Below are positions 1-50,558 of a stretch of DNA of 50,558 bases, one piece after another (the stretch's first letter is position 1; each line of letters starts with the position of its first letter). Position numbers and translations under genes: made by a program. The stretch lies in NCBI GenBank assembly GCA_041946635.1, contig JBHGAX010000001.1, positions 1 to 50,558 of the forward strand. The letters run 5' to 3'. The notes beneath the pieces were generated by a model, which did no database searches, was not told the origin of the DNA, and saw nothing but the letters and a program-made list of their open reading frames with translations. This DNA is from Candidatus Methylomirabilales bacterium. Its GTDB lineage: Bacteria; Methylomirabilota; Methylomirabilia; Methylomirabilales; 2-02-FULL-66-22.

Positions 1-2
1 CG

Positions 3-1757
3 GTGGAGTACTTCGTCTCCTACTACGACTACTACCAGCCCGAGGCCTACATCCCGCAGACGGACACGTACATCGAGAAGGACGCGCTCATCAACGACCA
101 CATCGACAAGCTGCGGCACTCGGCCACGCGCAGCCTGCTGGAGCGCCGGGACGTGGTCATCGTGGCCTCCGTCTCCTGCATCTACGGCCTGGGCTCGCCG
201 GAGGTCTACTACGGCATGGTCCTCCTCCTGGAGGAGGGCGCCACGCTGTCGCGCGAGGCCATCCTGCGCAAGCTGGTGGAGATCCAGTACCAGCGCAACG
301 ACCTGGACCTGCACCGCGGCACCTTCCGCGCCCGGGGCGACGTGATCGAGGTGTTCCCCGCCTACGAGGACGTGGCCGTCCGGGTGGAGCTGTTCGGCGA
401 CCAGGTGGAGGCCCTCTACCAGGTGGATCCGCTCACCGGGCAGCGGCTGCACCGCCTGTCGCGCTGCCCGATCTATCCCGCGAACCACTACGTCACCCCG
501 GCGGACCGGCTGGAGCGCGCCTTCGCCGCCATCGAGGCGGAGCTGGCCGAGCACCTGCCCAAGCTGGAGGCCGCCCGGAAGCTGCTGGAGGCCCAGCGCC
601 TCCGCCAGCGCACCCGCTTCGACCTGGAGATGATGCGGGAGATCGGCACCTGCAAGGGGATCGAGAACTACTCCCGCCACCTCTCCGGCCGGGCTCCCGG
701 CGAGCCGCCCCCCACGCTCATGGACTACCTGCCGCGGGACGCCCTGGTCATCATCGACGAGTCGCACCAGACCGTGCCCCAGATCCGCGGGATGTACCAC
801 GGCGACCGCTCGCGCAAGGAGACCCTGGTGGAGTACGGCTTCCGCCTGCCCTCCGCCCTGGACAACCGGCCGCTCACCTTCCCCGAGTTCGAGCGCTGCG
901 TGAACCAGGTCCTCTACGTCTCGGCCACGCCCGGCCCCTACGAGCTGGCCCACGCCAAGGACGCGGTCGTCGAGCAGATCATCCGCCCCACCGGCCTGAT
1001 CGATCCCGAGATCGTGGTGCGCCCCACCACCGGGCAGATCGACGACCTGATCCACGAGATCCGCGGGCGCGCCGCGCGCGAGCAGCGGGTGCTGGTCACC
1101 ACCCTCACCAAGCGCATGGCCGAGGAGCTGACCGACTACCTGGGCGACGTCCAGATCCGGGTCCGCTACCTCCACTCCGACATCGACACCCTGAAGCGTA
1201 ACGAGCTGATCCGCGACCTGCGGCTGGGGAAGTTCGACGTCCTGGTGGGGATCAACCTGCTGCGCGAGGGGCTGGACATCCCGGAGGTGTCGCTGGTCGC
1301 GATCCTGGACGCGGACAAGGAGGGCTTCCTGCGCTCCACGGGGTCGCTCATCCAGACGGCGGGCCGCGCGGCGCGCAACGTCGAGGGCCAGGTCATCTTC
1401 TACGCCGACGTCATCACCGGCTCCATGCGGGGCGCCATGGACGAGACGGCCCGCCGGCGGAAGCTGCAGCTGGCCTACAACCAGGAGCACGGGATCACGC
1501 CGGAGACCATCAAGAAGAGCATCCAGGACGTGCTGGCGAGCATCTACGAGCGCGACTACTACACGGTGCCCGCGGGGGCGGAGGTGCCGCTGGACGCGGT
1601 GCCCCTGGAGGAGATCCCTGCCCTCACGGCGCAGCTGGAGAAGGAGATGCGCGCGCTGGCCAAGCAGCTCGACTTCGAGAAGGCCGCGGAGCTGCGCGAC
1701 CGCATTCGCGAGCTGGACCGGCGCCGCCTGGGGATCGTCCGGACGGAATCCCGCTGA
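3..1757 (+). CDS. uvrB: Excinuclease ABC subunit B (UvrB), 5'-truncated by the window edge
   Basis: The ORF is open to the window edge, so it has no real start. The translation shows [10 protein letters not shown], helicase motifs ([25 protein letters not shown]) and the C-terminal UVR domain ([26 protein letters not shown]). Confidence 0.95.
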
Positions 1758-1868
1758 ACGCGTTCGGCGGCGGGCCCGGGAGGGGACGGCCGGGCCCGAG
1801 GTCCACCCACGGGGCAGACCTCTCGCACCTCACCGCCCACCAACGAGACCATAGGGGAGGGGACCACC

Positions 1869-2072
1869 ATGAGAGGCAAGGTCAAGTGGTTCAACGTGAC
1901 GAAGCGCTTCGGGTTCATCGTGCGGGACGACAAGGGCCCCGACGCCTTCGTGCACGCGAGCGATATCGAGGGGGGTCGAGCGCTGCAGGAGGGGGAGAAC
2001 GTCGAGTTCGAGCTGGGTCAGGACGACCGCGGCCGGCCGAAGGCCGTGCAGGTGCGCTCCGTCTCCGCCTGA
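1869..2072 (+). CDS. Cold-shock domain protein (CspA family)
   Basis: A 67-aa ORF with RNP1-like KWFNVTKRFGFI and RNP2-like DAFVH. A GGGGAGGGG Shine-Dalgarno lies a few nt upstream of the ATG. Confidence 0.9.
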   Translation: MRGKVKWFNVTKRFGFIVRDDKGPDAFVHASDIEGGRALQEGENVEFELGQDDRGRPKAVQVRSVSA

Positions 2073-2098
2073 CCGCCTCGCCGAACGGCCGCATCCCC

Positions 2099-2128
2099 GC
2101 GCGGCGCGAGCCACGGCTCGCGCCGCGC
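2099..2128. terminator. GC-rich hairpin between convergent csp and rluD (candidate bidirectional terminator)
   Basis: A perfect 13-bp stem, gcgcggcgcgagc / gctcgcgccgcgc, with loop cacg, followed by ccctttgg. Confidence 0.55.
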
Positions 2129-2198
2129 CCTTTGGCCCACCGCACTCGCCTCCCCCGGCAACGCCCAGCACGGTACGGCGCCGGACGAAGGGCCGGGC

Positions 2199-3119
2199 TC
2201 AGCCCGAGAGCGGCTCGCCGATCTCGGCCTGCATGTCGGCCGGGATGGGTGCCGTGAACTCCAGCCAGGCGCCGCTCGCGGGGTGGTGGAAGCCCAGGCG
2301 CCAGGCGTGGAGCATCTGGCGCGGCGCCTCCGGCCTCCGCCGCTCCCGGCGCCCCCCGTACGTCCGGTCACCCACCACCGGGTGTCCCAGGTGGGCCAGG
2401 TGCACGCGGATCTGGTGCGTGCGGCCCGTCTCCAGGAGGCATTCCACCAGCGTGCGGCCCGGCAGCCGCCGGAGCACCCGGTACGCCGTCCGGGCCTCCC
2501 GCCCGCCCTCCCGCACGCCCATCTTCTGCCGCTCCTGCGCCCGGCGGCCGATGGGGGCCTCGATGCGCCCCGCCTCCTGCCGCAGCGTGCCGTGGACCAG
2601 CGCCACGTAGCGCTTCTGCACCTGCCGAGCCTTGAACTGGCGCGCCAGCGACTGGTGCGCCGCCTCGCTCTTGGCCACCACCAGGGCGCCGGAGGTGTCG
2701 CGGTCCAGCCGGTGGACGATGCCCGGCCGCTCCACGCCCCCGATGCCCGGCAGGTGCGGGCAATGGGCCAGCAGGCCGTGCACGAGCGTCCCCGAGGACC
2801 GGCCGGCTCCCGGGTGCACCACCAGCCCCGCCGGCTTGTTCAGCACCAGCAGGTCCTGGTCCTCGTACAGGATGTCGAGCGGCATCGCCTCGGGCGCGAG
2901 GGCGAGGGGCGCGGGGGGCGGAACGGACAGCTCGACGCGCGCGCCAGGCGTCACGAGGTGCCGCGGCTTGCGCGGCGCCCCGTCCACCAGCGCCCGCCCC
3001 TCCGCAATCAGCGCCTGCACCCGCGCCCGCGACAGCCCGCTCACACGGGCGAGGAAGGCGTCCAGGCGGGTGCCGGCGTCGGCCGGCGTAGCTGTGAAAC
3101 AGTGACGGATGTCGGTCAT
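2199..3119 (-). CDS. rluD: 23S rRNA pseudouridine synthase, RluD/RluA family
   Basis: N-terminal S4-like segment (RLDAFLARVSGLSRARVQALI), catalytic motif GIVHRLDRDTSG and HQIRVHL. It lies downstream of lspA as in many bacteria. Confidence 0.85.
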   Translation of the reverse strand: MTDIRHCFTATPADAGTRLDAFLARVSGLSRARVQALIAEGRALVDGAPRKPRHLVTPGARVELSVPPPAPLALAPEAMPLDILYEDQDLLVLNKPAGLVVHPGAGRSSGTLVHGLLAHCPHLPGIGGVERPGIVHRLDRDTSGALVVAKSEAAHQSLARQFKARQVQKRYVALVHGTLRQEAGRIEAPIGRRAQERQKMGVREGGREARTAYRVLRRLPGRTLVECLLETGRTHQIRVHLAHLGHPVVGDRTYGGRRERRRPEAPRQMLHAWRLGFHHPASGAWLEFTAPIPADMQAEIGEPLSG

Positions 3120-3134
3120 GCAAACGGAGAATCA

Positions 3135-3284
3135 GCTCGTAACGCGTAACACGTCACCAAGAACAAAGCCCTACAGCTCGAGGCCTTCGTAGATCGGCGC
3201 GCCGTCCCTGAGCAGGTGCGCACGCTGCTCGGGGACCATGGTGAGGAGCAGCTGGATGATCTCCCGAGCGTTACGCGTTACGCC
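3135..3284. repeat. Inverted GTTACG-type repeat pair bracketing the lspA-rluD spacer
   Basis: Perfect 13-nt inverted repeat: CGTAACGCGTAAC (3138-3150) and GTTACGCGTTACG (3270-3282). The right arm contains the lspA TAA stop (3271-3273). Confidence 0.7.
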
Positions 3285-3753
3285 TTCCCTCCGCCCTCCA
3301 CTCCAATACCATATCCACCAGCATCAGCCCCACGCCCACGGAGATGGCGGAGTCGGCGACGTTGAAGGCGGGCCAGTGGAGGGTGTGGTAGTGGACATCC
3401 AGGAAGTCCACCACCATGCCGTAGCGCAGCCGGTCGATGAGGTTGCCGAGCGCGCCGCCCAGGATGAGCGCCAGCGCCAGCGAGGCCAGGCGCTTCTCCC
3501 GGAGGTAGCGGGAGCGATACACGAAGATCAGGATCACCGCGGCCAGCGAGATGAGGATGAAGAAGGGATTGCGCAGGCTGCCGGAGAGGCTGGCCAGGAA
3601 GCCGAAGGCGGCGCCGGGGTTGAACACGAAGACGATGTCGAAGAACCCCGGGATGACCGGGATGGCCTGCCCGAGCTGCAGGCTCCGCACGATCACTTCC
3701 TTGGTGACCTGGTCCAGCAGGACGACGGCGAACGCCGAGAGATAGAAAGTCAT
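3271..3753 (-). CDS. lspA: Lipoprotein signal peptidase (signal peptidase II)
   Basis: A 160-aa polytopic protein with LspA motifs FNPGAAFGFL and WPAFNVADSAISVG. It sits immediately downstream of ileS, the classic ileS-lspA linkage. Confidence 0.9.
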   Translation of the reverse strand: MTFYLSAFAVVLLDQVTKEVIVRSLQLGQAIPVIPGFFDIVFVFNPGAAFGFLASLSGSLRNPFFILISLAAVILIFVYRSRYLREKRLASLALALILGGALGNLIDRLRYGMVVDFLDVHYHTLHWPAFNVADSAISVGVGLMLVDMVLEWRAEGRRNA

Positions 3754-3764
3754 CGCGGACCACT

Positions 3765-3837
3765 GAACGCGTAACGCGTACCGCGTAACACGAACACGGG
3801 TGCTCCTTCCGAGTTACGTGTTACGAGTTACGCGTTG
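3765..3837. repeat. Heptad-repeat hairpin filling the ileS-lspA spacer
   Basis: The left arm (3765-3800) is built of CGCGTAA-type units, the loop is 3801-3810, and the right arm (3813-3837) reads gttacgt gttacga gttacgc gttg. About 28 imperfect bp can form. The ileS TAA stop (3828-3830) is inside the right arm. Confidence 0.75.
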
Positions 3838-6593
3838 CCCTGCAGCGCCCCCGCGCAGCGGGCGCAGACGTCGGGGTGGGCGGCCGAGGCGCCGATGTCC
3901 GTGCGGTAGTTCCAGCAGCGCGGGCACTTGGTGCCGCCGGCCCGCTCCACCCGCACCGCGACGCCCTCGCCGCTCGGGCGCCGGGCCACCTCGAGGCGCG
4001 AGACGATGGCGATGGTCTCCAGCTCCTCGCGTCGCGCGGCCAGGAAATCGTAGGCCTCCCCCGGGGCCTCCACCGTGACCGCCGCCTCCTGCGCGCTGCC
4101 GATCAGCTTGGCCTTGCGCGCGGCCTCCAGCTCGCGGAGGACGTCGTCCCGGACCGCCAGCAGCCGCTGCCAGTCCCGCGCCAGCGCCTCGTCCAGCCAT
4201 TCGGGCCGGACCCGCGGGAACTCGGTCAGGTGCACGCTGGCCGGCTTGTCCGGCATGGTCACGTAGCGCCAGACCTCCTCCGCGGTGAAGGACAGCACGG
4301 GCGCCATGAGCTTCACCAGGCTCACCAGGACCTCGTGCATGGCCGTCTGGGCCGAGCGCCGGATGGCTGCCCCGGGCGCCGAGGTGTAGACGCGGTCCTT
4401 CAGCACGTCCAGGTAGAACGCGCTCAGGTCCACGGCGCAGAAGTGGTGCAGGGCGTGGTAGAGCACGTGGAACTCATAGTCCTCGTAGGCCTGCCGCACC
4501 CGCTCGGTGAGCTCCTGCAGCCGGTGCAGGATGTAGCGGTCCAGGGCCAGCAGCTCGCCGGCCGGCACCGCGTCGCGCGCCGGGTCGAAGTCGTAGAGGT
4601 TCGCCAGGAGGTAGCGGCAGGTGTTCCGGATGCGCCGGTACCCGTCCGCCAGGCGCGTGAGGATCTCGTCCGAGAGCCGGATGTCGTCGCGGTAGTCCTC
4701 GGCCGCCACCCAGAGCCGCAGCACCTCGGCCCCGTACTTCCGGATCACCTCCTGCGGCGCGATGACGTTGCCCTGGGACTTGGACATCTTCCGCCCCTCG
4801 CCGTCCACCACGAAGCCGTGGGTGAGGACGGCGCGGTAGGGGGGCCCGCCCTGCACGCCCACCGCCGCCAGCAGCGAGGAGTGGAACCAGCCGCGGTGCT
4901 GGTCGCTGCCTTCCAGGTACATCTCCGCGGGCCAGTGCTGGTCGTCCCGGACGCGCAGCACGGCGGCCTGGCTCACCCCGGAGTCGAACCAGACGTCCAG
5001 GATGTCGGTCTCCTTCCGGAACTCGCTGCCGCCGCACTGCGGGCAGCGCGTGCCGGGCGGGAGCAGCTCGGCCGCGGGCCGGGCGAACCAGACGTCCGCG
5101 CCTTCCTGCTCCATGAGCCCCGCCACGTGCTCCACCAGGGACGCCTCGGCCAGCAGGCGCTGGCAGGCCGTGCAGTAGAAGACGGCGATGGGCACGCCCC
5201 AGGCCCGCTGGCGCGAGATGCACCAGTCCGGCCGGTTGGCGATCATACCGGAGATCCGCTCCTCGCCCCAGGCCGGGATCCAGCGCACCTGCCGGATGGC
5301 CTCCAGCGTGCGCGCGCGGAGGCCGTTCTTCTCCATGGAGATGAACCACTGGTTGGTGGCGCGGAACAGCACGGGCTGCTTGCACCGCCAGCAGTGCGGG
5401 TAGGCGTGCACGAACTCCGAGGCGTGCAGCAGCCGCCCGGCCGCCCGCAGGTGCTGGATGATGGCCCGGTTCGCCTCCCAGACGCGCATCCCCGCGAAGT
5501 GGGCCACCTCGGGCACGAACCGGCCGGTGTCGTCCACGGGGTTGTAGATGGGCAGGTTGTGCTTGATTCCCGTCTCGTAGTCGTCCGCCCCGTGCCCCGG
5601 CGCGGTGTGCACCAGGCCGGTGCCCTGGTCCATGGTGACGTACTCGGCCGGCAGGATGGGCGCCTCCCGGTCGATCCAGGGGTGTCGCGCCACGAGCCCC
5701 GACAGCCGCGAGCCCGGGACACGCGCGAGCACCTCGGCCTCGGTCCAGCCGCAGGCCCGAGCGGTCTGGTCCAGGAGCTTCGCGGCCACCAGGTAGGCCG
5801 CCCCGCCCGAGCGAACCACCGCGTACTCCTCGTCCGGGTGCACGGCGATGGCGAGGTTGGCGGGCAGGGTCCAGGGCGTGGTGGTCCAGATGACGGCCGA
5901 GACCGGCACGCCGCGCAGGCGCGCGTCCAGGGCCGCCGGGTCGGACTGCAGCGGAAACGCCACGTAGATGGAGGGCGAGGGGTCGTCCTGGTACTCCACC
6001 TCGGCCTCGGCCAGGGCCGTGCGGCAGCTGATGCACCAGTGGACCGGCTTCAGCCCGCGATAGACCGCGCCGGTGGCGAGGAACTTCCCCAGCTCCCGCA
6101 CGATGGTGGCCTCGTACGGGTAGTTCATGGTCAGGTAGGGCTCGCTCCAGTTGCCGAGCACCCCCAGGCGCTTGAACTCCTGCCGCTGGATGTCGATGAA
6201 CTTCTCGGCGTAGGCGCGGCACATGCGCCGCTTCTCCGGGATGGACGCCTGCCGCGCGCGCGCCCCCAGCTCCTTGTCCACCTGGTGCTCGATGGGCAGG
6301 CCGTGGCAGTCCCAGCCGGGCACGTACGGGGCGTCGAAGCCGAACATGGAGCGCGACTTCACGATCATGTCCTTCAGGATCTTGTTGAGCGCGTGGCCCA
6401 TGTGGATGTGGCCGTTGGCGTACGGCGGCCCATCGTGCAGGATCCACATCTCGCGCCCGGCGCGGGCCCGCCGGAGCTGGCCGTAGAGGTCCATGCGCTC
6501 CCACTCGGTCAGGAGCGCCGGCTCGCGCTCCGCCAGGTTGGCGCGCATGGGGAAGTCGGTCTTCGGCAGGTTCAGCGTGTTCTTGTAGTCCAT
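3828..6593 (-). CDS. ileS: Isoleucyl-tRNA synthetase
   Basis: A 921-aa ORF with the HIGH-type motif [16 protein letters not shown] ([10 protein letters not shown]), an editing-domain insertion and a C-terminal Zn-ribbon (CPRCWNY...CARC). Confidence 0.97.
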
Positions 6594-6722
6594 GCCCCGG
6601 CCCTCTAAATGACTGCAGCCATCGGGCGCCGGCGGTCAGCGTGGAACGCGTGCCCACTTTCGCTGAACGGCCGGACGCTGATGGCTGAGTGCGCCGTGTC
6701 GCGAATACCGCTCGAATGCGGA

Positions 6723-6751
6723 ACGCTATCAGGGAAAGCCAGCTATGTCAA
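6723..6751 (-). promoter_or_regulatory. Candidate sigma-70 promoter for ileS
   Basis: On the minus strand: TTGACA (6751-6746), a 17-nt spacer, then TAGCGT (6728-6723). This would leave a leader of about 120 nt before the ileS ATG at 6593. Confidence 0.4.
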
Positions 6752-6772
6752 TGAAATGGCCGGGTTCCGGCC
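6750..6772 (-). terminator. Candidate intrinsic terminator downstream of the EamA gene
   Basis: Minus-strand RNA reads GGCCGG-AAC-CCGGCC followed by AUUUCAUU. Confidence 0.4.
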
Positions 6773-6894
6773 TCGGCCCACTCCCGCTCCTCTGGCGAGG
6801 GTGGTGCGGGCGGGAGCATCCCGCCCGTTCCTGGCGCGGGCGCGCGTCGCGCCCGATGAAGCGCCCCCCACGGCCTGCCCGCGATGGCCGGGAG

Positions 6895-7776
6895 CTACGC
6901 GGTCTCCGCGAGCAGGACCCCGCCGAGCACGAGGAGGCCGCCCAGGACCTGCAGCGGCAGGAGCGTCTCGCCGAGCATCGCGTACGCGGCCACGGAGGCC
7001 ACCACCGGCTCCAGCATGCCGAGGACGCTGGCCTGCGTGGCGGGGAGGAGCCGCAGCCCGCTCACGAAGAGGCCAAAGGGCAGCGCCGTGCCGAGGGTGG
7101 CGATGGCCACGAAGGCCAGCCAGGTGCCGGCGTCGTAGCCGCCCTGCACGATGCGCCAGGGCGGCACGACCAAGAGCCAGGCGCCGCTGGCCGCCAGGTA
7201 CGCGTAGGCCAGGAGGGTCCAGGGCCCCAGGCGGGCCAGCGCGCGGCGGCCGGCCAGGATGTAGAAGGCGAAGGCGAAGGCGGTCCCCAGGCCGGTGAGC
7301 ACGCCCGGCAGATTGGCCCGGAGCAATCCCGGCTCGTAGATGCGCACCACCAGGCCGCAGCCCGCCAGCCCGAGGACCAGGGCCAGCACGAGCCGCGGGG
7401 AGAGCCGCTGCCCCTGCACCAGGACGGTGTACAGCGCGACCAGGACGGGCGCCTGGTACTGCAGCAGCAGCGCCGTCGCGACGCTGGTGAGGTGGATGGT
7501 CTGGAAGTAGAGGAAGTTGTTGGTGACGAGCCCGCCCAGGCCCACCACCGCGGCCGCCCGGAGGCCCCAGCCGTCGATGGCCACGGCTCCCCGGTCCCAC
7601 AGCGGGATGACCAGGAACAGGGTCAGGGTGGCCAGGTACGACCGCACCGCGACCAGCACCAGGGGATCCACCTGCTGGTCGCGGAAGAGAAGCTTGGCCA
7701 GCGCGGCCATGGTCCCCCAGCAGACCGTCGCCCCGATGACCATGAGGCCGCCGCGCCAGCGCTCGGATCGATCCAT
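6895..7776 (-). CDS. EamA/DMT-family transporter
   Basis: The translation is highly hydrophobic, with about 10 helices and two EamA-like halves. I prefer the internal ATG (MDRSERW..., 7776) over the ORF-track start at 7878, whose first 34 residues are Arg-rich and non-membrane-like. Confidence 0.75.
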   Translation of the reverse strand: MDRSERWRGGLMVIGATVCWGTMAALAKLLFRDQQVDPLVLVAVRSYLATLTLFLVIPLWDRGAVAIDGWGLRAAAVVGLGGLVTNNFLYFQTIHLTSVATALLLQYQAPVLVALYTVLVQGQRLSPRLVLALVLGLAGCGLVVRIYEPGLLRANLPGVLTGLGTAFAFAFYILAGRRALARLGPWTLLAYAYLAASGAWLLVVPPWRIVQGGYDAGTWLAFVAIATLGTALPFGLFVSGLRLLPATQASVLGMLEPVVASVAAYAMLGETLLPLQVLGGLLVLGGVLLAETA

Positions 7777-7932
7777 GTTCGCCCCGCTCCCGGTGAAGAC
7801 GCGAGTCATACCACGTCTCGGCCGCGGCGCAAAGCCACGCCTCATGGCTCGCAGCTCGTGGTCCTTGCCATGGGCCATGAGCTATCAGCCACGAGCCGCG
7901 AGCCGGTCGGCTCGCGTTCCGGCTCGCGGGCC

Positions 7933-7962
7933 TTGACACCCCTCGCGGCGCTTCAGTATAGT
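7933..7962 (+). promoter_or_regulatory. Candidate sigma-70 promoter for the aminotransferase-serA operon
   Basis: TTGACA (7933-7938), an 18-nt spacer, then TATAGT (7957-7962). This implies a leader of about 170 nt before the ATG at 8140. Confidence 0.5.
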
Positions 7963-8139
7963 CGCCGCGGTCGTGCCCGCCGAACCCGTGAGCCATCCCG
8001 GCCGGCCCCGCGTCGGGGCCTTCCGTCGGCTGCACCTCCGCCGGGCTTCCCCTTGGCCATCTGCAGTGCGCCGGTCCGGGGGGAGGCGTGCGCGCGGGCG
8101 CGGACGGATCGGGTTCCGCGGCACGCGGAGGGGGACCCC

Positions 8140-9267
8140 ATGAAGCAGCACCTGCTGGCTCCCGGCCCCACGCCCGTCCCGCCGCGCGTCCTCCAGGCGA
8201 TGGCCCAGCCCATGATCCACCACCGCACCCCGGAGTACGAAGCCCTCTTCGCCGAGGTGCGGCGCGACCTGAAGGTTCTCTTCCAGTGCGCGAACGAGGT
8301 GCTGATGTTCGCCGCCTCGGGGACGGGAGCCATGGAGGCCGCGGTGGTGAACACGCTGTCTCCGGGCGAGCGGGTGCTCGTGATCCGGGGCGGCAAGTTC
8401 GGCGAGCGCTGGGCGGACATCTGCGCGGCCCACGGCCTGGAGGTCGTCCCGCTGGACGTGCCCTACGGGGGGAGCGTGGACCCGGAGGCCGTGGCCGGCG
8501 CGCTGGCCAAGCACCCCGACGTCCAGGCGGTCTTCGCCACGCAGAGCGAGACGTCCACGGGAGCGGTGCACGACATCCGCGCCATCGCCGAGCGGGTCCG
8601 GGCCCGGGACGCCATCCTGGTGGTGGACGCCATCACCAGCCTGGGGGTCATGGACCTGCCCATGGACGCCTGGGGCGTGGACATCGTGGTGGCGGGCTCC
8701 CAGAAGGCGCTCATGCTGCCGCCCGGCCTGGCGTTTGCCGCCGTGTCGGACAAGGCCTGGGCGCGCGTGCCCCGCGCGCGCCTGCCCCGCTTCTACTTCG
8801 ACTTCCAGGCCGAGCGCAAGGCCATCCAGGGCAACCAGAGCGCGTTCACGCCGGCCGTCTCGCTGGTCATCGGGCTCCGCGAGTCGCTCCGCCTGATCCT
8901 GGAGGAGGGGCTGGCCGCCGTCTTCGCGCGGCACGACCGGCTGGCTCGCGCCGCGCGGGCGGGGGTGCAGGCGCTCGGCCTCGCGCTCTTCGCCGCCCAG
9001 CCGGGCGCCGCCTGCACCGCCGTCGCCGCGCCGGCCGGCATGTCGAGCGGCGCCGTGGTCAAGGGCATGCGGGCGCGGGGGATCACCATCGCGGGGGGCC
9101 AGGGCAGCATGAAGGGGAAGATCTTCCGCATCTCCCACATGGGCTACGTGGACGACTCCGACATCCTGCTCGCCCTCGGCGCCCTGGAGATGGTCCTGGC
9201 CGATCTCGGGCATCCCGTGACGTTCGGGCAGGCCGTGCGCGCGGCCGAGGAGGTCCTGCGGAAATGA
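8140..9267 (+). CDS. Class-V aminotransferase (serine-pyruvate/alanine-glyoxylate family; likely the phosphoserine aminotransferase partner of serA)
   Basis: An internal ATG with GGAGGGGG upstream starts MKQHLLAPGPTPVP. Motifs SGTGAMEA, VDAITSLG and the PLP-lysine context GSQKAL are present. The rest of the 840-aa ORF upstream is GC-driven read-through. Confidence 0.85.
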   Translation: MKQHLLAPGPTPVPPRVLQAMAQPMIHHRTPEYEALFAEVRRDLKVLFQCANEVLMFAASGTGAMEAAVVNTLSPGERVLVIRGGKFGERWADICAAHGLEVVPLDVPYGGSVDPEAVAGALAKHPDVQAVFATQSETSTGAVHDIRAIAERVRARDAILVVDAITSLGVMDLPMDAWGVDIVVAGSQKALMLPPGLAFAAVSDKAWARVPRARLPRFYFDFQAERKAIQGNQSAFTPAVSLVIGLRESLRLILEEGLAAVFARHDRLARAARAGVQALGLALFAAQPGAACTAVAAPAGMSSGAVVKGMRARGITIAGGQGSMKGKIFRISHMGYVDDSDILLALGALEMVLADLGHPVTFGQAVRAAEEVLRK

Positions 9268-10868
9268 GCGCGCCCTCCGCACCCGCCGCGCTGAAGGTGC
9301 TGGTCACGGACAACCTGTCCCCCCGCGGCGTCGAACTGCTGCGCCAGGCCCCCGGGTTCCTGGTGGACGTGCAGAAGACCCTCGCCCCGGACGCCTTGCA
9401 GGAGCGCCTGCGGGACGCCGACGCCCTGATCGTCCGGAGCGCCACGCAGGTCACGGCCGAGCTGCTGGCCGCCGCCCCGCGGCTGAAGGTGGTGGGGCGC
9501 GCGGGGGTGGGCGTGGACAACGTGGACCTGGAGGCGGCCACGGCGCGCGGGGTGGTGGTCATGAACACCCCGGGCGGCAACGCCGTGAGCGCGGCCGAGC
9601 ACACGATCGCCATGCTGCTGAGCCTGGCCAAGCACATCCCCCAGGCCACCGCCTCCATGAAGGCGGGGCGCTGGGAGAAGAGCAAGTTCCGCTCGGTGGA
9701 GCTGGCCGGCAAGGTCCTGGGCGTGGTGGGCCTGGGCCGCATCGGGGGCGAGGTCGCCCGCCGCGCGCGGGGCCTGGACATGCAGGTCCTGGTCTACGAC
9801 CCCTTCGTGAACCAGGAGCGGGCCCAGCAGCTGGGGGCGGAGCTGGTGGAGCTGCACGACCTCTTTGCCCGCGCGGATTTCATCACGCTGCACACGCCGC
9901 ACACGGAGGAGACGAGGGACCTCGTCTGCGCGAAGACCATCGCCCAGATGAAGGACGGGGTCCGCATCGTGAACTGTGCGCGCGGCGGCATCGTGAACGA
10001 GGCCGATCTCTGCGAGGCGCTGGCGCGGGGCAAGGTGGCGGGCGCCGCCCTGGACGTCTTCGCCAGGGAGCCGATCACGGACAGCCCGCTCTTCGCGCTG
10101 CCCAACTTCATCTCCACGCCGCACCTGGGCGCCGCCAGCGAGGAGGCCCAGGAGGCGGTGGCGGTGGAGGTGGCGCAGCAGGTGATCGACTACCTGCTGC
10201 GCGGCCTGATCCGCAACGCCGTGAACGCCCCCTCCGTCCCGCCCGAGCTGTTCCGGGTGCTGCAGCCCTACCTCACCCTGGGCGAGAAGCTCGGGCTGCT
10301 GGCCGCCCAGCTGGCCGAGGGCCGACTCGTGGAGATCCGGCTGGCCTACCGCGGGGAGATCGCCGCCCTGGACTGCGCGCCGCTCACCGCCGCGACGGTC
10401 CGCGGCGTGCTGGCGCCCGCGCACGACGCGGTGAACCTGGTGAGCGCGCTGCCGCTGGCCCGGACCCGGGGCGTGCGGGTGGCCGAGACGCGCTCCACCG
10501 AGCCCACGGACTTCGCCAGCCTGATCACGGTGGCCCTGATCACGGACAAGGGGGCCATGGAGGTGGCCGGCACGGTCTTCAGCCGGCAGGACCCGCGGGT
10601 GGTCGCCATCGACGGCTTCCGCCTGGAAGCCGTGCTGGAGGGGCTGCTCCTGGTCTTCTCGAACTTCGACGTCCCCGGCGTGATCGGGCGCATCGGCACC
10701 ATGCTGGGGCAGCACGGCATCAACATCGCCGGGATGCAGCTCGGCCGGGAGAAGCGGGGCGGCCGGGCCGTCTCCATCGTGAACGTGGATGACACGATCC
10801 CGCCCGACGTGCTGCGCGAGATCCGGGCGATCAAGGACATCGTGTACGCGAAGCTGGTGAGCGTGTGA
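9264..10868 (+). CDS. serA: D-3-phosphoglycerate dehydrogenase (long form with ACT domain)
   Basis: Rossmann motif GVVGLGRIGGEVARR, STPHLGA, and C-terminal ASB/ACT-like domains. The ATG overlaps the upstream stop (ATGA at 9264-9267). Confidence 0.92.
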   Translation: MSAPSAPAALKVLVTDNLSPRGVELLRQAPGFLVDVQKTLAPDALQERLRDADALIVRSATQVTAELLAAAPRLKVVGRAGVGVDNVDLEAATARGVVVMNTPGGNAVSAAEHTIAMLLSLAKHIPQATASMKAGRWEKSKFRSVELAGKVLGVVGLGRIGGEVARRARGLDMQVLVYDPFVNQERAQQLGAELVELHDLFARADFITLHTPHTEETRDLVCAKTIAQMKDGVRIVNCARGGIVNEADLCEALARGKVAGAALDVFAREPITDSPLFALPNFISTPHLGAASEEAQEAVAVEVAQQVIDYLLRGLIRNAVNAPSVPPELFRVLQPYLTLGEKLGLLAAQLAEGRLVEIRLAYRGEIAALDCAPLTAATVRGVLAPAHDAVNLVSALPLARTRGVRVAETRSTEPTDFASLITVALITDKGAMEVAGTVFSRQDPRVVAIDGFRLEAVLEGLLLVFSNFDVPGVIGRIGTMLGQHGINIAGMQLGREKRGGRAVSIVNVDDTIPPDVLREIRAIKDIVYAKLVSV

Positions 10869-10878
10869 GACGAGCCCT

Positions 10879-10960
10879 GACGCGTAACACGTAACTGAGA
10901 ACCACCGGCTGCGAACTGTTGTTGTGTTACGAGTTACGCGTTACGCGTTACGCGAGTTTT
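10879..10960. repeat. Heptad-repeat hairpin after serA (terminator-like)
   Basis: The left arm is gacgcgtaacacgtaac (10879-10895). The right arm is gtgttacgagttacgcgttacgcgttacgcg (10924-10954), followed by agtttt. Same GTTACGN family as 3135-3837 and 33933-33988. Confidence 0.75.
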
Positions 10961-10992
10961 CGCACGGAAGCTGGTCAGGGGCCCGAGACGCA

Positions 10993-12282
10993 ATGCTGCC
11001 ACGCACCGCGATTCCGAAAGGTGTGCGCGTGTTCACGCCGGTCGAGACGGCGCGACGCCGGGCGGTGGAGCGCACCCTGCTCTCGGTCTTCGAGCGCTGG
11101 GGCTTCCGCGAGATCATCACGCCCGCCTTCGAGTACCTGGAGGTCTTCGAGCGCCCGACGGTGGAGGAGGCGGACGACCAGATCTTCAAGTTCGTGGACC
11201 GGCAGACGGGCCGGCTCCTGGCGCTCCGGGTGGACTTCACGCCCCAGGTGGCCCGCCTGGTGGCCACCACGCTCCGCCACGCGCCGCTGCCGCTGCGCCT
11301 GGCCTACGCCGGCCACGTCTTTCGGTACCACGAGCCGCGCGCCGGACGGCAGCGCGAGTTCGGCCAGGTGGGGGTGGAGCTCATCGGGCTCGAGCTGGCC
11401 GAGGCGGACGCCGAGATGATCGCCATGACCGTCGAGGGCTGCCGGGCCGTGGGCCTGCAGGCCTTCCAGATCGACGTGGGGCAGGCGGAGGTGCTGCGCG
11501 GCCTCCTCAACGCCCTGCAGCCCCCGCCGGCCCTGCGCCCGCAGATCCTGTCCGCCCTCCGCCGCAAGGATCCGCTGGAGCTGGAGGCCCTGGTGAAGGA
11601 GCTGCCCGCCACGCCGGCGCTGCTGGATGCCCTGCTGGCCCTCCCGCGGCTGTACGGCGGGCGGGAGATCCTGGACGACGCCGATCGCCTGGGCTTCCCC
11701 CCCGCCTCCCGCGCGGCCATCGGCAACCTGCGCGAGATCGTGACCATCCTGGAGAACTACGGCCTGGCCGAGCACGTGATCCTGGACCTGGCCGAGACCC
11801 ACGCCTTCGAGTACTGCACCGGCGCGGTGTTCGGCGCATTCGCGCGCGGGCTGGGGTACCAGCTGAGCGGCGGCGGCCGCTACGACCAGCTCCTCGGGCA
11901 GTTCGGCTTCCCCTGTCCGGCCACGGGCTTCAGCGTGGACCTCGAGCGCGTGATGGCGGCGCTGGAGGCCACGCAGGCGCTCCCGCCCGTCCCGGGGCCG
12001 GACGTGCTGCTCATCGACTTCAACCCCGACAAGCGCGTGGCGCACCGGCTGGCGCGCCTGCTGCGCGAGCGCGGCGTGTCGGTGGCCCGGGACATCATCC
12101 GCCGGCCGCTCGCCGACTCGCTGGCCTACGCGCGCACGTCGGCCATCCGCTGGGCGATCGTGCTCGGCTCGCAGGAGCAGCCGCCGGACACGGTGCTCGT
12201 GCAGGACGTGTCCACCGGGGAGCGGCGACTGGTCCCCGCGGGCGAGGCGGAAGAGCGGATCGTGGCTGGAACGCTGCCGTAG
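10993..12282 (+). CDS. hisZ: ATP phosphoribosyltransferase regulatory subunit (HisRS paralogue)
   Basis: HisRS-like core with the HisZ-type LRVDFTPQVARL (not LRPEGTA), FRYHEPRAGRQREFGQ and GGGRYDQLL. The start is taken at ATG 10993 (MLPRTAIPKGV). The hisZ-purA pairing is common. Confidence 0.8.
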   Translation: MLPRTAIPKGVRVFTPVETARRRAVERTLLSVFERWGFREIITPAFEYLEVFERPTVEEADDQIFKFVDRQTGRLLALRVDFTPQVARLVATTLRHAPLPLRLAYAGHVFRYHEPRAGRQREFGQVGVELIGLELAEADAEMIAMTVEGCRAVGLQAFQIDVGQAEVLRGLLNALQPPPALRPQILSALRRKDPLELEALVKELPATPALLDALLALPRLYGGREILDDADRLGFPPASRAAIGNLREIVTILENYGLAEHVILDLAETHAFEYCTGAVFGAFARGLGYQLSGGGRYDQLLGQFGFPCPATGFSVDLERVMAALEATQALPPVPGPDVLLIDFNPDKRVAHRLARLLRERGVSVARDIIRRPLADSLAYARTSAIRWAIVLGSQEQPPDTVLVQDVSTGERRLVPAGEAEERIVAGTLP

Positions 12283-12381
12283 CGGCCCGGGAGAAGACGA
12301 ACGTTCCCGCTCTTGCCGGGCTAGAGTGCGCGGCGGAGCGGAGGCATCCGGGGGCTTGGGGCGCTGAAAACGAGAGGGGCC

Positions 12382-13686
<1,305 letters not shown>

Positions 13687-13756
13687 GCCGCCCGGTTGAC
13701 GACACCCGCGCGGACCGGATCATCGGTAGCCAGGGCCGAGCGGCCCCAGTCCCCGC

Positions 13757-13785
13757 TTGACTCCACCCCTGCAACCCTGCACAAT
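13757..13785 (+). promoter_or_regulatory. Candidate promoter for tRNA-Lys
   Basis: TTGACT (13757-13762), a 17-nt spacer, then CACAAT (13780-13785), about 11 nt before the mature 5' end. Confidence 0.5.
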
Positions 13786-13796
13786 CCCCGCATCCG

Positions 13797-13872
13797 GACC
13801 CGGTAGCTCAACTGGCAGAGCATCGGCCTTTTAAGCCGAGGGTTCAGGGTTCGATTCCCTGCCGGGTCACCA
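13797..13872 (+). tRNA. tRNA-Lys (anticodon UUU)
   Basis: A 76-nt cloverleaf folded by hand: acceptor GACCCGG/CCGGGTC, D stem GCTC/GAGC, anticodon stem TCGGC/GCCGA with loop CTTTTAA, T arm CAGGG-TTCGATT-CCCTG, discriminator A and an encoded CCA. Confidence 0.93.
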
Positions 13873-13954
13873 TTTCTTCCCGGCAGTTTCACCCGGAGTC
13901 AGGCGCGCCGCGGCCGACCGTATGTGCGATGCCCGTCCACGTGTTTCCACCCGC

Positions 13955-13983
13955 TTGAATCTTTCCGTCCCGGATGGTATAAG
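13955..13983 (+). promoter_or_regulatory. Candidate sigma-70 promoter for the 14001-14820 two-gene module
   Basis: TTGAAT (13955-13960), a 17-nt spacer, then TATAAG (13978-13983). GGAG lies 6 nt before ATG 14001. Confidence 0.5.
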
Positions 13984-14000
13984 ACCTTCTGGAGTTCACC

Positions 14001-14207
14001 ATGGAACAAGACGGTATCCTCCAATTGAGTCGAGACGAAATCGTGGGTCGCCTTGAGCGTGGCGCTCGGCGCCGACTGCGTATGTCTGCCCGCGAACTCG
14101 TCGAAGCCTACCGCGCGGGGCGCCTGGAAGACCCGGGTGCAGTGGCGGATCTTCTCGCTCTCGCCAGTCTCCTCGTCGAGGCCGACCCCCTCTTTGTCCC
14201 TGCCTGA
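14001..14207 (+). CDS. Hypothetical 68-aa protein (helical, acidic C-terminus; antitoxin-like size and position)
   Basis: It has a good promoter and SD, and the composition looks like real protein (MEQDGILQLSRDEIVGRLERG...). I recognise no family. Confidence 0.55.
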   Translation: MEQDGILQLSRDEIVGRLERGARRRLRMSARELVEAYRAGRLEDPGAVADLLALASLLVEADPLFVPA

Positions 14208-14820
14208 GCGCACAGCGCGCCTCGCTGAAGCTCGCCGACTGACGGCCGCGTACCAAGCCGGGGGTCCCGCCGCAGCTCAGGCCTTTCGAGACCTGACTGG
14301 CCTCCTGCTGCGCCTGACTGTTCTCGCCCCCGAAGGTGGCGTGCGTTTCTCTTCCGGCCCTCGTGGGACCACCGATCTCGTGCTGGGTGGCTGGGCCGGT
14401 CCCGACGATCCCTTGCCACTTCGGGATGGCCGCTATCTTCGGCTGACGGTGCGGCTTTACGTCGCACCTGCTGCCGAACGCAACCGCCTAAAGGTGGCGC
14501 ACTCGAGCTACCAGTACCAACTCGACCGGGATGGGGATCACTGGGTGTTCCGATACGACTACCTGCGGATTCCGCCCGATCTGAACCCAGCGGCCCACGT
14601 GCAGGTTAACGGCAGCCTGACCGAAAACTGCCTGCCGCCCGCCAGACCACTCTCGCGGGTCCACTTCCCGACCGCGCGGGTATCCTTGGAGGCCGTTATA
14701 CGTCTCCTCGCCGATCAGTTCGGCACGCCGTGTGGCACCGAGCCCGAGGTATGGCGTCCGGTGCTCAGCGAGACGGAACAGGCATTCCTTCAAATCGCCC
14801 ACCATCCCCCTGGGGCTTGA
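14194..14820 (+). CDS. Hypothetical protein of about 208 aa; start uncertain (TTG 14194 or CTG 14200, overlapping the upstream stop)
   Basis: The frame of ORF 14053-14820 only looks protein-like after about 14200. The core SSYQYQLDRDGDHWVFRYDYLRIPPDLNPAAHVQVNG is loosely reminiscent of DUF6516/TumE-type toxins (YxY...RYDN...HHKH), but this is not verifiable here. Confidence 0.45.
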   Translation: MSLPERTARLAEARRLTAAYQAGGPAAAQAFRDLTGLLLRLTVLAPEGGVRFSSGPRGTTDLVLGGWAGPDDPLPLRDGRYLRLTVRLYVAPAAERNRLKVAHSSYQYQLDRDGDHWVFRYDYLRIPPDLNPAAHVQVNGSLTENCLPPARPLSRVHFPTARVSLEAVIRLLADQFGTPCGTEPEVWRPVLSETEQAFLQIAHHPPGA

Positions 14821-15028
14821 CCAACGGAGCCCCAGCCAGTTTTTCCATCGCAGCCCGCATGTGGTCCGGCGACAGGTGGGCGTACCGCTGGACCATGATT
14901 GCCGTCTTCCACCCGCCAGCCCGCTGGACCGTGTAGAGGTCCACGCCTGCCATTGCGAGCCGAGAGGCGAAGGTATGCCGGTTGTGCCGCGCGCGGCACA
15001 ACCGCCATCGTGCCGCGTCCCTGATCAT
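14765..15028 (-). pseudogene. Tyrosine-recombinase (phage-type integrase) C-terminal fragment
   Basis: It encodes only the catalytic tail HNRHTFASRLAMAGVDLYTVQRAGGWKTAIMVQRYAHLSPDH (HxxR ... W ... Y). No N-terminal or core-binding part lies upstream. Confidence 0.7.
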
Positions 15029-15162
15029 GCCGACTGTTTCCGATTAGGTTCGTTGTGCCCCACGTTTGGCGCAGCTCTGCACTCTTTGCTCCCCACTTGA
15101 AGTTGGCATAATCCGGAGGTCTCCTCGGGCCCTGGCAATGGCGCCAGGAAAGGAGGAGACCG

Positions 15163-16404
15163 ATGCCGGACGATGCGTTCGACCGCCTGCTCACCGACCC
15201 CCGCGTGCGAGACAACCCGCTGAGCACGCACCTCGCGTCGTTTGCGAGTTCACTGCAAGAGGCGGGCTACGCCCAGGCGACCGTGAAGGCGAAGCTCGGG
15301 CTGCTGGCCGAGTTCGGGCACTGGCTGGGCCGCCGCAGGGGCGCGGTCCGGGACCTCGAGGAGCGACGCGTCGCGCGGTTCGTCACGCACCGCGAGCGCA
15401 AGGGGCACCTCCACCGCGGGGCCCGAGAAACGCTCCGGCAGTTCCTGGATCATCTCCGCACGCGGGCCGTCATTCCCGGTCCGCCGCCGGTGCGGGACGC
15501 GGCGCCGTGGGCCACGCTGCTCGCGCGGTACGAAAGGCACCTGGGAACCGAGCGCGGGCTGGTCACGGCCACAGTCGTCAACTACCTGCCGTACATCCGC
15601 ACGTTTCTCGCTGAACGCTTCCGCGCGCGGCCGTTCCGGGTGCGTGCCGTGAACGCGGCCGACCTGGCCGGGTTCGTCCTGCGGCACGCTCCCGCCATGA
15701 GCCCCCGCCGCGCGCAGCTGATGACAACCGCTCTGCGCTCGTTCCTCCGGTTCCTGTTTCGCGAGGGCGCCCTGCCCACCAACTTGGCGGAGGCCGTGCC
15801 CACGGTCGCCGACTGGCGTCTGTCGACCATCCCCAAGTACCTGCGCCCGGAGGAAGTCGCCCGGGTGCTGGAAAGTTGCGACCGGTACACCGCGACCGGC
15901 CGCCGCGACCACGCGATCCTGCTCCTCCTCGCGCGCCTGGGCCTCCGGGCGGGGGAGGTGGTGGCCCTCCGGCTCGACGACCTCGACTGGCGCGCCGGCG
16001 AGCTCCTCGTGCGCGGGAAGGGCTCAGTCCATGACCGGCTGCCCTTGCCGGTGGAGGTCGGCGCGGCGCTCGCGGCCTACCTCCGGGATCGGCCCGGCTG
16101 CTCCACGCGACGGGTGCTCCTGCGCAGGAAGGCACCGCGCCGAGAGTTTGCGGGCCCCTCGACGGTGAGCACGATCGTGCGCCGTGCGCTGGAGCGGGCG
16201 GGGCTCCAGCCGGCGCTGAAGGGAGCCCACCTGCTGCGGCACAGTCTCGCGACCACGCTGCTGCGCGGGGGCGCCACCCTGGGAGAAATCGGTGAGGTGC
16301 TCCGCCATCGCCTACCCAGCACCACGGAACTGTACGCCAAGGTCGACGTCGCCGGTCTGCGGGCCCTGGCGCACCCCTGGCCGGAGGCGGGAGGTGGACA
16401 ATGA
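15163..16404 (+). CDS. Tyrosine recombinase, first gene of the trio (RitA-like), apparently intact
   Basis: A 413-aa ORF with AGGAGGAG SD. Catalytic residues are recognisable: ARLGLRAGEV (Arg), HLLRHSLAT (HxxR), LRHRLPSTTELYAKV (His...Tyr). Confidence 0.85.
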   Translation: MPDDAFDRLLTDPRVRDNPLSTHLASFASSLQEAGYAQATVKAKLGLLAEFGHWLGRRRGAVRDLEERRVARFVTHRERKGHLHRGARETLRQFLDHLRTRAVIPGPPPVRDAAPWATLLARYERHLGTERGLVTATVVNYLPYIRTFLAERFRARPFRVRAVNAADLAGFVLRHAPAMSPRRAQLMTTALRSFLRFLFREGALPTNLAEAVPTVADWRLSTIPKYLRPEEVARVLESCDRYTATGRRDHAILLLLARLGLRAGEVVALRLDDLDWRAGELLVRGKGSVHDRLPLPVEVGAALAAYLRDRPGCSTRRVLLRRKAPRREFAGPSTVSTIVRRALERAGLQPALKGAHLLRHSLATTLLRGGATLGEIGEVLRHRLPSTTELYAKVDVAGLRALAHPWPEAGGGQ

Positions 16405-17341
16405 ACCCCCTGGAGCGGGCCTTGGCCGACTACCTGGCGACCCGCCGCGCGCTCGGGTTTACGTTGCGGGAGACGAGTGGCTGCTTGCGCAATTTTGTTG
16501 CTTTCCTCCAGACCGCCGGCGCTGCCCACATCACGACGGACTTGGCGCTGCGCTGGGCGACCCAGCCCGCCACCGCGCAGCCGGCCACCTGGACGTGGCG
16601 GTTAAGCATGGTCCGGGGCTTCGCCCGCTGGCAGAGCGCGCGGGACCCGCGGACCGAGGTCCCGCCGGCCGGGCTCCTGCCCCACCGGTACCACCGCAAG
16701 CCTCCCTACTTCTACAGCGACCGGGAGATCGCGCGGCTCTTGCACCGCGCCGCCCAGCTGCCCTCGCCCCGCGGGCTCCGCGCGCACACGTACGCCACGC
16801 TGTTCGGGCTGCTCACGGTGACGGGCATGCGCGTCAGCGAAGCCCTCGGCCTGGACCGGGCCGAGGTGGATCTCGCGAACGCCATCCTGACCATCCGGCG
16901 CACGAAGTTCGGCAAGTCGCGGGTGGTCCCGCTGCATCCGTCGACGGGCGCCGCGCTCCAGGCCTACGCCGACCGGCGCGACCACGTCGTGCCGGCGCCA
17001 TTGAGCCCGCCTTCTTCCTCGCGGAGCGCGGCACCCGGGTGACGGAGTGGATGGCGCGCTACACCTTCGCCAAGCTCTCGCAAGCCCTCGGGCTCCGCGC
17101 GCGCGCGACCGGCCACGGCCGCGGGCCTCGGCTGCATGACCTACGACACCGATTCGCCGCCCGCACGCTGCTCGAGTGGTACCAGGCGGGCCACGCCGTG
17201 GACCGCGAGCTCCCCAAGCTGGCCACCTACCTCGGACACGTCCACATCAATGACACCTACTGGTACCTGGACGCCGTACCGGAACTGCTCCAACTGGCCA
17301 CCGCGCGGCTGCTGGAGCCGGGCAAGGAGGTGCGCCCGTGA
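16401..17341 (+). pseudogene. Tyrosine recombinase, second gene of the trio (RitB-like), frameshifted
   Basis: The N-terminal 200 aa are in the frame of ORF 16401-17042. The catalytic C-terminus (HDLRHRFAARTL ... LGHVHINDTYWY) continues in the frame of ORF 16292-17341. The frame switch is near 16985-17005. Confidence 0.75.
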
Positions 17342-17595
17342 AGACGGCCGACTTCCCCGCGCTCCTCCAAGCCTTCTTTACCGATCGCCTGGTGCGGCAA
17401 CGCTGCGCCAGCCCCCATACCATCGCGGGGTACCGCGATAGCTTCCGGCTCCTGTTGCGGTTCGCCCAGCGCCGGCTGGGCAAGGCGCCCTCCACCCTCG
17501 CCCTCGCCGATCTCACGGTGGCCTTGGTGGGGGAGTTCCTCGACGATCTCGAGCGTCGCCGGAAGAATAGCATCGTGACCGTCGCCCGGCTCTGA
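17338..17595 (+). pseudogene. Tyrosine recombinase, third gene of the trio (RitC-like), 3'-truncated
   Basis: Only the N-terminal SAM-like/core-binding start remains (FFTDRLVRQRCASPHTIAGYRDSFRLLLRFAQ). It stops after 85 codons and has no catalytic domain. Confidence 0.7.
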
Positions 17596-17675
17596 CGCCG
17601 AGCGTTCGGCGTTCCGCGCATCACCGCGCTCGCACTCGCTCCCTGCCATGAACCCGCCGGTCCCTGGACGGCGCC

Positions 17676-18252
17676 ATGCCCAGCGCGTATGAGGTCCTCG
17701 GTGTCCCGCGTGACCTGGCACCCGATGAGCTGCGGCGGGCGTACCGCGAGCTGGTGCGCGTCTGGCACCCGGACCGGTTTCAGGGCGAGCCGCGGCTGCA
17801 GGCCGAGGCCAGCGCCGCCGCTTCCGGGCCTCGCGGAGCGCCCGGCGAACGGCGCGGAGCTGGCACCGACCTGGCAGCCGACCGGGCGGGGCGAGCTCAC
17901 CATCGCCAACGACAGCCCCTACGATGCCGAGGTGAAGCTCGTCATGGCGGGCGGCGGGCGCGAGCTGTGCCGCCACGTCTTCGTCCGCGCCCGAAGCCAG
18001 CACACCGTGCGGGGCGTCCCGCCCGGCTCCTACGACGTGCTGTTCCGGGCCGGCGAGGACTGGGGGCCGGCCGGCCGCGGGTTCAGCCGCGTGCGCGCGG
18101 TCGCACGGCTGGACCGGCCGCTCCGCTGGGAGGAAGTGGAGACCGCCACGGAGGTGCGCTCCCAGAAGCGCCGGGTCTCGCTGCAGGTCACGCCGTCCCC
18201 GGACTCGGGGTTGAGCCCGCTGGCAGACGACGAGTTCGGTCGGATCCCGTAG
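17676..18252 (+). pseudogene. J-domain protein with an apparent frameshift
   Basis: Frame 1 reads YEVLGVPRDLAPDELRRAYRELVRVWHPDRF (J-domain with HPD) and then degenerates. Sensible sequence (ELTIANDSPYDAEVKLVMAGGGRELCRHVF...) continues in the frame of ORF 17689-18252. The switch is near 17800-17835. Confidence 0.4.
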
Positions 18253-18303
18253 CCCCTCCGCCTCTTCCACACCACCCGGCCGCATTTCGCCATCGCGCCG
18301 GCC

Positions 18304-19638
18304 TCAGGCCTTCGCCGGCTCCAGGGGCGCCCTGCGCCGCGCCGCGGCCAGGCTGTAGGCGTACAGCAACAGGATGCCGGCCGGGAAGAACGCGGCCGAG
18401 GCAGTCGTGCAGCAGGCGATCCCGGCGACGAGCGGCGCCGGGGCGAGCCTGCCCTCCCCTCCCGCCGGCGGCGCCAGCGCGAGCAGCAGGAGCGGCCCGG
18501 CGAGGACCAGCGTGAGGTACCAGTCCCACACCAGGGAGGTCCACAGCAGGCAGGAGAGCAGCCAGGGGAGGAACGGCGGGAGCGCGTCCGGCACGTCATC
18601 CCGCAGTGTGCGGAGGTTGGCGGCCAGGACCAGCAGCCCGAGGGCGGCCGTGACGGGAGCGAGCGCGTCCGCCACGCGCAGGCCCCAGACTCGCGCGGCC
18701 GCCTCCGCCAGGAGCGCCGACAGGGCCAGGTTGTTGGCGTGGGTCGCCGCGACCTCCGTGTGCCAGCGCTGCGCCACCTCGAGGAAGTCGCGGTACGCCA
18801 GGAGCGACGCGGGGACCGCGAGGGGGAGGGACAGCACGACCAGGCCAAGGCCCCACGGCACCACCCGGCGGCCGACGTGCGCCGCCCGCGAGCGGGCCTC
18901 GGGCCGCCGGCCCGCCTCCCGGCAGGCGGCCACCAGGAAGAAGGCCGCGGCGGGCAGGAGCTGGGGCTTCACCATCACGGCGAGCGCCAGCAGGCCGGCG
19001 GCCGCATGCCAGGCGGCCCGGCCCCGGCCGCGCAGCCAGCACCAGAGCCCTCCCGTGACGCACGCCCCGGCCAGCGCCCCCGAGTTGCCCCAGCCCAGGC
19101 CGGCCAGGATGGGCGGCTGGAGCACGAGGCCGGCCTGGAGCAGGAGGCGCCCCGGCTCGGGCGCGGGCCGACCGCCCAGGCGCCCGCTCAGGTCCAGGAG
19201 CAGCGCGAACGAGAGCCCGAGGAGGGCCGCGGAGACCGCCACGAAGGCCAGGTAGGCATCGCCCGGGCTCAGGCGGCCCCCGAGGCTCAGCAGGTGGACG
19301 GCGGGAAAGGTCGGGAAGGGAAAGGCGGTCGCGCCCTGCGCCGTGTAGGGCGACAGGCCGGAAACGAAGAGGGCCTGCGCCCCCCGGTAGAACGTCTGGA
19401 AATCCGCGCCCAGCTGGCCGGGCCGCACCGGCATGCCGGCGGCCGCGACGACCCCGACCCAGGCTGCGGCGGCGGCGGTGCGCGCCGGACGGGCGGGCAG
19501 GTAAAGGGCGGCGCTCAGCAGCCCGAGGGATGCCGCCACCCGAACGACTTCCGATGGCGTGGGCCAGTTGGACGGATCCAGCAGGGCGGCGGCGCCGACC
19601 AGCAGGGCGGCGGACAGGGCCATCCAGGGCATGGGCAC
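18304..19638 (-). CDS. Polytopic membrane protein, probable GT87/DUF2029-type glycosyltransferase
   Basis: A 444-aa protein with more than 10 hydrophobic helices. It has the early loop motif GADFQTFYRGAQALFVSGLSPY, typical of DUF2029 mannosyltransferase-like proteins. Confidence 0.55.
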   Translation of the reverse strand: MPMPWMALSAALLVGAAALLDPSNWPTPSEVVRVAASLGLLSAALYLPARPARTAAAAAWVGVVAAAGMPVRPGQLGADFQTFYRGAQALFVSGLSPYTAQGATAFPFPTFPAVHLLSLGGRLSPGDAYLAFVAVSAALLGLSFALLLDLSGRLGGRPAPEPGRLLLQAGLVLQPPILAGLGWGNSGALAGACVTGGLWCWLRGRGRAAWHAAAGLLALAVMVKPQLLPAAAFFLVAACREAGRRPEARSRAAHVGRRVVPWGLGLVVLSLPLAVPASLLAYRDFLEVAQRWHTEVAATHANNLALSALLAEAAARVWGLRVADALAPVTAALGLLVLAANLRTLRDDVPDALPPFLPWLLSCLLWTSLVWDWYLTLVLAGPLLLLALAPPAGGEGRLAPAPLVAGIACCTTASAAFFPAGILLLYAYSLAAARRRAPLEPAKA

Positions 19639-19800
19639 CCCTGCCGGCGCGCGAGGAGCGCACAGCGGCGACGATCAGGCCAGCGGTGGAAATCGAGGTA
19701 CGGCAGGTTGGGGTCCCGGCGTGCCGGCGTGCGGGGACGACCGTGCGCGTGCTCGAGCGTGACGATTCTCGGTCTGCAGTGCGGCCCTGTCAAGTGCGCC

Positions 19801-20127
19801 TCAGCGGCGCTTGGTCGGATCCCGGCCCGTGGCGACCTCCCGCCACCACTGAAACGCCAGCGCCTGCAGGGCGGAACACACGAGCAGGGCCACGTCGTTC
19901 GCGTAGTACAGGGGCAGGAACTCGCGGGCGACCAGGCGGCCGAGGAGCAGGACCGCCGCCGCGATCAGGAGATTCGCGGCAAAGAAGAGCAGCGTGAGCC
20001 CGAGCGCCTCGAGGACCTTGCCGAGAGCGGCCGGCAGGCGGCGCAGGGGAAGCCCGAGGGCGCCGCCGAGGACGAGGATCAGCAGTGAGGTGCCGAGCGC
20101 GAGCGCGGGGACAAAGTATGCGTGCAT
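19801..20127 (-). CDS. Hypothetical small membrane protein (108 aa)
   Basis: Three hydrophobic segments. It lies immediately upstream of, and co-directional with, the DUF218 gene. No family recognised. Confidence 0.45.
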   Translation of the reverse strand: MHAYFVPALALGTSLLILVLGGALGLPLRRLPAALGKVLEALGLTLLFFAANLLIAAAVLLLGRLVAREFLPLYYANDVALLVCSALQALAFQWWREVATGRDPTKRR

Positions 20128-20134
20128 CCGGCCC

Positions 20135-20746
20135 TCACAGGTAGCCTGCGACGCGGTGGTAGGCGCGGGCCACGATCTCCTGGGAGACGCGCCGGGCGAG
20201 CTTCAGGCGTCCCTCGGGGGAGCGGGGCCGGTCCGACTCCTCGTCCGCCACGACGGGGAGCACCTCGAAGCCCTGCCGGGCAAACAGGGGGATCGCCCGC
20301 ACCAGGTGCTGCGAGTCGGTCACCAAAAGGATCCGCCGCACGCCCCGGGCGGCCAGGAGCACCCTCGACTTCTGAGCCTCCTCCCGCGTGGTCCAGGCAT
20401 CCTGCAGGGTCAGGATGCGGCCGGGGTCCACGCCCAGGTCCCGCGCCAGCTGCTCCCGGACCTTCGCCTCGGGCGGGCTGCCGTCGAAGCTCGGCCCCAG
20501 GAGCACCAGGAGCGGAGCCAGCCCCTGCCGGTGCAGCAGGATCCCCGCCAGGGCACGCCGGAGCGAGGCCCCGCCCAGCATGCCGTCCTCGTTCACCCCG
20601 GCGCCGAGCACCACGATGGCGTCGGCCGGACCCGGGTGCGAGGCGACGGCCAGCTGGCGGGCCAGGAGGCTCGGGAGCGGCGTGAAGGCCGCGGCGGCGA
20701 AGAGCAGGAGCCCGGCCAGCCCGACGATCCGCACCGACGTCTTCAT
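20135..20746 (-). CDS. DUF218 (YdcF/ElyC-like) protein
   Basis: N-terminal signal or anchor, then IVVLGAG ... LLVTDSQHLVRA, the pattern typical of DUF218. Confidence 0.75.
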   Translation of the reverse strand: MKTSVRIVGLAGLLLFAAAAFTPLPSLLARQLAVASHPGPADAIVVLGAGVNEDGMLGGASLRRALAGILLHRQGLAPLLVLLGPSFDGSPPEAKVREQLARDLGVDPGRILTLQDAWTTREEAQKSRVLLAARGVRRILLVTDSQHLVRAIPLFARQGFEVLPVVADEESDRPRSPEGRLKLARRVSQEIVARAYHRVAGYL

Positions 20747-20853
20747 GCCGCCTCCCGCGAGGCCTGGGATCCAGGGGTGAGCCGCGCGTCAGGGTGCGTT
20801 GACATTCCCGCCTGCCCGGCGTATAGAAAGGGAACCCGGGGGAGGCAGCTCGC

Positions 20854-21231
20854 ATGCGGTACACGGATCAGATACGCATCGGACATCGGGTGGGCGCGTT
20901 CCTGGCCGTCTGCCTGATCCTGGCCGCCGCCATGGCGGTCGCGCCGCCCGCCACGCTGGGCGAGCAGGCGCCCTCCCTCGTGCTCCGGGCCCCGGACATC
21001 CCGCTGGCCGCCCTGGCAGTCAACGCACCCATCCGCGTGGAGAAGCAGGCGCCCGGGCCGCGCGCGCAGCTGCAGCGACCGGAGCGGACCGCCCGCTACC
21101 TCCCCGCGTCCGAGCGGCTCGCCGCGCCGGAATTCCGCGTGGCCCTCCACCAGACCTACCGCGACCTGCCGCGACGCCCGCTGCCCCGCCGGCAGACCGC
21201 GCCGCCCGCCCCGGACGATCCCAGCCACTAG
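20854..21231 (+). CDS. Hypothetical secreted/anchored protein (125 aa)
   Basis: N-terminal hydrophobic helix (VGAFLAVCLILAAAMAVA) followed by a Pro/Arg-rich tail. Coding status is uncertain. Confidence 0.35.
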   Translation: MRYTDQIRIGHRVGAFLAVCLILAAAMAVAPPATLGEQAPSLVLRAPDIPLAALAVNAPIRVEKQAPGPRAQLQRPERTARYLPASERLAAPEFRVALHQTYRDLPRRPLPRRQTAPPAPDDPSH

Positions 21232-21328
21232 CGCCTCCCCACACCTCGGTCGTTCCGACCCATCCACCAATGGCGACTGGACGGAGGCGCTCGCCGGCCC
21301 GGCGAGTGCGCCTCCCGGGGAGACACGC

Positions 21329-21544
21329 ATGGCCGAAGAGACGATGGAGAACAAGGACCTTGGACCCAAGAAGCGCCTCAGCAAGCAGGTCTCGATCGCG
21401 GTCATGGTGACGGGCGGGCTCCTGATCCTCATCCCCTGGTTCTTCTTCCCGGTGGAGCAGGGGTCCACAGCGCAGATCGTGAAGACCGTCGTCGGCGTGA
21501 GCGGCTTCTGCATCCTGTGCGCCGGCGCCTACTTCCGCCCGTAG
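21329..21544 (+). CDS. Hypothetical small membrane protein (71 aa)
   Basis: Two clear TM helices (VSIAVMVTGGLLILIPWFFF, VVGVSGFCILCAGAYF). Lys/Glu-rich N-terminus with less GC-biased codons. Confidence 0.45.
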   Translation: MAEETMENKDLGPKKRLSKQVSIAVMVTGGLLILIPWFFFPVEQGSTAQIVKTVVGVSGFCILCAGAYFRP

Positions 21545-21545
21545 T

Positions 21546-21619
21546 ACCGGCACTCCGGCACCCGGGCACTCGCACGCTGGGACGATCTTTCCAGAGTGCC
21601 GGAGTGCCCGGGTGCCGGA
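21546..21619. repeat. CGGCAC-type repeat hairpin between convergent genes
   Basis: The left arm is ccggcactccggcacccgggcactc and the right arm is gagtgccggagtgcccgggtgccgg. The outer 7 bp are perfect and about 25 imperfect bp form overall. The motif cggcactccggc recurs at 33997-34008. Confidence 0.7.
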
Positions 21620-21626
21620 TGGCCCA

Positions 21627-22607
21627 CTACCCCTTGCGCAGCTCCGCCCGCACGCGGTCGGCCAGGGCGCGGCTCTCCGCATCGTCGGTGATGAGGTCGA
21701 CCTGGCCCGGCCCGGTGGCCCCGATGCCGAGGTGCGCCGCGCGGGCGATCTGCTCCTGGTCGAACACGGCCCCGCCGGCCACCGTGGCGTTCGTGCCGTG
21801 CAGGCGCAGCAGGGCGACGCCCACCGCGTCCACCGCCACCCGGTCCGTCCCCACGACCATCACCTCGGGCCTCGCGTGCCGGCCGCGCTCCGGCCCGCCG
21901 TCGGTGAACGCCTCCAGCCCATCCATCACCACGAGTGCGGGCCGGTAGAGCTGGTTGATCTCCGCGATCATCCGGCGCTGGTGCGGCGAGCCGTGCAGCT
22001 CGCTCATGTAGTTGTAGCCGCCGCGCGGGGCGTACTTCGCCACCATCCCGACGGAGTTCTTCAGGGAAAGCGTCACGTGGCCGCCGAAGCGGTGGGTCTT
22101 CAGGCAGCAGGTCTGGAGAACGAGATCGGCCTCGGCGAACAGCCGGGGAAACAGCACGCCGCGCGACCAGTGGCCGCCGGGCAGTCGCTCCTCGATCCAG
22201 CCCTCGGCCGGAGTCTCGTCCAGCACCACCGCCCGGGCCCCCGAGCGGCGCGCCAGGTCGAAGGCGCCCTTCTGCTCCATCACCCGGCGCGTCTCCCCCA
22301 TCCCGCTCCGGTCCGCAATGCTGATTTCCGCCGCCCCGGCGGAGCGGCACTCCGCGAGGAGCGCGCCCAGCGTATCCAGGTGCGTGGACGCGGGATACGG
22401 GTCGGCGCTGTTGAAGTTGGGCTTGATCGCCACCCGGCGCCCGCGACCCAGGCTCACGCCCAGGGCCGCCATGCCGCGCCGGATCGCGGCCGCTCGATCC
22501 GTGGTCCGCGCCAGGAACACCGGCGAGGCCGCCGCGCGGGCCCTCCGGGCCGTCAGCGCCACAGCCAGCCCTCCCGCCAGCAGGCGGCGCCGCGAGATAC
22601 CTCCCAT
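21627..22607 (-). CDS. DUF362 domain protein with twin-arginine signal
   Basis: Tat-like N-terminus (SRRRLLAGGLAVALTA), then VAIKPNFN ... CCLKTHRFGG, which is typical of DUF362. Confidence 0.75.
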   Translation of the reverse strand: MGGISRRRLLAGGLAVALTARRARAAASPVFLARTTDRAAAIRRGMAALGVSLGRGRRVAIKPNFNSADPYPASTHLDTLGALLAECRSAGAAEISIADRSGMGETRRVMEQKGAFDLARRSGARAVVLDETPAEGWIEERLPGGHWSRGVLFPRLFAEADLVLQTCCLKTHRFGGHVTLSLKNSVGMVAKYAPRGGYNYMSELHGSPHQRRMIAEINQLYRPALVVMDGLEAFTDGGPERGRHARPEVMVVGTDRVAVDAVGVALLRLHGTNATVAGGAVFDQEQIARAAHLGIGATGPGQVDLITDDAESRALADRVRAELRKG

Positions 22608-22662
22608 GGATCTCCTCCTCGAACCGCCGGCCGCCGCCGTGGCGCGGCGCGGCTGCCTCGCC

Positions 22663-23328
22663 TCACGCCGGGGTCCCCGCCGGCTCGATGCCCAGCCCGC
22701 GGAGCGCCGACCGGAGCTGCGCCGGCGACTCGTACTGAACGGCCCGCATCCCGAGGCGCGCCGCGCCCTCCACGTTCGGCAGCCGGTCGTCGATGAAGAG
22801 GCAGTGCTCGGCCGGAAGCCCCGAGCGCCGCAGCGCCTCCTGGAAGATGCGCGGCTGCGGCTTCATCGCGCCGACGCGGTAAGACAGGATGCACTCGCTG
22901 AAGAGCGCCAGCGCCGGGATGCGGGCGCGCACGTGGTCGAAGTGAATGGCGTTCGTGTCCGACAGCAGGTAGAGCGGGTACCGGCCGTGCAGGCCCCGCA
23001 GCAGGGCCACGGTCTCCGGGATCTCCGTGAAGATGTCGCCGTAGAGCTCCCGGAAGTCCGCGTACGGCACCTCGGCCTTCAGGGCGCCCATGACGGCCCG
23101 GTGATACTCGGCGCCGGTGACCTGGCCGCTCTCGAACGCGGCCTGCAGGGGATTCCCGAAGGCCGCGGCCAGGATGGCGTCCGCCTCCCGGCCGCAGCGG
23201 CTCGCCAGCCGGTCGCAGAAGATCCGATAGTCGAACCGGCAGACGACGCCGCCGAAGTCGAACACCAGCAGGCGGATGTGCGGTTCCGCTCCAGCTTGTC
23301 TCGGCTCTCGGCACTCGGCACTCGGCAC
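22663..23328 (-). CDS. HAD-superfamily hydrolase (subfamily IA-like); start uncertain
   Basis: Motif I LLVFDFGGVV, and a later LLSDTN ... FIDD. The ORF-track start is a GTG inside the heptad array at 23301-23335, and the true start may be a few codons downstream. Confidence 0.8.
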   Translation of the reverse strand: MPSAECREPRQAGAEPHIRLLVFDFGGVVCRFDYRIFCDRLASRCGREADAILAAAFGNPLQAAFESGQVTGAEYHRAVMGALKAEVPYADFRELYGDIFTEIPETVALLRGLHGRYPLYLLSDTNAIHFDHVRARIPALALFSECILSYRVGAMKPQPRIFQEALRRSGLPAEHCLFIDDRLPNVEGAARLGMRAVQYESPAQLRSALRGLGIEPAGTPA

Positions 23329-23335
23329 TCGATCC
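23301..23335. repeat. Direct heptad array (TCGGCNC x4-5) between the peroxiredoxin and HAD genes
   Basis: The array reads tcggctc tcggcac tcggcac tcggcac tcgatcc. It starts right after the peroxiredoxin stop (TAG, 23335-23337 on the minus strand). Confidence 0.8.
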
Positions 23336-23796
23336 TACTCCCGGATCTCCCGGGCCACGGCCAGGAGCCGCGCCGCGTCCGGCAGCTGCCCCGGGAGATA
23401 CTCCTCCTTGAAGCGCACGATGCCGGCCCGGTCGAGGATGAACGTCGCGCGGCGGGGGGCATTCCGCGCGGGATTCCAGACGCCGTACGCCTGGCAGACC
23501 GTCCGGTGCACGTCGCTCAGGAGCGGATACCGGAGGGCGTGGCGTCGGGCCCAGGCCTCGTGGGAGTACGTGCTGTCGCCGTTGATGCCGAGGACCACGG
23601 TCCCCGCCTGCGTGAACGCATCCAGGTGCGCCTCCAGCGCGGGCATGGCTTGCGTTCACCCGGGCGACCAGTCGAACGGATAGAAGGCCAGCAGCACGTT
23701 GTCCCGCCCGCGGAAGTCCGCAAGGCCGATCTCCCGATTCCCCGGAGCCGGCAGGCGGAAATCCGGCGCGCTATCCCCCACGCGAACCTCCCGCAT
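23335..23796 (-). CDS. Peroxiredoxin (AhpC/TSA, BCP-like) with in-frame TGA at the peroxidatic position; candidate selenoprotein
   Basis: A continuous 153-codon reading frame with SD GGGAGGG. The translation reads ...LLAFYPFDWSPG-[TGA 23656-23658]-TQAMPALEAHL..., so the TGA replaces Cys of the P-x3-S/T-x2-C motif. The ORF track reports only the C-terminal 103 aa. Confidence 0.6.
23613..23658 (-). promoter_or_regulatory. SECIS-like hairpin starting at the in-frame UGA
   Basis: UGAACGCA (23658-23651) pairs perfectly with UGCGUUCA (23620-23613). Inside it is a GCGC/GCGC stem with apical loop UGGAG about 20 nt 3' of the UGA. Confidence 0.45.
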
Positions 23797-24037
23797 GGCC
23801 TACCCTCCCTGCCGCGCAATGCGCCGCGCCAGAGCAGGATACTCACTTCCGCCGGGGCGCGTCAAGCGCCGGCGGGGACCGCGCGCGCCGGCCTCACACC
23901 CCAGCCGGCGCACCTAACAGTGATATTGTGTCCTAACACCTTCGGAGGCGGCGCGCAAAAACCGTTGACAGAACAGCTCAATTTGATGATGCTAGGTGAT
24001 GTCGGACCTAGCATCACCGGCACACAAGGAGACGTGC

Positions 24038-24193
24038 ATGGCCACGAAGCGTGCGGCCTTCGGTGGATATACCATCAACTTCAAGGGCGTGAAGGACAGT
24101 CTCGAGACCGTATTCGGCAGCAAGCCGGTCACGCCCGCCGAGATGACGAAGAAGCTCTGGGAATACGTGAAGAAGAACAAGCTCTCCAAGTAG
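24038..24193 (+). CDS. SWIB/MDM2-like mini-protein (51 aa)
   Basis: AAGGAGA SD lies 5 nt before ATG 24038. SLETVFGSKPVTPAEMTKKLWEYVKKNKLSK matches the first half of the SWIB domain consensus and then stops. A strong hairpin follows directly. Confidence 0.6.
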   Translation: MATKRAAFGGYTINFKGVKDSLETVFGSKPVTPAEMTKKLWEYVKKNKLSK

Positions 24194-24198
24194 CCCGC

Positions 24199-24236
24199 CG
24201 CCTCCCGCCCTCGTCCCGGCGCGAGGGCGGGAGGCG
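24199..24236 (+). terminator. Hairpin after the SWIB-like gene
   Basis: A perfect 15-bp stem, cgcctcccgccctcg / cgagggcgggaggcg, with an 8-nt loop. There is no clear U-tract. Confidence 0.5.
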
Positions 24237-24279
24237 CGGTGCGGTCTTGTCGAGACGCGGCACGGCCCGCGGAGCCCGG

Positions 24280-24468
24280 ATGACCACCGGCAGCCAGCTC
24301 ATGGCCATTACCCTGCACCGCATCCCGCGCAAGGCGGTCTGCGGGGTGGTAATACTGCTCCAGCAGGAGGACGCCTCCTGGGCTGGCACCTGCAGCAAGT
24401 GCGGGGGCGAGTTCCGGATGGAGCGCGACCCCAAGTTCGAGACGCAGGTGCGGGCGATGCGGAACTGA
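24280..24468 (+). CDS. Hypothetical 62-aa protein with CxxC
   Basis: This is the last 62 codons of an otherwise spurious 716-aa ORF (...GTCSKCGGEFRMERDPKFETQVRAMRN). The SD is weak and coding status is uncertain. Confidence 0.3.
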   Translation: MTTGSQLMAITLHRIPRKAVCGVVILLQQEDASWAGTCSKCGGEFRMERDPKFETQVRAMRN

Positions 24469-24539
24469 CGGCCGGCGCCCGGGCCGCCGTGGCGCCGGGC
24501 GACATCCGAGCGCGACAAAAGCAGAGGAAAGGAGCGACC

Positions 24540-25046
24540 ATGCCGCAGAGGAGCAGGGCCAAGGGCACGCGCCGGGAAGGCGGGTTCGGCGCGTACCGGC
24601 AGCAGTTCCAGGCGATGCTGGACAGCATCCGGCGCGAGATCGCCGCGCGGGAGAGCGAGCTGTCCGAGCTGAAGGCGCAGTACGACCGCGTGGCCGGCGT
24701 GCTGGGCGGCGGGGCGCAGGCATCCCGGCCCGCGTCCGCGGCCGCTCCGCGACGGGGCCGCCGGCGGCGGGCGAAGGCGCTGGACTGGAAGCAGGTCTAT
24801 GCGTCGCTGCCGGCCCGCTTCGACCTCGACACGCTGAGTCGCCACCCGAGCGCCGGCAAGCGCTCCAAGCCCCACCTCTACGCCATCATCTCGCGGTGGA
24901 AGAAGGAGAAGAAGATCGCCAAGGACGCCGCGGGCGGCTACCGCAAAGTCGAGGCGGGCGCCAAGGCGAAGCCGGGCCCGCGGCCCAAGGCGTCCAAGCC
25001 GCCCGCCAAGGCGGCCGCGGCCAAGCAGGAGTCCCCGACAGCCTGA
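24540..25046 (+). CDS. Hypothetical protein with coiled-coil N-terminus and Lys/Ala/Pro-rich histone-H1-like tail
   Basis: Strong SD (AGGAAAGGAG). Contains IRREIAARESELSELKAQYDRV, and the C-terminus reads KVEAGAKAKPGPRPKASKPPAKAAAAKQ. Confidence 0.6.
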   Translation: MPQRSRAKGTRREGGFGAYRQQFQAMLDSIRREIAARESELSELKAQYDRVAGVLGGGAQASRPASAAAPRRGRRRRAKALDWKQVYASLPARFDLDTLSRHPSAGKRSKPHLYAIISRWKKEKKIAKDAAGGYRKVEAGAKAKPGPRPKASKPPAKAAAAKQESPTA

Positions 25047-25071
25047 TCACGGCACTGCCCGAGCGAGAGCC

Positions 25072-25101
25072 GGGGGGCACCCAGGAAGGTGGGCGCCCCC
25101 C
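25072..25101. terminator. Hairpin between convergent genes (candidate bidirectional terminator)
   Basis: ggggggcaccca / tgggcgcccccc (12 bp with one mismatch), loop ggaagg, then gccgtctttgg. Confidence 0.5.
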
Positions 25102-25117
25102 GCCGTCTTTGGCGGGA

Positions 25118-25396
25118 TCAGGCGATCCGGAAGCGCTGCGCCTCCAGGTGCTCGTTCTTGCAGCGCGGGCAGCGGGACGGATCCGAAAAGCGGGTCCGGT
25201 CCTTGAACCGGAAGCCACACTCCCCGCACACCGGCGCCCGGATCTCGATGCGGCGCGGCGCCACCGACCGAGCGATGTGCTCCAGGTCGTCCACGATCAG
25301 CCGGCGGGGCACGAGGTAGCGCGCGGCCAGCTCGTCCAGCGTCCAGCTTCGCTCGGCGAGGAGCCGGCGGATCTCCTGTCGGCGCGTCTCCTCCAT
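25118..25396 (-). CDS. Transcriptional regulator, HTH fused to a Zn-ribbon (COG3357-like)
   Basis: A 92-aa protein. The N-terminal wHTH-like segment is RRQEIRRLLAERSWTLDELAARY and the C-terminus is CGECGFRF...CPRCKN. It is the last gene of the GRE cluster. Confidence 0.7.
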   Translation of the reverse strand: MEETRRQEIRRLLAERSWTLDELAARYLVPRRLIVDDLEHIARSVAPRRIEIRAPVCGECGFRFKDRTRFSDPSRCPRCKNEHLEAQRFRIA

Positions 25397-25418
25397 CCCG
25401 CCCCCACGGAAAGAACGT

Positions 25419-25497
25419 GCACCGCCAGGACGCCCAGGCCGCCAGGAAGAAAGGCGGTCTTGGCGAACCTCGGCGCTCTTGGCGCCCTCGGCGGTGC
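25419..25497. repeat. CGCCAGG/CTTGGCG-type repeat hairpin
   Basis: The outer stem is gcaccgcc / ggcggtgc. The arms are made of cgccagga-like and ggcg(n)cttgg-like units. It shares an identical 19-mer with 29863-29881 and a 14-mer with 35177-35190. Confidence 0.75.
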
Positions 25498-25505
25498 AGG
25501 CTTGT

Positions 25506-26411
25506 CTACGCCTTCCGCTCGCCGCCCACCCGCACGCCGGTCCACTCCTCCCAGAGCGTGATCAGGACCGGCTGGGCCTGGGGGCCCTTGCCCTGCGCCT
25601 TCGCCATGCGGAACAGCTCGTGGGCCAGCGCCGTGACCGGCACCGGCACGTCCGCGCTCCGCGCCATGTTCAGGGCGTAGCCGACGTCCTTGGTCATGAT
25701 GTCCACCGAGCCGCCCGGCACGAAGTTGCGCGACAGGAGCCGCGGCACGGTCTCCTCCATCACCCGCGAGCCGGCCCAGCCGCCCTTGATGGCCTCGTGC
25801 AGGGTCGCGGGATCCAGGCCGACCTTGGCGGCCAGCGCCCACGCCTCGCAGACCGCGGCGAAGTTCGCCGCCACGATCATGTTGTTGACCAGCTTGGTCG
25901 CCTGCCCCATCCCGCTGCCGCCCATGTGCACCACGGAACGGCCCAGTCGCGCCAGGACCGGCTGCACTCGGGCAAAGCCGCCGGGATCGCCGCCCACCAT
26001 GATGGAGAGGCTGGCCTCGATGGCCCCCTGCTCCCCCCCGCTCACCGGCGCGTCCAGGAAGGTGATCCGCCGCGCCGCCGCGGCCGCCGCGCACTCCTGC
26101 GCCACCTTGGCCTCGGTGGTGCTGAGGTCCGCGATGAGCGTGCCGGACCGCATGACCGCCAGGAGCCCGTCCGCCCCCAGCACCGCCTGGCGCACGATGT
26201 CGCCCGTGGGCAGCGAGAGCAGCACGATCTCCGCCGTCCGGGCCGCCTCGGCCGCGCTGGCCGCCCGCTTGCCGCCCGCGGCCACGAAGCGCTCCAGGCG
26301 CGGGGGATCGGTGTCGAAGCCGCTCACCTGGTAGCCGGCCTGCACCAGGTTGCGGGCCATGGGTCCGCCCATCACGCCCAGCCCCAGGAAGCCCAGCGCC
26401 ATGTCAGACAT
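25506..26411 (-). CDS. NAD(P)-dependent dehydrogenase of the 3-hydroxyisobutyrate dehydrogenase (HIBADH/tartronate-semialdehyde reductase) family
   Basis: The start is taken at ATG 26411 (AGGAGGAG SD). N-terminal GFLGLGVMGGPMARNL, and a C-terminal 6PGDH-like helical domain. Confidence 0.85.
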   Translation of the reverse strand: MSDMALGFLGLGVMGGPMARNLVQAGYQVSGFDTDPPRLERFVAAGGKRAASAAEAARTAEIVLLSLPTGDIVRQAVLGADGLLAVMRSGTLIADLSTTEAKVAQECAAAAAARRITFLDAPVSGGEQGAIEASLSIMVGGDPGGFARVQPVLARLGRSVVHMGGSGMGQATKLVNNMIVAANFAAVCEAWALAAKVGLDPATLHEAIKGGWAGSRVMEETVPRLLSRNFVPGGSVDIMTKDVGYALNMARSADVPVPVTALAHELFRMAKAQGKGPQAQPVLITLWEEWTGVRVGGERKA

Positions 26412-26524
26412 CGTCTCCTCCTTGCACCGCACCTTGCACCACGAAGGTCATGAAGGGGTTCGGAAGGACCCGGGTGGTGGCGAGGAAGCAGACCACATCC
26501 CGGCGGCGGGGTCAAGCCGAATGG

Positions 26525-27445
26525 CTAGCCTCCCACCGTGACCCGCACGCCCGTCTCCGCCGCGGCGCCGCTCAGCACCTCGATCCGCGCCGGCGCGAGC
26601 GGAGCGGCATCGGCGAAGGCGTAGGCCCGGCCGAGCCGGGCGTACTTGGAGTGCCCGAAGCGGTGATAGGGCAGGAGGCACACCTCGCTCACGCCCGCCG
26701 CGCGGGCCCGGCGCGCGAGTGCCGAGACGACCTCGGGCTCGTCGTTGAAGCCCGGGATGAGCGGCATCCGCACCACGACCCGCGCGCAGGCCGCCAGCCG
26801 GTCGAGGTTGCCCAGGATGCGGGCGAGCTCTCCCCCGGTCGCGGCCCGATGCCGCTCGGCGTCCACGTGCTTCAGGTCGAAGAGGAACAGGTCGGTCCAG
26901 GGCCGCACGGCCTCGCACGCCGCCCACGGCGCCTGGCCGCAGGTCTCCACCGCGGTGTGCAGGCCGCGCGTCCGGCAGAGCCGCAGGAGTGCGGCGGCGA
27001 AGTCCGGCTGGGCCAGCGGCTCGCCGCCGCCCAGCGTGACGCCCCCGCCCGAGTTCCGGAAGAAGGGCTCGTCCCGGAGCACCTCCGCCAGCACCTCCCC
27101 CGCCGCGACCCGGCGGCCGGCCATGGCGCGCGCCTCGGCGTAACAGGCCTCGGCACAGCGCCCGCAGCCGCGGCAGCGTCCGGCATCCTGGGCCATGCCC
27201 GCCTCCGTCCGGTGCGCCGCCCCGGTGGGGCAGGCGGCCAGGCAGGCCCCGCAGCCGATGCACCGCCCCGCCTCGAGCATCAGCTCGGGCTCGAAGCGCT
27301 GCGATTCGGGATTGGCGCACCAGGGACAGCGCAGGGGACAGCCCTTCAGGAAGACCAGGGAGCGGATGCCCGGCCCGTCGTGGACCGAGAAGCGCTGCAG
27401 GTCAAAGATGACGCCGGCCACCTCCGCCGCGCCGGCCTGGCTCAC
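26525..27445 (-). CDS. Glycyl-radical enzyme activating enzyme (radical SAM)
   Basis: DGPGIRSLVFLKGCPLRCPWCANP (the CxxxCxxC triad), two ferredoxin-type inserts (CIGCGACLAACP, CRGCGRCAEAC) and GGGVTLGGGEP. The GTG start overlaps the GRE stop (GTGA, 27442-27445). Confidence 0.9.
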   Translation of the reverse strand: MSQAGAAEVAGVIFDLQRFSVHDGPGIRSLVFLKGCPLRCPWCANPESQRFEPELMLEAGRCIGCGACLAACPTGAAHRTEAGMAQDAGRCRGCGRCAEACYAEARAMAGRRVAAGEVLAEVLRDEPFFRNSGGGVTLGGGEPLAQPDFAAALLRLCRTRGLHTAVETCGQAPWAACEAVRPWTDLFLFDLKHVDAERHRAATGGELARILGNLDRLAACARVVVRMPLIPGFNDEPEVVSALARRARAAGVSEVCLLPYHRFGHSKYARLGRAYAFADAAPLAPARIEVLSGAAAETGVRVTVGG

Positions 27446-29799
27446 AGCGAATGCTCCGTCCGGGCGATGATGTCCTCCTGCAGCACGGCATCGATCGTCG
27501 TGAAGAGGACGCTGAACCCCGCCACGCGCACCACCAGGTCGCGGTGCTGCTCGGGATGGACCTGGGCCTCCCGCAGCATGGCGCTGTTCACCACGTTGAA
27601 CTGCACGTGCTGGCCGCCCAGCTGGAAGTAGGTGCGAATGAGGGCGACGAGGTTCGCCAGGCCGGTCTCGCCCGCCACGCTGGCCGGGCTCAGCTTGAGG
27701 TTCAGCAGCGTCCCGTTGGAGGCTTCGCGCTGGTCCAGCTTGGCCGCCGACCGGATGACGGCCGTCGGCCCGCGCCGGTCGCGGCCCTGGGCCGGCGAGA
27801 TCCCGCCGTCCGCCAGGAGCATGCTGGCCGTCCGGCCGTCCGGGGTGGCGGCCACGGCGTCCCGGAAGAGCGCGTGCGCCGAGATGCTCTGGAGCCCCGG
27901 CTCGAACCGGCCGCCCCGCACGTTCCGGAAGGCCTTGAAGCCGCGGAGGATGCGGCGGCCCAGCTCGCGCGCGAGGGCGTCCACCTCGTCCGCGTCGTTG
28001 CCGTACTTGGGCGCCCGGTTCACCAGGAGCTGCCGCAGGGCCTCGCGGCCCTCGAAGTTGCCGGACAGGGCCTCGCGCAGCTCGGCCATGCCGAGGCGGC
28101 CCTCCTCGAAGACCAGCCGCTTCACCGCCATGAGCGCGTCGGCGGCGTTGGCCAGGCCCACGACGTTCGGGGAGGTGTAGTTGTAGACCGCCCCGCCCTC
28201 CTCGTAGCAGCGGCCGCGCGCCAGGCAGTCCTGCACCAGGAGCGACACGAACGGGTTCGGCGCCACGGCTCCGTGCAGGTGGTCCAGCATGTTGATGGAG
28301 GCCACCATGAGCCGGATCGCGTGGTCGAGCTGCCGGTCCAGGGCCGCCTCGAGGTCTGCGTAGCTGGTCAGCGGGTCGCAGATCGCCGGCCCGAGCTGCC
28401 GGCCCGTGAGCGGATCGCGACCGTCGTGGAGGGCCAGCGTGACCAGCTTGCCCAGGTTCAGGAAGCCCGCCGGGTAGTAGCCGTTGGTCTTCCCCGGGGC
28501 CTGGGGCTCGACGCAGCCCACCTCGGCGTAGTCCCGGGCCTCCCGAAGCGGCACGCCCATGTCCAGCAGCACGGGAATGATGGCCTCGTCGTTGAAGAAG
28601 GCCGGCATCCCCAGCCCCTCCCGGGCCAGGTCGGCGGCGGCGCGCAGGAACTCCGGCGGGGCGCCGGGGTGCACGCGCACCGAGAGCGACGGCTGCGGGA
28701 GCCGCGTGCGCCGCGTGGCCTCCAGGCAGAGGTAGGACAGCGCATTCGTCGCGTCGGCCCCCTCGGACGTCTGCCCGCCCAGGATGAGGTTCTGGAACAG
28801 CGGGTAGCCGCCGAAGCCCCGCGAGGCGATGCGGTCGCGCAGCTTCATGACCTGGTTGAACTGGATCCACAGACAGCCCAGCAGCTCCAGCGCGCGCTCG
28901 GGATCCAGGCGCCCCGCCGCCATGTCGGCCGCGTAGAACGGCCAGAGATACTGGTCGAAGCGGCCGGGCGAGATGGAGTGGCCGTTCGATTCGATCTGGA
29001 TGATGAGGTGCAGGAACCAGAATGCCTGCAAGGCTTCCTGGAAGGTCTGCGCGGGCTCGGCCGGCACGCGCCGGCATATTCGCGAAATCTCCACCAGCTC
29101 CGCGCGCCGCCGGCCGTCCGGCTCGGCCTGCGCCTGCTTGTCGGCGAGGTCGGCGTGCCGCCGGGCGAAGCCCACGGCCGCCCGCGCGACCTGGATGGCC
29201 GCCATGAGGAAGTCGCGGACGGGCAGGGCCTCCGGCGCGGTGAGATCCAGCGCCGCCAGCCGGGCCTGCGCTTCGGCCACCAGGCCGTTCAGCCCGCCGC
29301 GCAGGATGCGCTCGTAGTCGGGGGCCAGGTGCCCGGTGCCGCAGCCGAGGCTGGTGAGCAGGAAGAGCAGCTGCTGGTGCGCCTCCAGCGCTTCGGCCGG
29401 CAGGGCGGCCACGGCCCGCTCCAGGAACGACCGTCCCCGCCAGCGCGGCAGGATGGCGTGCAGCCGCTCACGCGTCTCGGCCGGCACGTCGAAGCGGTCG
29501 GCCGCCCGCCGCGGCAGGGAGTCCAGCTCCTCCAGCACCCAGCCCCAGGCGTACTCGGGGAAGACCGGCGCGGCCGAGGGCCGGCTGGCCTGGTGGCCGA
29601 CGATCAGCTCGTCGGGGGCTATGAAGATGCTCTGGCGATCCAGGATGGCGGCCAGGGCGGCGGCCCGCAGGCGCACCGGCGGTAGCGTCCCGGCGTGCGC
29701 CTCATAGACCTCCGTGACGATCTCCGCCCGCTCGTGGCACACCGAGGGCCGGTGGGCCAGGTGCCAGGCACGGAGTCGCGTCGTGCGGTCGCCGCTCAT
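27442..29799 (-). CDS. Glycyl-radical enzyme, PFL2/glycerol-dehydratase-like family, substrate unknown
   Basis: A 785-aa ORF with C-terminal glycyl-radical fingerprint VVRVAGFSVLF and thiyl loop EVGCVEPQAPGK (Cys-x-Glu). Confidence 0.92.
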   Translation of the reverse strand: MSGDRTTRLRAWHLAHRPSVCHERAEIVTEVYEAHAGTLPPVRLRAAALAAILDRQSIFIAPDELIVGHQASRPSAAPVFPEYAWGWVLEELDSLPRRAADRFDVPAETRERLHAILPRWRGRSFLERAVAALPAEALEAHQQLLFLLTSLGCGTGHLAPDYERILRGGLNGLVAEAQARLAALDLTAPEALPVRDFLMAAIQVARAAVGFARRHADLADKQAQAEPDGRRRAELVEISRICRRVPAEPAQTFQEALQAFWFLHLIIQIESNGHSISPGRFDQYLWPFYAADMAAGRLDPERALELLGCLWIQFNQVMKLRDRIASRGFGGYPLFQNLILGGQTSEGADATNALSYLCLEATRRTRLPQPSLSVRVHPGAPPEFLRAAADLAREGLGMPAFFNDEAIIPVLLDMGVPLREARDYAEVGCVEPQAPGKTNGYYPAGFLNLGKLVTLALHDGRDPLTGRQLGPAICDPLTSYADLEAALDRQLDHAIRLMVASINMLDHLHGAVAPNPFVSLLVQDCLARGRCYEEGGAVYNYTSPNVVGLANAADALMAVKRLVFEEGRLGMAELREALSGNFEGREALRQLLVNRAPKYGNDADEVDALARELGRRILRGFKAFRNVRGGRFEPGLQSISAHALFRDAVAATPDGRTASMLLADGGISPAQGRDRRGPTAVIRSAAKLDQREASNGTLLNLKLSPASVAGETGLANLVALIRTYFQLGGQHVQFNVVNSAMLREAQVHPEQHRDLVVRVAGFSVLFTTIDAVLQEDIIARTEHSL

Positions 29800-29820
29800 C
29801 GCCGTTCTCGGTTCAATGTG

Positions 29821-29893
29821 CGAAGCGCCAAGAGCGCCAGGTGTCGGGGAAACCCCTTCGACCCTCGGCGCTCTTGGCGCCTTGGCGGTTCAG
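29821..29893. repeat. CGCCAAG/CTTGGCG-type repeat hairpin between dctP and the GRE gene
   Basis: A perfect 14-bp stem, gcgccaagagcgcc (29825-29838) / ggcgctcttggcgc (29867-29880), with an inner GGGG-AAA-CCCC tip. The 3' tail cttggcggttcag is identical to 35317-35329. Confidence 0.8.
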
Positions 29894-29900
29894 TCTGCTG

Positions 29901-30890
29901 CTACTTCGCGTCGCGCACGGCCTGGATCAGGTCCTTGCCGATCTCGGGCTCGTACTTGGCGATGATGTCCTTCACCGCATCCTGGAAGGGCTTCTTGTCC
30001 TTCACCACGTTCACCTTCACGCCCTTGGCCTTGATCTTCTCCAGGTTCTCGGCCAGCGCCTTCTGGATGTAGTCCAGCTGGTAGTTCTCGGCCTTCTTGC
30101 CGGCGTCGCGCACGGCCTTCTGGATCTCGGGCGAGAAGCTGTCGAACTTCTTCCTGTTGAACACCAGCACGTTGCAGGAGATCGAGTGCTCGTTCAGGGA
30201 GTAAAACTTGATCACATCCACCCAGCCCCAGCTCACCACGCTGGCCGGGTCGTTCTCGCCCGCGTCCACCACGCCCGTCTGCAGCGAGGTGTACAGCTCG
30301 GAGGACGGCATGGGCGTGGGCAGCATGCCCATGTTCTTGAACATGTCGATGTACACCGGGCTCTGCATGCTGCGGATCTTCAGCCCCTTGGCGTCCTCCA
30401 CCTTCTCGATGGGCCGCTTGGTGCTGAAGATGCTGCGCACGCCGGGCAGGATGTAGGACAGGAGCAGCACGCCGTCGTCCTCCACCTGCTTGGCGATGGT
30501 CTCGCCCACCTTGCCCTGCACCACCTTCTTGAAGTGCGGCGCGCCCTCGAACAGGTAGGGCAGGTCGAAGACCTTCGCCTGGGGCGCCCAGCCCAGGATG
30601 TACGTGGTGGCGCCGATGGCCGCGTCCACCGCGCCGCTCTGGGCCATCTGGAACAGCTCCGCCTCGTTGCTGCTCAGCGAGCCGGAGTGGAAGATCTGCA
30701 CCTTCACCTGCCCCTTGGTCGCCTTCTCCACCTCGTCCGCGAAGACCTTGGGGGTCTCGCCCAGGAACCCGCCCTTGGGCGGCTGGCTGGTGGCGAGCTT
30801 CAGCGTCTGCGCGGCCTGCGCCGCCGGGACGGCCGCCAGGCCGGCGATGGCCAGGACGGCCAGCGTGATCACGAGAACTCTGCGAGTCAT
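29901..30890 (-). CDS. dctP: TRAP transporter substrate-binding protein (DctP family)
   Basis: Signal peptide (VLVITLAVLAIAGLAAVPAAQA). DctP-family pattern including the carboxylate-clamp Arg context GLKIRSMQSP. Confidence 0.9.
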   Translation of the reverse strand: MTRRVLVITLAVLAIAGLAAVPAAQAAQTLKLATSQPPKGGFLGETPKVFADEVEKATKGQVKVQIFHSGSLSSNEAELFQMAQSGAVDAAIGATTYILGWAPQAKVFDLPYLFEGAPHFKKVVQGKVGETIAKQVEDDGVLLLSYILPGVRSIFSTKRPIEKVEDAKGLKIRSMQSPVYIDMFKNMGMLPTPMPSSELYTSLQTGVVDAGENDPASVVSWGWVDVIKFYSLNEHSISCNVLVFNRKKFDSFSPEIQKAVRDAGKKAENYQLDYIQKALAENLEKIKAKGVKVNVVKDKKPFQDAVKDIIAKYEPEIGKDLIQAVRDAK

Positions 30891-30970
30891 GGTCTCCTCC
30901 TGCGCGTCATGAGGGCTTGGAACGTCAACGGAAGCCGCCTCTGCGGACGACCACCTCCTCTCCGAAATAC

Positions 30971-31126
30971 GGTTCCGGGTTCGAGGTTCGAGGTTCGAGG
31001 TTGCCCTGAACCGGTCGCCTGTCTCTTTGCGCTCCAGGTCGAGACTCGAGTACGTATCCCCCGCAACGCCGGGGGCCTACCCAGGTGCCGGGTCCCTTGA
31101 ACGTCGAACCTTGAACCCGGAACCCC
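30971..31126. repeat. GGTTCGA heptad inverted repeat in the 243-bp dctM-dctP spacer
   Basis: The left arm is ggttccgggttcgaggttcgaggttcgaggttgccctgaacc (30971-31012). The right arm is cccttgaacgtcgaaccttgaacccggaacccc (31094-31126). The arms are largely complementary and separated by 81 nt. Confidence 0.75.
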
Positions 31127-31133
31127 TTTACGG

Positions 31134-32426
31134 TCACCCTCCCAGCATCAGGTCCGGCAGGATCGTGATGACGCCGGGGAAGTAGGCAATCAGGATGAGG
31201 ATCGCGGTCATGGCCGCCAGGAAGGGCATCAGCTCCCAGGTGAAGCGCTCGACCTGGATGTCCCCGATGGCCGCCCCGACCCAGAGGCAGGAGCCGCAGG
31301 GCGGGCTGGCCAGCCCCATGGCCGAGGCGAAGACCATGGTCACCATGAACGCGATCACGGGGATGCCCAGCTGCTCCGCCAGCGGCAGGAAGATGGGCGT
31401 GAAGATCAGGATGATGGGGATGGCGTCCAGGAACGTCCCGATGGCCAGGTAGGTGAAGAGCATGCCGGCTATGATGATCAGCTTGCTGCTGGTGTAGGAC
31501 GTGATGAACTCGGCGATGGCGTCCGGCACCTGGGCGATGGCCAGGATCCAGCCGAAGATGACCGACGCGCCCACCGCGAACATCACCGTCGAGGTACGGG
31601 TGCAGACGCTCACGGAGCTCTTGTAGATGTCCCGGAGCGGCGGGAAGCCGCGCATCATGATGGGGCCCACGATCAGGGCGTAGACGATCGAGATGTTGGC
31701 CGCCTCGGTCGGCGTGACGATGCCGCTCAGGATGCCGCCCATCAGCACCACGGGAATGCCCAGGGCCGGCACCCCCTGCCAGAGGGCCACCCCGCGCTCC
31801 GTCCAGGTCAGCCTGGGCTGCTTCGGGAAGTTGTACTTGATGCCGAAGTAGGTGCTCACGGCGAGGAGCGACAGGCCGGCCAGCACGCCCGGGATGACGC
31901 CGCCCAGGAGCAGCGCGGCCACGGAGCTGGACGAGACCAGCGCGGCCACCACCATCAGGTTGCTGGGCGGGATGATCACGCCGATGGTGGAGGCGACCAC
32001 CGTCAGCGCCGTGGCGTAGCCGCGGCTGTAGCCCTGCTTCACCATGGCGGGGATGAGCACGGTGCCCACGGCCGAGGTGTCGGCGACGGCCGCGCCGGTG
32101 ATGCCGGCGAAGAACATGCTCACCATGATGGTGATGTGGGACAGGGCGCCCCGGATGTGGCCGACCATCGCGTTCGCCACCCGGATCAGGCGGTCGAAGA
32201 GCGTGGTCATGGACATCAGGTCGCCCGCCAGGACGAAGAACGGGATGCAGAGCAGGATGTAGTTGTCCGCGCCCCCGAAGAGCCGCTGCGGCACGATGAT
32301 CGTGGGGATCTCCGCGTGCAGGAACTTGATGGTGATGTAGGCCGTGATGATCATGGAGTGCGCCACCGGGATCCCCATGAACATCAGGAGCAGGAAGAGC
32401 AGCAGGAGGACGGTTCCGCTCAGCAT
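31134..32426 (-). CDS. dctM: TRAP transporter large permease (DctM)
   Basis: Start at ATG 32426 (GAGGAG SD). A 430-aa polytopic protein beginning MLSGTVLLLLFLLLMFMGIPVAHS. The upstream part of ORF 31134-32990 is read-through across dctQ in another frame. Confidence 0.9.
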   Translation of the reverse strand: MLSGTVLLLLFLLLMFMGIPVAHSMIITAYITIKFLHAEIPTIIVPQRLFGGADNYILLCIPFFVLAGDLMSMTTLFDRLIRVANAMVGHIRGALSHITIMVSMFFAGITGAAVADTSAVGTVLIPAMVKQGYSRGYATALTVVASTIGVIIPPSNLMVVAALVSSSSVAALLLGGVIPGVLAGLSLLAVSTYFGIKYNFPKQPRLTWTERGVALWQGVPALGIPVVLMGGILSGIVTPTEAANISIVYALIVGPIMMRGFPPLRDIYKSSVSVCTRTSTVMFAVGASVIFGWILAIAQVPDAIAEFITSYTSSKLIIIAGMLFTYLAIGTFLDAIPIILIFTPIFLPLAEQLGIPVIAFMVTMVFASAMGLASPPCGSCLWVGAAIGDIQVERFTWELMPFLAAMTAILILIAYFPGVITILPDLMLGG

Positions 32427-32440
32427 GCGCCACTCCTCGA

Positions 32441-32926
32441 TCAGGCAAAGGGGTTGTCCGGCCGCTCGCGCAGCACGGTGGCGATGTTCCGCGCCCGGTT
32501 CAGCAGGCCGAAGACGATGGCCACGGGCAGGCCCCAGTACACCCAGTCGAGGCGGAGCTGGAGCACGGTCGAGATCATGCGCTTCCCCATCTCGACGAAG
32601 CGCAGGCTGTCCGCCAGGAGCCACAGGAAGAAGGTGAAGATGAGCACCTCGCCCACCACCCAGAAGGCGTACCGCAGCCGGCGCGGCGCCTGCTCCACGA
32701 AGTAGCTGACCCGGAAGTGCTCCTTCTGGCGCTCGGCCAGCGCGTTGGCCAGGAAGATCAGCCACAGGAAGGCGAAGCGCGCGAACTCCTCGGTCCAGGG
32801 CAGCGCGATCTCCAGGATGTAGCGGGCGATCACCTGCACGAAGATCACCACCACCGTGACGTACAGGATGACCAGCGAGGTCACGTCGCAGCACCAGTCG
32901 AATGCCCGAAACGCCGCCTTCACCAT
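32441..32926 (-). CDS. dctQ: TRAP transporter small permease (DctQ)
   Basis: A 161-aa protein with four helices and the typical WTEEFARFAFLWLIFL segment. It lies 14 nt upstream of dctM. Confidence 0.85.
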   Translation of the reverse strand: MVKAAFRAFDWCCDVTSLVILYVTVVVIFVQVIARYILEIALPWTEEFARFAFLWLIFLANALAERQKEHFRVSYFVEQAPRRLRYAFWVVGEVLIFTFFLWLLADSLRFVEMGKRMISTVLQLRLDWVYWGLPVAIVFGLLNRARNIATVLRERPDNPFA

Positions 32927-33138
32927 GCAGGAACCTCCGGAGGCTTGAACGCGGGCCCGCCTGCCCGCGGGCCCATTCTAGCGGGGGCAAGGGCGCCCCC
33001 TCAGCCGCTCGCCCGCATTGTCTGCCTCTTGGTACCGACCGGTAGGCCCAGCCTCCAAGCGGCGTGGGCGCGCCGGCGTGGGGAGGGAGGGGCTCGCCGC
33101 ACCCCGGCGGGGTGGCCGCCCGCAGCGGCCACCCGAGG

Positions 33139-33894
33139 TCAGAGAATGGTGCGGCCCCCGTCCACGGGGATGGCGGCGCCGGTGATGAAGGCGGCGTCGT
33201 CCGAGACGAGGAAGCAGATGGCCTTCGCGACGTCCTCCGGCGTCCCCGCGCGGCCCAGCGGACACACCCTGGCCCAGCCGGCGAACTGGGCGTCCACGTC
33301 GGCCTTGGGGCCCGAGCCCCGCGTCATGGGGCTGTCCACGAAGCCGGGCAGCACGCAGTTCGCGCGGATCGTGGGGGCGCCCTCCAGCGCGGCCATGCGG
33401 GTGAGCTGCATGACGCCCGCCTTGGCCGCGGCGTAGGCGCCGTGCTCCTCCTTCACCCGGATGGACATGCGGGAGGCCATGTGCAGGATGCTCCCGCCGC
33501 CGTGCCGCCGGAGCGCGGCCATCGCCGCCCGGGTGACCAGGAACGCCCCGTGCAGGTTGACCCGGATGACCTCATCCCACTCCGCCTCGGTGGAGTCCTC
33601 GATGCGGCGCGCCCGCAGGATCCCCGCACAGTGCACGACCACGTCGAGGCGCCCGAACAGCCGCTCCGCCGTCTCGAAGGCGGCCTGCACGTCCACGGCC
33701 TGCGTCACGTCGCACTGGCCGATCTCGGCCCGACCCCCGGCGCGGGTGATGGCGTCCGCGGTCCCCTTCGCCTTCTGGGCATCGATGTCCGCGATGAAGA
33801 GGCTGCCACCCCGGCGCGCGAACAGGTGCGCGGTGGCCTGCCCGATCCCCGATCCCCCGCCCGTGATGAGGGCGACTCGTCCCGTGAAGTCCAT
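33139..33894 (-). CDS. Short-chain dehydrogenase/reductase (SDR)
   Basis: TGGGSGIG cofactor motif, NCAG-like HCAG, and catalytic YAAAK. Confidence 0.9.
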   Translation of the reverse strand: MDFTGRVALITGGGSGIGQATAHLFARRGGSLFIADIDAQKAKGTADAITRAGGRAEIGQCDVTQAVDVQAAFETAERLFGRLDVVVHCAGILRARRIEDSTEAEWDEVIRVNLHGAFLVTRAAMAALRRHGGGSILHMASRMSIRVKEEHGAYAAAKAGVMQLTRMAALEGAPTIRANCVLPGFVDSPMTRGSGPKADVDAQFAGWARVCPLGRAGTPEDVAKAICFLVSDDAAFITGAAIPVDGGRTIL

Positions 33895-33932
33895 GGCTTC
33901 TCCTCGGCCTGGTACGATGGAGCGCGTCCCGT

Positions 33933-33988
33933 GGAACGCGTAACAAGAACTTGGGCCGCGCTTGCCGAAGGTTACGTGTTACGTGTTC
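33933..33988. repeat. GTTACG-type heptad hairpin between the ACAD and SDR genes
   Basis: The left arm is ggaacgcgtaacaagaac and the right arm is gttacgtgttacgtgttc. Same family as 3765-3837 and 10879-10960. Confidence 0.7.
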
Positions 33989-34008
33989 GTCCCAGTCGGC
34001 ACTCCGGC

Positions 34009-35151
34009 TCAGTACTCTTTGAGCAACTGCCGCGCGATCACGACCCGCTGGATCTCGCTCGTGCCCTCCCAGATCTCGTAGACCTTCGCCTCGCGGTACA
34101 TGCGCTCGATGGGGAAGTCGGCGCTGTACCCGTAGGCGCCGTGGATCTGGAGCGCCTCGCGCGTCACGGACACGGCGAGCTCGGACGCCAGGAGCTTCGC
34201 CTCCGCCGCCTCGCGGATGATGGAGCGGCCCTGGTCCTTGAGCCAGGCCGCGTGCCGCAGCCGCAGGCGCGCCGCCTCGATGCCCGCGGACATGTCGGCC
34301 AGCTTGAACTGGATGGCCTGGAGGTTGGCCAGCGGGCCGCCGAAGGCCGTCCGCTGCTTCGCGTAGCGCACGGCCTCCTCCATGGCGGCCTGCGCCAGGC
34401 CCACGGCCTGGCAGCCGATGCCGATGCGGCCGGTGTCCAGCGACATCATCGCGCGCTTGAAGCCCTCGCCCTCGCCCCCCAGCAGCGCCTCCTTGGGTAC
34501 CCAGCAGTTGTCGAAGACCACCTCCCCCGTGGCCATGCCCCGCACCCCCATCAGGTGCTCCTTGGAGCCGGTCGAGAACCCGGGCGTGCCCTTCTCCACC
34601 AGGAACAGCGTGATGCCCTTGTGCGCCTTGGCCCGGTCCACGGTGGCGACCACGACCGCCAGGTCGGCGATCATGGCGCAGGTGAGGAAGCGCTTGGCGC
34701 CGTTCAGGACGTAGCCGCCCCGCTCCGGTCGCGCCGTCGTCTGGATGCCGGCCACGTCGGAGCCCGCGCCCGGCTCGGTCTGGGCGATGATGCAGATCTT
34801 CTCCCCGGCGCCCATGGCCGGCAGGTGCTTCTGCTTCTGCGCCTCCGTGCCGTTCTTCAGGATCATGTTCTGCATGAGCGTGCTGAGGAGCTGGATGTCG
34901 GCCACGACCACCGACGCCCGCGCCATCTCCTCCTGGACGATGGCCCAGGAGACGATGTCCATCCCCGCGCCCCCGTACTCCGGCGGGAGCGTCATGCCGA
35001 GGATGCCCAGCTCGGCCATGCGCTTCCAGAGATCCCAGGGAAACTCGTCGGTGCGGTCGATCTCCGCCGCCCGCGGCTTGATCTCCTTCTCCGCGAACTC
35101 CCGCACCATGCCGCGCAGCATCCGCTGCGCCTCCGTCAGCTCAAAGTTCAT
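34009..35151 (-). CDS. Acyl-CoA dehydrogenase
   Basis: Start at ATG 35151 (GGAGG SD): MNFELTEAQRMLRGMVREFAEKEI. The C-terminal catalytic-base context is YEIWEGTSEIQR. Confidence 0.92.
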   Translation of the reverse strand: MNFELTEAQRMLRGMVREFAEKEIKPRAAEIDRTDEFPWDLWKRMAELGILGMTLPPEYGGAGMDIVSWAIVQEEMARASVVVADIQLLSTLMQNMILKNGTEAQKQKHLPAMGAGEKICIIAQTEPGAGSDVAGIQTTARPERGGYVLNGAKRFLTCAMIADLAVVVATVDRAKAHKGITLFLVEKGTPGFSTGSKEHLMGVRGMATGEVVFDNCWVPKEALLGGEGEGFKRAMMSLDTGRIGIGCQAVGLAQAAMEEAVRYAKQRTAFGGPLANLQAIQFKLADMSAGIEAARLRLRHAAWLKDQGRSIIREAAEAKLLASELAVSVTREALQIHGAYGYSADFPIERMYREAKVYEIWEGTSEIQRVVIARQLLKEY

Positions 35152-35172
35152 GGGGACACCTCCAGGCAGTAC

Positions 35173-35329
35173 GTGAACCGCCAGGACGCCACGGACGCCC
35201 ACACCCGAAAAGGCGCAGGGGCGTCGGGGCGCGGCGGCGAAAGAACGATGCAGAAGGCGGGCGCTGTTTCGCCTCGGCGCCTGTTCGCCTCTGCGCCTCT
35301 GCGATGATCCGAGCGTCTTGGCGGTTCAG
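35173..35329. repeat. Nested long imperfect palindrome filling the MaoC-ACAD spacer
   Basis: The outer arms are gtgaaccgccaggacgc (35173-35189) and gcgtcttggcggttcag (35313-35329). The inner arms are aggcgcaggggcgtcggggcgcggcggcgaaag and gtttcgcctcggcgcctgttcgcctctgcgcct. The right end supplies the MaoC TGA stop (35326-35328). Confidence 0.75.
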
Positions 35330-35775
35330 GTTCTCTCTCTCCGCCAGACCATCAGGCCGTGCTCGCCCTCCTGCACCACCTCGCCCCGCTGGTTCAGCAT
35401 GGTCACGTACTCGACGACGATCCCGCGATCCGGCTTCTTGGTCTCGCGCTTGCTCTGGATGCGGACGCGCACCCGGATGGTGTCGCCCATCCGGATGGGG
35501 CCCGTGAACTTGTAGTTCCAGTAGAGCGAGGCCATGTAGCGGGCGCCCGCGAACTCCGGGATGCGGAACTTCAGCCCCTCGGAGACGGCGAGCCCCAGCA
35601 AGCCGTGCGCGATCCGGGTCTGGTAGGGCGTCCCCTTGCAGTACTCCTCGTCGCAGTGCACGGGGCTCCAGTCCCCCGAGAGCGCCGCGAAGCTCACGAT
35701 GTCCGCCTCCGTGATCGTCCGGGCGGGGGACTCGTACTCCTCGCCCACCTGCATGTCCTCGTAGTAGCGCTCCAT
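35326..35775 (-). CDS. MaoC-like (R)-specific enoyl-CoA hydratase/dehydratase
   Basis: A 149-aa hot-dog fold protein with SGDWSPVHCDEEY and IAHGLL. Confidence 0.88.
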   Translation of the reverse strand: MERYYEDMQVGEEYESPARTITEADIVSFAALSGDWSPVHCDEEYCKGTPYQTRIAHGLLGLAVSEGLKFRIPEFAGARYMASLYWNYKFTGPIRMGDTIRVRVRIQSKRETKKPDRGIVVEYVTMLNQRGEVVQEGEHGLMVWRRERT

Positions 35776-35874
35776 TCAAGCTCCCTTGGGCCCTCGGCCG
35801 GAGCGCGGGCGGGATGAATCTCGCCCCCTCACGGCGCCGTGTTTATGCCGCCCGGGTCGTGGGCGCGGATTGCG

Positions 35875-37470
35875 TCAGGCTGCCCAGTCCGCCGCGAGGC
35901 CCATGGGCTCGGGACGGAAGATCCGCGCCTCCATGGGCCGGCAATCGGGCGCCACGCGGAGCGGGAAGCCCACGCGCGGGCGGATCTCCGTGTCCACCTC
36001 GACGCCGGGCGCCACCTCCGCGAGCGTCGGGCCCTGGTCCGTCAGCCGGAAGACGCAGCGCTCCGTGACGTACAGGACCTCCTGGCCCTCCAGCGCGGCC
36101 CGCCGGCCGTTGAAGGTCACGTGCTGGGTCGCCGCCACGAACTTCTGGAACCGCCCCTCCTGCAGGATGCGCAGCCGCCCGTCCTCCGCCCGGACGTCCA
36201 GCCCTCCCGCCGTCAGGGTGCCGCAGAAGATCAGGCGGCGAAGGCCCTGGGACAGGTCGATGAACCCGCCCGCCCCCGCCAGCACGTGCGGCTGCGCCTT
36301 GAGACGGCTCACGTTGGCGTTGCCCCGGGCGTCCACCTCGGCGAAGGCCAGGCAGCCGACGGTGATGCCGCCGCCGTCGATCAGGTCGAACTGCGAGGCG
36401 GAGTCGATGATCGCCTCGGGATTGTGCGAGGCGCCGAAGGCGAAGCCGGTGAGGGGCAGGCCGGCGATGGAGCCCTGCTCCACGGTGAAGCAGAGCGCAT
36501 CCAGCACGCCTTCCTCGAAGGCGATGGTGGGCACCAGGGACGAGATCCCGAAGCCGAGGTTCACGACGTGGCCGGGCTGGAGCTGGCACAGCGCGCGCCG
36601 GGCGATGATCTTCTCCGGGCCGAGCGGCACGGGCTGGATGGGCAGGGTCGCCGAGCGGATCTCGCCGCTGATCGCCGGGTCGTACGCGATGCCGGTGTTC
36701 TGGCGCTGCTCCGGGTCCAGCACCAGGGCGTCCACCAGGATGCCCGGCACCCGGACCATCTGCGGCGCGAGTGTGCCCGCGGCCACCACGCGCTTCACCT
36801 GGGCAATCACGGTCCCGCCGCAGTTGTGCGCCGCCATGGCCTGGGGCAGGACCCCCATGAAGGTCCCCTCGTGCTCCAGCGCGAGGTTGCCGTGCGTGTC
36901 GGCCGTGGTGGCGCGGATCACCGCCGCGTGGATGGGGAAGCTCCGGTAGAAGAGCCACTCCTCGCCGGCCAGCTGGACCACCTCCACCAGGTCGGGCGGG
37001 GTCGCGTCGTTCATCCGCCCGCCCTGGTCGCGCGGGTCCACGAACGTCCCCAGGCCGATCTTGGTGATCACGCCCGGCTTCCGCGCGGCGATGTCCCGGT
37101 GCAGGTGCAGGAGCGGGCCCAGCGGGAAGTTGTAGGCCTCCACCTGGTTGGCGTGGATCATCGCGTAGATCTTGGGCGACGGCTTGGAGGCGGGGCCGTT
37201 GACGTACGAACCGCCCACCAGCCGCTTCAGGAGGCCGGGATGCGCCAGGTGATCCAGGCCCACCGTGCCGAAGGAATCCCCGACGGCCAGGGGGAAGACC
37301 ACCGTCAGCCCGTGCGGCTCCCCGGAGGCCAGGAACCGGCCGCCGATCGCGGCCAGCACCTTGTCGGGCACGAGCTGCGCGGCGGAGCTGCTCACCGTCA
37401 CGGTTGCCCCGCTCGGGATCAGCCGGGCGGCTTCCTCCGGTGTGAGGATCGGTTTCACGCGCCTGTCCAC
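35875..37470 (-). CDS. Family-I acyl-CoA:carboxylate CoA-transferase (YdiF/propionate CoA-transferase-like)
   Basis: A 531-aa fused alpha/beta CoA-transferase. GTG start with AAGGAG SD. It is the first gene of the co-directional cluster. Confidence 0.88.
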   Translation of the reverse strand: MDRRVKPILTPEEAARLIPSGATVTVSSSAAQLVPDKVLAAIGGRFLASGEPHGLTVVFPLAVGDSFGTVGLDHLAHPGLLKRLVGGSYVNGPASKPSPKIYAMIHANQVEAYNFPLGPLLHLHRDIAARKPGVITKIGLGTFVDPRDQGGRMNDATPPDLVEVVQLAGEEWLFYRSFPIHAAVIRATTADTHGNLALEHEGTFMGVLPQAMAAHNCGGTVIAQVKRVVAAGTLAPQMVRVPGILVDALVLDPEQRQNTGIAYDPAISGEIRSATLPIQPVPLGPEKIIARRALCQLQPGHVVNLGFGISSLVPTIAFEEGVLDALCFTVEQGSIAGLPLTGFAFGASHNPEAIIDSASQFDLIDGGGITVGCLAFAEVDARGNANVSRLKAQPHVLAGAGGFIDLSQGLRRLIFCGTLTAGGLDVRAEDGRLRILQEGRFQKFVAATQHVTFNGRRAALEGQEVLYVTERCVFRLTDQGPTLAEVAPGVEVDTEIRPRVGFPLRVAPDCRPMEARIFRPEPMGLAADWAA

Positions 37471-37576
37471 GCGCAGCTCCTTGGGGTCGGGCGGCGGCCC
37501 GGACGCGGCCCTGCCGCCTGTGCAGCCGGCACAGCTTCTGCGAGATTGCCGCTTGCTGTCAAGGATTCTGTCGCGC

Positions 37577-38407
37577 TCAGCCCTTCACCGCGCCCATGCC
37601 CCAGCCGCGGATCAGGAACCGCTGGACGACCAGGAAGAAGAGGATGGCGGGAATGGTGACGAGGACCGCGCCCGACATCAGGAGCCCCCAGTCCACGATG
37701 GTGGATTCGTAGATGTTCTGGAGCCCGACCGGCATGGTCATGAGCAGCGGCTCGTTCAGCAGGATGCGCGCGAACAGGTAGTCGTTCCAGACCACCACGA
37801 ACGCGAACACGGATGTGGCGATGATGCCGGGCAGGGCCTGAGGCAGCACCACGTACACCAGGGACTGGAAACGCGTGGCCCCGTCGATGAAGGCGGCATG
37901 CTCCAGCTCCACGGGGAACGACTGGAAGAAGGCGCGGAGCAGCCACAGCGTGAACGGCAGCGAGATGGAGGTGTAGGCCAGGATGATCCCGAGGTGCGAG
38001 TTCACGAGGCCCGCCTGCTGCAGGAGGATGTAGACGGGGATGATGATCATGATGGGCGCGAACATGTAGGTGAAGAGGGTCATGTTGGCCAGCAGCTCCT
38101 TCCCGGGATAGCGAAACCGGGTGAGGCTGTAGGCGCCCAGGGTGGAGATGACGATGTCCAGCGCCACCGTGACCCCGGCCACGATGATGCTGTTCTTGAA
38201 ATAGACCATGAAGTACGTCTCGCCCACCAGCCGGCGAAAGTTGGCCAGGCTGTAGTTGCCGAAGAGCTGCGGGGGATACGCGAACAGGTCCCCGGCGGGC
38301 TTGAGCGAGGTGTAGAGCATCCAGAGCAGCGGCACCCCGCACAGGAGGAGCAGCGCCGCCGAGCCGGCATACAGCGCGCCCGCGAAGCCCAGTCGCCGCA
38401 GCCCCAT
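37577..38407 (-). CDS. ABC sugar transporter permease (MalG/binding-protein-dependent family)
   Basis: A 276-aa protein with six helices and the EAA-loop region (ELEHAAFIDGATRFQSL). Confidence 0.88.
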   Translation of the reverse strand: MGLRRLGFAGALYAGSAALLLLCGVPLLWMLYTSLKPAGDLFAYPPQLFGNYSLANFRRLVGETYFMVYFKNSIIVAGVTVALDIVISTLGAYSLTRFRYPGKELLANMTLFTYMFAPIMIIIPVYILLQQAGLVNSHLGIILAYTSISLPFTLWLLRAFFQSFPVELEHAAFIDGATRFQSLVYVVLPQALPGIIATSVFAFVVVWNDYLFARILLNEPLLMTMPVGLQNIYESTIVDWGLLMSGAVLVTIPAILFFLVVQRFLIRGWGMGAVKG

Positions 38408-39328
38408 CTAGGCCTCCAGGTCGCGCCGGTAGGCGCGGAAATAGACGATGGAGAGGAGGATCAGCAGCAGGAACAGGCTGACCGACACGGCGGCGCCCTC
38501 CCCCGCCTGGAACGTGGCGAAGGTCTTCCGGAAGGCGTACACGGGGAGGTTCTCCACCAGCCGCTGCAGGCCGCCCCCCGTGGCCATGAGCCAGGGCACG
38601 TCGAACTTGGTGAACATGAAGAACGTGCGCAGCAGGATCACCACGAACAGGACGTTGCGGAGCTCCGGGAGCGTGACGTGCAGGAAGCGCCGCCAGGCGC
38701 CCGCCCCGTCGATGGCGGCCGCCTCGTAGAGCTGCAGGTCGATGGTCTGGAGCCGCGCCAGCAGGCTGATCACCACGAAGGGGAAGAACTGCCACACCGC
38801 CACGAAGATGGTGGAGGCCATGAGCCAGTCCGGCCCGAGCCACACGACCGGCGCGTCCACGATCCCCAGCGCCTGCAGCAGGTAGTTCACGGGGCCGTAG
38901 GTGGCGCTGAGCAGCCACTTCCAGATCAGGATGGTGACGATGGTGGGCAGCATGTAGGGGAAGAGCGTGATGCCCCGGACGAAGCCGCGGCCGGTGAACG
39001 ACTGGTGGAGGAGCATCGCCGCGCCGAGGCCGAGGAGCACCTGGAGGCCGACGCTCCCCACCGCGAAGATCGCCCCCCGCCAGAAGCTGGACCAGAAGTC
39101 GGGGTCGCCCATGAGGCCCGCGTAGTTGGCGAGGCCCACGAACTCGTAGTGCGGCATGAGGGCGTGCTTGTTGGTGAGGCTGAGCCACAGGGAGTAGCCC
39201 ACCGGGAAGAAGATGAAGCCGAAGATGATGAGGAAGGTGGGCAGCGCGAGCAGGAACCCCGAGAGGGCCGCGCGCCGGCGCGCGGCCCCTCCGCCCTTCC
39301 GGCCAGCCGGGCCTGCATGCATCCCCAT
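38408..39328 (-). CDS. ABC sugar transporter permease (MalF-like)
   Basis: A 306-aa polytopic protein with EAA-loop LYEAAAIDGAGAWRRF. Its stop abuts the next start. Confidence 0.88.
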   Translation of the reverse strand: MGMHAGPAGRKGGGAARRRAALSGFLLALPTFLIIFGFIFFPVGYSLWLSLTNKHALMPHYEFVGLANYAGLMGDPDFWSSFWRGAIFAVGSVGLQVLLGLGAAMLLHQSFTGRGFVRGITLFPYMLPTIVTILIWKWLLSATYGPVNYLLQALGIVDAPVVWLGPDWLMASTIFVAVWQFFPFVVISLLARLQTIDLQLYEAAAIDGAGAWRRFLHVTLPELRNVLFVVILLRTFFMFTKFDVPWLMATGGGLQRLVENLPVYAFRKTFATFQAGEGAAVSVSLFLLLILLSIVYFRAYRRDLEA

Positions 39329-39388
39329 CCGCCAGTCCTCTCGCAGCGCGGCGGGGCCCCGGCAGGGACCGGGGCCCCGCGCGGCCGC

Positions 39389-40804
39389 TCAGGCCCGCTT
39401 CTTGCCGCGGATGGGATCGGGCACGGGGTACCCCAGCTTGCGGATGAGATCGTTGGCCCGGTCGCTGATGCGCTGGCCGGCCTCCTTGGGCGAGCGGCGC
39501 CCCTGCGCCATGCCCACGATCTCGTCCGCGATGATCCCGGAGTCGAACACCTCCGCCAGGAACGGGATCTGGATGTTCGTGGCCGGGTAGAACACCCCGA
39601 CCGGGATGGCCTGCTTCCGATCGATGTAGATCTCCTGCTGCCGGATCCAATTGGCCCAGGTCTTCAGCTCGGGCAGGGCCCTGTACTCCGGGTCCGCGCG
39701 CAGCGACTTGGTGATCGGGAACATGTGCACCGGGTACTGCTTGATGTAGTTGAGGTACATGTCCCGCGTGTAGAAGAGCTTCAGCCAGTCCTTGGCCAGC
39801 TCCTGATTCGGGGATTTCGAGAAGACGACCCACAGCTCGGCGTCCAGGTCCGTGTAGGGCTTGGTGCCGGAGGGGCCCACCGGGCGCCAGACCGGGAAGA
39901 AGAACTCCTCCGAGGCCTTGCCCGGCGCGTAGCGGTCGATGGAGCCCGCGATCCGGCCGTAGCCGTGATCGATCATCGTGGTCACGCCGGTCGAGAACTC
40001 CACGATCATGCCCAGCCACGACTGGCTGAGCCAGTCGGGCGGCACCACCTTGCTGTCGGCCAGCGACTTCACGAACTCCAGGGTCTGGACGAACGGCTCG
40101 GTGTGGAAGATCGGGTTCCACTTCTGGTCGTAGTAGCCGCCGCCGTTCGAGCTGACCCAGCGGCCCACGTGCTCCTGCAGGAAGTAGCCGGTGCCGGGGA
40201 GGCTCATGCCCCACTGCCGCTTGTCCGGCTTGGTGACGGCCTTCAGGTAGTCGAGCTCCTCTTTCCAGCTCTTGAACATCGGCTGGGTGATGTCCGCCGG
40301 GACCTTGTAGCCCGCCTGCTCGGCGATGTCCTTCCGGATCATGATCGCCGGGCTGCCCACGTGGTGCGAGATGCCCCATCGCTTGCCGTCGATGAGGCTC
40401 ATGTCGCGCACGACCTCGACCACGTCGTTCACCCCGACGGCCTGGTACACCTCGTCGATCGGGACGATGGCGCCTTTCGCGTGGAAGGAACTGAAGTGAT
40501 AGCAGTTGATGTGCGCGAGGTCCGGCGGGCTGCCGGCCGCCAGCGCCGTGTAGAGCTTCGGCCCCAGCTCCGCCCAGCCGATGCCCTGCTGGACGGCCTT
40601 CACCCCGGCGTGGGTCTTCTCGAACTGGTCGCACACCCGCTGCACGGCCTTCACGGCCGTGTCGGAGGCCTCGGTGTGCCAGATGGTGAGCGTGCGGCCC
40701 TGGGCCCGCGCCCGCCTGGCCACCACCGAAGATCCCAGGCCGGCCACGGCCGCGCCGGCCACGCCCTTCACGAAGCCTCGTCGGCTGATGAGCTGCTTGG
40801 CCAT
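39389..40804 (-). CDS. ABC transporter extracellular solute-binding protein (family 1) with Tat-type signal
   Basis: Start at ATG 40804 (GGGAGGGGG SD): MAKQLISRRGFVKGVAGAAVAGLG. Periplasmic sugar-binding-protein-like composition. Confidence 0.88.
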   Translation of the reverse strand: MAKQLISRRGFVKGVAGAAVAGLGSSVVARRARAQGRTLTIWHTEASDTAVKAVQRVCDQFEKTHAGVKAVQQGIGWAELGPKLYTALAAGSPPDLAHINCYHFSSFHAKGAIVPIDEVYQAVGVNDVVEVVRDMSLIDGKRWGISHHVGSPAIMIRKDIAEQAGYKVPADITQPMFKSWKEELDYLKAVTKPDKRQWGMSLPGTGYFLQEHVGRWVSSNGGGYYDQKWNPIFHTEPFVQTLEFVKSLADSKVVPPDWLSQSWLGMIVEFSTGVTTMIDHGYGRIAGSIDRYAPGKASEEFFFPVWRPVGPSGTKPYTDLDAELWVVFSKSPNQELAKDWLKLFYTRDMYLNYIKQYPVHMFPITKSLRADPEYRALPELKTWANWIRQQEIYIDRKQAIPVGVFYPATNIQIPFLAEVFDSGIIADEIVGMAQGRRSPKEAGQRISDRANDLIRKLGYPVPDPIRGKKRA

Positions 40805-41091
40805 GCTTCCCCCTCCCTTTCGGCTGGAATATCGAGCCACGCGGCCGCGCGCTGCGGAAGGCGGCGGGGCACGCTGGGGGCTCGGAGGGTGTCGCCGGCT
40901 CCGGGCCGGCGTGCCGGCGTCGGGCAACGGATGGCGCGCAGACACGCGGAGATCCCGAGGCGGGGTCGCGAGGGCGAGGACTGGACGGTCCGACACTGGC
41001 ATCGTCCGGCGAGCGGGAAATCACACTCAATTGGTACCGTAGCCCAGGGGCTCTCGGGCGTCAAGGCAATTGCGGCGGTGAAGCGCCGGCG

Positions 41092-42135
41092 TCAGTGCGC
41101 GGGGAAGAGCAGCGTGCGGAGCGTCGTGCGGTCGGCCACCATCTGCAGGGCGGCCGCCAGGTCGGTGAGCGGGAGGCGCGCGGTGATCAGCGCCTGGACG
41201 GGCACGTCGCCCGCGGCCAGCTGGCGCACCGACTCGGCCACGTCCACCGGCGTGTGGTGGTAGATGGGGAGGATCGCGATCTCCTGGTAGTGCAGGTGCC
41301 CGAGGTCGACGGGCAGCATCTGCCCGGGCGCCACGCCGCCGAAGCCGACCAGCGTGCCGCCCCGTCCCACCAGGCTCAGCGCCTCGCGGTGCGTGTCCAC
41401 CGTGCCGATGGCCTCGATCACCACGTCGGCGTCGGCGCGGCCGGTGGCCGCCCGGAGGACCTCCGCGGCCGGGCGGTCGGCCGTGTTCAGGGCGTGCGCG
41501 GCCCCCATCTGCTTGGCCACCGCCAGGCGCGAGTCCAGGCGATCCAGGGCCACCAGGGTGAGCCCGGCGCCGTGGCGCAGGTGCAGGGCGCGCGTGAGGA
41601 AGAGGCCCATGGGGCCGGCGCCCAGCACGACCACCGTCTCGCCCGGCCGCACGGGCACCCGGCGGCTGGCCTGGAGGGCGCAGGCGTAGGGCTCGGCGAA
41701 CACCACCTGTTCCAGCGGCACGCGGGCAGGGACGGCATGGAGATTCACGCGGGCCAGGCGCGCGGGCACCAGGATGTAGGGGGCGAAGGCGCCGTTCAGG
41801 TACTGGATCGTCTCGCACATGCTCTGGCGGCCCCGCCCGCACTGGCGGCACAGCGGCCCCGCGGGATCGCAGGGCACGGAGTTGGCCGAGGCCACGCGCT
41901 GGCCGGGCTGCCAGGCGGCCCCCGCCCCGGCCTCCACCACGGTGCCGGCCCACTCGTGGCCGAAGAGGCCCGGCACGCGGATCATGGGATGCGATCCCCG
42001 CAGGTACACCTTCCGGTCGGTGAAGTCCACGGAGGCCACGTCCACCCGGGCCAGCACCTCGCCCGGCCCGGGCCGCGGGATGGCGACGTCCTCGAACCGC
42101 ACGTCCTCGGGCCCGTGCAGCACGGCCGCCCGCAT
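41092..42135 (-). CDS. Zn-dependent medium-chain alcohol/polyol dehydrogenase
   Basis: Start at ATG 42135 (GGAGG 4 nt upstream): MRAAVLHGPEDVRF. Contains GHEWAGTVVE and the Rossmann motif VVVLGAGPMG. Confidence 0.88.
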   Translation of the reverse strand: MRAAVLHGPEDVRFEDVAIPRPGPGEVLARVDVASVDFTDRKVYLRGSHPMIRVPGLFGHEWAGTVVEAGAGAAWQPGQRVASANSVPCDPAGPLCRQCGRGRQSMCETIQYLNGAFAPYILVPARLARVNLHAVPARVPLEQVVFAEPYACALQASRRVPVRPGETVVVLGAGPMGLFLTRALHLRHGAGLTLVALDRLDSRLAVAKQMGAAHALNTADRPAAEVLRAATGRADADVVIEAIGTVDTHREALSLVGRGGTLVGFGGVAPGQMLPVDLGHLHYQEIAILPIYHHTPVDVAESVRQLAAGDVPVQALITARLPLTDLAAALQMVADRTTLRTLLFPAH

Positions 42136-42198
42136 GCGGCCTCCGGCGGGGAGCGCCGGCGAGGCTGAAGTGATCATGCGTTTCCACCCAGGCTGCTT

Positions 42199-42279
42199 GC
42201 AGGTTTCAGATGGCCGATTGCCGATTGCAGACCCGCGCCGACCGGCGAAGATCTGAAATCGTCAAATCTGCAATCTGCC
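42199..42279. repeat. CCGATTG/CAGATTT-type heptad hairpin between the two ADH genes
   Basis: The left arm is ...cagatggccgattgccgattgcagac and the right arm is gaagatctgaaatcgtcaaatctgcaatctgcc. About 25 imperfect bp can form. Confidence 0.65.
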
Positions 42280-42289
42280 GTGCCATGGC

Positions 42290-43306
42290 TCATGGCTGGA
42301 AGATCACCTTCACGGCCTGCCCGCTCCGCTGCAGCCGCACGCCCTCCTCGAAGGCGGTGAGCGGCAGGCGGTGGCTGATCAGGGGGAGGACCTGAACCTG
42401 GTTGGTGGCGAGAAGGTCGAGCGCGGCGGCGAGCGTGGCCGGCGTGGCCGAATAGGTGCTGCAGACCGAGAGCTCGCGGTGGTACAGGTCCCCGAAGTCC
42501 AGGGGGAGCAGGGGGCCCTCCGCCGGCCCGGCGAACACGTTGATCCGGCCGCCCGCGCGCACCAGGCGCTGGGCCTGGGCCAGCACGGCGGCCGTCGCCA
42601 CGGTGAGCACGACGCCGTCCAGGCCTGCGCCGCCGGTCGTCTCGGCCACCACGCGGGCCAGGTCCTCGCGCGCCGGGTTGACGGTCTCCTTCACGCGGAG
42701 CGCCCGGGCCAGCGCCAGGCGCGATTCCGAGACCTCGACCACCACGGGCACCGCGCCCCGGGCGGCGAGGACCTGTGCGATGAGCAGCCCCATGCCGCCG
42801 CCGCCGAAGACGCCGATGCGATCGCCCGGCTGGACGGCCGAGCGCTCCACGGCCCGGACCGCACAGGCCAGCGGTTCCGTGAAGGCCGCCGCGTCGAAGG
42901 CGAGCTCGGCCGGCAGGCGGAAGGCCACGTGCTGGACGTGCAGGGCGGACAGCCGCACGAACTCGGCGAAGCCGCCCGGCTCGATATTCGTCGCCTTGAA
43001 TTGCCGGCACATGGACTCGCTGCCGTGCCGGCAGGCCCAGCAGCGCCCGCACGGCACGTGGTGTGCGGCCACGACCCGGTCGCCGACGGCCAAGCGGGTG
43101 ACGTCCGGCGCCACGGCGTGGATCACGCCGGCGATCTCGTGGCCCAGCGGGCGCTGCCCGGCGCCCGGCTCGGCGAGCTTCGCCAGGTCGGTGCCGCAGA
43201 GGCCCGCCGCCTTGACCGCCAGCAGCGCCTCGCCGCTGCCCAGGGCGGGCGTCTGGACCTCCTGCAGGGCGAAGCCCCCGCGCGGCCGGGAGACGATGGC
43301 CTTCAT
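42290..43306 (-). CDS. Zn-dependent medium-chain alcohol/polyol dehydrogenase (second copy)
   Basis: Start at ATG 43306: MKAIVSRPRGGFALQEV. Contains CGTDL, GHEIAGVI and the structural-Zn Cys cluster CGRCWACRHG. Confidence 0.88.
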   Translation of the reverse strand: MKAIVSRPRGGFALQEVQTPALGSGEALLAVKAAGLCGTDLAKLAEPGAGQRPLGHEIAGVIHAVAPDVTRLAVGDRVVAAHHVPCGRCWACRHGSESMCRQFKATNIEPGGFAEFVRLSALHVQHVAFRLPAELAFDAAAFTEPLACAVRAVERSAVQPGDRIGVFGGGGMGLLIAQVLAARGAVPVVVEVSESRLALARALRVKETVNPAREDLARVVAETTGGAGLDGVVLTVATAAVLAQAQRLVRAGGRINVFAGPAEGPLLPLDFGDLYHRELSVCSTYSATPATLAAALDLLATNQVQVLPLISHRLPLTAFEEGVRLQRSGQAVKVIFQP

Positions 43307-43695
43307 TTCCGCCTTCGCGGCGAACGCCGCGGCGGGGGCGCGCCCGGCCGGCGGGCCGGGCGCGGCTCCTCGGCCGCCTCGTCCGGGCCGGCCCCGGCCG
43401 GCGCCTCGGGAGGCGCCAGCCCGCGGGCGGCCGCCTCGTCCGGGTCCAGCGGGCGCTTGCGGAGCCCCTTGAAGGGAAGCGAGCGGGCCATGACCTTCTC
43501 CTTGCACTTGCTGCAGCGCCAGCCCACGCACAGCCCGTACTTCTGCCAGATCCAGTCGGCGGGGAACATCCGGCCGCCGCACTTCCGGCAGACCTTGGTG
43601 CCCGCCTCCTTGGCCCAGCGCGGGCTGGTCGGCTCCTCTCGCGGCTGGCCCTGCGGCCGGCGCCGCCGCCCGCCCTTCTCGCCGTCCTGGCTCAT
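43303..43695 (-). CDS. Hypothetical Arg/Pro-rich protein with a Zn-ribbon
   Basis: CRKCGG...CSKCK motif. The stop overlaps the ADH start (ATGA). Low-complexity flanks make its coding status uncertain. Confidence 0.4.
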   Translation of the reverse strand: MSQDGEKGGRRRRPQGQPREEPTSPRWAKEAGTKVCRKCGGRMFPADWIWQKYGLCVGWRCSKCKEKVMARSLPFKGLRKRPLDPDEAAARGLAPPEAPAGAGPDEAAEEPRPARRPGAPPPRRSPRRRK

Positions 43696-43770
43696 CGGCC
43701 CATCCCGGCGCCGGGGCTCGATCCTGGACCCGGGCCTTCAGACTGGCGGCGCTGGACGGGCGTGTGCATG

Positions 43771-43800
43771 TGCGTAATCTGCGTCATCTGCGGATGATCC
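43771..43800. repeat. Direct 9-mer repeats (TGCGTAATC-type)
   Basis: The array reads tgcgtaatc tgcgtcatc tgcggatgatcc. A near-identical array is at 48994-49025. Confidence 0.7.
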
Positions 43801-43858
43801 ATCTCCGGTCTTTAGGGCCAGAGATAGTCGGAGTAGACGGTGAGGCGAAGGGGGTCCG

Positions 43859-44218
43859 TCATCCTGCGCGCGACCCCCGGCACGTCGGGCAGGGGCAGAG
43901 CTGTCGGAGGTAGCTGTAGGAGTAGATGCCCGCGTCGTGCGCGTCGCTCCACACGAAGTTGACGGCGTAGCGCCCCACGGGTTTCACGTCGGTCGCCTGG
44001 ACCTCCCCCGCCCGCACCACCGGGCCGGAGAGCACGGTGAGGCTTGCGGCGGGCGCGGGCTTGCTCCGCTGGTCCGCGCAGAGCGCGCAGGGACACTCCC
44101 GGCGGAGGAGGTCAAAACCGTAGCGGCTCTCGTGGCCGTCGCCCCAGCGCACGACCATCTCGCGGCGCTCCCGGCTCACCGTGATGTCCGTCGGCGCGGT
44201 GGGATCCGCGGTGCTCAT
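43859..44218 (-). CDS. DUF971 protein (gamma-butyrobetaine hydroxylase N-terminal-like, Cys-rich)
   Basis: Start preferred at ATG 44218 (GGAGA SD). Contains DGHESRYGFDLLRRECPCALC ... YLRQLCPCPTC. Confidence 0.75.
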   Translation of the reverse strand: MSTADPTAPTDITVSRERREMVVRWGDGHESRYGFDLLRRECPCALCADQRSKPAPAASLTVLSGPVVRAGEVQATDVKPVGRYAVNFVWSDAHDAGIYSYSYLRQLCPCPTCRGSRAG

Positions 44219-44269
44219 CGCATCTCCATGCACACGTCGTGAACCGCCTGCGTGTCCACGGCACGCATC

Positions 44270-45385
44270 TCAGCTGTGGCCGATGTACTTCTCGATGGCC
44301 TCCAGGGAGAGCACGTACTCCTCGTCCGCCAGGCTGATGGCCTTGCCCGAGGCGCCGGCCCGGGCGGTGCGGCCCACCCGGTGCACGTAGTCCTCCGCGT
44401 CCTGCGGCAGGTCGTAGTTCACCACGTGGGTCACGCCCTCGATGTGCAGCCCGCGCGACGCCACGTCGGTCGCCACCAGGATGTGGAGGCCGCCCTCCTT
44501 GAAGTCCTGCATGATCTTGAGCCGCTTGCGCTGGTCCACATCCCCGGTGATGGCCCGCGCGTGGTAGCCCTGCCGCACGAGCCGCTCGGCCAGCCGCTCG
44601 GCCTCGTGCTTCATGTTCGCGAAGATCAGGATGCGCTTGCCCTTCTCGCGCTCCAGGAGGCCCAGCAGCAGGGACAGCTTCTCCTCCTTGGAGACGTGGT
44701 AGAGCGCCTCGTCGATGCCCTCGGCCGTCACCTGCTCCGGCGCCACCGCCACCATGGCGGGCAGGTTCATGGACTCGTAGGCCAGCTCCAGGACGCGCTG
44801 CTGCAGCGTGGCCGAGAAGAGGCAGGACTGCCGCTTGTCGGGCGGGGGCAGGTGGCGCACCAGGTAGCGGATGTCCTTGATGAAGCCCATGTCGAACATG
44901 CGGTCGGCCTCATCGATGACCAGGACCTCGACGGCGGTCAGCTCGTAGACGCCTTGCTTGAAGTAGTCGATGAGCCGGCCGGGCGTCCCGATCAGGACGT
45001 CCACGCCTTCCCCCAGGATGCGGCGCTGCTTCAGGTAGTCCACCCCGCCGAAGACCACCTGCATGTTCAGCCCCGTGAACTCGCCCAACAGCTGCGCGTC
45101 CGCGTGGATCTGCACCGCCAGCTCGCGCGTGGGCGCGATGACCAGCGCGCGCGGGGCGGATTGCCCGGCCGTCCGGCGGTCGGGCTCGCGCAGCAGCCGG
45201 GTGAAGATGGCGATGAGGAACGCGGCCGTCTTGCCGGTGCCCGTCTGCGCCTGGCCGGCCACGTCGCGCCCCTTCAGCGCGATGGGCAGCACTTCTTCCT
45301 GGATGGGGGTGCAGGTCGTGAAGCCGGCCGCCTGGATGCCCTGCATCACGGGCTCCGGCAGATCGAGGGCGGTGAATTCCATCAT
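44270..45385 (-). CDS. DEAD-box ATP-dependent RNA helicase (core only, 371 aa)
   Basis: Q-motif region, AQTGTGKT, VIDEADRMFDMGF, SAT and HRVGRTARAG. Confidence 0.93.
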   Translation of the reverse strand: MMEFTALDLPEPVMQGIQAAGFTTCTPIQEEVLPIALKGRDVAGQAQTGTGKTAAFLIAIFTRLLREPDRRTAGQSAPRALVIAPTRELAVQIHADAQLLGEFTGLNMQVVFGGVDYLKQRRILGEGVDVLIGTPGRLIDYFKQGVYELTAVEVLVIDEADRMFDMGFIKDIRYLVRHLPPPDKRQSCLFSATLQQRVLELAYESMNLPAMVAVAPEQVTAEGIDEALYHVSKEEKLSLLLGLLEREKGKRILIFANMKHEAERLAERLVRQGYHARAITGDVDQRKRLKIMQDFKEGGLHILVATDVASRGLHIEGVTHVVNYDLPQDAEDYVHRVGRTARAGASGKAISLADEEYVLSLEAIEKYIGHS

Positions 45386-45594
45386 GGAGTGTGGGCTGAT
45401 CCCCCGGCAGGGCGAGTGGCGGCCGGCTGCGGCAACGGCTCGTGGGCCCGAAAGTACTGGAGGGCCCCCTCGATGTAGGCGGCCTGCAGCCGCTTGCCCA
45501 TGGCGGCGACCGCCGTCGCCAGGTCGGCGGGGGGCGCGCTGGGCATCTCCCTCACGGCATGGCGGGTCCGGGGAAGCTCGAGCACGGCGTCCAT
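45382..45594 (-). CDS. Hypothetical 70-aa ORF overlapping the helicase start (ATGA)
   Basis: It begins 24 nt downstream of a good promoter with an AAAGGGGG SD. No family recognised, and it may be only a leader. Confidence 0.3.
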   Translation of the reverse strand: MDAVLELPRTRHAVREMPSAPPADLATAVAAMGKRLQAAYIEGALQYFRAHEPLPQPAATRPAGGSAHTP

Positions 45595-45617
45595 GGCTGC
45601 CCCCTTTCTGCTGGTAT

Positions 45618-45647
45618 CTTTTACCATACGTGTGTTTGGTATTTCAA
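45618..45647 (-). promoter_or_regulatory. Candidate sigma-70 promoter (extended -10) for the helicase operon
   Basis: Minus strand: TTGAAA (45647-45642), an 18-nt spacer ending in TGG, then TAAAAG (45623-45618). It lies in a conspicuously AT-rich 60-bp patch. Confidence 0.5.
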
Positions 45648-45649
45648 GG

Positions 45650-45676
45650 CAAAAAATAGGGCAGAGCTGCCTGCCC
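45650..45676 (-). terminator. Canonical intrinsic terminator after the AOR/MoaD genes
   Basis: Minus-strand RNA reads GGGCAG-GCAGCU-CUGCCC followed by UAUUUUUUG. Confidence 0.7.
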
Positions 45677-45695
45677 TGCCCCCTGTTCACCACGC

Positions 45696-45747
45696 TGAAC
45701 GTCCCGCGTTCCCCGTCGAACGTTCAACGCGGAACGCGGGACGTTCA
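45696..45747. repeat. Perfect 17-bp inverted repeat just downstream of the MoaD-like gene
   Basis: tgaacgtcccgcgttcc (45696-45712) pairs with ggaacgcgggacgttca (45731-45747). The loop contains the palindrome gaacgttc. Confidence 0.8.
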
Positions 45748-45755
45748 ACCTCCTC

Positions 45756-45989
45756 TCACCCGCCCGCCAGCGCCGGGATCAGGTGCACCTCGTCCCCGTC
45801 CTGGAGCGCCTGCGCGGGAGCCGCCTGCCGGCCGTTCACCACGAAGAGCGTCCACTCGGGGTCTGCTGCGACCTCCAGCTTCGCCAGGAGATCCGCGAGG
45901 GTGCTGGCCGGGGTGAGCGCCACCTCCAGCCGTCGCAGCCGCCCGGCGGGGGTCTCCCGCTGGAGGGTCGTGTGCAGGTGCACGGTCAC
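45756..45989 (-). CDS. MoaD/ThiS-family ubiquitin-fold protein
   Basis: A 77-aa ORF ending ...DGDEVHLIPALAGG (C-terminal Gly-Gly). The GTG start overlaps the AOR stop (GTGA, 45986-45989). Confidence 0.75.
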   Translation of the reverse strand: MTVHLHTTLQRETPAGRLRRLEVALTPASTLADLLAKLEVAADPEWTLFVVNGRQAAPAQALQDGDEVHLIPALAGG

Positions 45990-47701
45990 GACCAATTGAA
46001 GATCCCGTCCAGGTCCTCGTCCGCCACGTCGAAGACCGCGTTGTGCGGCGGCAGCGGCTCGAGGCGCATGTACTCCGGCATGCGGTCGTGCACCGACGTG
46101 AATCCGGCGCGCCGGTTGAACTCGCGCTCCATCTTCAGCGTCTCGCGCCCGAGGACCTGCAGGATGTCCGCGGGCACGTCCCAGCCGTAGCGCGCCTTCA
46201 GGATGTCCGGGATCACGGTCGGATCCACCATGAAGCCGAACCCGGCGAAGATGCAGGCGCCCAGCGAGTCGAAACCGGCCATGTTGATCTGGGCGCCGCG
46301 CGAGACGGCCGCCTGCACCTTCGGATCCAGGTGATCGACCTTGGCGCGCACGGTGTTGCCGGCCGTGTGGTCCGCGCCCTGGGGCGAGGTCGAGTAGGTG
46401 ACGCCCAGCCCCTTGATGGCGCGCGGCTCGTAGGCCGACATGGCCTGCCCCTTCACGCACGGCACGCGGAGCACGCCGAAGACCCGGCCGGTCACCGCCG
46501 CGCCGTGCCCCAGCACCCGGCCCAGCGGCGTGCCCTGCCGGATCTCGTGCATGAGCCCCAGGAAGCCCTTCCCGTCCCCGAACTTCACGAGACCGGCGTC
46601 CGCCGCGACGCCGAGCGCCGCACCCATGTCGATGGTGTCCACGCCCAGGTCGCTCGCCTCCCAGTTCAGCTTCGCGATGGCGTCCAGGTCGTCCAGCCCC
46701 AGGTTCGAGCCCATCAGCCCGACCGTCTCGTACTCGAGGGGCGTGACCAGCGTCTTGCCGTCCGGGCCCGCGTACACGTTGGAGCACTGGATCACGCAGC
46801 CCGCCATGCAGGCGTGCGTCGTCTCGCCCTCGCCGCCCCGCGCCAGGATGAGGTCGCGGAGCGCCTCGCCGCTGATCTTCTCGGCGCCTTCGAAGCGCCC
46901 GCTGGAGAAGCTGCGGGTGGGCAGGCCGCCGAAGCCGTTGGTCGTCATGACCATGGCATCGGTCCCGTAATCCTGGTAGACCTTGGTCTGGGGGTGCTCC
47001 AGCGTGTTGGTGGTGAACCGCTTCTGCGCGGCCCTGAAGGCCGCCGGATCGGCCAGCGAGGGCTTCTTCCCGCCGGCGTCGTCGAAGACGATGGCCTTGA
47101 GGTGCTTGGCCCCCATGACGGCGCCCAGCCCGCCGCGCGAGGCGATGCGCGAGGGCACGCCTTCCTTGTCGAGGTTCTGGATGCCGGCCGCGGACAGGCG
47201 CATCTCGCCGGCCGGGCCGATGAGGGCGATCGCCACCTTCTCGCCATACCGCTTCCGCAGCCGCTCGGCCGCCTCGTGGACGCCCAGGCCGCACAGGTCG
47301 CCGCCCGCGTCGAAGCGCCCGCCGTCCTTCGTCAGGTAGAGGACCCACCAGGGCGCCGCCGCGCCCGCCGGGTGCCCTTCCAGGACCAGGGCCTTGATGC
47401 CCATGCTGGTCATGTGCAGGCCGGTCGTGCCGCCGGCGTTCGCCTCCTTGATGCCGCCGGTCATGGGGCTCTTCCCGCCGACGGAGATGCGGTCGCAGCT
47501 CGACAGCATGTGCCCCACCAGCAGGCCCGGGGCGAAGACGAGCTTGTTGAAGGGGCCCAGGGGCTCGCAGGTGGGGGGCACCTCGTCCAGGAGGATGCGG
47601 GCGCTGAGGCCGCGGCCGCCCAGACGCTCCCAGGCGGGTGGAGCAGGCTCGATAGTCACGGTGCGCTTGCCGACGTCCACGCGAAACAAGTTCATGGCCA
47701 T
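45986..47701 (-). CDS. Aldehyde:ferredoxin oxidoreductase family (tungsto-/molybdopterin enzyme)
   Basis: A 571-aa ORF with an AOR N-terminal domain (GGRGLSARILLDEV ... VGGKSPMTGGIKEANAGG) and the Cys cluster HACMAGCVIQC. Confidence 0.9.
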   Translation of the reverse strand: MAMNLFRVDVGKRTVTIEPAPPAWERLGGRGLSARILLDEVPPTCEPLGPFNKLVFAPGLLVGHMLSSCDRISVGGKSPMTGGIKEANAGGTTGLHMTSMGIKALVLEGHPAGAAAPWWVLYLTKDGGRFDAGGDLCGLGVHEAAERLRKRYGEKVAIALIGPAGEMRLSAAGIQNLDKEGVPSRIASRGGLGAVMGAKHLKAIVFDDAGGKKPSLADPAAFRAAQKRFTTNTLEHPQTKVYQDYGTDAMVMTTNGFGGLPTRSFSSGRFEGAEKISGEALRDLILARGGEGETTHACMAGCVIQCSNVYAGPDGKTLVTPLEYETVGLMGSNLGLDDLDAIAKLNWEASDLGVDTIDMGAALGVAADAGLVKFGDGKGFLGLMHEIRQGTPLGRVLGHGAAVTGRVFGVLRVPCVKGQAMSAYEPRAIKGLGVTYSTSPQGADHTAGNTVRAKVDHLDPKVQAAVSRGAQINMAGFDSLGACIFAGFGFMVDPTVIPDILKARYGWDVPADILQVLGRETLKMEREFNRRAGFTSVHDRMPEYMRLEPLPPHNAVFDVADEDLDGIFNWS

Positions 47702-47856
47702 CCTGGCTCCTCCTCCGGAGACCCCTCCGCCTTCCGTTCCGGGTCCAGCTCGCGGGCAGCCGCTAAGTTTCTACGGTGCACCGGCGAGAGTCCAGCGGAA
47801 ATCCGCAAACCCCCGCCCTTTGCGAGCCTCCCCGGAGGATTGGCCCGAAGAGCGGC

Positions 47857-47937
47857 TCACCACGAAGGACACGGAGCGCACGAAGGGGGACCCGAACCTT
47901 CGCGTGTCCTTCGTGTCCTTCGTGCTCTTCGTGGTGA
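47857..47937. repeat. CCTTCGTG-type repeat hairpin between the ROK and AOR genes
   Basis: The left arm is tcaccacgaaggacacggagcgcacgaaggggg and the right arm is ccttcgcgtgtccttcgtgtccttcgtgctcttcgtggtga. The outer 11 bp are perfect. The motif caccacgaagg recurs at 26437-26447. Confidence 0.75.
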
Positions 47938-47945
47938 AATGCTCT

Positions 47946-48923
47946 TCACCCCGCCCGGCGGTGGAGGAAGAGGGCGGCGCCGCCCTGCACCCCCGATTCC
48001 TTGGTGAAGGAGGAGCGCCGTATGGTCGTGCTCTCGTACGCGGCCTCGAAGGCGTAGAGGCGCGCCCAGCGCCGGATGGGCCCCAGCAGGACCTCCCCGG
48101 CCTCCAGGACGCCGCCCGCCAGGAGGATCAGCTCGGGGTTGCAGAGGTTGATGAGCGTGGCCACCCCCACGCCCAGGGCGCGCGCCGCGCGGTGGGCGAC
48201 CGTGAGGCCGATCGGGTCCCCCCGGCGGGCGGCGGCGAGCACCGCCGGGCAGTCCAGCCGCTCGAAGTCGCCCCCGCACAGCTCCGACAGGATGGGCGTG
48301 GCGTTCCTCCGGCAGAGGGCCCGGGCCTGCTGCGCGATATCCGGGCCGGAGGCGTAGGCCTTGATGCAGCCGCGGCTCCCGCACAAGCACTCGGGCCCCT
48401 CGGGGTCCACCGTCACGTGGCCGATCTCGCCGGCGTAGCCGCGCGCCCCGCGGACGAGCTGGCCGTTCAGGATGAGAGCGCCGCCCACCCCGGTGCCGGC
48501 CGCGATCATGGCCACGTGCCGGCGGCCGCGCGCCTGGCCGAAGATCCATTCGCCGAGGAGGAGGGCGTTCACGTCGTTGTCCGCAACCACCGGGAGACCC
48601 GTGCGCTCGTGGATCACCTGCACGATCTTCACGTCGCGCAGCTCGGGCAGATTCTGAACGTCCGCCCCGATGGCGCCCGTGGCCTCGTCCACCACCCCCG
48701 GGACGCCGAGGCCCACGCCCGCCAGCGGCCGGCCCAGCCGCTCGGCGTCCTCGCGGAGCCACCCCAGCACCTCCAGGACGTTGTCGAGAAGCCGCTCGCC
48801 CCGGCCCAGCCGGCCGGTCGCCACGCTGCGGCAGGACAGGACCCGCCCCGTGGGCTCCACCAGCCCCACCGCCAGGCGCGTTCCGCCCAGGTCCACCCCG
48901 AGGATCAGGCTCTCCGGGTCCAC
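47946..48923 (-). CDS. ROK-family sugar kinase (glucokinase-like, no HTH)
   Basis: ILGVDLGGTRLAVG, the ROK Zn motif CLCGSRGC and GAGTGVGGA. Confidence 0.88.
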   Translation of the reverse strand: MDPESLILGVDLGGTRLAVGLVEPTGRVLSCRSVATGRLGRGERLLDNVLEVLGWLREDAERLGRPLAGVGLGVPGVVDEATGAIGADVQNLPELRDVKIVQVIHERTGLPVVADNDVNALLLGEWIFGQARGRRHVAMIAAGTGVGGALILNGQLVRGARGYAGEIGHVTVDPEGPECLCGSRGCIKAYASGPDIAQQARALCRRNATPILSELCGGDFERLDCPAVLAAARRGDPIGLTVAHRAARALGVGVATLINLCNPELILLAGGVLEAGEVLLGPIRRWARLYAFEAAYESTTIRRSSFTKESGVQGGAALFLHRRAG

Positions 48924-48993
48924 TCTCCGTGTCCCTCGCCCGTCACGTCACACGCCCTCGCCCCGGCCCTCTCGGAGGGAGAAGCGTCTGTCC

Positions 48994-49025
48994 GAATCTG
49001 CGTAATCTGCGTAATCTGCGGATCC
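48994..49025. repeat. Direct 9-mer repeats (AATCTGCGT x3)
   Basis: The array reads gaatctgcg taatctgcg taatctgcg gatcc. It shares tgcgtaatctgcgt..atctgcggat with 43771-43797. Confidence 0.75.
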
Positions 49026-49033
49026 CTGAGTCC

Positions 49034-49789
49034 TCAGAGTTCCAGGTACGAGATGAGCGTCACCCCCGCTTCGGCGGCCGCGGCCCGCACGGCGGGGTCG
49101 CACAGCGCCTGCAGCTCCGCCTCGCGCTGCCGGCTGTAGCTGCTGATGTCGAGCGCCGGCTCCCAGTAGCCGGGATGCGCGACGATCTCCGTGGTCCCTT
49201 CGGGGAGCGACCGCAGGCACTCGCTGAGCCGCGGAACCGTCCAGTAGGGCTCGGTCCCCACGTCGCCCTCGGCCCGGTCCGGGCAGGGAAGGCCCCGGGC
49301 CTGGATGCGGGCCGCCATCTCGCCGTCCAGGGCGCGCAGCGGCACCCGGAGCGACGCGGCCAGGTCGAGGACCGCGGCGAAGACCGCGGGGTGGCGGTGC
49401 ATGTGGTAGTGCGAGTCGATGTGGCTGGGGGCGCGCCCGAGCACCTGCTTGAACCGCCGGGCCTGCGCCCGCACCTCCTCCCGGATGTCCTCCGGCTCGC
49501 CCGCCCTGCCCAGCCGCTCGCGGTCCCGGAAGAAGCAGCCGGTGCCGTCCACCAGCGACCGCACCCGCTCGGCCGCGAGCACCGGCGTCCCCAGCGTCAG
49601 GTTCACGTGCAGGCCGACCGACAGCCCCGGCAGCCCTTCGAGCAGCGCCGCATTCCGTTCCAGGCCGGGCAGGTTCACCATGACCGTCGTGCTGGTGAGG
49701 ATGCCGCGCCGGTGGCCGTCCAGGATGCCGCGGGAGACGCTCTGGGTGAGGTTGAAGTCGTCGGCGTTCACGATGGCGCGCCGGGCCAT
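49034..49789 (-). CDS. ChbG/YdjC-family carbohydrate deacetylase
   Basis: The internal ATG gives a 251-aa protein starting MARRAIVNADDFNLT, with HIDSHYHMH. The upstream part of ORF 49034-50545 is read-through across the next gene. Confidence 0.85.
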   Translation of the reverse strand: MARRAIVNADDFNLTQSVSRGILDGHRRGILTSTTVMVNLPGLERNAALLEGLPGLSVGLHVNLTLGTPVLAAERVRSLVDGTGCFFRDRERLGRAGEPEDIREEVRAQARRFKQVLGRAPSHIDSHYHMHRHPAVFAAVLDLAASLRVPLRALDGEMAARIQARGLPCPDRAEGDVGTEPYWTVPRLSECLRSLPEGTTEIVAHPGYWEPALDISSYSRQREAELQALCDPAVRAAAAEAGVTLISYLEL

Positions 49790-49791
49790 GC

Positions 49792-50493
49792 TTAGCCCTT
49801 CTCTCCGCAGAGGACCAGGCGCTCGCAGGTCGGGGGGCAGCCGGGGGGCAGGACGGACGCCGTGTCCAGCGAGCGGAGGTAGGCCAGCCGCTCGCGGCCG
49901 ATGCGGGGGAACGGCTGCTCCTCGCGCGTCAGGATCGCCGGCCGGAGACCCGCCTGCTTCAGCCGGTCCAGCGCGCGGGCCACACCGAGGAAGGCGAAGA
50001 GGGTGAAGACCAGCCGGCCGCCGGGCCGAAGGCGGGCCGGCGCCTCCAGGATGACCCGGTCCAGCAGCTGCCAGCCATCCGGGCCGCCGTTGTCCGCCCG
50101 GGCCTGCGCGTCGTCCCACTGGTACTCCGGCGGCGTGGGCATCTGCGAGGGATTCGTGGCGATGAGGTCGAACTGCTCCTCGCCCACCGGCGCGAAGAGA
50201 TCGCCAACTCGCACGTCCACCAGGTGCGCCACGCCGTTCAGCATGGCGTTGGCCCGGGCGCACTCGCAGCAGGCGGGCACGATGTCGGTCGCGACCACCT
50301 GGTGGCCCCGCCGGGCCGCGACGACGGCGATCAGGCCGGCTCCCGTCCCGAGATCCAGAGCCCGGTCGCCGGTGCGCCAGGGCAGATTTCGCGCCAGAAA
50401 AAAGGTGCCGCGCTTCGGCGTCAGCGCGGGATCGGGGATTCGGATGAGGCAATCCTGGTAGAGGACGAACTGGACGCCGTCCCGGTGCTGCAT
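49792..50493 (-). CDS. Class-I SAM-dependent methyltransferase (HemK/MTS-like)
   Basis: Motif I ALDLGTGAGLIA and motif IV variant ATNPSQMP (NPPY-like). Confidence 0.8.
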   Translation of the reverse strand: MQHRDGVQFVLYQDCLIRIPDPALTPKRGTFFLARNLPWRTGDRALDLGTGAGLIAVVAARRGHQVVATDIVPACCECARANAMLNGVAHLVDVRVGDLFAPVGEEQFDLIATNPSQMPTPPEYQWDDAQARADNGGPDGWQLLDRVILEAPARLRPGGRLVFTLFAFLGVARALDRLKQAGLRPAILTREEQPFPRIGRERLAYLRSLDTASVLPPGCPPTCERLVLCGEKG

Positions 50494-50558
50494 GGAGGCC
50501 GCCTCCGAGTGCCGGAACCGTACCAGAGCAAGGCAGGAGCGTCAACGCGGGGCGGGCG

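Follow-up and report, generated by a model that had tools for sequence, protein, structure and literature searches.

The heptamer GGGAATC of Xanthomonas forms convergent inverted pairs of tandem arrays in intergenic DNA, with 70-75 pairs per genome; the arrays of X. campestris and X. axonopodis, along with GGGGAYT arrays of Nostoc, were described by Rehm et al. in 2015 (PMC4692102). Two species carry the inverted arrays at shared spacers, where their length and sequence vary; most arrays are transcribed, and polymerase slippage has been invoked for them (PMC4692102). Heptamer tandem repeats are also found in cyanobacteria (STRR-type, TTTTGAA in Nostoc) and in Beggiatoaceae (TAACTGA) (PMC4679880; bioRxiv 10.1101/2022.06.06.494920), where one or few units dominate per genome and a hairpin is not the defining feature; a Beggiatoaceae genome contains 169 direct sets versus 1 inverted set, i.e., essentially direct repeats (PMC4679880). 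REP/BIME/REPIN elements are mobilised by RAYT (Y1) transposases (PMC3333891, PMC3733652).

The DNA analysed here, a 50,558-nt stretch from a Candidatus Methylomirabilales bacterium (hereafter the window), has its nearest relatives among NC10/Methylomirabilota MAGs and does not come from a Myxococcus; its spacers carry periodic elements that most resemble the inverted GGGAATC arrays of Xanthomonas. The original prediction that they could not be matched to a described family was too strong. Both systems have 7-nt tandem units, nearly all intergenic and typically about four to an array, and a large share of convergent inverted pairs capable of forming a stem-loop or cruciform. However, Xanthomonas uses a single G-rich unit with G-quadruplex potential, whereas dozens of units of 7, 8, 9 and 10 nt without G-tracts are present here, a genome has several families, orthologous spacers hold different ones, there is evidence of whole-element copying between loci, and the phylum is a different one. 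Shared with the cyanobacterial and Beggiatoaceae heptamers are intergenic confinement, often beside start or stop codons, a patchy lineage-specific distribution, and units that contain stop codons, so that three copies of a heptamer close all frames. The proposed likeness to REP/BIME elements in position is borne out, since the elements are non-coding, lie within operons, overlap gene ends and form dispersed families; as with REP/BIME/REPIN elements, for which roles in mRNA stabilisation or termination have been proposed, they are abundant intergenic palindromes whose inverted doublets give long hairpins without target-site duplication. They are nevertheless not classical REPs, as had also been claimed. 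A REP is itself palindromic, measures 20-40 nt and bears a GTAG or CGTC tag, whereas the arm here is a tandem array without self-complementarity or a general tag, no Y1/RAYT is seen in the window, and unit diversity is far greater. MITEs share the size (50-250 bp), terminal inverted repeats, variable interior, intergenic location, nested copies and presence/absence among relatives, but no target-site duplication or parent transposon was found here, the arms have an internal periodicity and vary in steps of one complete unit, and some arrays seem locally seeded.

Periodic elements occupy 16 of the 39 window spacers of at least 25 nt (about 40%), so their placement in nearly every intergenic spacer was an overstatement; many spacers without one hold ordinary hairpins of 87-93% GC, which are more GC-rich than the elements. 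With a period of 7-9 and a minimum of 2.3 copies, TRF detected 20 arrays, distributed over 15 of the 39 spacers, far above the 0.62 ± 0.78 (maximum 4) obtained in 100 dinucleotide shuffles, and the density is about 10 times higher in spacers (20 per 8.3 kb) than in coding DNA (10 per 41.9 kb). Chance or a metagenome-assembler artefact is effectively refuted already: the window and its relatives are indeed metagenome assemblies, but the excess over shuffles is large, the architecture is common to contigs of dozens of independent projects and assemblers, and the elements are flanked by intact genes to which they donate in-frame stop codons. The loci are collected in Table 1. Among the 16 listed originally, 12 are hairpins and three are solo arrays as described, but the one at 26417 is weak; a locus absent from that list (7846-7925) brings the number to 17. 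The lower GC content ascribed to the elements holds on average (0.50-0.73 vs. 0.715 in coding DNA) but not for families B and G (0.68-0.73), which do not differ from the genome.

Table 1. Periodic elements of the window, with family, repeat unit, predicted fold (dG in kcal/mol; z against dinucleotide shuffles) and pairing registers (offsets in nt)
Position	Family; unit	Structure	Context	Fold	Registers
3135..3284	A; GCGTAAC / GTTACGC	Hairpin; arms ~3138-3155 and ~3266-3283, loop ~110 nt; 13-bp perfect inverted repeat	Spans lspA-rluD-like spacer	z -2.4/-1.8	4 (0/7/14/27)
3765..3837	A	Hairpin; arms 3766-3792 and 3810-3836	Occupies ileS-lspA spacer	dG -37/-35, z -5.7/-3.0	5 (0/7/14/21/28)
7846..7925	GC-rich GAGCCGC/GGCTCGC; unit recurs at L002 19105	Inverted arrays; TRF array 7887-7905; inverted-repeat score 13.5	Divergent spacer; added locus		
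10879..10960	A	Hairpin; left arm 10880-10896, right array 10926-10954 (4.1 units)	serA/hisS spacer	z -3.8	Up to 4 (0/7/14/21)
21546..21619	G; 8-nt CCGGCACT / GAGTGCCG	Hairpin	Between convergent genes; within probable island	dG -62.6, z -8.8	0/8/24
~23300..23335	G; CTCGGCA x 4.6	Solo array		No significant fold (RNAfold)	
25419..25497	B; CGCCAGG / CTTGGCG, 8-9 nt	Hairpin, gapped pairing		dG -54, z -5.1	
26417..26470	CACCTTGCAC x2, then GAAGG motifs	Weak/doubtful		No significant hairpin (z +1.5 one strand, -0.3 other)	0
29821..29893	B	Hairpin	3' of dctP	dG -51, z -6.3	
30971..31126	E; GGTTCGA / TYGAACC	Hairpin, loop ~90 nt; inverted-repeat score 22.5	dctM/dctP spacer	dG -89, z -7.0	0/7/14/21
33933..33988	A	Hairpin	Acyl-CoA dehydrogenase gene / SDR gene spacer	z -2.5	0/7
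35168..35334 (listed as 35173)	B; interior CGCCTCTG	Hairpin; outer arms 35168-35189 and 35313-35334; nested hairpin with CGCCTCTG array, 35270-35303		dG -100, z -5.8	
42199..42279	C-like; GATTGCC ... AATCTGC	Hairpin		z -2.2/-3.6	4
~43767..43800	C; CATCTGCGT x 2.9	Solo arm			
45696..45747	F; GAACGT-based	Near-perfect hairpin; inverted-repeat score 20		z -7.0/-8.5	
47857..47937	D; 9-nt CACGAAGGA / TCCTTCGTG	Hairpin		dG -54, z -5.8	4 (0/9/18/27)
~48994..49025	C; AATCTGCGT x 2.9, perfect	Solo arm			

The periodic-arm anatomy is real. The 12 hairpins predicted by RNAfold have arms of 2-5 tandem 7-9-nt units and fold z-scores of -2 to -9 relative to dinucleotide shuffles, with stems of up to 30 bp and -37 to -100 kcal/mol. 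When a register is defined by at least 9 matched bp with at most 1 mismatch, the elements pair in several registers, as originally predicted: each has 2-5 of them, shifted by exactly one unit length or a multiple of it (0/7/14/21/28, 0/8/24 or 0/9/18/27). The plain GC-rich hairpins of the window pair in a single register. The arrays at 23301, 43771 and 48994, described as direct repeats only, indeed have no inverted partner.

All three stop codons said to be donated by the elements were found within arms: the ileS TAA (3828-3830) and the lspA TAA (3271-3273) in the right arms of their elements, and the TGA of the MaoC gene (35326-35328) in the outer arm of 35168..35334. The IleS and LspA C-termini both read Asn-Ala-stop, from one unit, AAC-GCG-TAA. 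Like intrinsic terminators, including U-tract-less high-GC types, the elements can place a stable stem-loop just past a stop codon, some of them between convergent genes. However, they are probably not canonical terminators, since their stems are much longer than those of the plain GC-rich hairpins of the genome and lack a U-tract (most were said to lack one, and TTTT follows only the element at 10879), they also lie within operons, in 5'UTRs and in divergent spacers, and on the - strand the family F element is directly followed by a separate canonical U-tract terminator (45658-45682). U-tract terminator-like sites in the window number 14 vs. about 11.6 expected, i.e., chance level.

The architecture is lineage-specific. 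Period-7/8 arrays occur at 3.8 per 10 kb in the window, 4.0 in loci with 74-78% IleS identity and 2.7 at 63-65%, but at only 0.55 in loci with 54-59% identity and 0.27 in outgroups; the architecture is present in relatives with at least 63% IleS identity and absent from farther relatives and outgroups. Across about 0.5 Mb, 85 different units were counted, with the best 4-mer enrichments only 2-6 fold. An inverted partner is present for 43 of 114 arrays (38%), a non-adjacent direct partner for only 5. Turnover is visible at orthologous sites. In the window, the spacers at 25419, 33933 and 35173 have families B, A and B, respectively; their orthologues in the relatives L002 and L004 have family C. 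Of 30 distinct relatives, about 19 have a periodic element between ileS and lspA, and at least six unit types, or none, are seen there across relatives. The spacer 3' of lspA has no element in L039 or L031, contains family C in L032, L033, L034 and L038, and contains an AAACGTG hairpin in L028, which is 94% identical to L039; presence or absence varies among contigs 92-95% identical. Slippage is seen in L033 and L038 (95.6% identical), which differ by exactly one 8-nt unit, and in the frequently unequal unit numbers of the two arms.

A common order of variants and common flanks in copies from different sites show that the elements have also spread between loci. The right arms at 25419 and 29821 (family B) are identical at 34 of 39 positions, including flanks outside the repeats, and the family A copies at 3765 and 10879 have 19 nt in common with unit variants in the same order. 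Family A has four copies in the window and none in the relatives' loci compared, and same-family loci are clustered along the window (p ~0.02). Family C retains its termini (AACC[GA]CAGAT...ATCTG[CT]GGTT) at non-orthologous spacers of different genomes, and the AAC-GCG-TAA unit shared by the ends of ileS and lspA is a further sign of copying. An alternative, possible but improbable, is that the elements are non-autonomous REPIN/MITE-type mobile elements mobilised in trans by a transposase, e.g., RAYT/Y1, whose gene lies elsewhere in the genome, with the tandem units as repeated recognition sites in the ends. It would account for the termini and variant order kept at non-orthologous loci and in different genomes, genome-specific family abundance, constant polarity within a family, unrelated loops within identical arms, nested or composite copies (35173; L003, one arm of which is interrupted by an insertion) and the replacement of gene ends by element sequence. 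However, neither the window nor the DNA enclosed by inverted arms at any locus examined in the relatives' genome fragments contains a transposase (neighbouring arms enclose no gene other than lspA or one for an acyl-CoA dehydrogenase), target-site duplications and a general GTAG or CGTC tag are lacking, solo arms are common, some arrays were apparently seeded from local stop-codon sequence, and 85 units in about 0.5 Mb go far beyond the families served by any known RAYT set.

Another explanation, which we consider unlikely, is that the hairpins are selected RNA elements that tune the expression of adjoining cistrons relative to one another, whether as terminators or attenuators lacking a U-tract, as RNase III processing sites or as barriers to exonucleases, the periodic arms being a mere side effect of stem growth. 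Pairing potential does recur at several orthologous spacers of relatives with other unit sequences, and the arms of family C orthologues co-vary in all three units by G-C to A-U changes (CAGAT/ATCTG vs. CAAAT/ATTTG), with 92.5% of cells paired vs. 27-41% when the partner is slid. The four sequences do not make this covariation significant, however (165 of 500 shuffles match it), and orthologous copies also show decay mismatches. Two further compensatory pairs are present in the L002/L003/L004 element. In co-directional spacers, the median distance of arrays from the upstream stop is 14 nt, compared with 60 nt to the next start; the stems combine length with high stability, and with U-tract terminators at chance level in the genome, something else may define 3' ends. 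Against selection on RNA, fold energy favours neither strand in periodic-hairpin spacers (sense vs. antisense 8 against 9, n=17), unlike other co-directional spacers (67 against 53, p=0.002), 71 of 114 arrays lack an inverted partner, and the presence/absence differences among contigs 92-95% identical, the 5'UTR and divergent sites and the separate terminator of element F point the same way. Arrays bound by a protein one short unit at a time, as DNA or single-stranded RNA (e.g., by a cold-shock-type protein or a regulator), are very unlikely. Regular 7-9 nt spacing, an enriched AA/TT step beside a GC-rich core and the location of some arrays between a promoter-like site and the ribosome-binding site would fit such binding, and similar proposals were published for the cyanobacterial and Beggiatoaceae heptamers; but the 85 units have no common motif, close relatives carry different families at the same spacer, and inverted pairing would hide the sites in a duplex.

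We favour, at about an even chance of being right, the reading that the elements are palindromic minisatellites specific to this lineage, which grow by slippage, are copied from spacer to spacer and form RNA stem-loops only incidentally. Several points sit uneasily with this reading: the strand comparison of fold energy rests on 17 cases, the ileS-lspA element in about 19 of 30 relatives could reflect a hairpin selected there, arm covariation and nearness to the upstream stop fit a selected RNA or DNA structure, and slippage accounts for tandem arrays but not for 38% inverted pairing. As palindromic minisatellites, the elements would be inverted pairs of tandem 7-10-nt arrays in non-coding DNA. 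Each arm behaves as a long-unit simple-sequence repeat in which replication slippage adds or removes complete units, as the comparisons show. With periodicity in both arms, the hairpin would re-pair in another register after a unit change, which may confer mutational robustness. Elements or arms are also copied to other, often nearby, spacers, giving rise to genome-specific families, and are rapidly lost or replaced, so that orthologous spacers of relatives carry other families or none. They are tolerated outside reading frames only, and an arm reaching the 3' end of a gene donates its last codons and stop. Transcripts of 5'UTRs, intercistronic regions and 3' ends that contain an element are expected to fold into long stem-loops there, which probably influence mRNA stability as barriers or processing sites, rather than acting as canonical terminators. 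We regard this RNA effect as a by-product, not as the reason for the existence of the elements.

In the window, a codon-usage gene model, in which gene starts are approximate, delimits 39 spacers of 25 nt or more. In 15 of them, TRF detects arrays (tandem repeat runs) of period 7–9, 20 in all; the spacers amount to 8.3 kb, and the 41.9 kb of coding DNA has 10. The test set beforehand, an excess over shuffled spacers, came out clearly, with 0.62 ± 0.78 arrays in 100 shuffles. The elements are therefore real and far above chance, given the yield of the shuffles and the scarcity in coding DNA. The original prediction of an element in nearly every intergenic spacer was too generous: about 40% of the spacers are occupied, and the remaining ones hold ordinary hairpins of 87–93% GC or nothing. 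One further locus was found beyond the 16 first noted. The plain GC-rich hairpins are probably the genome's ordinary 3′-end structures. The strongly structured spacer upstream of ileS, which has no periodic element, matches no Rfam family at gathering score and is a possible leader or regulatory RNA.

Features of the window, with positions counted from its start (family elements by locus start)
Feature	Unit or motif	Position	Form
Family A	GCGTAAC / GTTACGC	3135, 3765, 10879, 33933	hairpins
Family B	CGCCAGG / CTTGGCG	25419, 29821, 35173	hairpins
Family C	CAGATTnnn / AATCTGCGT	42199	hairpin
Family C	CAGATTnnn / AATCTGCGT	43771, 48994	direct repeats only
Family D	CACGAAGGA	47857	hairpin
Family E	GGTTCGA	30971	hairpin
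Family F	GAACGT-based	45696	hairpin
Family G	CGGCACTC	21546	hairpin
Family G	CGGCACTC	23301	direct repeats only
Further locus		7846-7925	
Repeat-coded LspA C-terminus		3271-3315	
Repeat-coded IleS C-terminus		3828-3872	
Plain spacer hairpins		2099-2128, 24199-24236, 39351-39380	87–93% GC, single register, without U-tract
Spacer upstream of ileS		6594-6894	301 nt, structured
Promoter-like site	TTGACA-18-TATAGT	7933-7962 (+)	top sigma-70-like match of the window, 11/12
tRNA-Lys		13797-13872	
Tyrosine-integrase ORFs		15163-16404, 16401-17042	
Terminator-like site	10-bp stem, then ATTTTTT	45658-45682 (−)	canonical

All 16 noted loci were inspected, and both strands were folded against dinucleotide shuffles. 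Twelve form clear hairpins (fold z −2 to −9, energies down to −100 kcal/mol) and three are, as claimed, direct repeats only, whereas the fold at 26417 is non-significant. The three solo arms (arrays without an inverted partner) have fold z between −1.8 and +1.6, i.e., single arms do not self-fold. Array periods are 7, 8 and 9 with 2.3–4.6 copies (TRF), the loops span 2 to ~120 nt, and a second periodic hairpin is nested in the loop of the element at 35173. The predicted pairing in several registers (alternative stem alignments) was borne out: at a threshold of at least 9 matched bp with at most one mismatch, the elements have 2–5 registers, offset by exact unit multiples (0/7/14/21/28, 0/8/24 or 0/9/18/27), and by the same test the plain GC-rich hairpins have just one. 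Families A, B, C and G are dispersed within 50 kb, at 4, 3, 3 and 2 loci, respectively, and polarity (the unit strand forming the 5′ arm) is invariant inside each family. The claim that the elements are less GC-rich than the genes stands in part, the ranges being overlapping (0.50–0.73 versus 0.715 in coding DNA). The elements are non-random, non-coding, multi-register palindromes. A fixed rule that the 5′ arm carries stop codons holds on inspection for families A and F and fails for C and E; the likeness of GGTTCGA to the tRNA T-loop was taken as coincidence; and a common GAAC/GTTC or TGAAC end motif was enriched just 2.3-fold and is not general.

Scanning metagenomes for IleS added 80 loci, which were pooled with the DctM loci, and TRF and an inverted-partner search were run on all of them; these comparative loci are genome fragments, and those of the clade total ~0.5 Mb. 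Because array density falls with IleS distance to the outgroups, the architecture is a trait of one clade, to which the elements are restricted.

Density of period-7/8 arrays by distance from the window
Loci	Arrays per 10 kb	With inverted partner per 10 kb
Window	3.8	2.4
IleS 74–78% identical	4.0	1.8
IleS 63–65%	2.7	1.5
IleS 54–59%	0.55	0.1
Outgroups	0.27	0

An inverted partner accompanies 43 of 114 distinct clade arrays, and a non-adjacent direct partner just 5. The non-coding units of the clade are of at least 85 different kinds (39 heptamers, 28 octamers and 17 nonamers), which have no motif in common apart from a modest enrichment of tetramers that contain AA/TT. Family A, with 4 loci in the window, has none in the relatives' loci compared. 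By DctM, the closest genomes (83–90% aa identity) are MAGs that carry the labels NC10, Methylomirabilia or Methylomirabilota and are syntenic with the window at ~24–43 kb; an origin in Myxococcus, initially suspected on GC content, was rejected on this ground. The window's own sequence turned up only as an identical Logan contig, and one contig considered as a second strain, L001, is 100% identical to the window and hence uninformative. The longest array seen (~11 copies of CAATGAC in two blocks) lies at 2865-2946 of the related contig L005. Another relative, L032, has three periodic hairpins inside 1.5 kb (3440-4950), located in the 5′UTR of an EamA-type transporter gene, directly after a promoter-like TTGAGG...TAGGGT, then 3′ of that gene, and in the 5′UTR of ileS.

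At fixed spacers, elements are replaced and lost, and whole units are gained and lost. Window spacers with families B, A and B carry family C in the related contigs L002 and L004, in which the spacers of 29821, 30971 and 42199 have plain hairpins or nothing. Between ileS and lspA, ~19 of 30 distinct relatives have a periodic element, with at least six unit types (GCGTAAC, GAACGTT, TAGCCGT, GTTCGGnC, CCAATGA and GGTTCAT), and in the others this spacer is short or has a plain hairpin. Downstream of lspA, L039 and L031 have an empty spacer, L028 (94% identical to L039) has an AAACGTG hairpin, and L032, L033, L034 and L038 have a family-C hairpin whose loop is 150 nt long. One 8-nt unit in a 5′UTR element is the exact difference of L033 versus L038 (95.6% identical). 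In the ileS–lspA spacers of L044 (5898-6030) and L045 (5565-5700), contigs 95% identical, the periodic arms are identical and the 46–48-nt loops unrelated; judging from the two sequences, the hairpin centre has been replaced. A candidate filled/empty site (L024 6431-6581 versus L025 4412, contigs 99.4% identical) was set aside, the 150-nt indel being non-periodic.

Elements are also copied between loci. The right arms of the family-B elements at 25419 and 29821 are identical at 34 of 39 positions, non-repeat bases included; the family-A elements at 3765 and 10879 have 19 nt in common, with unit variants in the same order; and the family-C termini AACC[GA]CAGAT...ATCTG[CT]GGTT are kept at non-orthologous spacers in the window's relatives. 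Same-family loci are clustered along the window (11.1 kb apart versus 17.7 kb by permutation, p ~0.02), which suggests either that elements spread locally or that the window is a mosaic of segments brought together by recombination. The clusters lie at 3–11 kb (A), 21–23 kb (G), 25–35 kb (B) and 42–49 kb (C).

The genes around the elements are ordinary chromosomal ones (window GC 71%): uvrB, a cold-shock gene, rluD-like, lspA, ileS, serA, hisS, purA, tRNA-Lys with two adjoining integrase genes, a PFL-like enzyme and its activase, a TRAP transporter, acyl-CoA metabolism genes, an ABC transporter, dehydrogenases and a DEAD-box helicase gene. Past tRNA-Lys and the integrases, synteny with relatives returns only at ~22.7–24.3 kb, and 13797-17042, reaching to ~24 kb, is probably an integrated island; the family-G units, which are GC-rich, are confined to the stretch from 13797 to ~24 kb. 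At 12403-12667, within otherwise conserved synteny, the related contig L003 is without the genes for the radical-SAM activase and PFL-like glycyl-radical enzyme, both of which are present in the window (26.4–29.9 kb), L002 and L004.

The elements encroach on gene ends. As claimed, the stops of ileS, lspA and a MaoC-like gene fall within arms, and the IleS and LspA C-termini are both Asn-Ala-stop, written by one family-A unit, AAC-GCG-TAA. These repeat-coded C-termini are the ends of two essential proteins. Weighing against copying between loci, some arrays begin within the final codons of the gene before them and look like the ancestral terminus of that gene (examples are CAATGA in the L027 group, GGTTCATAG in the L044 group, and the comparison of L028 with L039); therefore, in-situ seeding or microhomology-guided insertion also occurs.

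We give about an even chance to the reading of these elements as selfish or mutational palindromic minisatellites. That the hairpins are instead selected RNA structure seems improbable. Arrays occur in 47 of 163 co-directional, 7 of 14 convergent and 5 of 12 divergent spacers; in co-directional ones, they lie a median of 14 nt from the upstream stop (10 of 47 overlap it) and 60 nt from the next start. Several are placed between a promoter-like site and a ribosome-binding site, and elements occur in 5′UTRs too. The window's best promoter-like site is in a divergent spacer, directly past the element at 7846-7925. The observation that most hairpins lack a U-tract was upheld, TTTT following 1 of 12 (10879). 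U-tract terminator-like sites are at chance level in the window, and a terminator consensus scan matches, among the elements, just a fragment of the one at 25419. The canonical terminator-like site at 45658-45682, one of the window's few stem-plus-T-tract sites, is directly 3′ of the family-F hairpin (45696-45747). No Rfam family matches any element, and tRNA-Lys alone reaches gathering score in the window. Periodic-hairpin spacers have no sense-strand fold-energy advantage (8 versus 9; small numbers), and other co-directional spacers have one (67 versus 53, p = 0.002). In four family-C orthologues, CAGAT/ATCTG is changed to CAAAT/ATTTG in all three units of both arms, and 92.5% of cells are paired versus 27–41% with the partner slid; the direction is that of compensatory change, but the shuffle control was not exceeded and the result is not significant with four sequences. 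The orthologous element of L002, L003 and L004 has two compensatory pairs and several decay mismatches.

Movement by a transposase, in the manner of a REPIN or MITE, is likewise doubtful. As in REP, the families are dispersed over multiple intergenic loci, and arms share variant order and flanks; as in MITEs, the arms are inverted. Unlike REP/BIME/REPIN, in which each unit is a 20–40-nt imperfect palindrome, the arms here are direct arrays that do not self-fold, except for the self-complementary AACGTT-type units (L019). No GTAG/CGTC tag like that of REP is common to the aligned ends of the 12 elements; the GTAG adjoining the family-G hairpin at 21546 is the stop-codon context of two convergent genes, and CGTC is found inside family F only. 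Neither the 12 elements nor the family-C copies are flanked by a direct repeat resembling a MITE target-site duplication. A transposase or RAYT (Y1) gene was looked for and not found, both in the window, with its ~50 ORFs, and between the distant inverted arms of clade loci, and the only recombinases in the window are the two tyrosine integrases beside tRNA-Lys. No parent autonomous transposon with the same ends was seen in ~0.5 Mb of clade loci. Distant inverted arms were also considered as brackets of a cargo gene, and just housekeeping genes lie between them. An analogy to integron attC sites (RYYYAAC...GTTRRRY) was rejected because family E has the opposite polarity and the genes are housekeeping ones whose synteny is conserved.

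Among described cases, the inverted arrays of the GGGAATC heptamer in Xanthomonas come closest; of these, each genome has 70–75 convergent pairs, found in the same spacers of two species with variable length and sequence, and transcribed without known function (PMC4692102). Direct heptamer arrays are known in cyanobacteria and Beggiatoaceae (PMC4679880). Like the Xanthomonas heptamer class, the elements of the window are head-to-tail 5–11-nt units in at least two copies, with a strong intergenic bias and excess over chance, with complementary arrays close together and convergent (43 of 114 in the clade), and with unit number (L033 versus L038) and sequence that vary at one spacer between relatives. 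Unlike the Xanthomonas and Nostoc cases, they have no dominant G-rich unit, and instead have many 7–10-nt units without G-tracts or G-quadruplex potential; a dominant G-rich unit is specific to those cases rather than to the wider heptamer class. Family replacement at orthologous spacers and evidence of copying between loci also set them apart from described heptamer arrays. Unlike intrinsic terminators, most of these hairpins have no U-tract after them, and they occur in 5′UTRs as well. No literature report of these elements in Rokubacteria or Methylomirabilota was found.

Under the palindromic-minisatellite reading, array growth would be driven by slippage, periodic arms would make the hairpin robust to indels, and arm complementarity would be kept by stem selection or by hairpin-templated correction; the RNA stem-loops may affect mRNA ends or processing. 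A more specific proposal, which we regard as unlikely, is a self-propagating repeat of a kind unrecognised before, a palindromic minisatellite whose arms would stay complementary via hairpin-templated (intrastrand) copying, whose centre would be a replacement hotspot, and which would seed new copies in spacers close by, using an enzyme or repair pathway specific to the lineage, by a mechanism distinct from RAYT/REP and MITE transposition. As a secondary possibility, the clade's elements may be gene-boundary insulators, with three-frame stops and a long stem replacing U-tract terminators.

Several bacterial phyla have tandem repeats of the heptamer class in excess, and neither the origin nor the function of these repeats is explained. 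The present lineage, uncultured Methylomirabilota of soil and sediment, is an unusually rich natural experiment on them, with dozens of unit families, frequent inverted pairing, C-termini written by the repeat, and, at fixed gene boundaries, gains and losses of units and replacements of loops and families that can be measured. In practice, the elements will mislead the calling of gene ends, the prediction of terminators and the assembly of short reads in MAGs of this kind. The material could reveal whether inverted arrays originate by slippage and template switching or by a dedicated enzyme, and whether multi-register stem-loops replace canonical terminators in high-GC genomes without U-tracts.

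Follow-up and report, generated by a model that had tools for sequence, protein, structure and literature searches.

Organization of the locus

The window, meaning the whole 50,558-nt stretch of DNA that was analyzed, comes from a Candidatus Methylomirabilales bacterium. A preliminary description had proposed a run of eleven co-directional minus-strand genes in it. Profile searches against Pfam and NCBIfam verified all eleven, with the gene types proposed and at, or nearly at, the coordinates first given (Table 1). The only gene whose coordinates needed correction was dctM, which lies in the frame of the ORF 31134-32990 and, read from the ATG at 32426, encodes a protein of the length found in DctM homologues. 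The mechanically listed ORF 30925-32448 was without any family match.

Table 1. Features of the gene block and of the adjacent upstream region
Feature	Position	Strand	Matches and properties
Two Zn-dependent alcohol/polyol dehydrogenases (Zn-ADHs)	41092..~43300	-	PF08240 + PF00107
ABC transporter (sugar/polyol type), two permeases + solute-binding protein	37577..41002	-	PF00528 twice, PF01547
CoA-transferase	35875..37470	-	CoA_trans PF01144; fused family-I, YdiF-like, 531 aa
MaoC-type (R)-specific enoyl-CoA hydratase/dehydratase	35326..35775	-	PF01575, 80.7 bits; 149 aa
Short-chain acyl-CoA dehydrogenase (ACAD)	34009..35151	-	three ACAD domains; 380 aa
Classical SDR	33139..33894	-	PF13561/PF00106; 251 aa
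DctQ, TRAP small membrane subunit	32441..32926	-	PF04290, 89.9 bits
DctM, TRAP large membrane subunit	31134..32426	-	PF06808, 330 bits; 430 aa
DctP, TRAP solute-binding protein with signal peptide	29901..30890	-	PF03480, 239 bits
Hairpin, dctP-GRE spacer	29825..29880	-	22-nt arms; RNA fold -52.2 kcal/mol
Glycyl radical enzyme (GRE)	27442..29799	-	PFL-like PF02901 + Gly_radical PF01228; 785 aa
GRE-activating radical-SAM enzyme (AE)	26525..27445	-	TIGR02494, 347 bits; 306 aa
HIBADH-family (beta-hydroxyacid) dehydrogenase	25506..26411	-	NAD_binding_2 PF03446 + NAD_binding_11 PF14833; 301 aa
PF0610-like winged-HTH + Zn-ribbon protein, putative regulator	25118..25396	-	PF21476 + PF23470; 92 aa

The same-strand block extends upstream through the ABC transporter genes to the two Zn-ADH genes; the start of the second of these is uncertain. 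Since all 23 confidently called genes between ~22.6 and 50.5 kb, a DEAD-box helicase and a methyltransferase among them, are on the minus strand, co-direction alone is weak evidence. An uncalled plus-strand ORF (24399-25046) is a possible exception to this one-strand run.

The genes had also been described as separated by short gaps. This is true of dctQ/dctM (14 nt) and of GRE/AE, where the activase ORF overlaps the GRE stop by 4 nt, and of no other junction. Most gaps in the block are not operon-tight: 99 nt between the CoA-transferase and MaoC genes, 174 for MaoC-ACAD, 114 for ACAD-SDR, 212 for SDR-dctQ, 243 for dctM-dctP, 101 for dctP-GRE, 113 for AE-HIBADH and 109 for HIBADH-HTH. The dctP-GRE hairpin is very stable: RNA folding gave a z score of -4.9, and none of 200 shuffles folded as well. 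It has no U-tract; comparable hairpins lie 3' of dctP at three related loci (L002, L084 and L044). In the window, a second hairpin follows the SDR gene. These gaps of 99 to 243 nt and the two hairpins count against the pathway proposed below, and co-transcription is only putative.

The ORFs scanned in the window include no thiolase, as the preliminary description had noted, and no ETF, microcompartment shell or GRE small-subunit gene. Aldehyde dehydrogenase is absent from the block, and no 1,3-propanediol dehydrogenase gene was found.

Properties of the encoded proteins

The best PDB match of the CoA-transferase was E. coli YdiF (2ahu; 391 bits, residues 7 to 527). The Glu of its VEQGS motif is at position 331 (read from the sequence, unaligned), near Glu333, which we take to be the catalytic Glu of YdiF. 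The MaoC protein carries a hydratase-2-like motif (SGDWSPVH), and the SDR has the motifs TGGGSGIG and YAAAK. The ACAD best matched Bcd (5ol2; 375 bits) and SCADs in the PDB and keeps the catalytic Glu in WEGTSEIQ. Its top NCBIfam match was the acryloyl-CoA reductase AcrC (460 bits against a cut-off of 640), followed by 3-sulfinopropanoyl-CoA desulfinase (312 bits against 600). The HIBADH protein most resembled tartronate semialdehyde (glycerate-forming) reductase (NF008592, 280 against a cut-off of 397; 1vpd, 211 bits), and its relatives include sulfolactaldehyde reductase.

The carboxylate-clamp Arg previously recognized in DctP is indeed kept, in that GLKIRSMQ aligned its Arg to that of GMKFRVMQ in 4X8R, a glucuronate-bound TRAP binding protein (PMC11668362). 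The closest solved relatives are binders of glucuronate, galacturonate, pantoate or erythronate (PMC11668362). DctP scored 170 bits to uronate binders, compared with 117 to an isethionate binder and 104 to a further unnamed TRAP receptor (24gh). These comparisons suggest a sugar-acid-like carboxylate as the TRAP substrate, a sulfonate being less likely.

The GRE is 44% identical to the B12-independent glycerol dehydratase (GD) of C. butyricum. It keeps the glycyl radical motif RVAGFS, the Cys-x-Glu loop GCVEP and His157, the equivalent of GD His164, and it also retains Ser275 and Phe335. The loop and the lack of a small subunit among the scanned ORFs agree with its earlier description as a single-subunit Cys-x-Glu enzyme. 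The activase contains a CPLRCPWC cluster motif (CX3CX2C) and two ferredoxin-like Cys motifs. GRE and activase have the full set of sequence features for an active pair.

In NCBIfam, the GRE matched TIGR01774 at the subfamily level only, and no equivalog cut-off was reached. Its PDB ranking was headed by glycerol dehydratase (706 bits) and propanediol dehydratases (694 and 675 bits); one of the matches, 9RCO, is a Raoultella propanediol dehydratase. The C-S lyases HpsG (430 bits), IseG (423 bits) and IslA (403 bits) were the most distant eliminases. Among 110 full-length top matches, 83 had Q-S-I-S-A-H and G-[YFML]-Y-x-x-G in common, and the remaining 27 carried the diol-dehydratase motifs G-W-H-D and Y-P-V-S-A-N. 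Y442, G445, Q637, H642, an insertion at G665 and Q671 are invariant in the clade that contains the GRE. The enzyme forms its own clade beside the B12-independent diol dehydratases. Its earlier designation as an orphan held up, given the NCBIfam result, a pocket signature unlike that of glycerol and propanediol dehydratases, and a June 2026 review in which no characterized enzyme is of the GRE's type and the only hydroxy-carboxylate substrates of the listed eliminases and isomerases are hydroxyprolines. An assignment to an uncharacterized clade of diol-dehydratase-like 1,2-eliminases is supported by these comparisons.

Distribution and linkage of the two halves

The dctQMP-GRE-AE module recurs in MAGs of Methylomirabilota/NC10, Spirochaetota, Bacillota and Limnochordia, and in Spirochaetota and Bacillota its DctP and GRE diverge in step (both ~52-58% identical to the window proteins). 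Its neighbors in other phyla include LacI, GntR, KduI, an aldo-keto reductase (AKR), a LarA-type 2-hydroxyacid racemase, GFO/IDH/MocA and a D-2-hydroxyacid dehydrogenase. Linkage of this module to the CoA genes in other genomes had been set beforehand as a test. The full gene order was repeated on five further contigs (L002, L034, L050/L088, L084 and the contig of P0003), so the grouping goes beyond chance. Full linkage appears to be lineage-restricted and patchy: it was seen in Methylomirabilota-type MAGs only, and its occurrence on the CoA-transferase tree is discontinuous.

The view of the locus as one joint cluster is upheld by this conserved order but qualified by the finding that each half also occurs alone. 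TRAP-GRE-AE stands without CoA genes in L045, L085 and other phyla. The CoA genes lack the GRE in L047/L086, L049 and L089, and they lack both TRAP and GRE in L056 and L061, where a backbone of CoA, HIBADH and HTH genes stands by itself. Where the GRE is missing, the TRAP system (80-91% DctP identity) remains with the CoA genes. At a locus without the GRE in a Spirochaetales MAG, DctP (57% identity) adjoins a YdiF-like CoA-transferase (48%) and an SDR. The SDR gene changes position among related loci, following AE in L002 and dctP in L049/L089. In a GRE subclade of 60-63% identity (L042 and L080) there is no adjacent activase, and in L080 no TRAP system either, which counts against the proposed pathway.

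Loci without the GRE have HIBADH orthologues (75-80% identity) beside their CoA genes, and the HTH/Zn-ribbon gene closes the block wherever a locus variant keeps the HIBADH end, whether the GRE is present or absent. Both genes accompany the CoA backbone rather than the GRE. This distribution does not favor redox trimming by the HIBADH enzyme immediately after the GRE, as first suggested. The cluster is a composite of a TRAP-GRE-AE core module and a Methylomirabilota backbone of CoA, HIBADH and HTH genes.

The surrounding island is highly variable: the genes for LacI, an FrdA-like flavoprotein, GFO, a second DctP and the ABC transporter are present at some loci and missing at others. In L055 and L060, ABC transporter orthologues (78-89% identity) are found upstream of the CoA-transferase gene. 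The contig of P0003 has none, and there the Zn-ADH pair is directly upstream of that gene. An ADH of 71-77% identity is upstream in several loci.

Proposed pathway and alternatives

We tentatively propose, at a probability of roughly 0.45, that in this soil-type, Rokubacteria-like bacterium of Methylomirabilota/NC10 type a catabolic cluster, conserved although composite, combines TRAP import of an acid, GRE dehydration and a thiolase-free CoA route. In this lineage the core module has the SDR gene on one side and the HIBADH gene on the other, within a backbone that is also found on its own, and was probably inserted there. The TRAP system would import a sugar-acid-like vicinal-diol hydroxy-carboxylate, probably small (C3-C6). 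The activase would place a radical on the Gly of RVAGFS, the Cys429 thiyl radical would take a hydrogen from the carbinol carbon whose hydroxyl Glu431 deprotonates, and the neighboring hydroxyl, protonated by His157, would depart as water; return of the hydrogen atom would yield an oxo-acid. This product, or the 3-hydroxy acid to which the HIBADH or SDR enzyme would reduce it, would be activated by CoA transfer and interconverted among 3-oxo-, 3-hydroxy-, enoyl- and acyl-CoA. Because the transferase would pass CoA back to the next substrate molecule, a thiolase would be unnecessary.

One candidate route leads from glycerate through malonate semialdehyde, 3-hydroxypropionate, 3-hydroxypropionyl-CoA and acryloyl-CoA to propionyl-CoA and would give every enzyme a role but the SDR, which is not needed here; this counts against the proposal. 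Conversion of 2,3-dihydroxybutanoate to acetoacetate and then butyryl-CoA is equally possible. Several observations also count against the proposal as a whole: ETF genes that could serve a reductive ACAD were not among the ORFs scanned in the window; the block has no aldehyde dehydrogenase; no new invariant Arg or Lys offers an obvious carboxylate binder in the GRE clade; and Phe335 and Ile639, at what are presumably the methyl-pocket positions of propanediol dehydratase, are likewise hydrophobic. If correct, the proposal offers a tangible entry point to a new anaerobic hydroxy-acid route in which an oxygen-sensitive radical enzyme is coupled to short-chain CoA-ester metabolism. The preliminary interpretation as a whole is partly supported.

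Separate occurrence of both halves means that their adjacency could reflect insertion into a variable island, which weighs against our proposal. A mobile TRAP-GRE-activase cassette and an unrelated module would then lie side by side in a Methylomirabilota sugar/acid catabolic island, with the GRE product bypassing CoA genes that serve another substrate, such as one from the ABC transporter. The standalone loci, the island's variability, the scatter of GRE-bearing loci on the CoA-transferase tree and the long, hairpin-containing gaps all fit. We nevertheless consider this rather unlikely, as six contigs, belonging to two CoA-transferase subclades, agree in gene order and insertion point, the CoA genes keep the TRAP system where there is no GRE, and an orthologous TRAP adjoins a YdiF-like transferase in a spirochete. 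Far less probable is C-N bond cleavage by the GRE in a betaine or hydroxy-amino acid. Such a lyase would, for instance, split carnitine or 4-amino-3-hydroxybutyrate into an amine and acetoacetate, and the YdiF-like transferase would take up the latter for reduction to butyryl-CoA. The chemistry parallels CutC, the product suits a 3-oxoacid CoA-transferase, SDR, MaoC and Bcd-like ACAD, the W-H-D loop has lost its Asp, and a GBBH-like_N gene lies upstream. However, the His that protonates the leaving hydroxyl is invariant, CutC scores below the diol dehydratases, regulators and neighbors elsewhere are of the sugar-acid type, and GBBH-like_N (DUF971) is a small, widespread domain.

The substrate had been left as an organic acid or a sulfonate, and of these the carboxylate is favored. 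In a sulfonate pathway, a hydroxy-sulfonate such as dihydroxypropanesulfonate (DHPS) would be imported and dehydrated or cleaved by the GRE, with sulfite released for respiration; a possible route runs from 3-sulfopropionate through CoA transfer, ACAD desaturation and MaoC hydration to an alpha-hydroxysulfonate that collapses to sulfite. Known systems for isethionate and DHPS pair TRAP with a GRE, Methylomirabilota MAGs with dsrAB have been reported, HpfG (576 bits) is among the better NCBIfam matches of the GRE, the desulfinase is the second-best for the ACAD, and sulfolactaldehyde reductase is among the relatives of the HIBADH protein. Both NCBIfam scores fall far under their cut-offs (576/1000 and 312/600), though, and the ACAD keeps its catalytic Glu. 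The distance of the C-S lyases, the DctP scores and the sugar-acid-type neighbors in other phyla, among which no sulfite reductase or exporter was seen, likewise make this improbable. The sulfonate-binding Arg/Gln/Arg triad apparently corresponds, by offset mapping, to Cys153/His157/Gln637, and no invariant Arg substitutes. There is also only a slight chance that the GRE simply dehydrates glycerol or 1,2-propanediol, as ordinary B12-independent enzymes of that kind do, and that its TRAP neighbor is irrelevant. Those enzymes are its best PDB matches, and it shares with them the Cys-x-Glu loop, His157, Ser275 and Phe335, but microcompartment, aldehyde dehydrogenase and 1,3-propanediol dehydrogenase genes are absent and an acid-type TRAP adjoins the GRE across phyla. 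Throughout the GRE clade, other residues take the place of the W-H-D and Y-P-x-S-x-N substrate loops that do not vary within the diol-dehydratase group; the clade has Tyr442, Gln637, His642 and Gln671 at positions occupied in diol dehydratases by His, Tyr, Asn and Ser.

Gene content and layout of the cluster

Pfam and NCBIfam scans recovered, at essentially the same coordinates, every gene type that a preliminary description had named in an 11-gene minus-strand cluster (25118-37470). The TRAP transporter is complete (PF03480 for the P component, PF04290 for Q and PF06808 for M). A 507-aa ORF that overlaps dctM was also considered as dctM and was rejected on zero family matches. The cluster had been called thiolase-less, and indeed no thiolase was found among the window ORFs scanned, nor was an ETF gene, a microcompartment shell gene, a glycyl radical enzyme small subunit, an aldehyde dehydrogenase or a 1,3-propanediol dehydrogenase gene. 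The cluster is looser than the short gaps described for it: intergenic distances are mostly 99 to 243 nt, and the only tight junctions are dctQ/dctM (14 nt) and that between the glycyl radical enzyme (GRE) and its radical-SAM activase (AE), which overlap by 4 nt. The genes do share the minus strand, as reported, but the confidently called genes from ~22.6 to 50.5 kb, including a DEAD-box helicase and a methyltransferase, are all on that strand, so that co-direction alone is weakly informative. It is the synteny in other genomes that makes the grouping non-random. Cluster genes are 73 to 92% identical to genes of NC10/Methylomirabilota MAGs and the GC content is ~71%, on which basis the source is probably Methylomirabilota (Rokubacteria-like). 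Adenylosuccinate synthetase, taken as a housekeeping marker, matched the listed sequences at a distant 50 to 57% identity and was uninformative on taxonomy.

Features of the window and of related loci, with their coordinates
Feature	Sequence	Position	Strand	Remarks
tRNA-Lys(TTT)	window	13797-13872		
Phage-type integrase	window	15163-16404		1.3 kb downstream of tRNA-Lys
AhpC/TSA ORF	window	23335-23646		covers only profile positions 45-123 of 124
Region without a confident gene	window	23647-25117		1.47 kb, 3' of HTH/Zn-ribbon gene
ORF	window	24399-25046	+	GC3 ~0.81; no Pfam match
AE	window	26525-27445	-	
GRE	window	27442-29799	-	785 aa
Hairpin, dctP-GRE spacer	window	29825-29880		22-bp arms; -52 kcal/mol; z = -4.9; no U-tract
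dctM-dctP spacer	window	30891-31133		243 nt
Rejected dctM candidate	window	30925-32448		
dctM	window	31134-32426	-	430 aa; frame of ORF 31134-32990; PF06808, 330 bits
Sugar-type ABC transporter	window	37577-41002	-	continues the block upstream
Two Zn-dependent dehydrogenases	window	upstream of cluster	-	continue the block
Second Zn-ADH ORF	window	42290-43582		
Aldehyde:ferredoxin oxidoreductase	window	45986-47701	-	AFOR_N + AFOR_C
ROK-family protein	window	47946-48923	-	
FrdA/TfrA-like flavoprotein	L046	8212-9948		
FrdA/TfrA-like flavoprotein	L056	7975-9786		
DctP with adjoining genes	L091	4288-10855		Spirochaetales MAG

Between 24.5 and 44.4 kb no promoter-like sites were found and terminator-like sites did not exceed the shuffle expectation; both scans are uninformative for a genome of such high GC. 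An Rfam search of the whole window returned tRNA only, without a riboswitch that might hint at a ligand. The spacer between dctP and the GRE gene carries a strong hairpin, and comparable hairpins lie 3' of dctP in the related loci L002, L084 and L044; such a structure may stabilise or attenuate the mRNA and so increase expression of the binding protein. The dctM-dctP spacer is unusually long for the inside of a TRAP operon and contains two short inverted repeats with no Rfam match.

Several observations concern the flanks. The plus-strand ORF at 24399 would be convergent to the cluster, and an unannotated opposite-strand gene occupies the equivalent position on the contig that carries P0003. 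The AhpC/TSA ORF appears to be either N-terminally truncated or frameshifted. In the second Zn-ADH ORF, ~90 codons precede the first Pfam-matched residue, so that its start is probably near 43300. The aldehyde:ferredoxin oxidoreductase, another oxygen-sensitive aldehyde-handling enzyme, and the ROK-family protein lie ~8 kb upstream of the cluster. The tRNA-Lys gene, the integrase and a GC dip to ~0.68 at 13 to 16 kb together form what we read as a classic integrated-element signature.

A glycyl radical enzyme clade next to the diol dehydratases

Domain analysis of the GRE revealed PF02901 (702 bits) and PF01228 (116 bits). In an alignment with the B12-independent glycerol dehydratase (GD) of C. 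butyricum, its radical motif RVAGFS corresponds to RVAGYS; its catalytic Cys429 (GCVEP), invariant in 110 homologues, corresponds to Cys433; and its His157, invariant in the clade, corresponds to His164, for which a general-acid role is described (PMC13450708). The Cys-x-Glu motif, defined as the 1,2-eliminase motif in the same article, is C429-V-E431, and no small-subunit ORFs were found among those scanned, in agreement with the earlier account of a single-subunit enzyme with a Cys-x-Glu loop. The activase also is complete, with a TIGR02494 match of 347 bits, the CX3CX2C motif in the form CPLRCPWC and two ferredoxin-like motifs. The pair thus looks functional from its sequence.

Among PDB entries, the GRE scored best against GD (706 bits, 44% identity), the Raoultella GRM3 propanediol dehydratase 9RCO (694 bits) and the Roseburia propanediol dehydratase (675 bits); every one of these closest solved relatives is a diol dehydratase. 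CutC, PflD, YbiW and HypD were intermediate (492 to 594 bits), followed by the C-S lyases HpsG (430), IseG (423) and IslA (403) and by the fumarate-adding enzymes TutD and MasD (305 to 311 bits, TutD 305). None of the curated NCBIfam equivalog cut-offs was reached (score/cut-off: HypD, 613/1100; CutC, 559/1050; PRK09983, 628/1109; HpfG, 576/1000; HpsG, 537/1000).

Inspection of the substrate loops revealed that GD Trp445-His446-Asp447 is replaced by Tyr-Tyr-Pro (G-Y-Y-P-A-G-F-L in the window) and GD Tyr640-Pro-Ser-Ser-Ile-Asn645 by Gln-Ser-Ile-Ser-Ala-His (G-L-Q-S-I-S-A-H). Further differences are a one-residue Gly insertion at 665 and a change from Ser to Gln671. We take Asp447, Tyr339 and Ser642 of GD to have functional roles, and the GRE residues at what are presumably the methyl-pocket positions of GRE 1,2-propanediol dehydratase (PD) are hydrophobic.

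These differences were followed in the 110 full-length sequences among the best 120 database matches. The window signature (invariant Tyr442, Gly445, Gln637, His642, Gly insertion 665 and Gln671) is present in 83 of them, in which position 443 is never Asp. The other 27, 47 to 50% identical and including sequences from Sporomusa, retain G-W-H-D and Y-P-V-S-A-N without exception. This split separates the GRE clade from the diol dehydratases and indicates a distinct and fairly large group, next to them but not within them.

A June 2026 review (PMC13450708) lists as characterised eliminases GD, PD, HpfG, HypD, HpyG, HpzG, CutC, IseG/IslA and HpsG, and as isomerases HplG, YbiW and PflD, and describes entire GRE clades as functionally unvalidated. 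Hydroxyprolines are the only hydroxy-carboxylates for which it lists an eliminase, and no characterised enzyme in it matches the clade of the window. In the literature covered by targeted searches, there was no prior description of GREs in Rokubacteria or of a GRE with glycerate, malonate semialdehyde or a sugar acid as substrate. To our knowledge, Methylomirabilota is not a phylum known for GRE chemistry. The enzyme had been called an orphan, and so it proved: it reaches no equivalog cut-off, belongs to a clade of its own and was not found described.

Neighbourhoods in other genomes and clues to the substrate

The module dctQ-dctM-dctP-GRE-AE recurs across phyla, in Methylomirabilota/NC10 MAGs, Spirochaetota (including the cultured Marispirochaeta aestuarii), Bacillota and Limnochordia, with a sister subclade in Oscillibacter. 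The spirochaete and Bacillota DctP and GRE are both ~52 to 58% identical to the window proteins, and this parallel divergence argues that the ligand of the transporter would be the substrate of the enzyme. The preliminary description had asked whether the CoA genes and the TRAP-GRE genes are linked elsewhere; they are, the full 11-gene arrangement being present on five other contigs (L002/L046; L034/L048/L087; L050/L088; L084; and the contig of P0003), all Methylomirabilota-type or unclassified. L001 contains the GRE-AE-HIBADH-HTH end.

The joining is recurrent but patchy. The module stands alone in L045 and L085; L056 and L061 have CoA-transferase, MaoC, ACAD, SDR, HIBADH and HTH genes without TRAP and without GRE; L049 and L089 have TRAP and no GRE. 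In L047/L086, TRAP is present (DctP 91% identical in the segment that aligns best) without GRE and AE, and the clean dctP-HIBADH spacer of ~250 nt holds no GRE remnant. HIBADH and the HTH/Zn-ribbon gene (75 to 85% identical) remain with the CoA genes in the GRE-less variants and therefore belong to the backbone rather than to the GRE. The CoA genes thus form a Methylomirabilota backbone that occurs both with and without the module. In a neighbour-joining tree of the CoA-transferase, GRE-bearing loci fall in two subclades with GRE-less sisters, which implies that the GRE was gained or lost repeatedly at one site. Variable parts of this island are LacI regulators, an FrdA-like flavoprotein, a GFO/IDH/MocA oxidoreductase, a second dctP and an ABC transporter.

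A locus in a Spirochaetales MAG (L091) encodes an orthologous TRAP whose DctP is 57% identical to that of the window. Adjoining it are a YdiF-like CoA-transferase (48%), an SDR, a D-2-hydroxyacid dehydrogenase and a VOC-family protein, and a GRE is absent within 8 kb. L091 is thus an independent cross-phylum link of the transporter to CoA chemistry.

Some variants carry additional features. A tandem second dctP, ~80% identical to the window DctP, separates the first dctP from the GRE gene in L034/L087, L050/L088 and L084; the GRE reading frame of L034 is apparently broken, which may reflect long-read assembly errors. In several Methylomirabilota loci (L046, L056 and relatives), an FrdA/TfrA-like flavoprotein (FAD_binding_2 + Succ_DH_flav_C, ~580 to 610 aa), without an adjacent Fe-S subunit, and a LacI regulator are encoded immediately upstream of the CoA-transferase; the window has neither. 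In L042 and L080 (GRE 63% identical), the GRE has no adjacent activase, and its neighbours are LarA-like and URO-D-family genes, in L042 together with the Ni chaperones HypA and CobW; in L080, an ABC transporter takes the place of TRAP.

The carboxylate-clamp Arg previously noted in DctP was confirmed, GLKIRSMQS aligning with GMKFRVMQS of 4X8R and GMKVRVMNN of 4PF8. The closest solved relatives are binders of glucuronate (4X8R; PMC11668362), galacturonate (4N8Y) and pantoate or erythronate, with scores of only ~150 to 170 bits; KDG-bound 7BBR is more distant and an isethionate binder lower still (117 versus 170 bits). In other phyla, the recurring neighbours of the module are genes of sugar-acid or hydroxy-acid type: LacI (L041, L082), LarA-type 2-hydroxyacid racemase/epimerase (L041, L042, L080), aldo-keto reductase, GFO/IDH/MocA, KduI, GntR, RpiB and D-2-hydroxyacid dehydrogenase. 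In the window, HIBADH is most like tartronate-semialdehyde reductases, which make glycerate; the CoA-transferase is YdiF-like (391 bits); and the ACAD is of the Bcd/SCAD short-chain type with the catalytic Glu, its best curated match being the acryloyl-CoA reductase AcrC (460, cut-off 640).

Proposed reaction, alternatives and known systems

In our main reading, to which we assign a probability of roughly 45%, the TRAP transporter would import a vicinal-diol hydroxy-carboxylate and the GRE would dehydrate it to an oxo-acid. In the lineage of the window, the oxo-acid or its reduced 3-hydroxy form would be activated by the YdiF-like transferase, and SDR, MaoC and ACAD would process the CoA ester while the transferase recycled CoA, which would account for the missing thiolase. 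The beta-oxidation cycle of the window is incomplete in just that respect, ACAD, hydratase and 3-hydroxyacyl-CoA dehydrogenase being plausible. A route from glycerate through malonate semialdehyde, 3-hydroxypropionate, 3-HP-CoA and acryloyl-CoA to propionyl-CoA would use every enzyme except the SDR; one from 2,3-dihydroxybutanoate through acetoacetate to butyryl-CoA would use all four CoA enzymes. Weaknesses of the main reading are that no cationic residue was gained in the GRE pocket, that its residues corresponding to the PD methyl pocket are hydrophobic, that ETF genes are absent among the window ORFs scanned, that gaps are long, that a strong hairpin lies 3' of dctP and that the halves are separable. 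It is doubtful that the GRE is the first radical enzyme to dehydrate an acyclic hydroxy-carboxylate, converting a 2,3-dihydroxy sugar acid (candidates would be glycerate, tetronate and deoxy-tetronate) to a 3-oxo-acid and feeding a thiolase-less, CoA-transferase-cycled reverse-beta-oxidation loop to propionate/butyrate in soil Methylomirabilota (Rokubacteria-like). Of the preliminary description as a whole, the gene content and linkage stand, and its interpretation as one pathway is partly supported.

That both halves also occur apart would fit adjacent but unrelated modules; the full order on five other contigs speaks against this, and we regard it as unlikely, though the most probable of the alternatives. 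The other alternatives concern the bond that is broken. The retained His that protonates a leaving hydroxyl, and the higher scores of the diol dehydratases relative to CutC and the C-S lyases, favour C-O over C-N or C-S cleavage. A sulfonate pathway, which would share with known sulfonate systems the pairing of TRAP and GRE eliminase genes, is improbable given how far below the diol dehydratases the C-S lyases score. A C-N lyase has still less in its favour, with the His kept and CutC below the diol dehydratases. An ordinary diol dehydratase would explain the best structural matches, but neither the substrate loops nor the gene context are those of such an enzyme, and we consider it just as improbable as a C-N lyase. 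The rest of the probability goes to readings other than these five.

In our classification, the enzyme represents a new substrate clade among the GRE 1,2-eliminases, and its link to short-chain CoA genes is specific to one lineage. It is not unusual for a GRE clade to be uncharacterised. This one occurs widely in lineages from soil and groundwater and is unusually tractable, with a soluble binding protein that can be screened for its ligand, a conserved pocket signature and at least one cultured host, M. aestuarii. The neighbouring CoA genes in Methylomirabilota hint at the fate of the product. Should the substrate prove to be a sugar acid or a glycerate-like compound, this would be a new reaction type for anaerobic carbohydrate-acid degradation, abundant soil and groundwater lineages would use oxygen-sensitive radical enzymes, and the B12-free dehydratase might be of use for making 3-oxo or 3-hydroxy acids. 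Were the GRE indeed the first radical dehydratase of its kind, Methylomirabilota would have a new anaerobic fermentation or electron-sink route.

Known systems resemble the cluster in different parts. In Bss/Bbs, as in the window, a GRE is followed by CoA-transferase, ACAD, hydratase and SDR functions. However, that GRE has three subunits, whereas the window GRE is single-subunit and eliminase-type; Bss/Bbs has a thiolase, whereas none was found among the scanned ORFs of the window, whose ACAD is short-chain; and BbsEF is a family III CoA-transferase, unlike the family I (YdiF-like) enzyme of the window. The analogy was rejected on subunit structure, CoA-transferase family and thiolase. Acrylate/3-hydroxypropionate routes match the window in their families (Pct/YdiF-like transferase, hydratase, AcrC/Bcd-type ACAD and HIBADH-type dehydrogenase), but in the window ETF genes are not adjacent and the AcrC model stays below its cut-off.

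IseG/IslA, HpsG and HpfG share with the window the logic of TRAP next to a GRE eliminase and activase, and they act on anionic substrates with a C1 hydroxyl and a C2 leaving group. The similarity of the sulfonate enzymes is much lower (403 to 430 bits), and no sulfite-handling genes lie near the window GRE. The Arg/Gln/Arg triad that binds sulfonate in IseG/IslA/HpsG (PMC13450708) appears to be absent: its positions map to Cys153, His157 and Gln637 by residue offset from PDB match ranges rather than by direct alignment, since no GRE at ten related loci reached an NCBIfam equivalog threshold. No invariant Arg or Lys was gained in the GRE clade.

GD (1R8W/1R9D) and PD (5I2A, 9RCO) have the same fold as the window GRE and are its best sequence matches. 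They share with it the Gly-radical motif, Cys-x-Glu, the general-acid His, Ser282 and a dedicated activase that carries additional Fe-S motifs, a likeness that makes radical 1,2-elimination of water the probable chemistry. A canonical diol dehydratase, defined by the loops G-W-H-D-[SA]-A-F-F and G-L-Y-P-x-S-x-N that all 27 diol-dehydratase-like homologues keep, was rejected on the loss of the WHD/YPxSAN loops and the lack of context genes among the window ORFs scanned. GD and PD are found with microcompartment or 1,3-propanediol genes in gut fermenters, whereas the window GRE accompanies a TRAP acid transporter and its clade inhabits soil and groundwater Methylomirabilota and free-living spirochaetes. 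Most likely, the enzyme works like a B12-independent diol dehydratase.

Follow-up and report, generated by a model that had tools for sequence, protein, structure and literature searches.

A TRAP-linked glycyl radical enzyme of Methylomirabilota belongs to a conserved clade distinct from glycerol and propanediol dehydratases

The window, i.e. the whole 50,558-nucleotide stretch of Candidatus Methylomirabilales DNA analysed here, encodes a full-length glycyl radical enzyme (GRE) of 785 aa (27442..29799, minus strand) and its GRE-activating radical-SAM enzyme of 306 aa (26525..27445, minus strand), which together are probably a 1,2-eliminase pair of an uncharacterised, TRAP-coupled clade, acting on an imported anionic hydroxy-acid or diol. 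Both genes are intact and the catalytic residues are present, the pocket is distinct and conserved, the clade is separated from the glycerol and propanediol dehydratases (GD and PD), and transporter as well as partner genes are associated with it.

Family models, a full-length alignment to GD and an AlphaFold model all identify the protein as a GRE. Its translation ends in ...DLVVRVAGFSVLFTT... and also carries EVGCVEPQAPGKTNGYYPAGF and LGCGTGHLAPDY; the glycyl radical motif RVAGFSV is present, with G761 aligned to GD G763, and Pfam returned the PFL-like (PF02901, 702 bits) and Gly_radical (PF01228, 116 bits) domains, in agreement with the preliminary description of a 785-aa GRE with a glycyl-radical end. 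The AlphaFold model shows a high-confidence GRE fold (pLDDT 91.5) that superimposes on GD (1r8w) with a TM-score of 0.97 and an rmsd of 1.5 Å, and the superfamily features comprise a PFL-like barrel with C429 in the place of GD C433 and a cognate radical-SAM activase nearby. The activase matches the Radical_SAM and Fer4 models of Pfam, and its frame (26525-27445) does contain the CPLRCPWC motif and the two Cys-rich inserts described earlier, as GCPLRCPWC together with CIGCGACLAACP and CRGCGRCAEACY, corresponding to CX3CX2C and two ferredoxin-like CX2CX2CX3C motifs. The described GTGA overlap of both genes was likewise recovered, as the junction reads ctGTGAgc and the GTG start of the activase overlaps the TGA stop of the GRE. 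Among NCBIfam models, cut-offs were cleared by subfamily models only, namely TIGR01774 for the GRE (771 vs. 678) and TIGR02494 for the activase (347 bits vs. 174). Judged by these motifs and models, the radical apparatus of the pair is intact. Genes for small GRE subunits of the HPAD or X-succinate synthase type were not found adjoining the GRE, which is flanked by the activase and the TRAP binding protein gene dctP, as had been noted before.

NCBIfam equivalog models scored the GRE at about half of their cut-offs (HypD 613/1100, CutC 559/1050, HpfG 576/1000, HpsG 537/1000, PflD-type 628/1109), and by these scores it is outside every characterised family. Its identity to every solved GRE is at most 44 %, the nearest being GD (44 %) and the PDs (42-43 %), followed by YbiW/PflD (39 %), HypD (34 %), HpsG, IseG and IslA (32 %), and the small-subunit GREs, that is HPAD and the X-succinate synthases (24-29 %). 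The second-best PDB match, 9RCO, deposited as "glycyl radical protein", turned out to be an ordinary PD.

Residues were numbered through a HMMER alignment to Clostridium butyricum GD (1r8w), which runs without gaps from the Cys loop through the position of GD Asp447 and equates C429 with C433, E431 with E435, P443 with D447, and H157 with H164. The loop reads GCVEP, and the Cys-x-Glu signature proposed earlier, a mark of GRE 1,2-eliminases and isomerases (review PMC13450708), is confirmed by E431 aligning with GD E435. Besides this Cys and Glu, H281/S282, the radical Gly and the β1 His are conserved from GD; the latter (H157; GD His164, the proposed acid for the leaving hydroxyl) is invariant across the clade. 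In the substrate pocket, to which we take GD Asp447 and Tyr640 to contribute, the GD segment Trp445-His446-Asp447 is replaced by Tyr441-Tyr442-Pro443, so that the Pro found at the Asp447 position by an earlier spacing-based count is now backed by alignment, and Tyr640 and Asn645 of the GD/PD β8 segment have become Gln637 and His642. All 30 GD/PD-type sequences compared have the W-H-D triad, Y640 and N645, whereas each of the 93 clade members examined carries Y640→Q, N645→H, H446→Y, A449→G (G445 in the window GRE), Q549→N and an inserted G665. S673→Q also holds in the clade, the residue of GD itself at that position being Arg; furthermore, the D447 position is occupied by P, T, S, N or C, aromatic residues are missing from GD positions 157, 158, 159 and 451, and GD position 134 has acquired an Arg or Lys (R128 in the window GRE). 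As aligned, the pocket is different from that of GD and PD, and the difference is conserved.

The clade-specific residue set is common to 93 of the 120 best database homologues. A neighbour-joining tree with 300 bootstraps split W-H-D-type sequences from the rest in 300/300 replicates (100 %), supported the GRE's own subclade with 100 % as well, and did not place the enzyme inside the GD/PD group. By tree and residues, the window GRE is a member of a large uncharacterised clade distinct from GD and PD, and no drifted singleton, because Asp447 is absent and H446, Y640, N645, A449 and Q549 are replaced by a set invariant in those 93 homologues. The earlier view that no plain-diol assignment is possible also holds, given the missing GD/PD Asp, the fully supported split and the equivalog scores at about half of the cut-offs. 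Several phyla contribute to the clade, among them Methylomirabilota, Spirochaetota, Bacillota and a deltaproteobacterial lineage; one subclade occurs commonly in Oscillibacter and Lachnospiraceae genomes associated with the gut, and for one gut subclade a 90 %-identity cluster holds 802 sequences. In the GRE literature consulted, covering TRAP transporters, hydroxy-acids and semialdehydes, lactate racemase and recent GRE work, we found no characterised clade member.

All three TRAP components are encoded together in the window on the minus strand: the solute-binding protein DctP (329 aa, 29901..30890, Pfam DctP 239 bits), the large membrane subunit DctM (430 aa, 31134..32426, with its ATG at 32426, Pfam DctM 332 bits), and the small membrane subunit DctQ (161 aa, 32441..32926, Pfam DctQ 90 bits). 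Across loci from species-representative genomes, DctPQM lies within 3 kb of the GRE in 16 of 20 clade loci vs. none of 60 other loci (Fisher p = 1.8e-13), three of the four remaining clade loci being cut by contig ends and the fourth having an ABC transporter instead. Among nine loci fetched by exact protein look-up, eight contain TRAP genes and the ninth (L089) an ABC transporter, and an adjacent TRAP transporter was found in 0/58 GD/PD-signature loci examined. DctP carries the two-Arg plus Asn motif for carboxylate and α-hydroxyl groups (vRsif, kiRsmq, agENdp), whose residues recur at the aligned positions of five solved relatives, and its best PDB relatives are sugar-acid and hydroxy-acid binders: the ligands of 4X8R and 4N8Y are glucuronate and galacturonate, and related closed structures hold pantoate or erythronate (PMC11668362). 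With 170 bits to carboxylate binders and 117 bits to the isethionate binder, DctP looks like a hydroxy-acid binder. Reasoning from a TRAP transporter beside a GRE gene to an anionic substrate has been used and validated for isethionate lyase (PMC6453916), and here the link to both the transporter and hydroxy-acid enzymes points to an anionic substrate too.

The operon runs in the order DctQ-DctM-DctP-GRE-activase-β-hydroxyacid dehydrogenase. The last gene (25506..26432, minus strand) belongs to the HIBADH family, with tartronate-semialdehyde reductase as its closest model, below that model's cut-off; copies 74-79 % identical follow GRE and activase in the related loci L001, L007 and L009 (with an SDR between in L001), and a carbonyl reductase of HIBADH, AKR or MocA type is near the GRE in most clade loci. 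We propose this dehydrogenase as the reductase for the carbonyl product of the GRE. It is followed by a small PF0610-like winged-helix/Zn-ribbon protein (25118..25396, minus strand), conserved in this position behind the dehydrogenase in related loci and possibly a regulator. Upstream of the TRAP genes, all on the minus strand, are a short-chain dehydrogenase/reductase (SDR, 33139..33894) conserved in related Methylomirabilota loci, an acyl-CoA dehydrogenase (ACAD, 34009..35202) whose best model is the acryloyl-CoA reductase AcrC (460 bits, below the cut-off of 640) and which has syntenic counterparts of 85-91 % identity in L001 and L009, a MaoC-type (R)-specific enoyl-CoA hydratase/dehydratase (35326..35775), and a fused family-I CoA-transferase of PF01144 type (35875..37470); CoA-transferase, MaoC and ACAD are syntenic in Methylomirabilota loci at 78-91 % identity. 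In Spirochaetota and the deltaproteobacterial lineage, LarA-family 2-hydroxyacid racemases flank clade members; because the two LarA neighbours are only 27 % identical to each other, they are no orthologues, so that LarA was rejected as a conserved partner and the two were counted as independent associations. Family searches with neighbouring HAD hydrolase, DUF362 and URO-D-like genes gave no informative assignment. The window was also searched for the border of a possible island around the cluster, but the 3' end of tRNA-Lys does not recur in it, and the hairpin searched as a SECIS element after the in-frame TGA of a peroxiredoxin gene was no better than shuffled sequence and had no Rfam match.

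In our model, whose chemistry, along with the anionic nature and identity of the substrate, we infer, DctPQM would import an organic anion, most likely a small, vicinally hydroxylated carboxylate such as a 2-hydroxy acid or an aldonic acid. The activase would install the radical on G761, and C429 would become a thiyl radical that takes a hydrogen from a hydroxyl-bearing carbon; E431 would deprotonate the hydroxyl of the attacked carbon while the hydroxyl next to it takes a proton from H157, as in GD and PD, so that water departs and a carbonyl product forms, which the adjacent β-hydroxyacid dehydrogenase could reduce. HypD holds its carboxylate with uncharged Ser, Thr and Tyr only (PMC7077986), and the Gln, His and Tyr of the window GRE could therefore serve likewise.

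As a working version, we tentatively consider glycerate → malonate semialdehyde → 3-hydroxypropionate, after which CoA-transferase, MaoC dehydratase and ACAD would lead from 3-HP-CoA via acryloyl-CoA to propionyl-CoA; this specific route is possible, though rather doubtful. Two pocket positions hydrophobic in PD stay hydrophobic here (F at GD 339; I at GD 642, Val in PD), and a CH2 or CH3 spacer in the substrate would seem to suit them better than a carboxylate directly on the diol. The pocket has also lost several aromatic side chains, which suggests more room than a C3 acid would require. Glycerate kinase normally provides a cheap route for glycerate catabolism, which counts against the proposal as well. 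Moreover, the CoA-transferase/MaoC/ACAD trio is linked in one lineage only, with the SDR, or LacI in L001, between trio and TRAP genes, and may be a separate unit from the TRAP-GRE genes.

The imported anion could instead be a hydroxy-sulfonate such as 2,3-dihydroxypropanesulfonate (DHPS), dehydrated or desulfonated as by HpfG or HpsG; the HIBADH-type enzyme would then reduce 3-sulfopropionaldehyde, and CoA-transferase, ACAD and MaoC could process 3-sulfopropionate. TRAP transporters accompany sulfonate GREs too (PMC6453916), IseP uses the two-Arg plus Asn motif for a sulfonate ligand (PMC11668362), sulfolactaldehyde reductase is one of the HIBADH enzymes (its model gives the window dehydrogenase 190 bits), the second-best model of the window ACAD is sulfinopropanoyl-CoA desulfinase, and degradation of 3-sulfopropionate via sulfoacrylate has been proposed (PMC11489063). 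However, we regard this reading as unlikely: the HpfG and HpsG scores and the 32 % identity to HpsG, IseG and IslA given above speak against it, as do the preference of DctP for carboxylate-binder models, the LarA partners acting on 2-hydroxy carboxylic acids, and the window ORFs scanned, in which no sulfite reductase or sulfite exporter was identified. In addition, the C-S lyase anchor (Arg at β1 −4, Gln at the common β1 site, Arg on β8) appears to be replaced by Cys153, His157 and the Arg-free PGLQSISAHALF, sites mapped indirectly through the published pairs HypD-His160/IslA-Gln193 and HypD-Arg156/IslA-Arg189 (PMC8473560) and our own equation of HypD His160 with GD His164.

For the same substrate class, C2 of a 2-hydroxy acid might alternatively lose its hydrogen to the radical and C3 its hydroxyl, forming a 2-keto-3-deoxy acid (glycerate → pyruvate, or aldonate → 2-keto-3-deoxy-aldonate), a radical counterpart of classical sugar-acid dehydratases that is mechanistically HpsG-like or YbiW/PflD-like. 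GREs starting at a secondary carbinol and forming α-keto radicals are known (PMC13450708), relatives of the binding protein take sugar acids, and related loci contain LacI and GntR regulators, MocA oxidoreductases and a KduI neighbourhood. Yet the conserved partner in the window's lineage is of the HIBADH family, whose reductases typically use ω-aldehydes of short acids and not 2-keto acids, and identity to YbiW/PflD (39 %) is below that to GD and PD (42-44 %), leaving this regiochemistry a small chance. Quite improbable is the loss of a non-oxygen group from an imported acid, e.g. from isoserine, carnitine or another hydroxy acid with an amino or trimethylammonio group: Y441, Y442, F335 and F446 could form an aromatic box, and aminotransferases and a DgaE-like ammonia-lyase occur in subclade II loci, but the β1 site, Asp in CutC, is invariably the His that is proposed to act in GD as acid towards the departing hydroxyl, the CutC model falls far below its cut-off, and the window operon is without amine-handling genes. 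That the enzyme is merely a divergent glycerol or 1,2-propanediol dehydratase of the B12-independent kind is hardly credible despite the best sequence and structure matches being GD and two PDs, the TIGR01774 match and the retained catalytic Cys, Glu and His, as the W-H-D triad, Y640 and N645, which do not vary among the 30 GD/PD-type sequences, are all replaced, the bootstrap separation is complete, the TRAP linkage is confined to clade loci in our sample and neutral diols are untypical TRAP ligands, and the neighbouring ORFs scanned gave no recognisable microcompartment shell gene or 1,3-propanediol dehydrogenase.

No class of radical enzymes is growing faster than the GRE eliminases, and newly assigned clades each revealed a new anaerobic pathway, as for choline, hydroxyproline, isethionate, DHPS and anhydro-sugars. 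Returning to the hydroxy-acid eliminase that we favour, the window GRE might, with a rather low probability, be the first dehydratase of the radical (B12-independent) type for glycerate or another short polyhydroxy-carboxylate like it, feeding a reductive 3-hydroxypropionate → acryloyl-CoA → propionyl-CoA branch in Methylomirabilota; if so, the wider clade would form a family of hydroxy-acid GREs that are coupled to TRAP transporters and have three or more substrate specificities. Knowing the substrate would extend radical dehydration to a new organic-acid reaction, could open a route to 3-hydroxypropionate-type products for biotechnology, and would show that Methylomirabilota of soil and groundwater, which are uncultured, possess oxygen-sensitive fermentative chemistry. 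The soluble TRAP binding protein encoded beside the GRE offers a handle for ligand screening, the way in which isethionate lyase was solved.

Compared with known systems, the window GRE aligns end-to-end with GD (PDB 1R8W/1R9D) and shares with it the Cys-x-Glu loop, β1 His, H281/S282, glycyl motif and an adjoining gene for an activase with two ferredoxin inserts. In contrast to GD, it shows, besides the five substitutions at 445-447, 640 and 645, also Asn156→Ser, Tyr339→Phe, a deleted Tyr157 and the one-residue insertion at 665, and its partners are a TRAP importer and a β-hydroxyacid dehydrogenase instead of 1,3-propanediol dehydrogenase. The PDs of Roseburia inulinivorans (5I2A/5I2G) and Raoultella planticola (9RCO-9RCR) share its fold, its Phe at GD 339 and the hydrophobic character of GD 642, but retain the W-H-D triad, Y640 and N645; the two solved PDs are the microcompartment-associated types GRM3 and GRM5 (PMC12756279). 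HypD, the trans-4-hydroxy-L-proline dehydratase with its specific residues Asp278, Asp339 and Ser334, resembles it in keeping the β1 His and CXE and as a GRE dehydratase of a carboxylate-bearing substrate; score and identity set the two apart. Finally, HpfG, HpsG and IslA/IseG are GRE eliminases on imported anionic hydroxy compounds, as we propose for the window enzyme; the C-S lyases HpsG and IslA/IseG differ from it by their Arg/Gln/Arg sulfonate anchor, but the gene for IseG often lies beside a TRAP transporter (PMC6453916), and in the HpfG pathway an aldehyde reductase acts after the GRE, comparable to the reductase encoded near the window GRE.

The glycyl radical enzyme (GRE) at 27442-29799 (-) and its radical-SAM activase at 26525-27445 (-) constitute an intact pair in which the thiyl Cys, the base Glu and the β1 His are all conserved. 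A G+C content of ~71% makes ORF lists for the window noisy, and genuine frames were told apart by third-position G+C. The translated 785-aa GRE contains EVGCVEPQAPGKTNGYYPAGF and LGCGTGHLAPDY and, in its C-terminal part, ...RVAGFSVLFTT..., and the 306-aa activase carries two CX2CX2CX3C motifs in addition to GCPLRCPWC; at the junction, ctGTGAgc, the GTG start of the activase overlaps the TGA stop of the GRE. The glycyl-radical motif, the activase cysteine motifs and the GTGA coupling reported in the preliminary description were thus all recovered. Against Pfam, the GRE matched PFL-like (702 bits) and Gly_radical (116 bits), and the activase Radical_SAM and Fer4. NCBIfam cut-offs were exceeded by broad subfamily models only (TIGR01774, 771/678; TIGR02494, 347/174), while all equivalog models gave the GRE only about half their cut-offs (HypD 613/1100, HpfG 576/1000, CutC 559/1050, HpsG 537/1000, PRK09983 628/1109).

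The best solved relative of the GRE by sequence is Clostridium butyricum glycerol dehydratase (GD, 1r8w; 706 bits), followed by 9rco (694 bits), a Raoultella 1,2-propanediol dehydratase (PD) according to its depositors' paper (PMC12756279), with the Roseburia PD 5i2a at 675 bits. The HMMER alignment with GD spans residues 4 to 784, and GD residues transcribed from it reproduce the numbering of H164, H281, S282, Y339, C433, E435, D447, Y640 and G763. Retained in the GRE are C429 (GD C433), E431 (E435), H157 (H164) and H274/S275 (H281/S282); in GD numbering, N156→S, Y339→F, W445→Y, H446→Y and D447→P are substituted and, within the 640-645 stretch, Y640→Q, P641→S, S642→I and N645→H. Since the alignment is free of gaps from the Cys loop to position 447, the earlier spacing-based count, which placed a Pro 12 residues after the Glu at the site of GD Asp447, was correct. 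For Asp447 and Tyr640 in GD we assume the roles ascribed to them in structural work from 2004 and 2016.

The substituted pocket is not peculiar to this enzyme, as 93 of the 120 best homologues in a search of 5.8 billion proteins have the Gln640/His645 pair (GD numbering) as well. Set against 30 GD/PD-type sequences, these 93 clade members are discriminated completely or nearly so by H446→Y, A449→G, Q549→N, Y640→Q, P641→S, N645→H, V646→A, S673→Q and an extra Gly (query 665), as well as, beside the radical Gly, by Y764→F and A766→V. Asp occurs at position 447 in no clade member, the site being P, T, S, N or C depending on subclade; aromatics are gone at 157 (deleted), 158, 159 and 451, and the clade has acquired Arg/Lys at 134 (R128 in the window GRE) and Thr/Ser at 155. 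The clade pocket is remodelled and conserved. In a neighbour-joining tree of 48 representatives drawn from the nearer GREs (300 bootstraps), the type with Trp445-His446-Asp447 (W-H-D; GD, both PDs and 15 others) separated from the rest in 300/300 bootstraps, with 65% for the Gln640 clade and 100% for the subclade of the window GRE (≥58% identity). Mean identity is 53% inside the clade and 46% between the clade and W-H-D groups, and the window GRE shares 43-44% of its residues with GD and the PDs.

Variants of these signatures were also encountered. Two Desulfosporosinus GREs (loci L027 and L028) combine Tyr640 with His645, Gln673, Asn549 and Gly449 and have W-L-P at 445-447, and the GRE of a Nitrospiraceae MAG (L062) shows another hybrid (W-L-T, Asn645, Glu549, His673); all three are without a TRAP neighbour and look like additional uncharacterised types, intermediate between GD/PD enzymes and the clade linked to TRAP. 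In a clade member from Candidatus Fermentithermobacillaceae (L018/P0083), the Cys-x-Glu motif reads GCVQP, with Gln in the position of the catalytic Glu, a residue reported to be catalytically essential in CutC (review PMC13450708); glycyl motif (RVSGFSV) and TRAP neighbour are retained.

The minus-strand order in the window is CoA-transferase (35875-37470), MaoC hydratase (35326-35775), acyl-CoA dehydrogenase (ACAD, 34009-35202), SDR (33139-33894), the TRAP transporter subunits DctQ (small membrane subunit, 32441-32926), DctM (large membrane subunit, 31134-32426) and DctP (binding protein, 29901-30890), GRE, activase, a dehydrogenase of the β-hydroxyacid dehydrogenase (HIBADH) family (25506-26432) and a small PF0610-like protein (25118-25396). 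The top model for the ACAD is acryloyl-CoA reductase AcrC (460 bits, under the cut-off of 640). Upstream of the CoA genes, 37577-43783 (-) and 45986-48947 (-) encode a sugar-type ABC transporter (binding protein and two permeases), two Zn-dependent alcohol dehydrogenases, a ROK-family protein and a tungsten/molybdenum-type aldehyde:ferredoxin oxidoreductase, which may be part of a larger region for the catabolism of polyols, sugars or aldehydes. A tRNA-Lys(UUU) at 13797-13872 (+), after the housekeeping genes uvrB, ileS, lspA and purA, is followed downstream by two phage-type integrase ORFs (15112-17042, +), so the GRE cluster may sit on an integrated island; a second copy of the tRNA-Lys 3' end is absent within the window. 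Furthermore, a Bcp/AhpC-type peroxiredoxin gene at 23335-23796 (-) has an in-frame TGA (23657-23655) at the expected peroxidatic Cys (...FYPFDWSPG-TGA-TQAMPAL...) and encodes either a selenocysteine peroxiredoxin or is a pseudogene; a hairpin starting at this UGA showed no folding advantage over shuffled sequence (z = 0.16), and Rfam gave no match to a SECIS.

Across genomes, the GRE is linked to an anion importer and to nearby carbonyl reductases. Among 80 loci from species-representative genomes, fetched with the clade profile and scored for signature residues and neighbours, 20 have the Gln640/His645 signature; DctM lies at most 3 kb from the GRE in 16 of these 20, as opposed to 0 of the 60 others (58 of GD/PD type and two with hybrid signature; Fisher p = 1.8e-13). 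Of the four exceptions, L007, L029 and L036 end at a contig edge, and in L010 an ABC transporter takes the place of TRAP. TRAP genes also adjoin the GRE in eight of nine extra loci from exact protein look-up, the ninth (L089) having an ABC transporter. Nearest to the window, at 72-73% GRE identity, come MAGs under the label candidate division NC10 or Methylomirabilia; these share the entire window arrangement (ACAD 85-91%, MaoC 80-89%, CoA-transferase 78-83%, HIBADH 74-79%, DctP 74-87% identity), which makes an origin of the window in this phylum probable. Spirochaetota loci are arranged as activase–GRE–DctPQM–LacI–aldo-keto reductase–LarA homologue; a deltaproteobacterial lineage has another LarA homologue (27% identity to the former) beside its GRE, where a URO-D-like gene and a GntR regulator are also present. 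In L088 (GCA_024644775.1 contig; 2441-6181), HypA-like and CobW/HypB-like nickel-insertion genes and a Zn-ADH occur with the LarA homologue that adjoins the clade member, and two TRAP systems are placed on the opposite side of the GRE. Among isolates, Marispirochaeta aestuarii has a clade member (L002). The window DctP is 51-57% identical to that of Spirochaetota loci and 42-54% to that of a Bacillota subclade, and only 27-29% to that of a gut subclade of Oscillibacter/Lachnospiraceae MAGs, with pocket variants (Pro156, Met445, Ser447, His437) and conserved partners (MocA oxidoreductase, RpiB-like isomerase) of its own. This gut subclade (L005, L013, L015-L017, L021, L022, L025 and a subset of proteins P0073-P0110), of which one 90%-identity cluster comprises 802 sequences, probably acts on a different acid substrate, and the clade as a whole probably spans several related substrates.

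As to the ligand, DctP scores 158-170 bits with its best solved relatives, including 4X8R and 4N8Y, which bind glucuronate and galacturonate, respectively, other closed structures of that comparison holding pantoate or erythronate (PMC11668362); the isethionate binder scores 117 bits. In this subfamily, Arg, Arg and Asn anchor the carboxylate and α-hydroxyl, or the sulfonate in IseP (PMC11668362), and all three are found in the window DctP (vRsif, kiRsmq, agENdp). The substrates that LarA-family enzymes racemise or epimerise are 2-hydroxy carboxylic acids, glycerate and 2,4-dihydroxybutyrate among them (PMC11770544). We consider it probable that the GRE is a water-eliminating, GD-like 1,2-eliminase of an imported anionic compound: a compound with vicinal hydroxyls would enter through the TRAP importer, lose water by GD-like 1,2-elimination, and the resulting carbonyl product would be reduced by the neighbouring dehydrogenase. 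As HypD, another GRE, holds its carboxylate by Ser/Thr/Tyr alone (PMC7077986), Gln637, His642, Tyr442 and perhaps Arg128 are plausible substrate anchors. The substrate could instead be a DHPS-like sulfonate, which is consistent with the TRAP link and could employ the CoA genes via 3-sulfopropionate, but the Arg/Gln/Arg anchor of C-S lyases is absent, the HpfG and HpsG models fail, DctP is nearer to carboxylate binders, and the LarA partners indicate carboxylic acids. An elimination that starts at C2 and leads to a 2-keto-3-deoxy acid makes chemical sense but fits the HIBADH partner less well. The invariant β1 His speaks against C-N lyase activity. An ordinary glycerol or propanediol dehydratase is very unlikely given the replaced GD/PD pocket residues, the TRAP link confined to signature loci among the 80 scored and the complete bootstrap split from the W-H-D type, which bears out the earlier doubt about a plain 1,2-diol.

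Within the preferred 1,2-elimination of an anionic compound, the simplest explicit scheme employing all conserved neighbours in the window's lineage starts from glycerate, and we regard it as rather unlikely. The GRE would convert glycerate to malonate semialdehyde, which the HIBADH-type enzyme or the SDR would reduce to 3-hydroxypropionate; CoA-transferase, MaoC and ACAD would then lead through 3-HP-CoA and acryloyl-CoA to propionyl-CoA. Hydrophobic residues at both PD methyl-pocket positions, a pocket seemingly bigger than a C3 acid requires, and CoA genes linked to the GRE in one lineage only count against this scheme.

How far does this enzyme stand from known GREs? Structural modelling, which the preliminary description had proposed, gave a confident AlphaFold2 model from the clade alignment (pLDDT 91.5, pTM 0.93), its sole weak region being the loop carrying the inserted Gly. 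In Foldseek, GD matched this model with TM 0.97, rmsd 1.5 Å and 44% identity, followed by PDs (42-43%), PflD, YbiW and ECL_02896 (39%), CutC (33-36%), HypD, HpyG, HpzG and HplG (33-34%), and HpsG, IseG and IslA (32%). In a published similarity network, ~60% identity was required to resolve known activities (PMC6453916), and on this scale the window GRE would fall outside all characterised clusters. A literature search for a characterised clade member or an account of a TRAP-linked clade found none. The 2026 superfamily review lists GD, PD, HpfG, HypD, HpyG, HpzG, CutC, IslA/IseG, HpsG, HplG, YbiW and PflD as characterised eliminases/isomerases, and describes entire clades as still unvalidated (PMC13450708). 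Next to these enzymes, we file the clade as a GRE eliminase with the standard radical machinery, whose conserved pocket is new and whose substrate class is presumably new as well.
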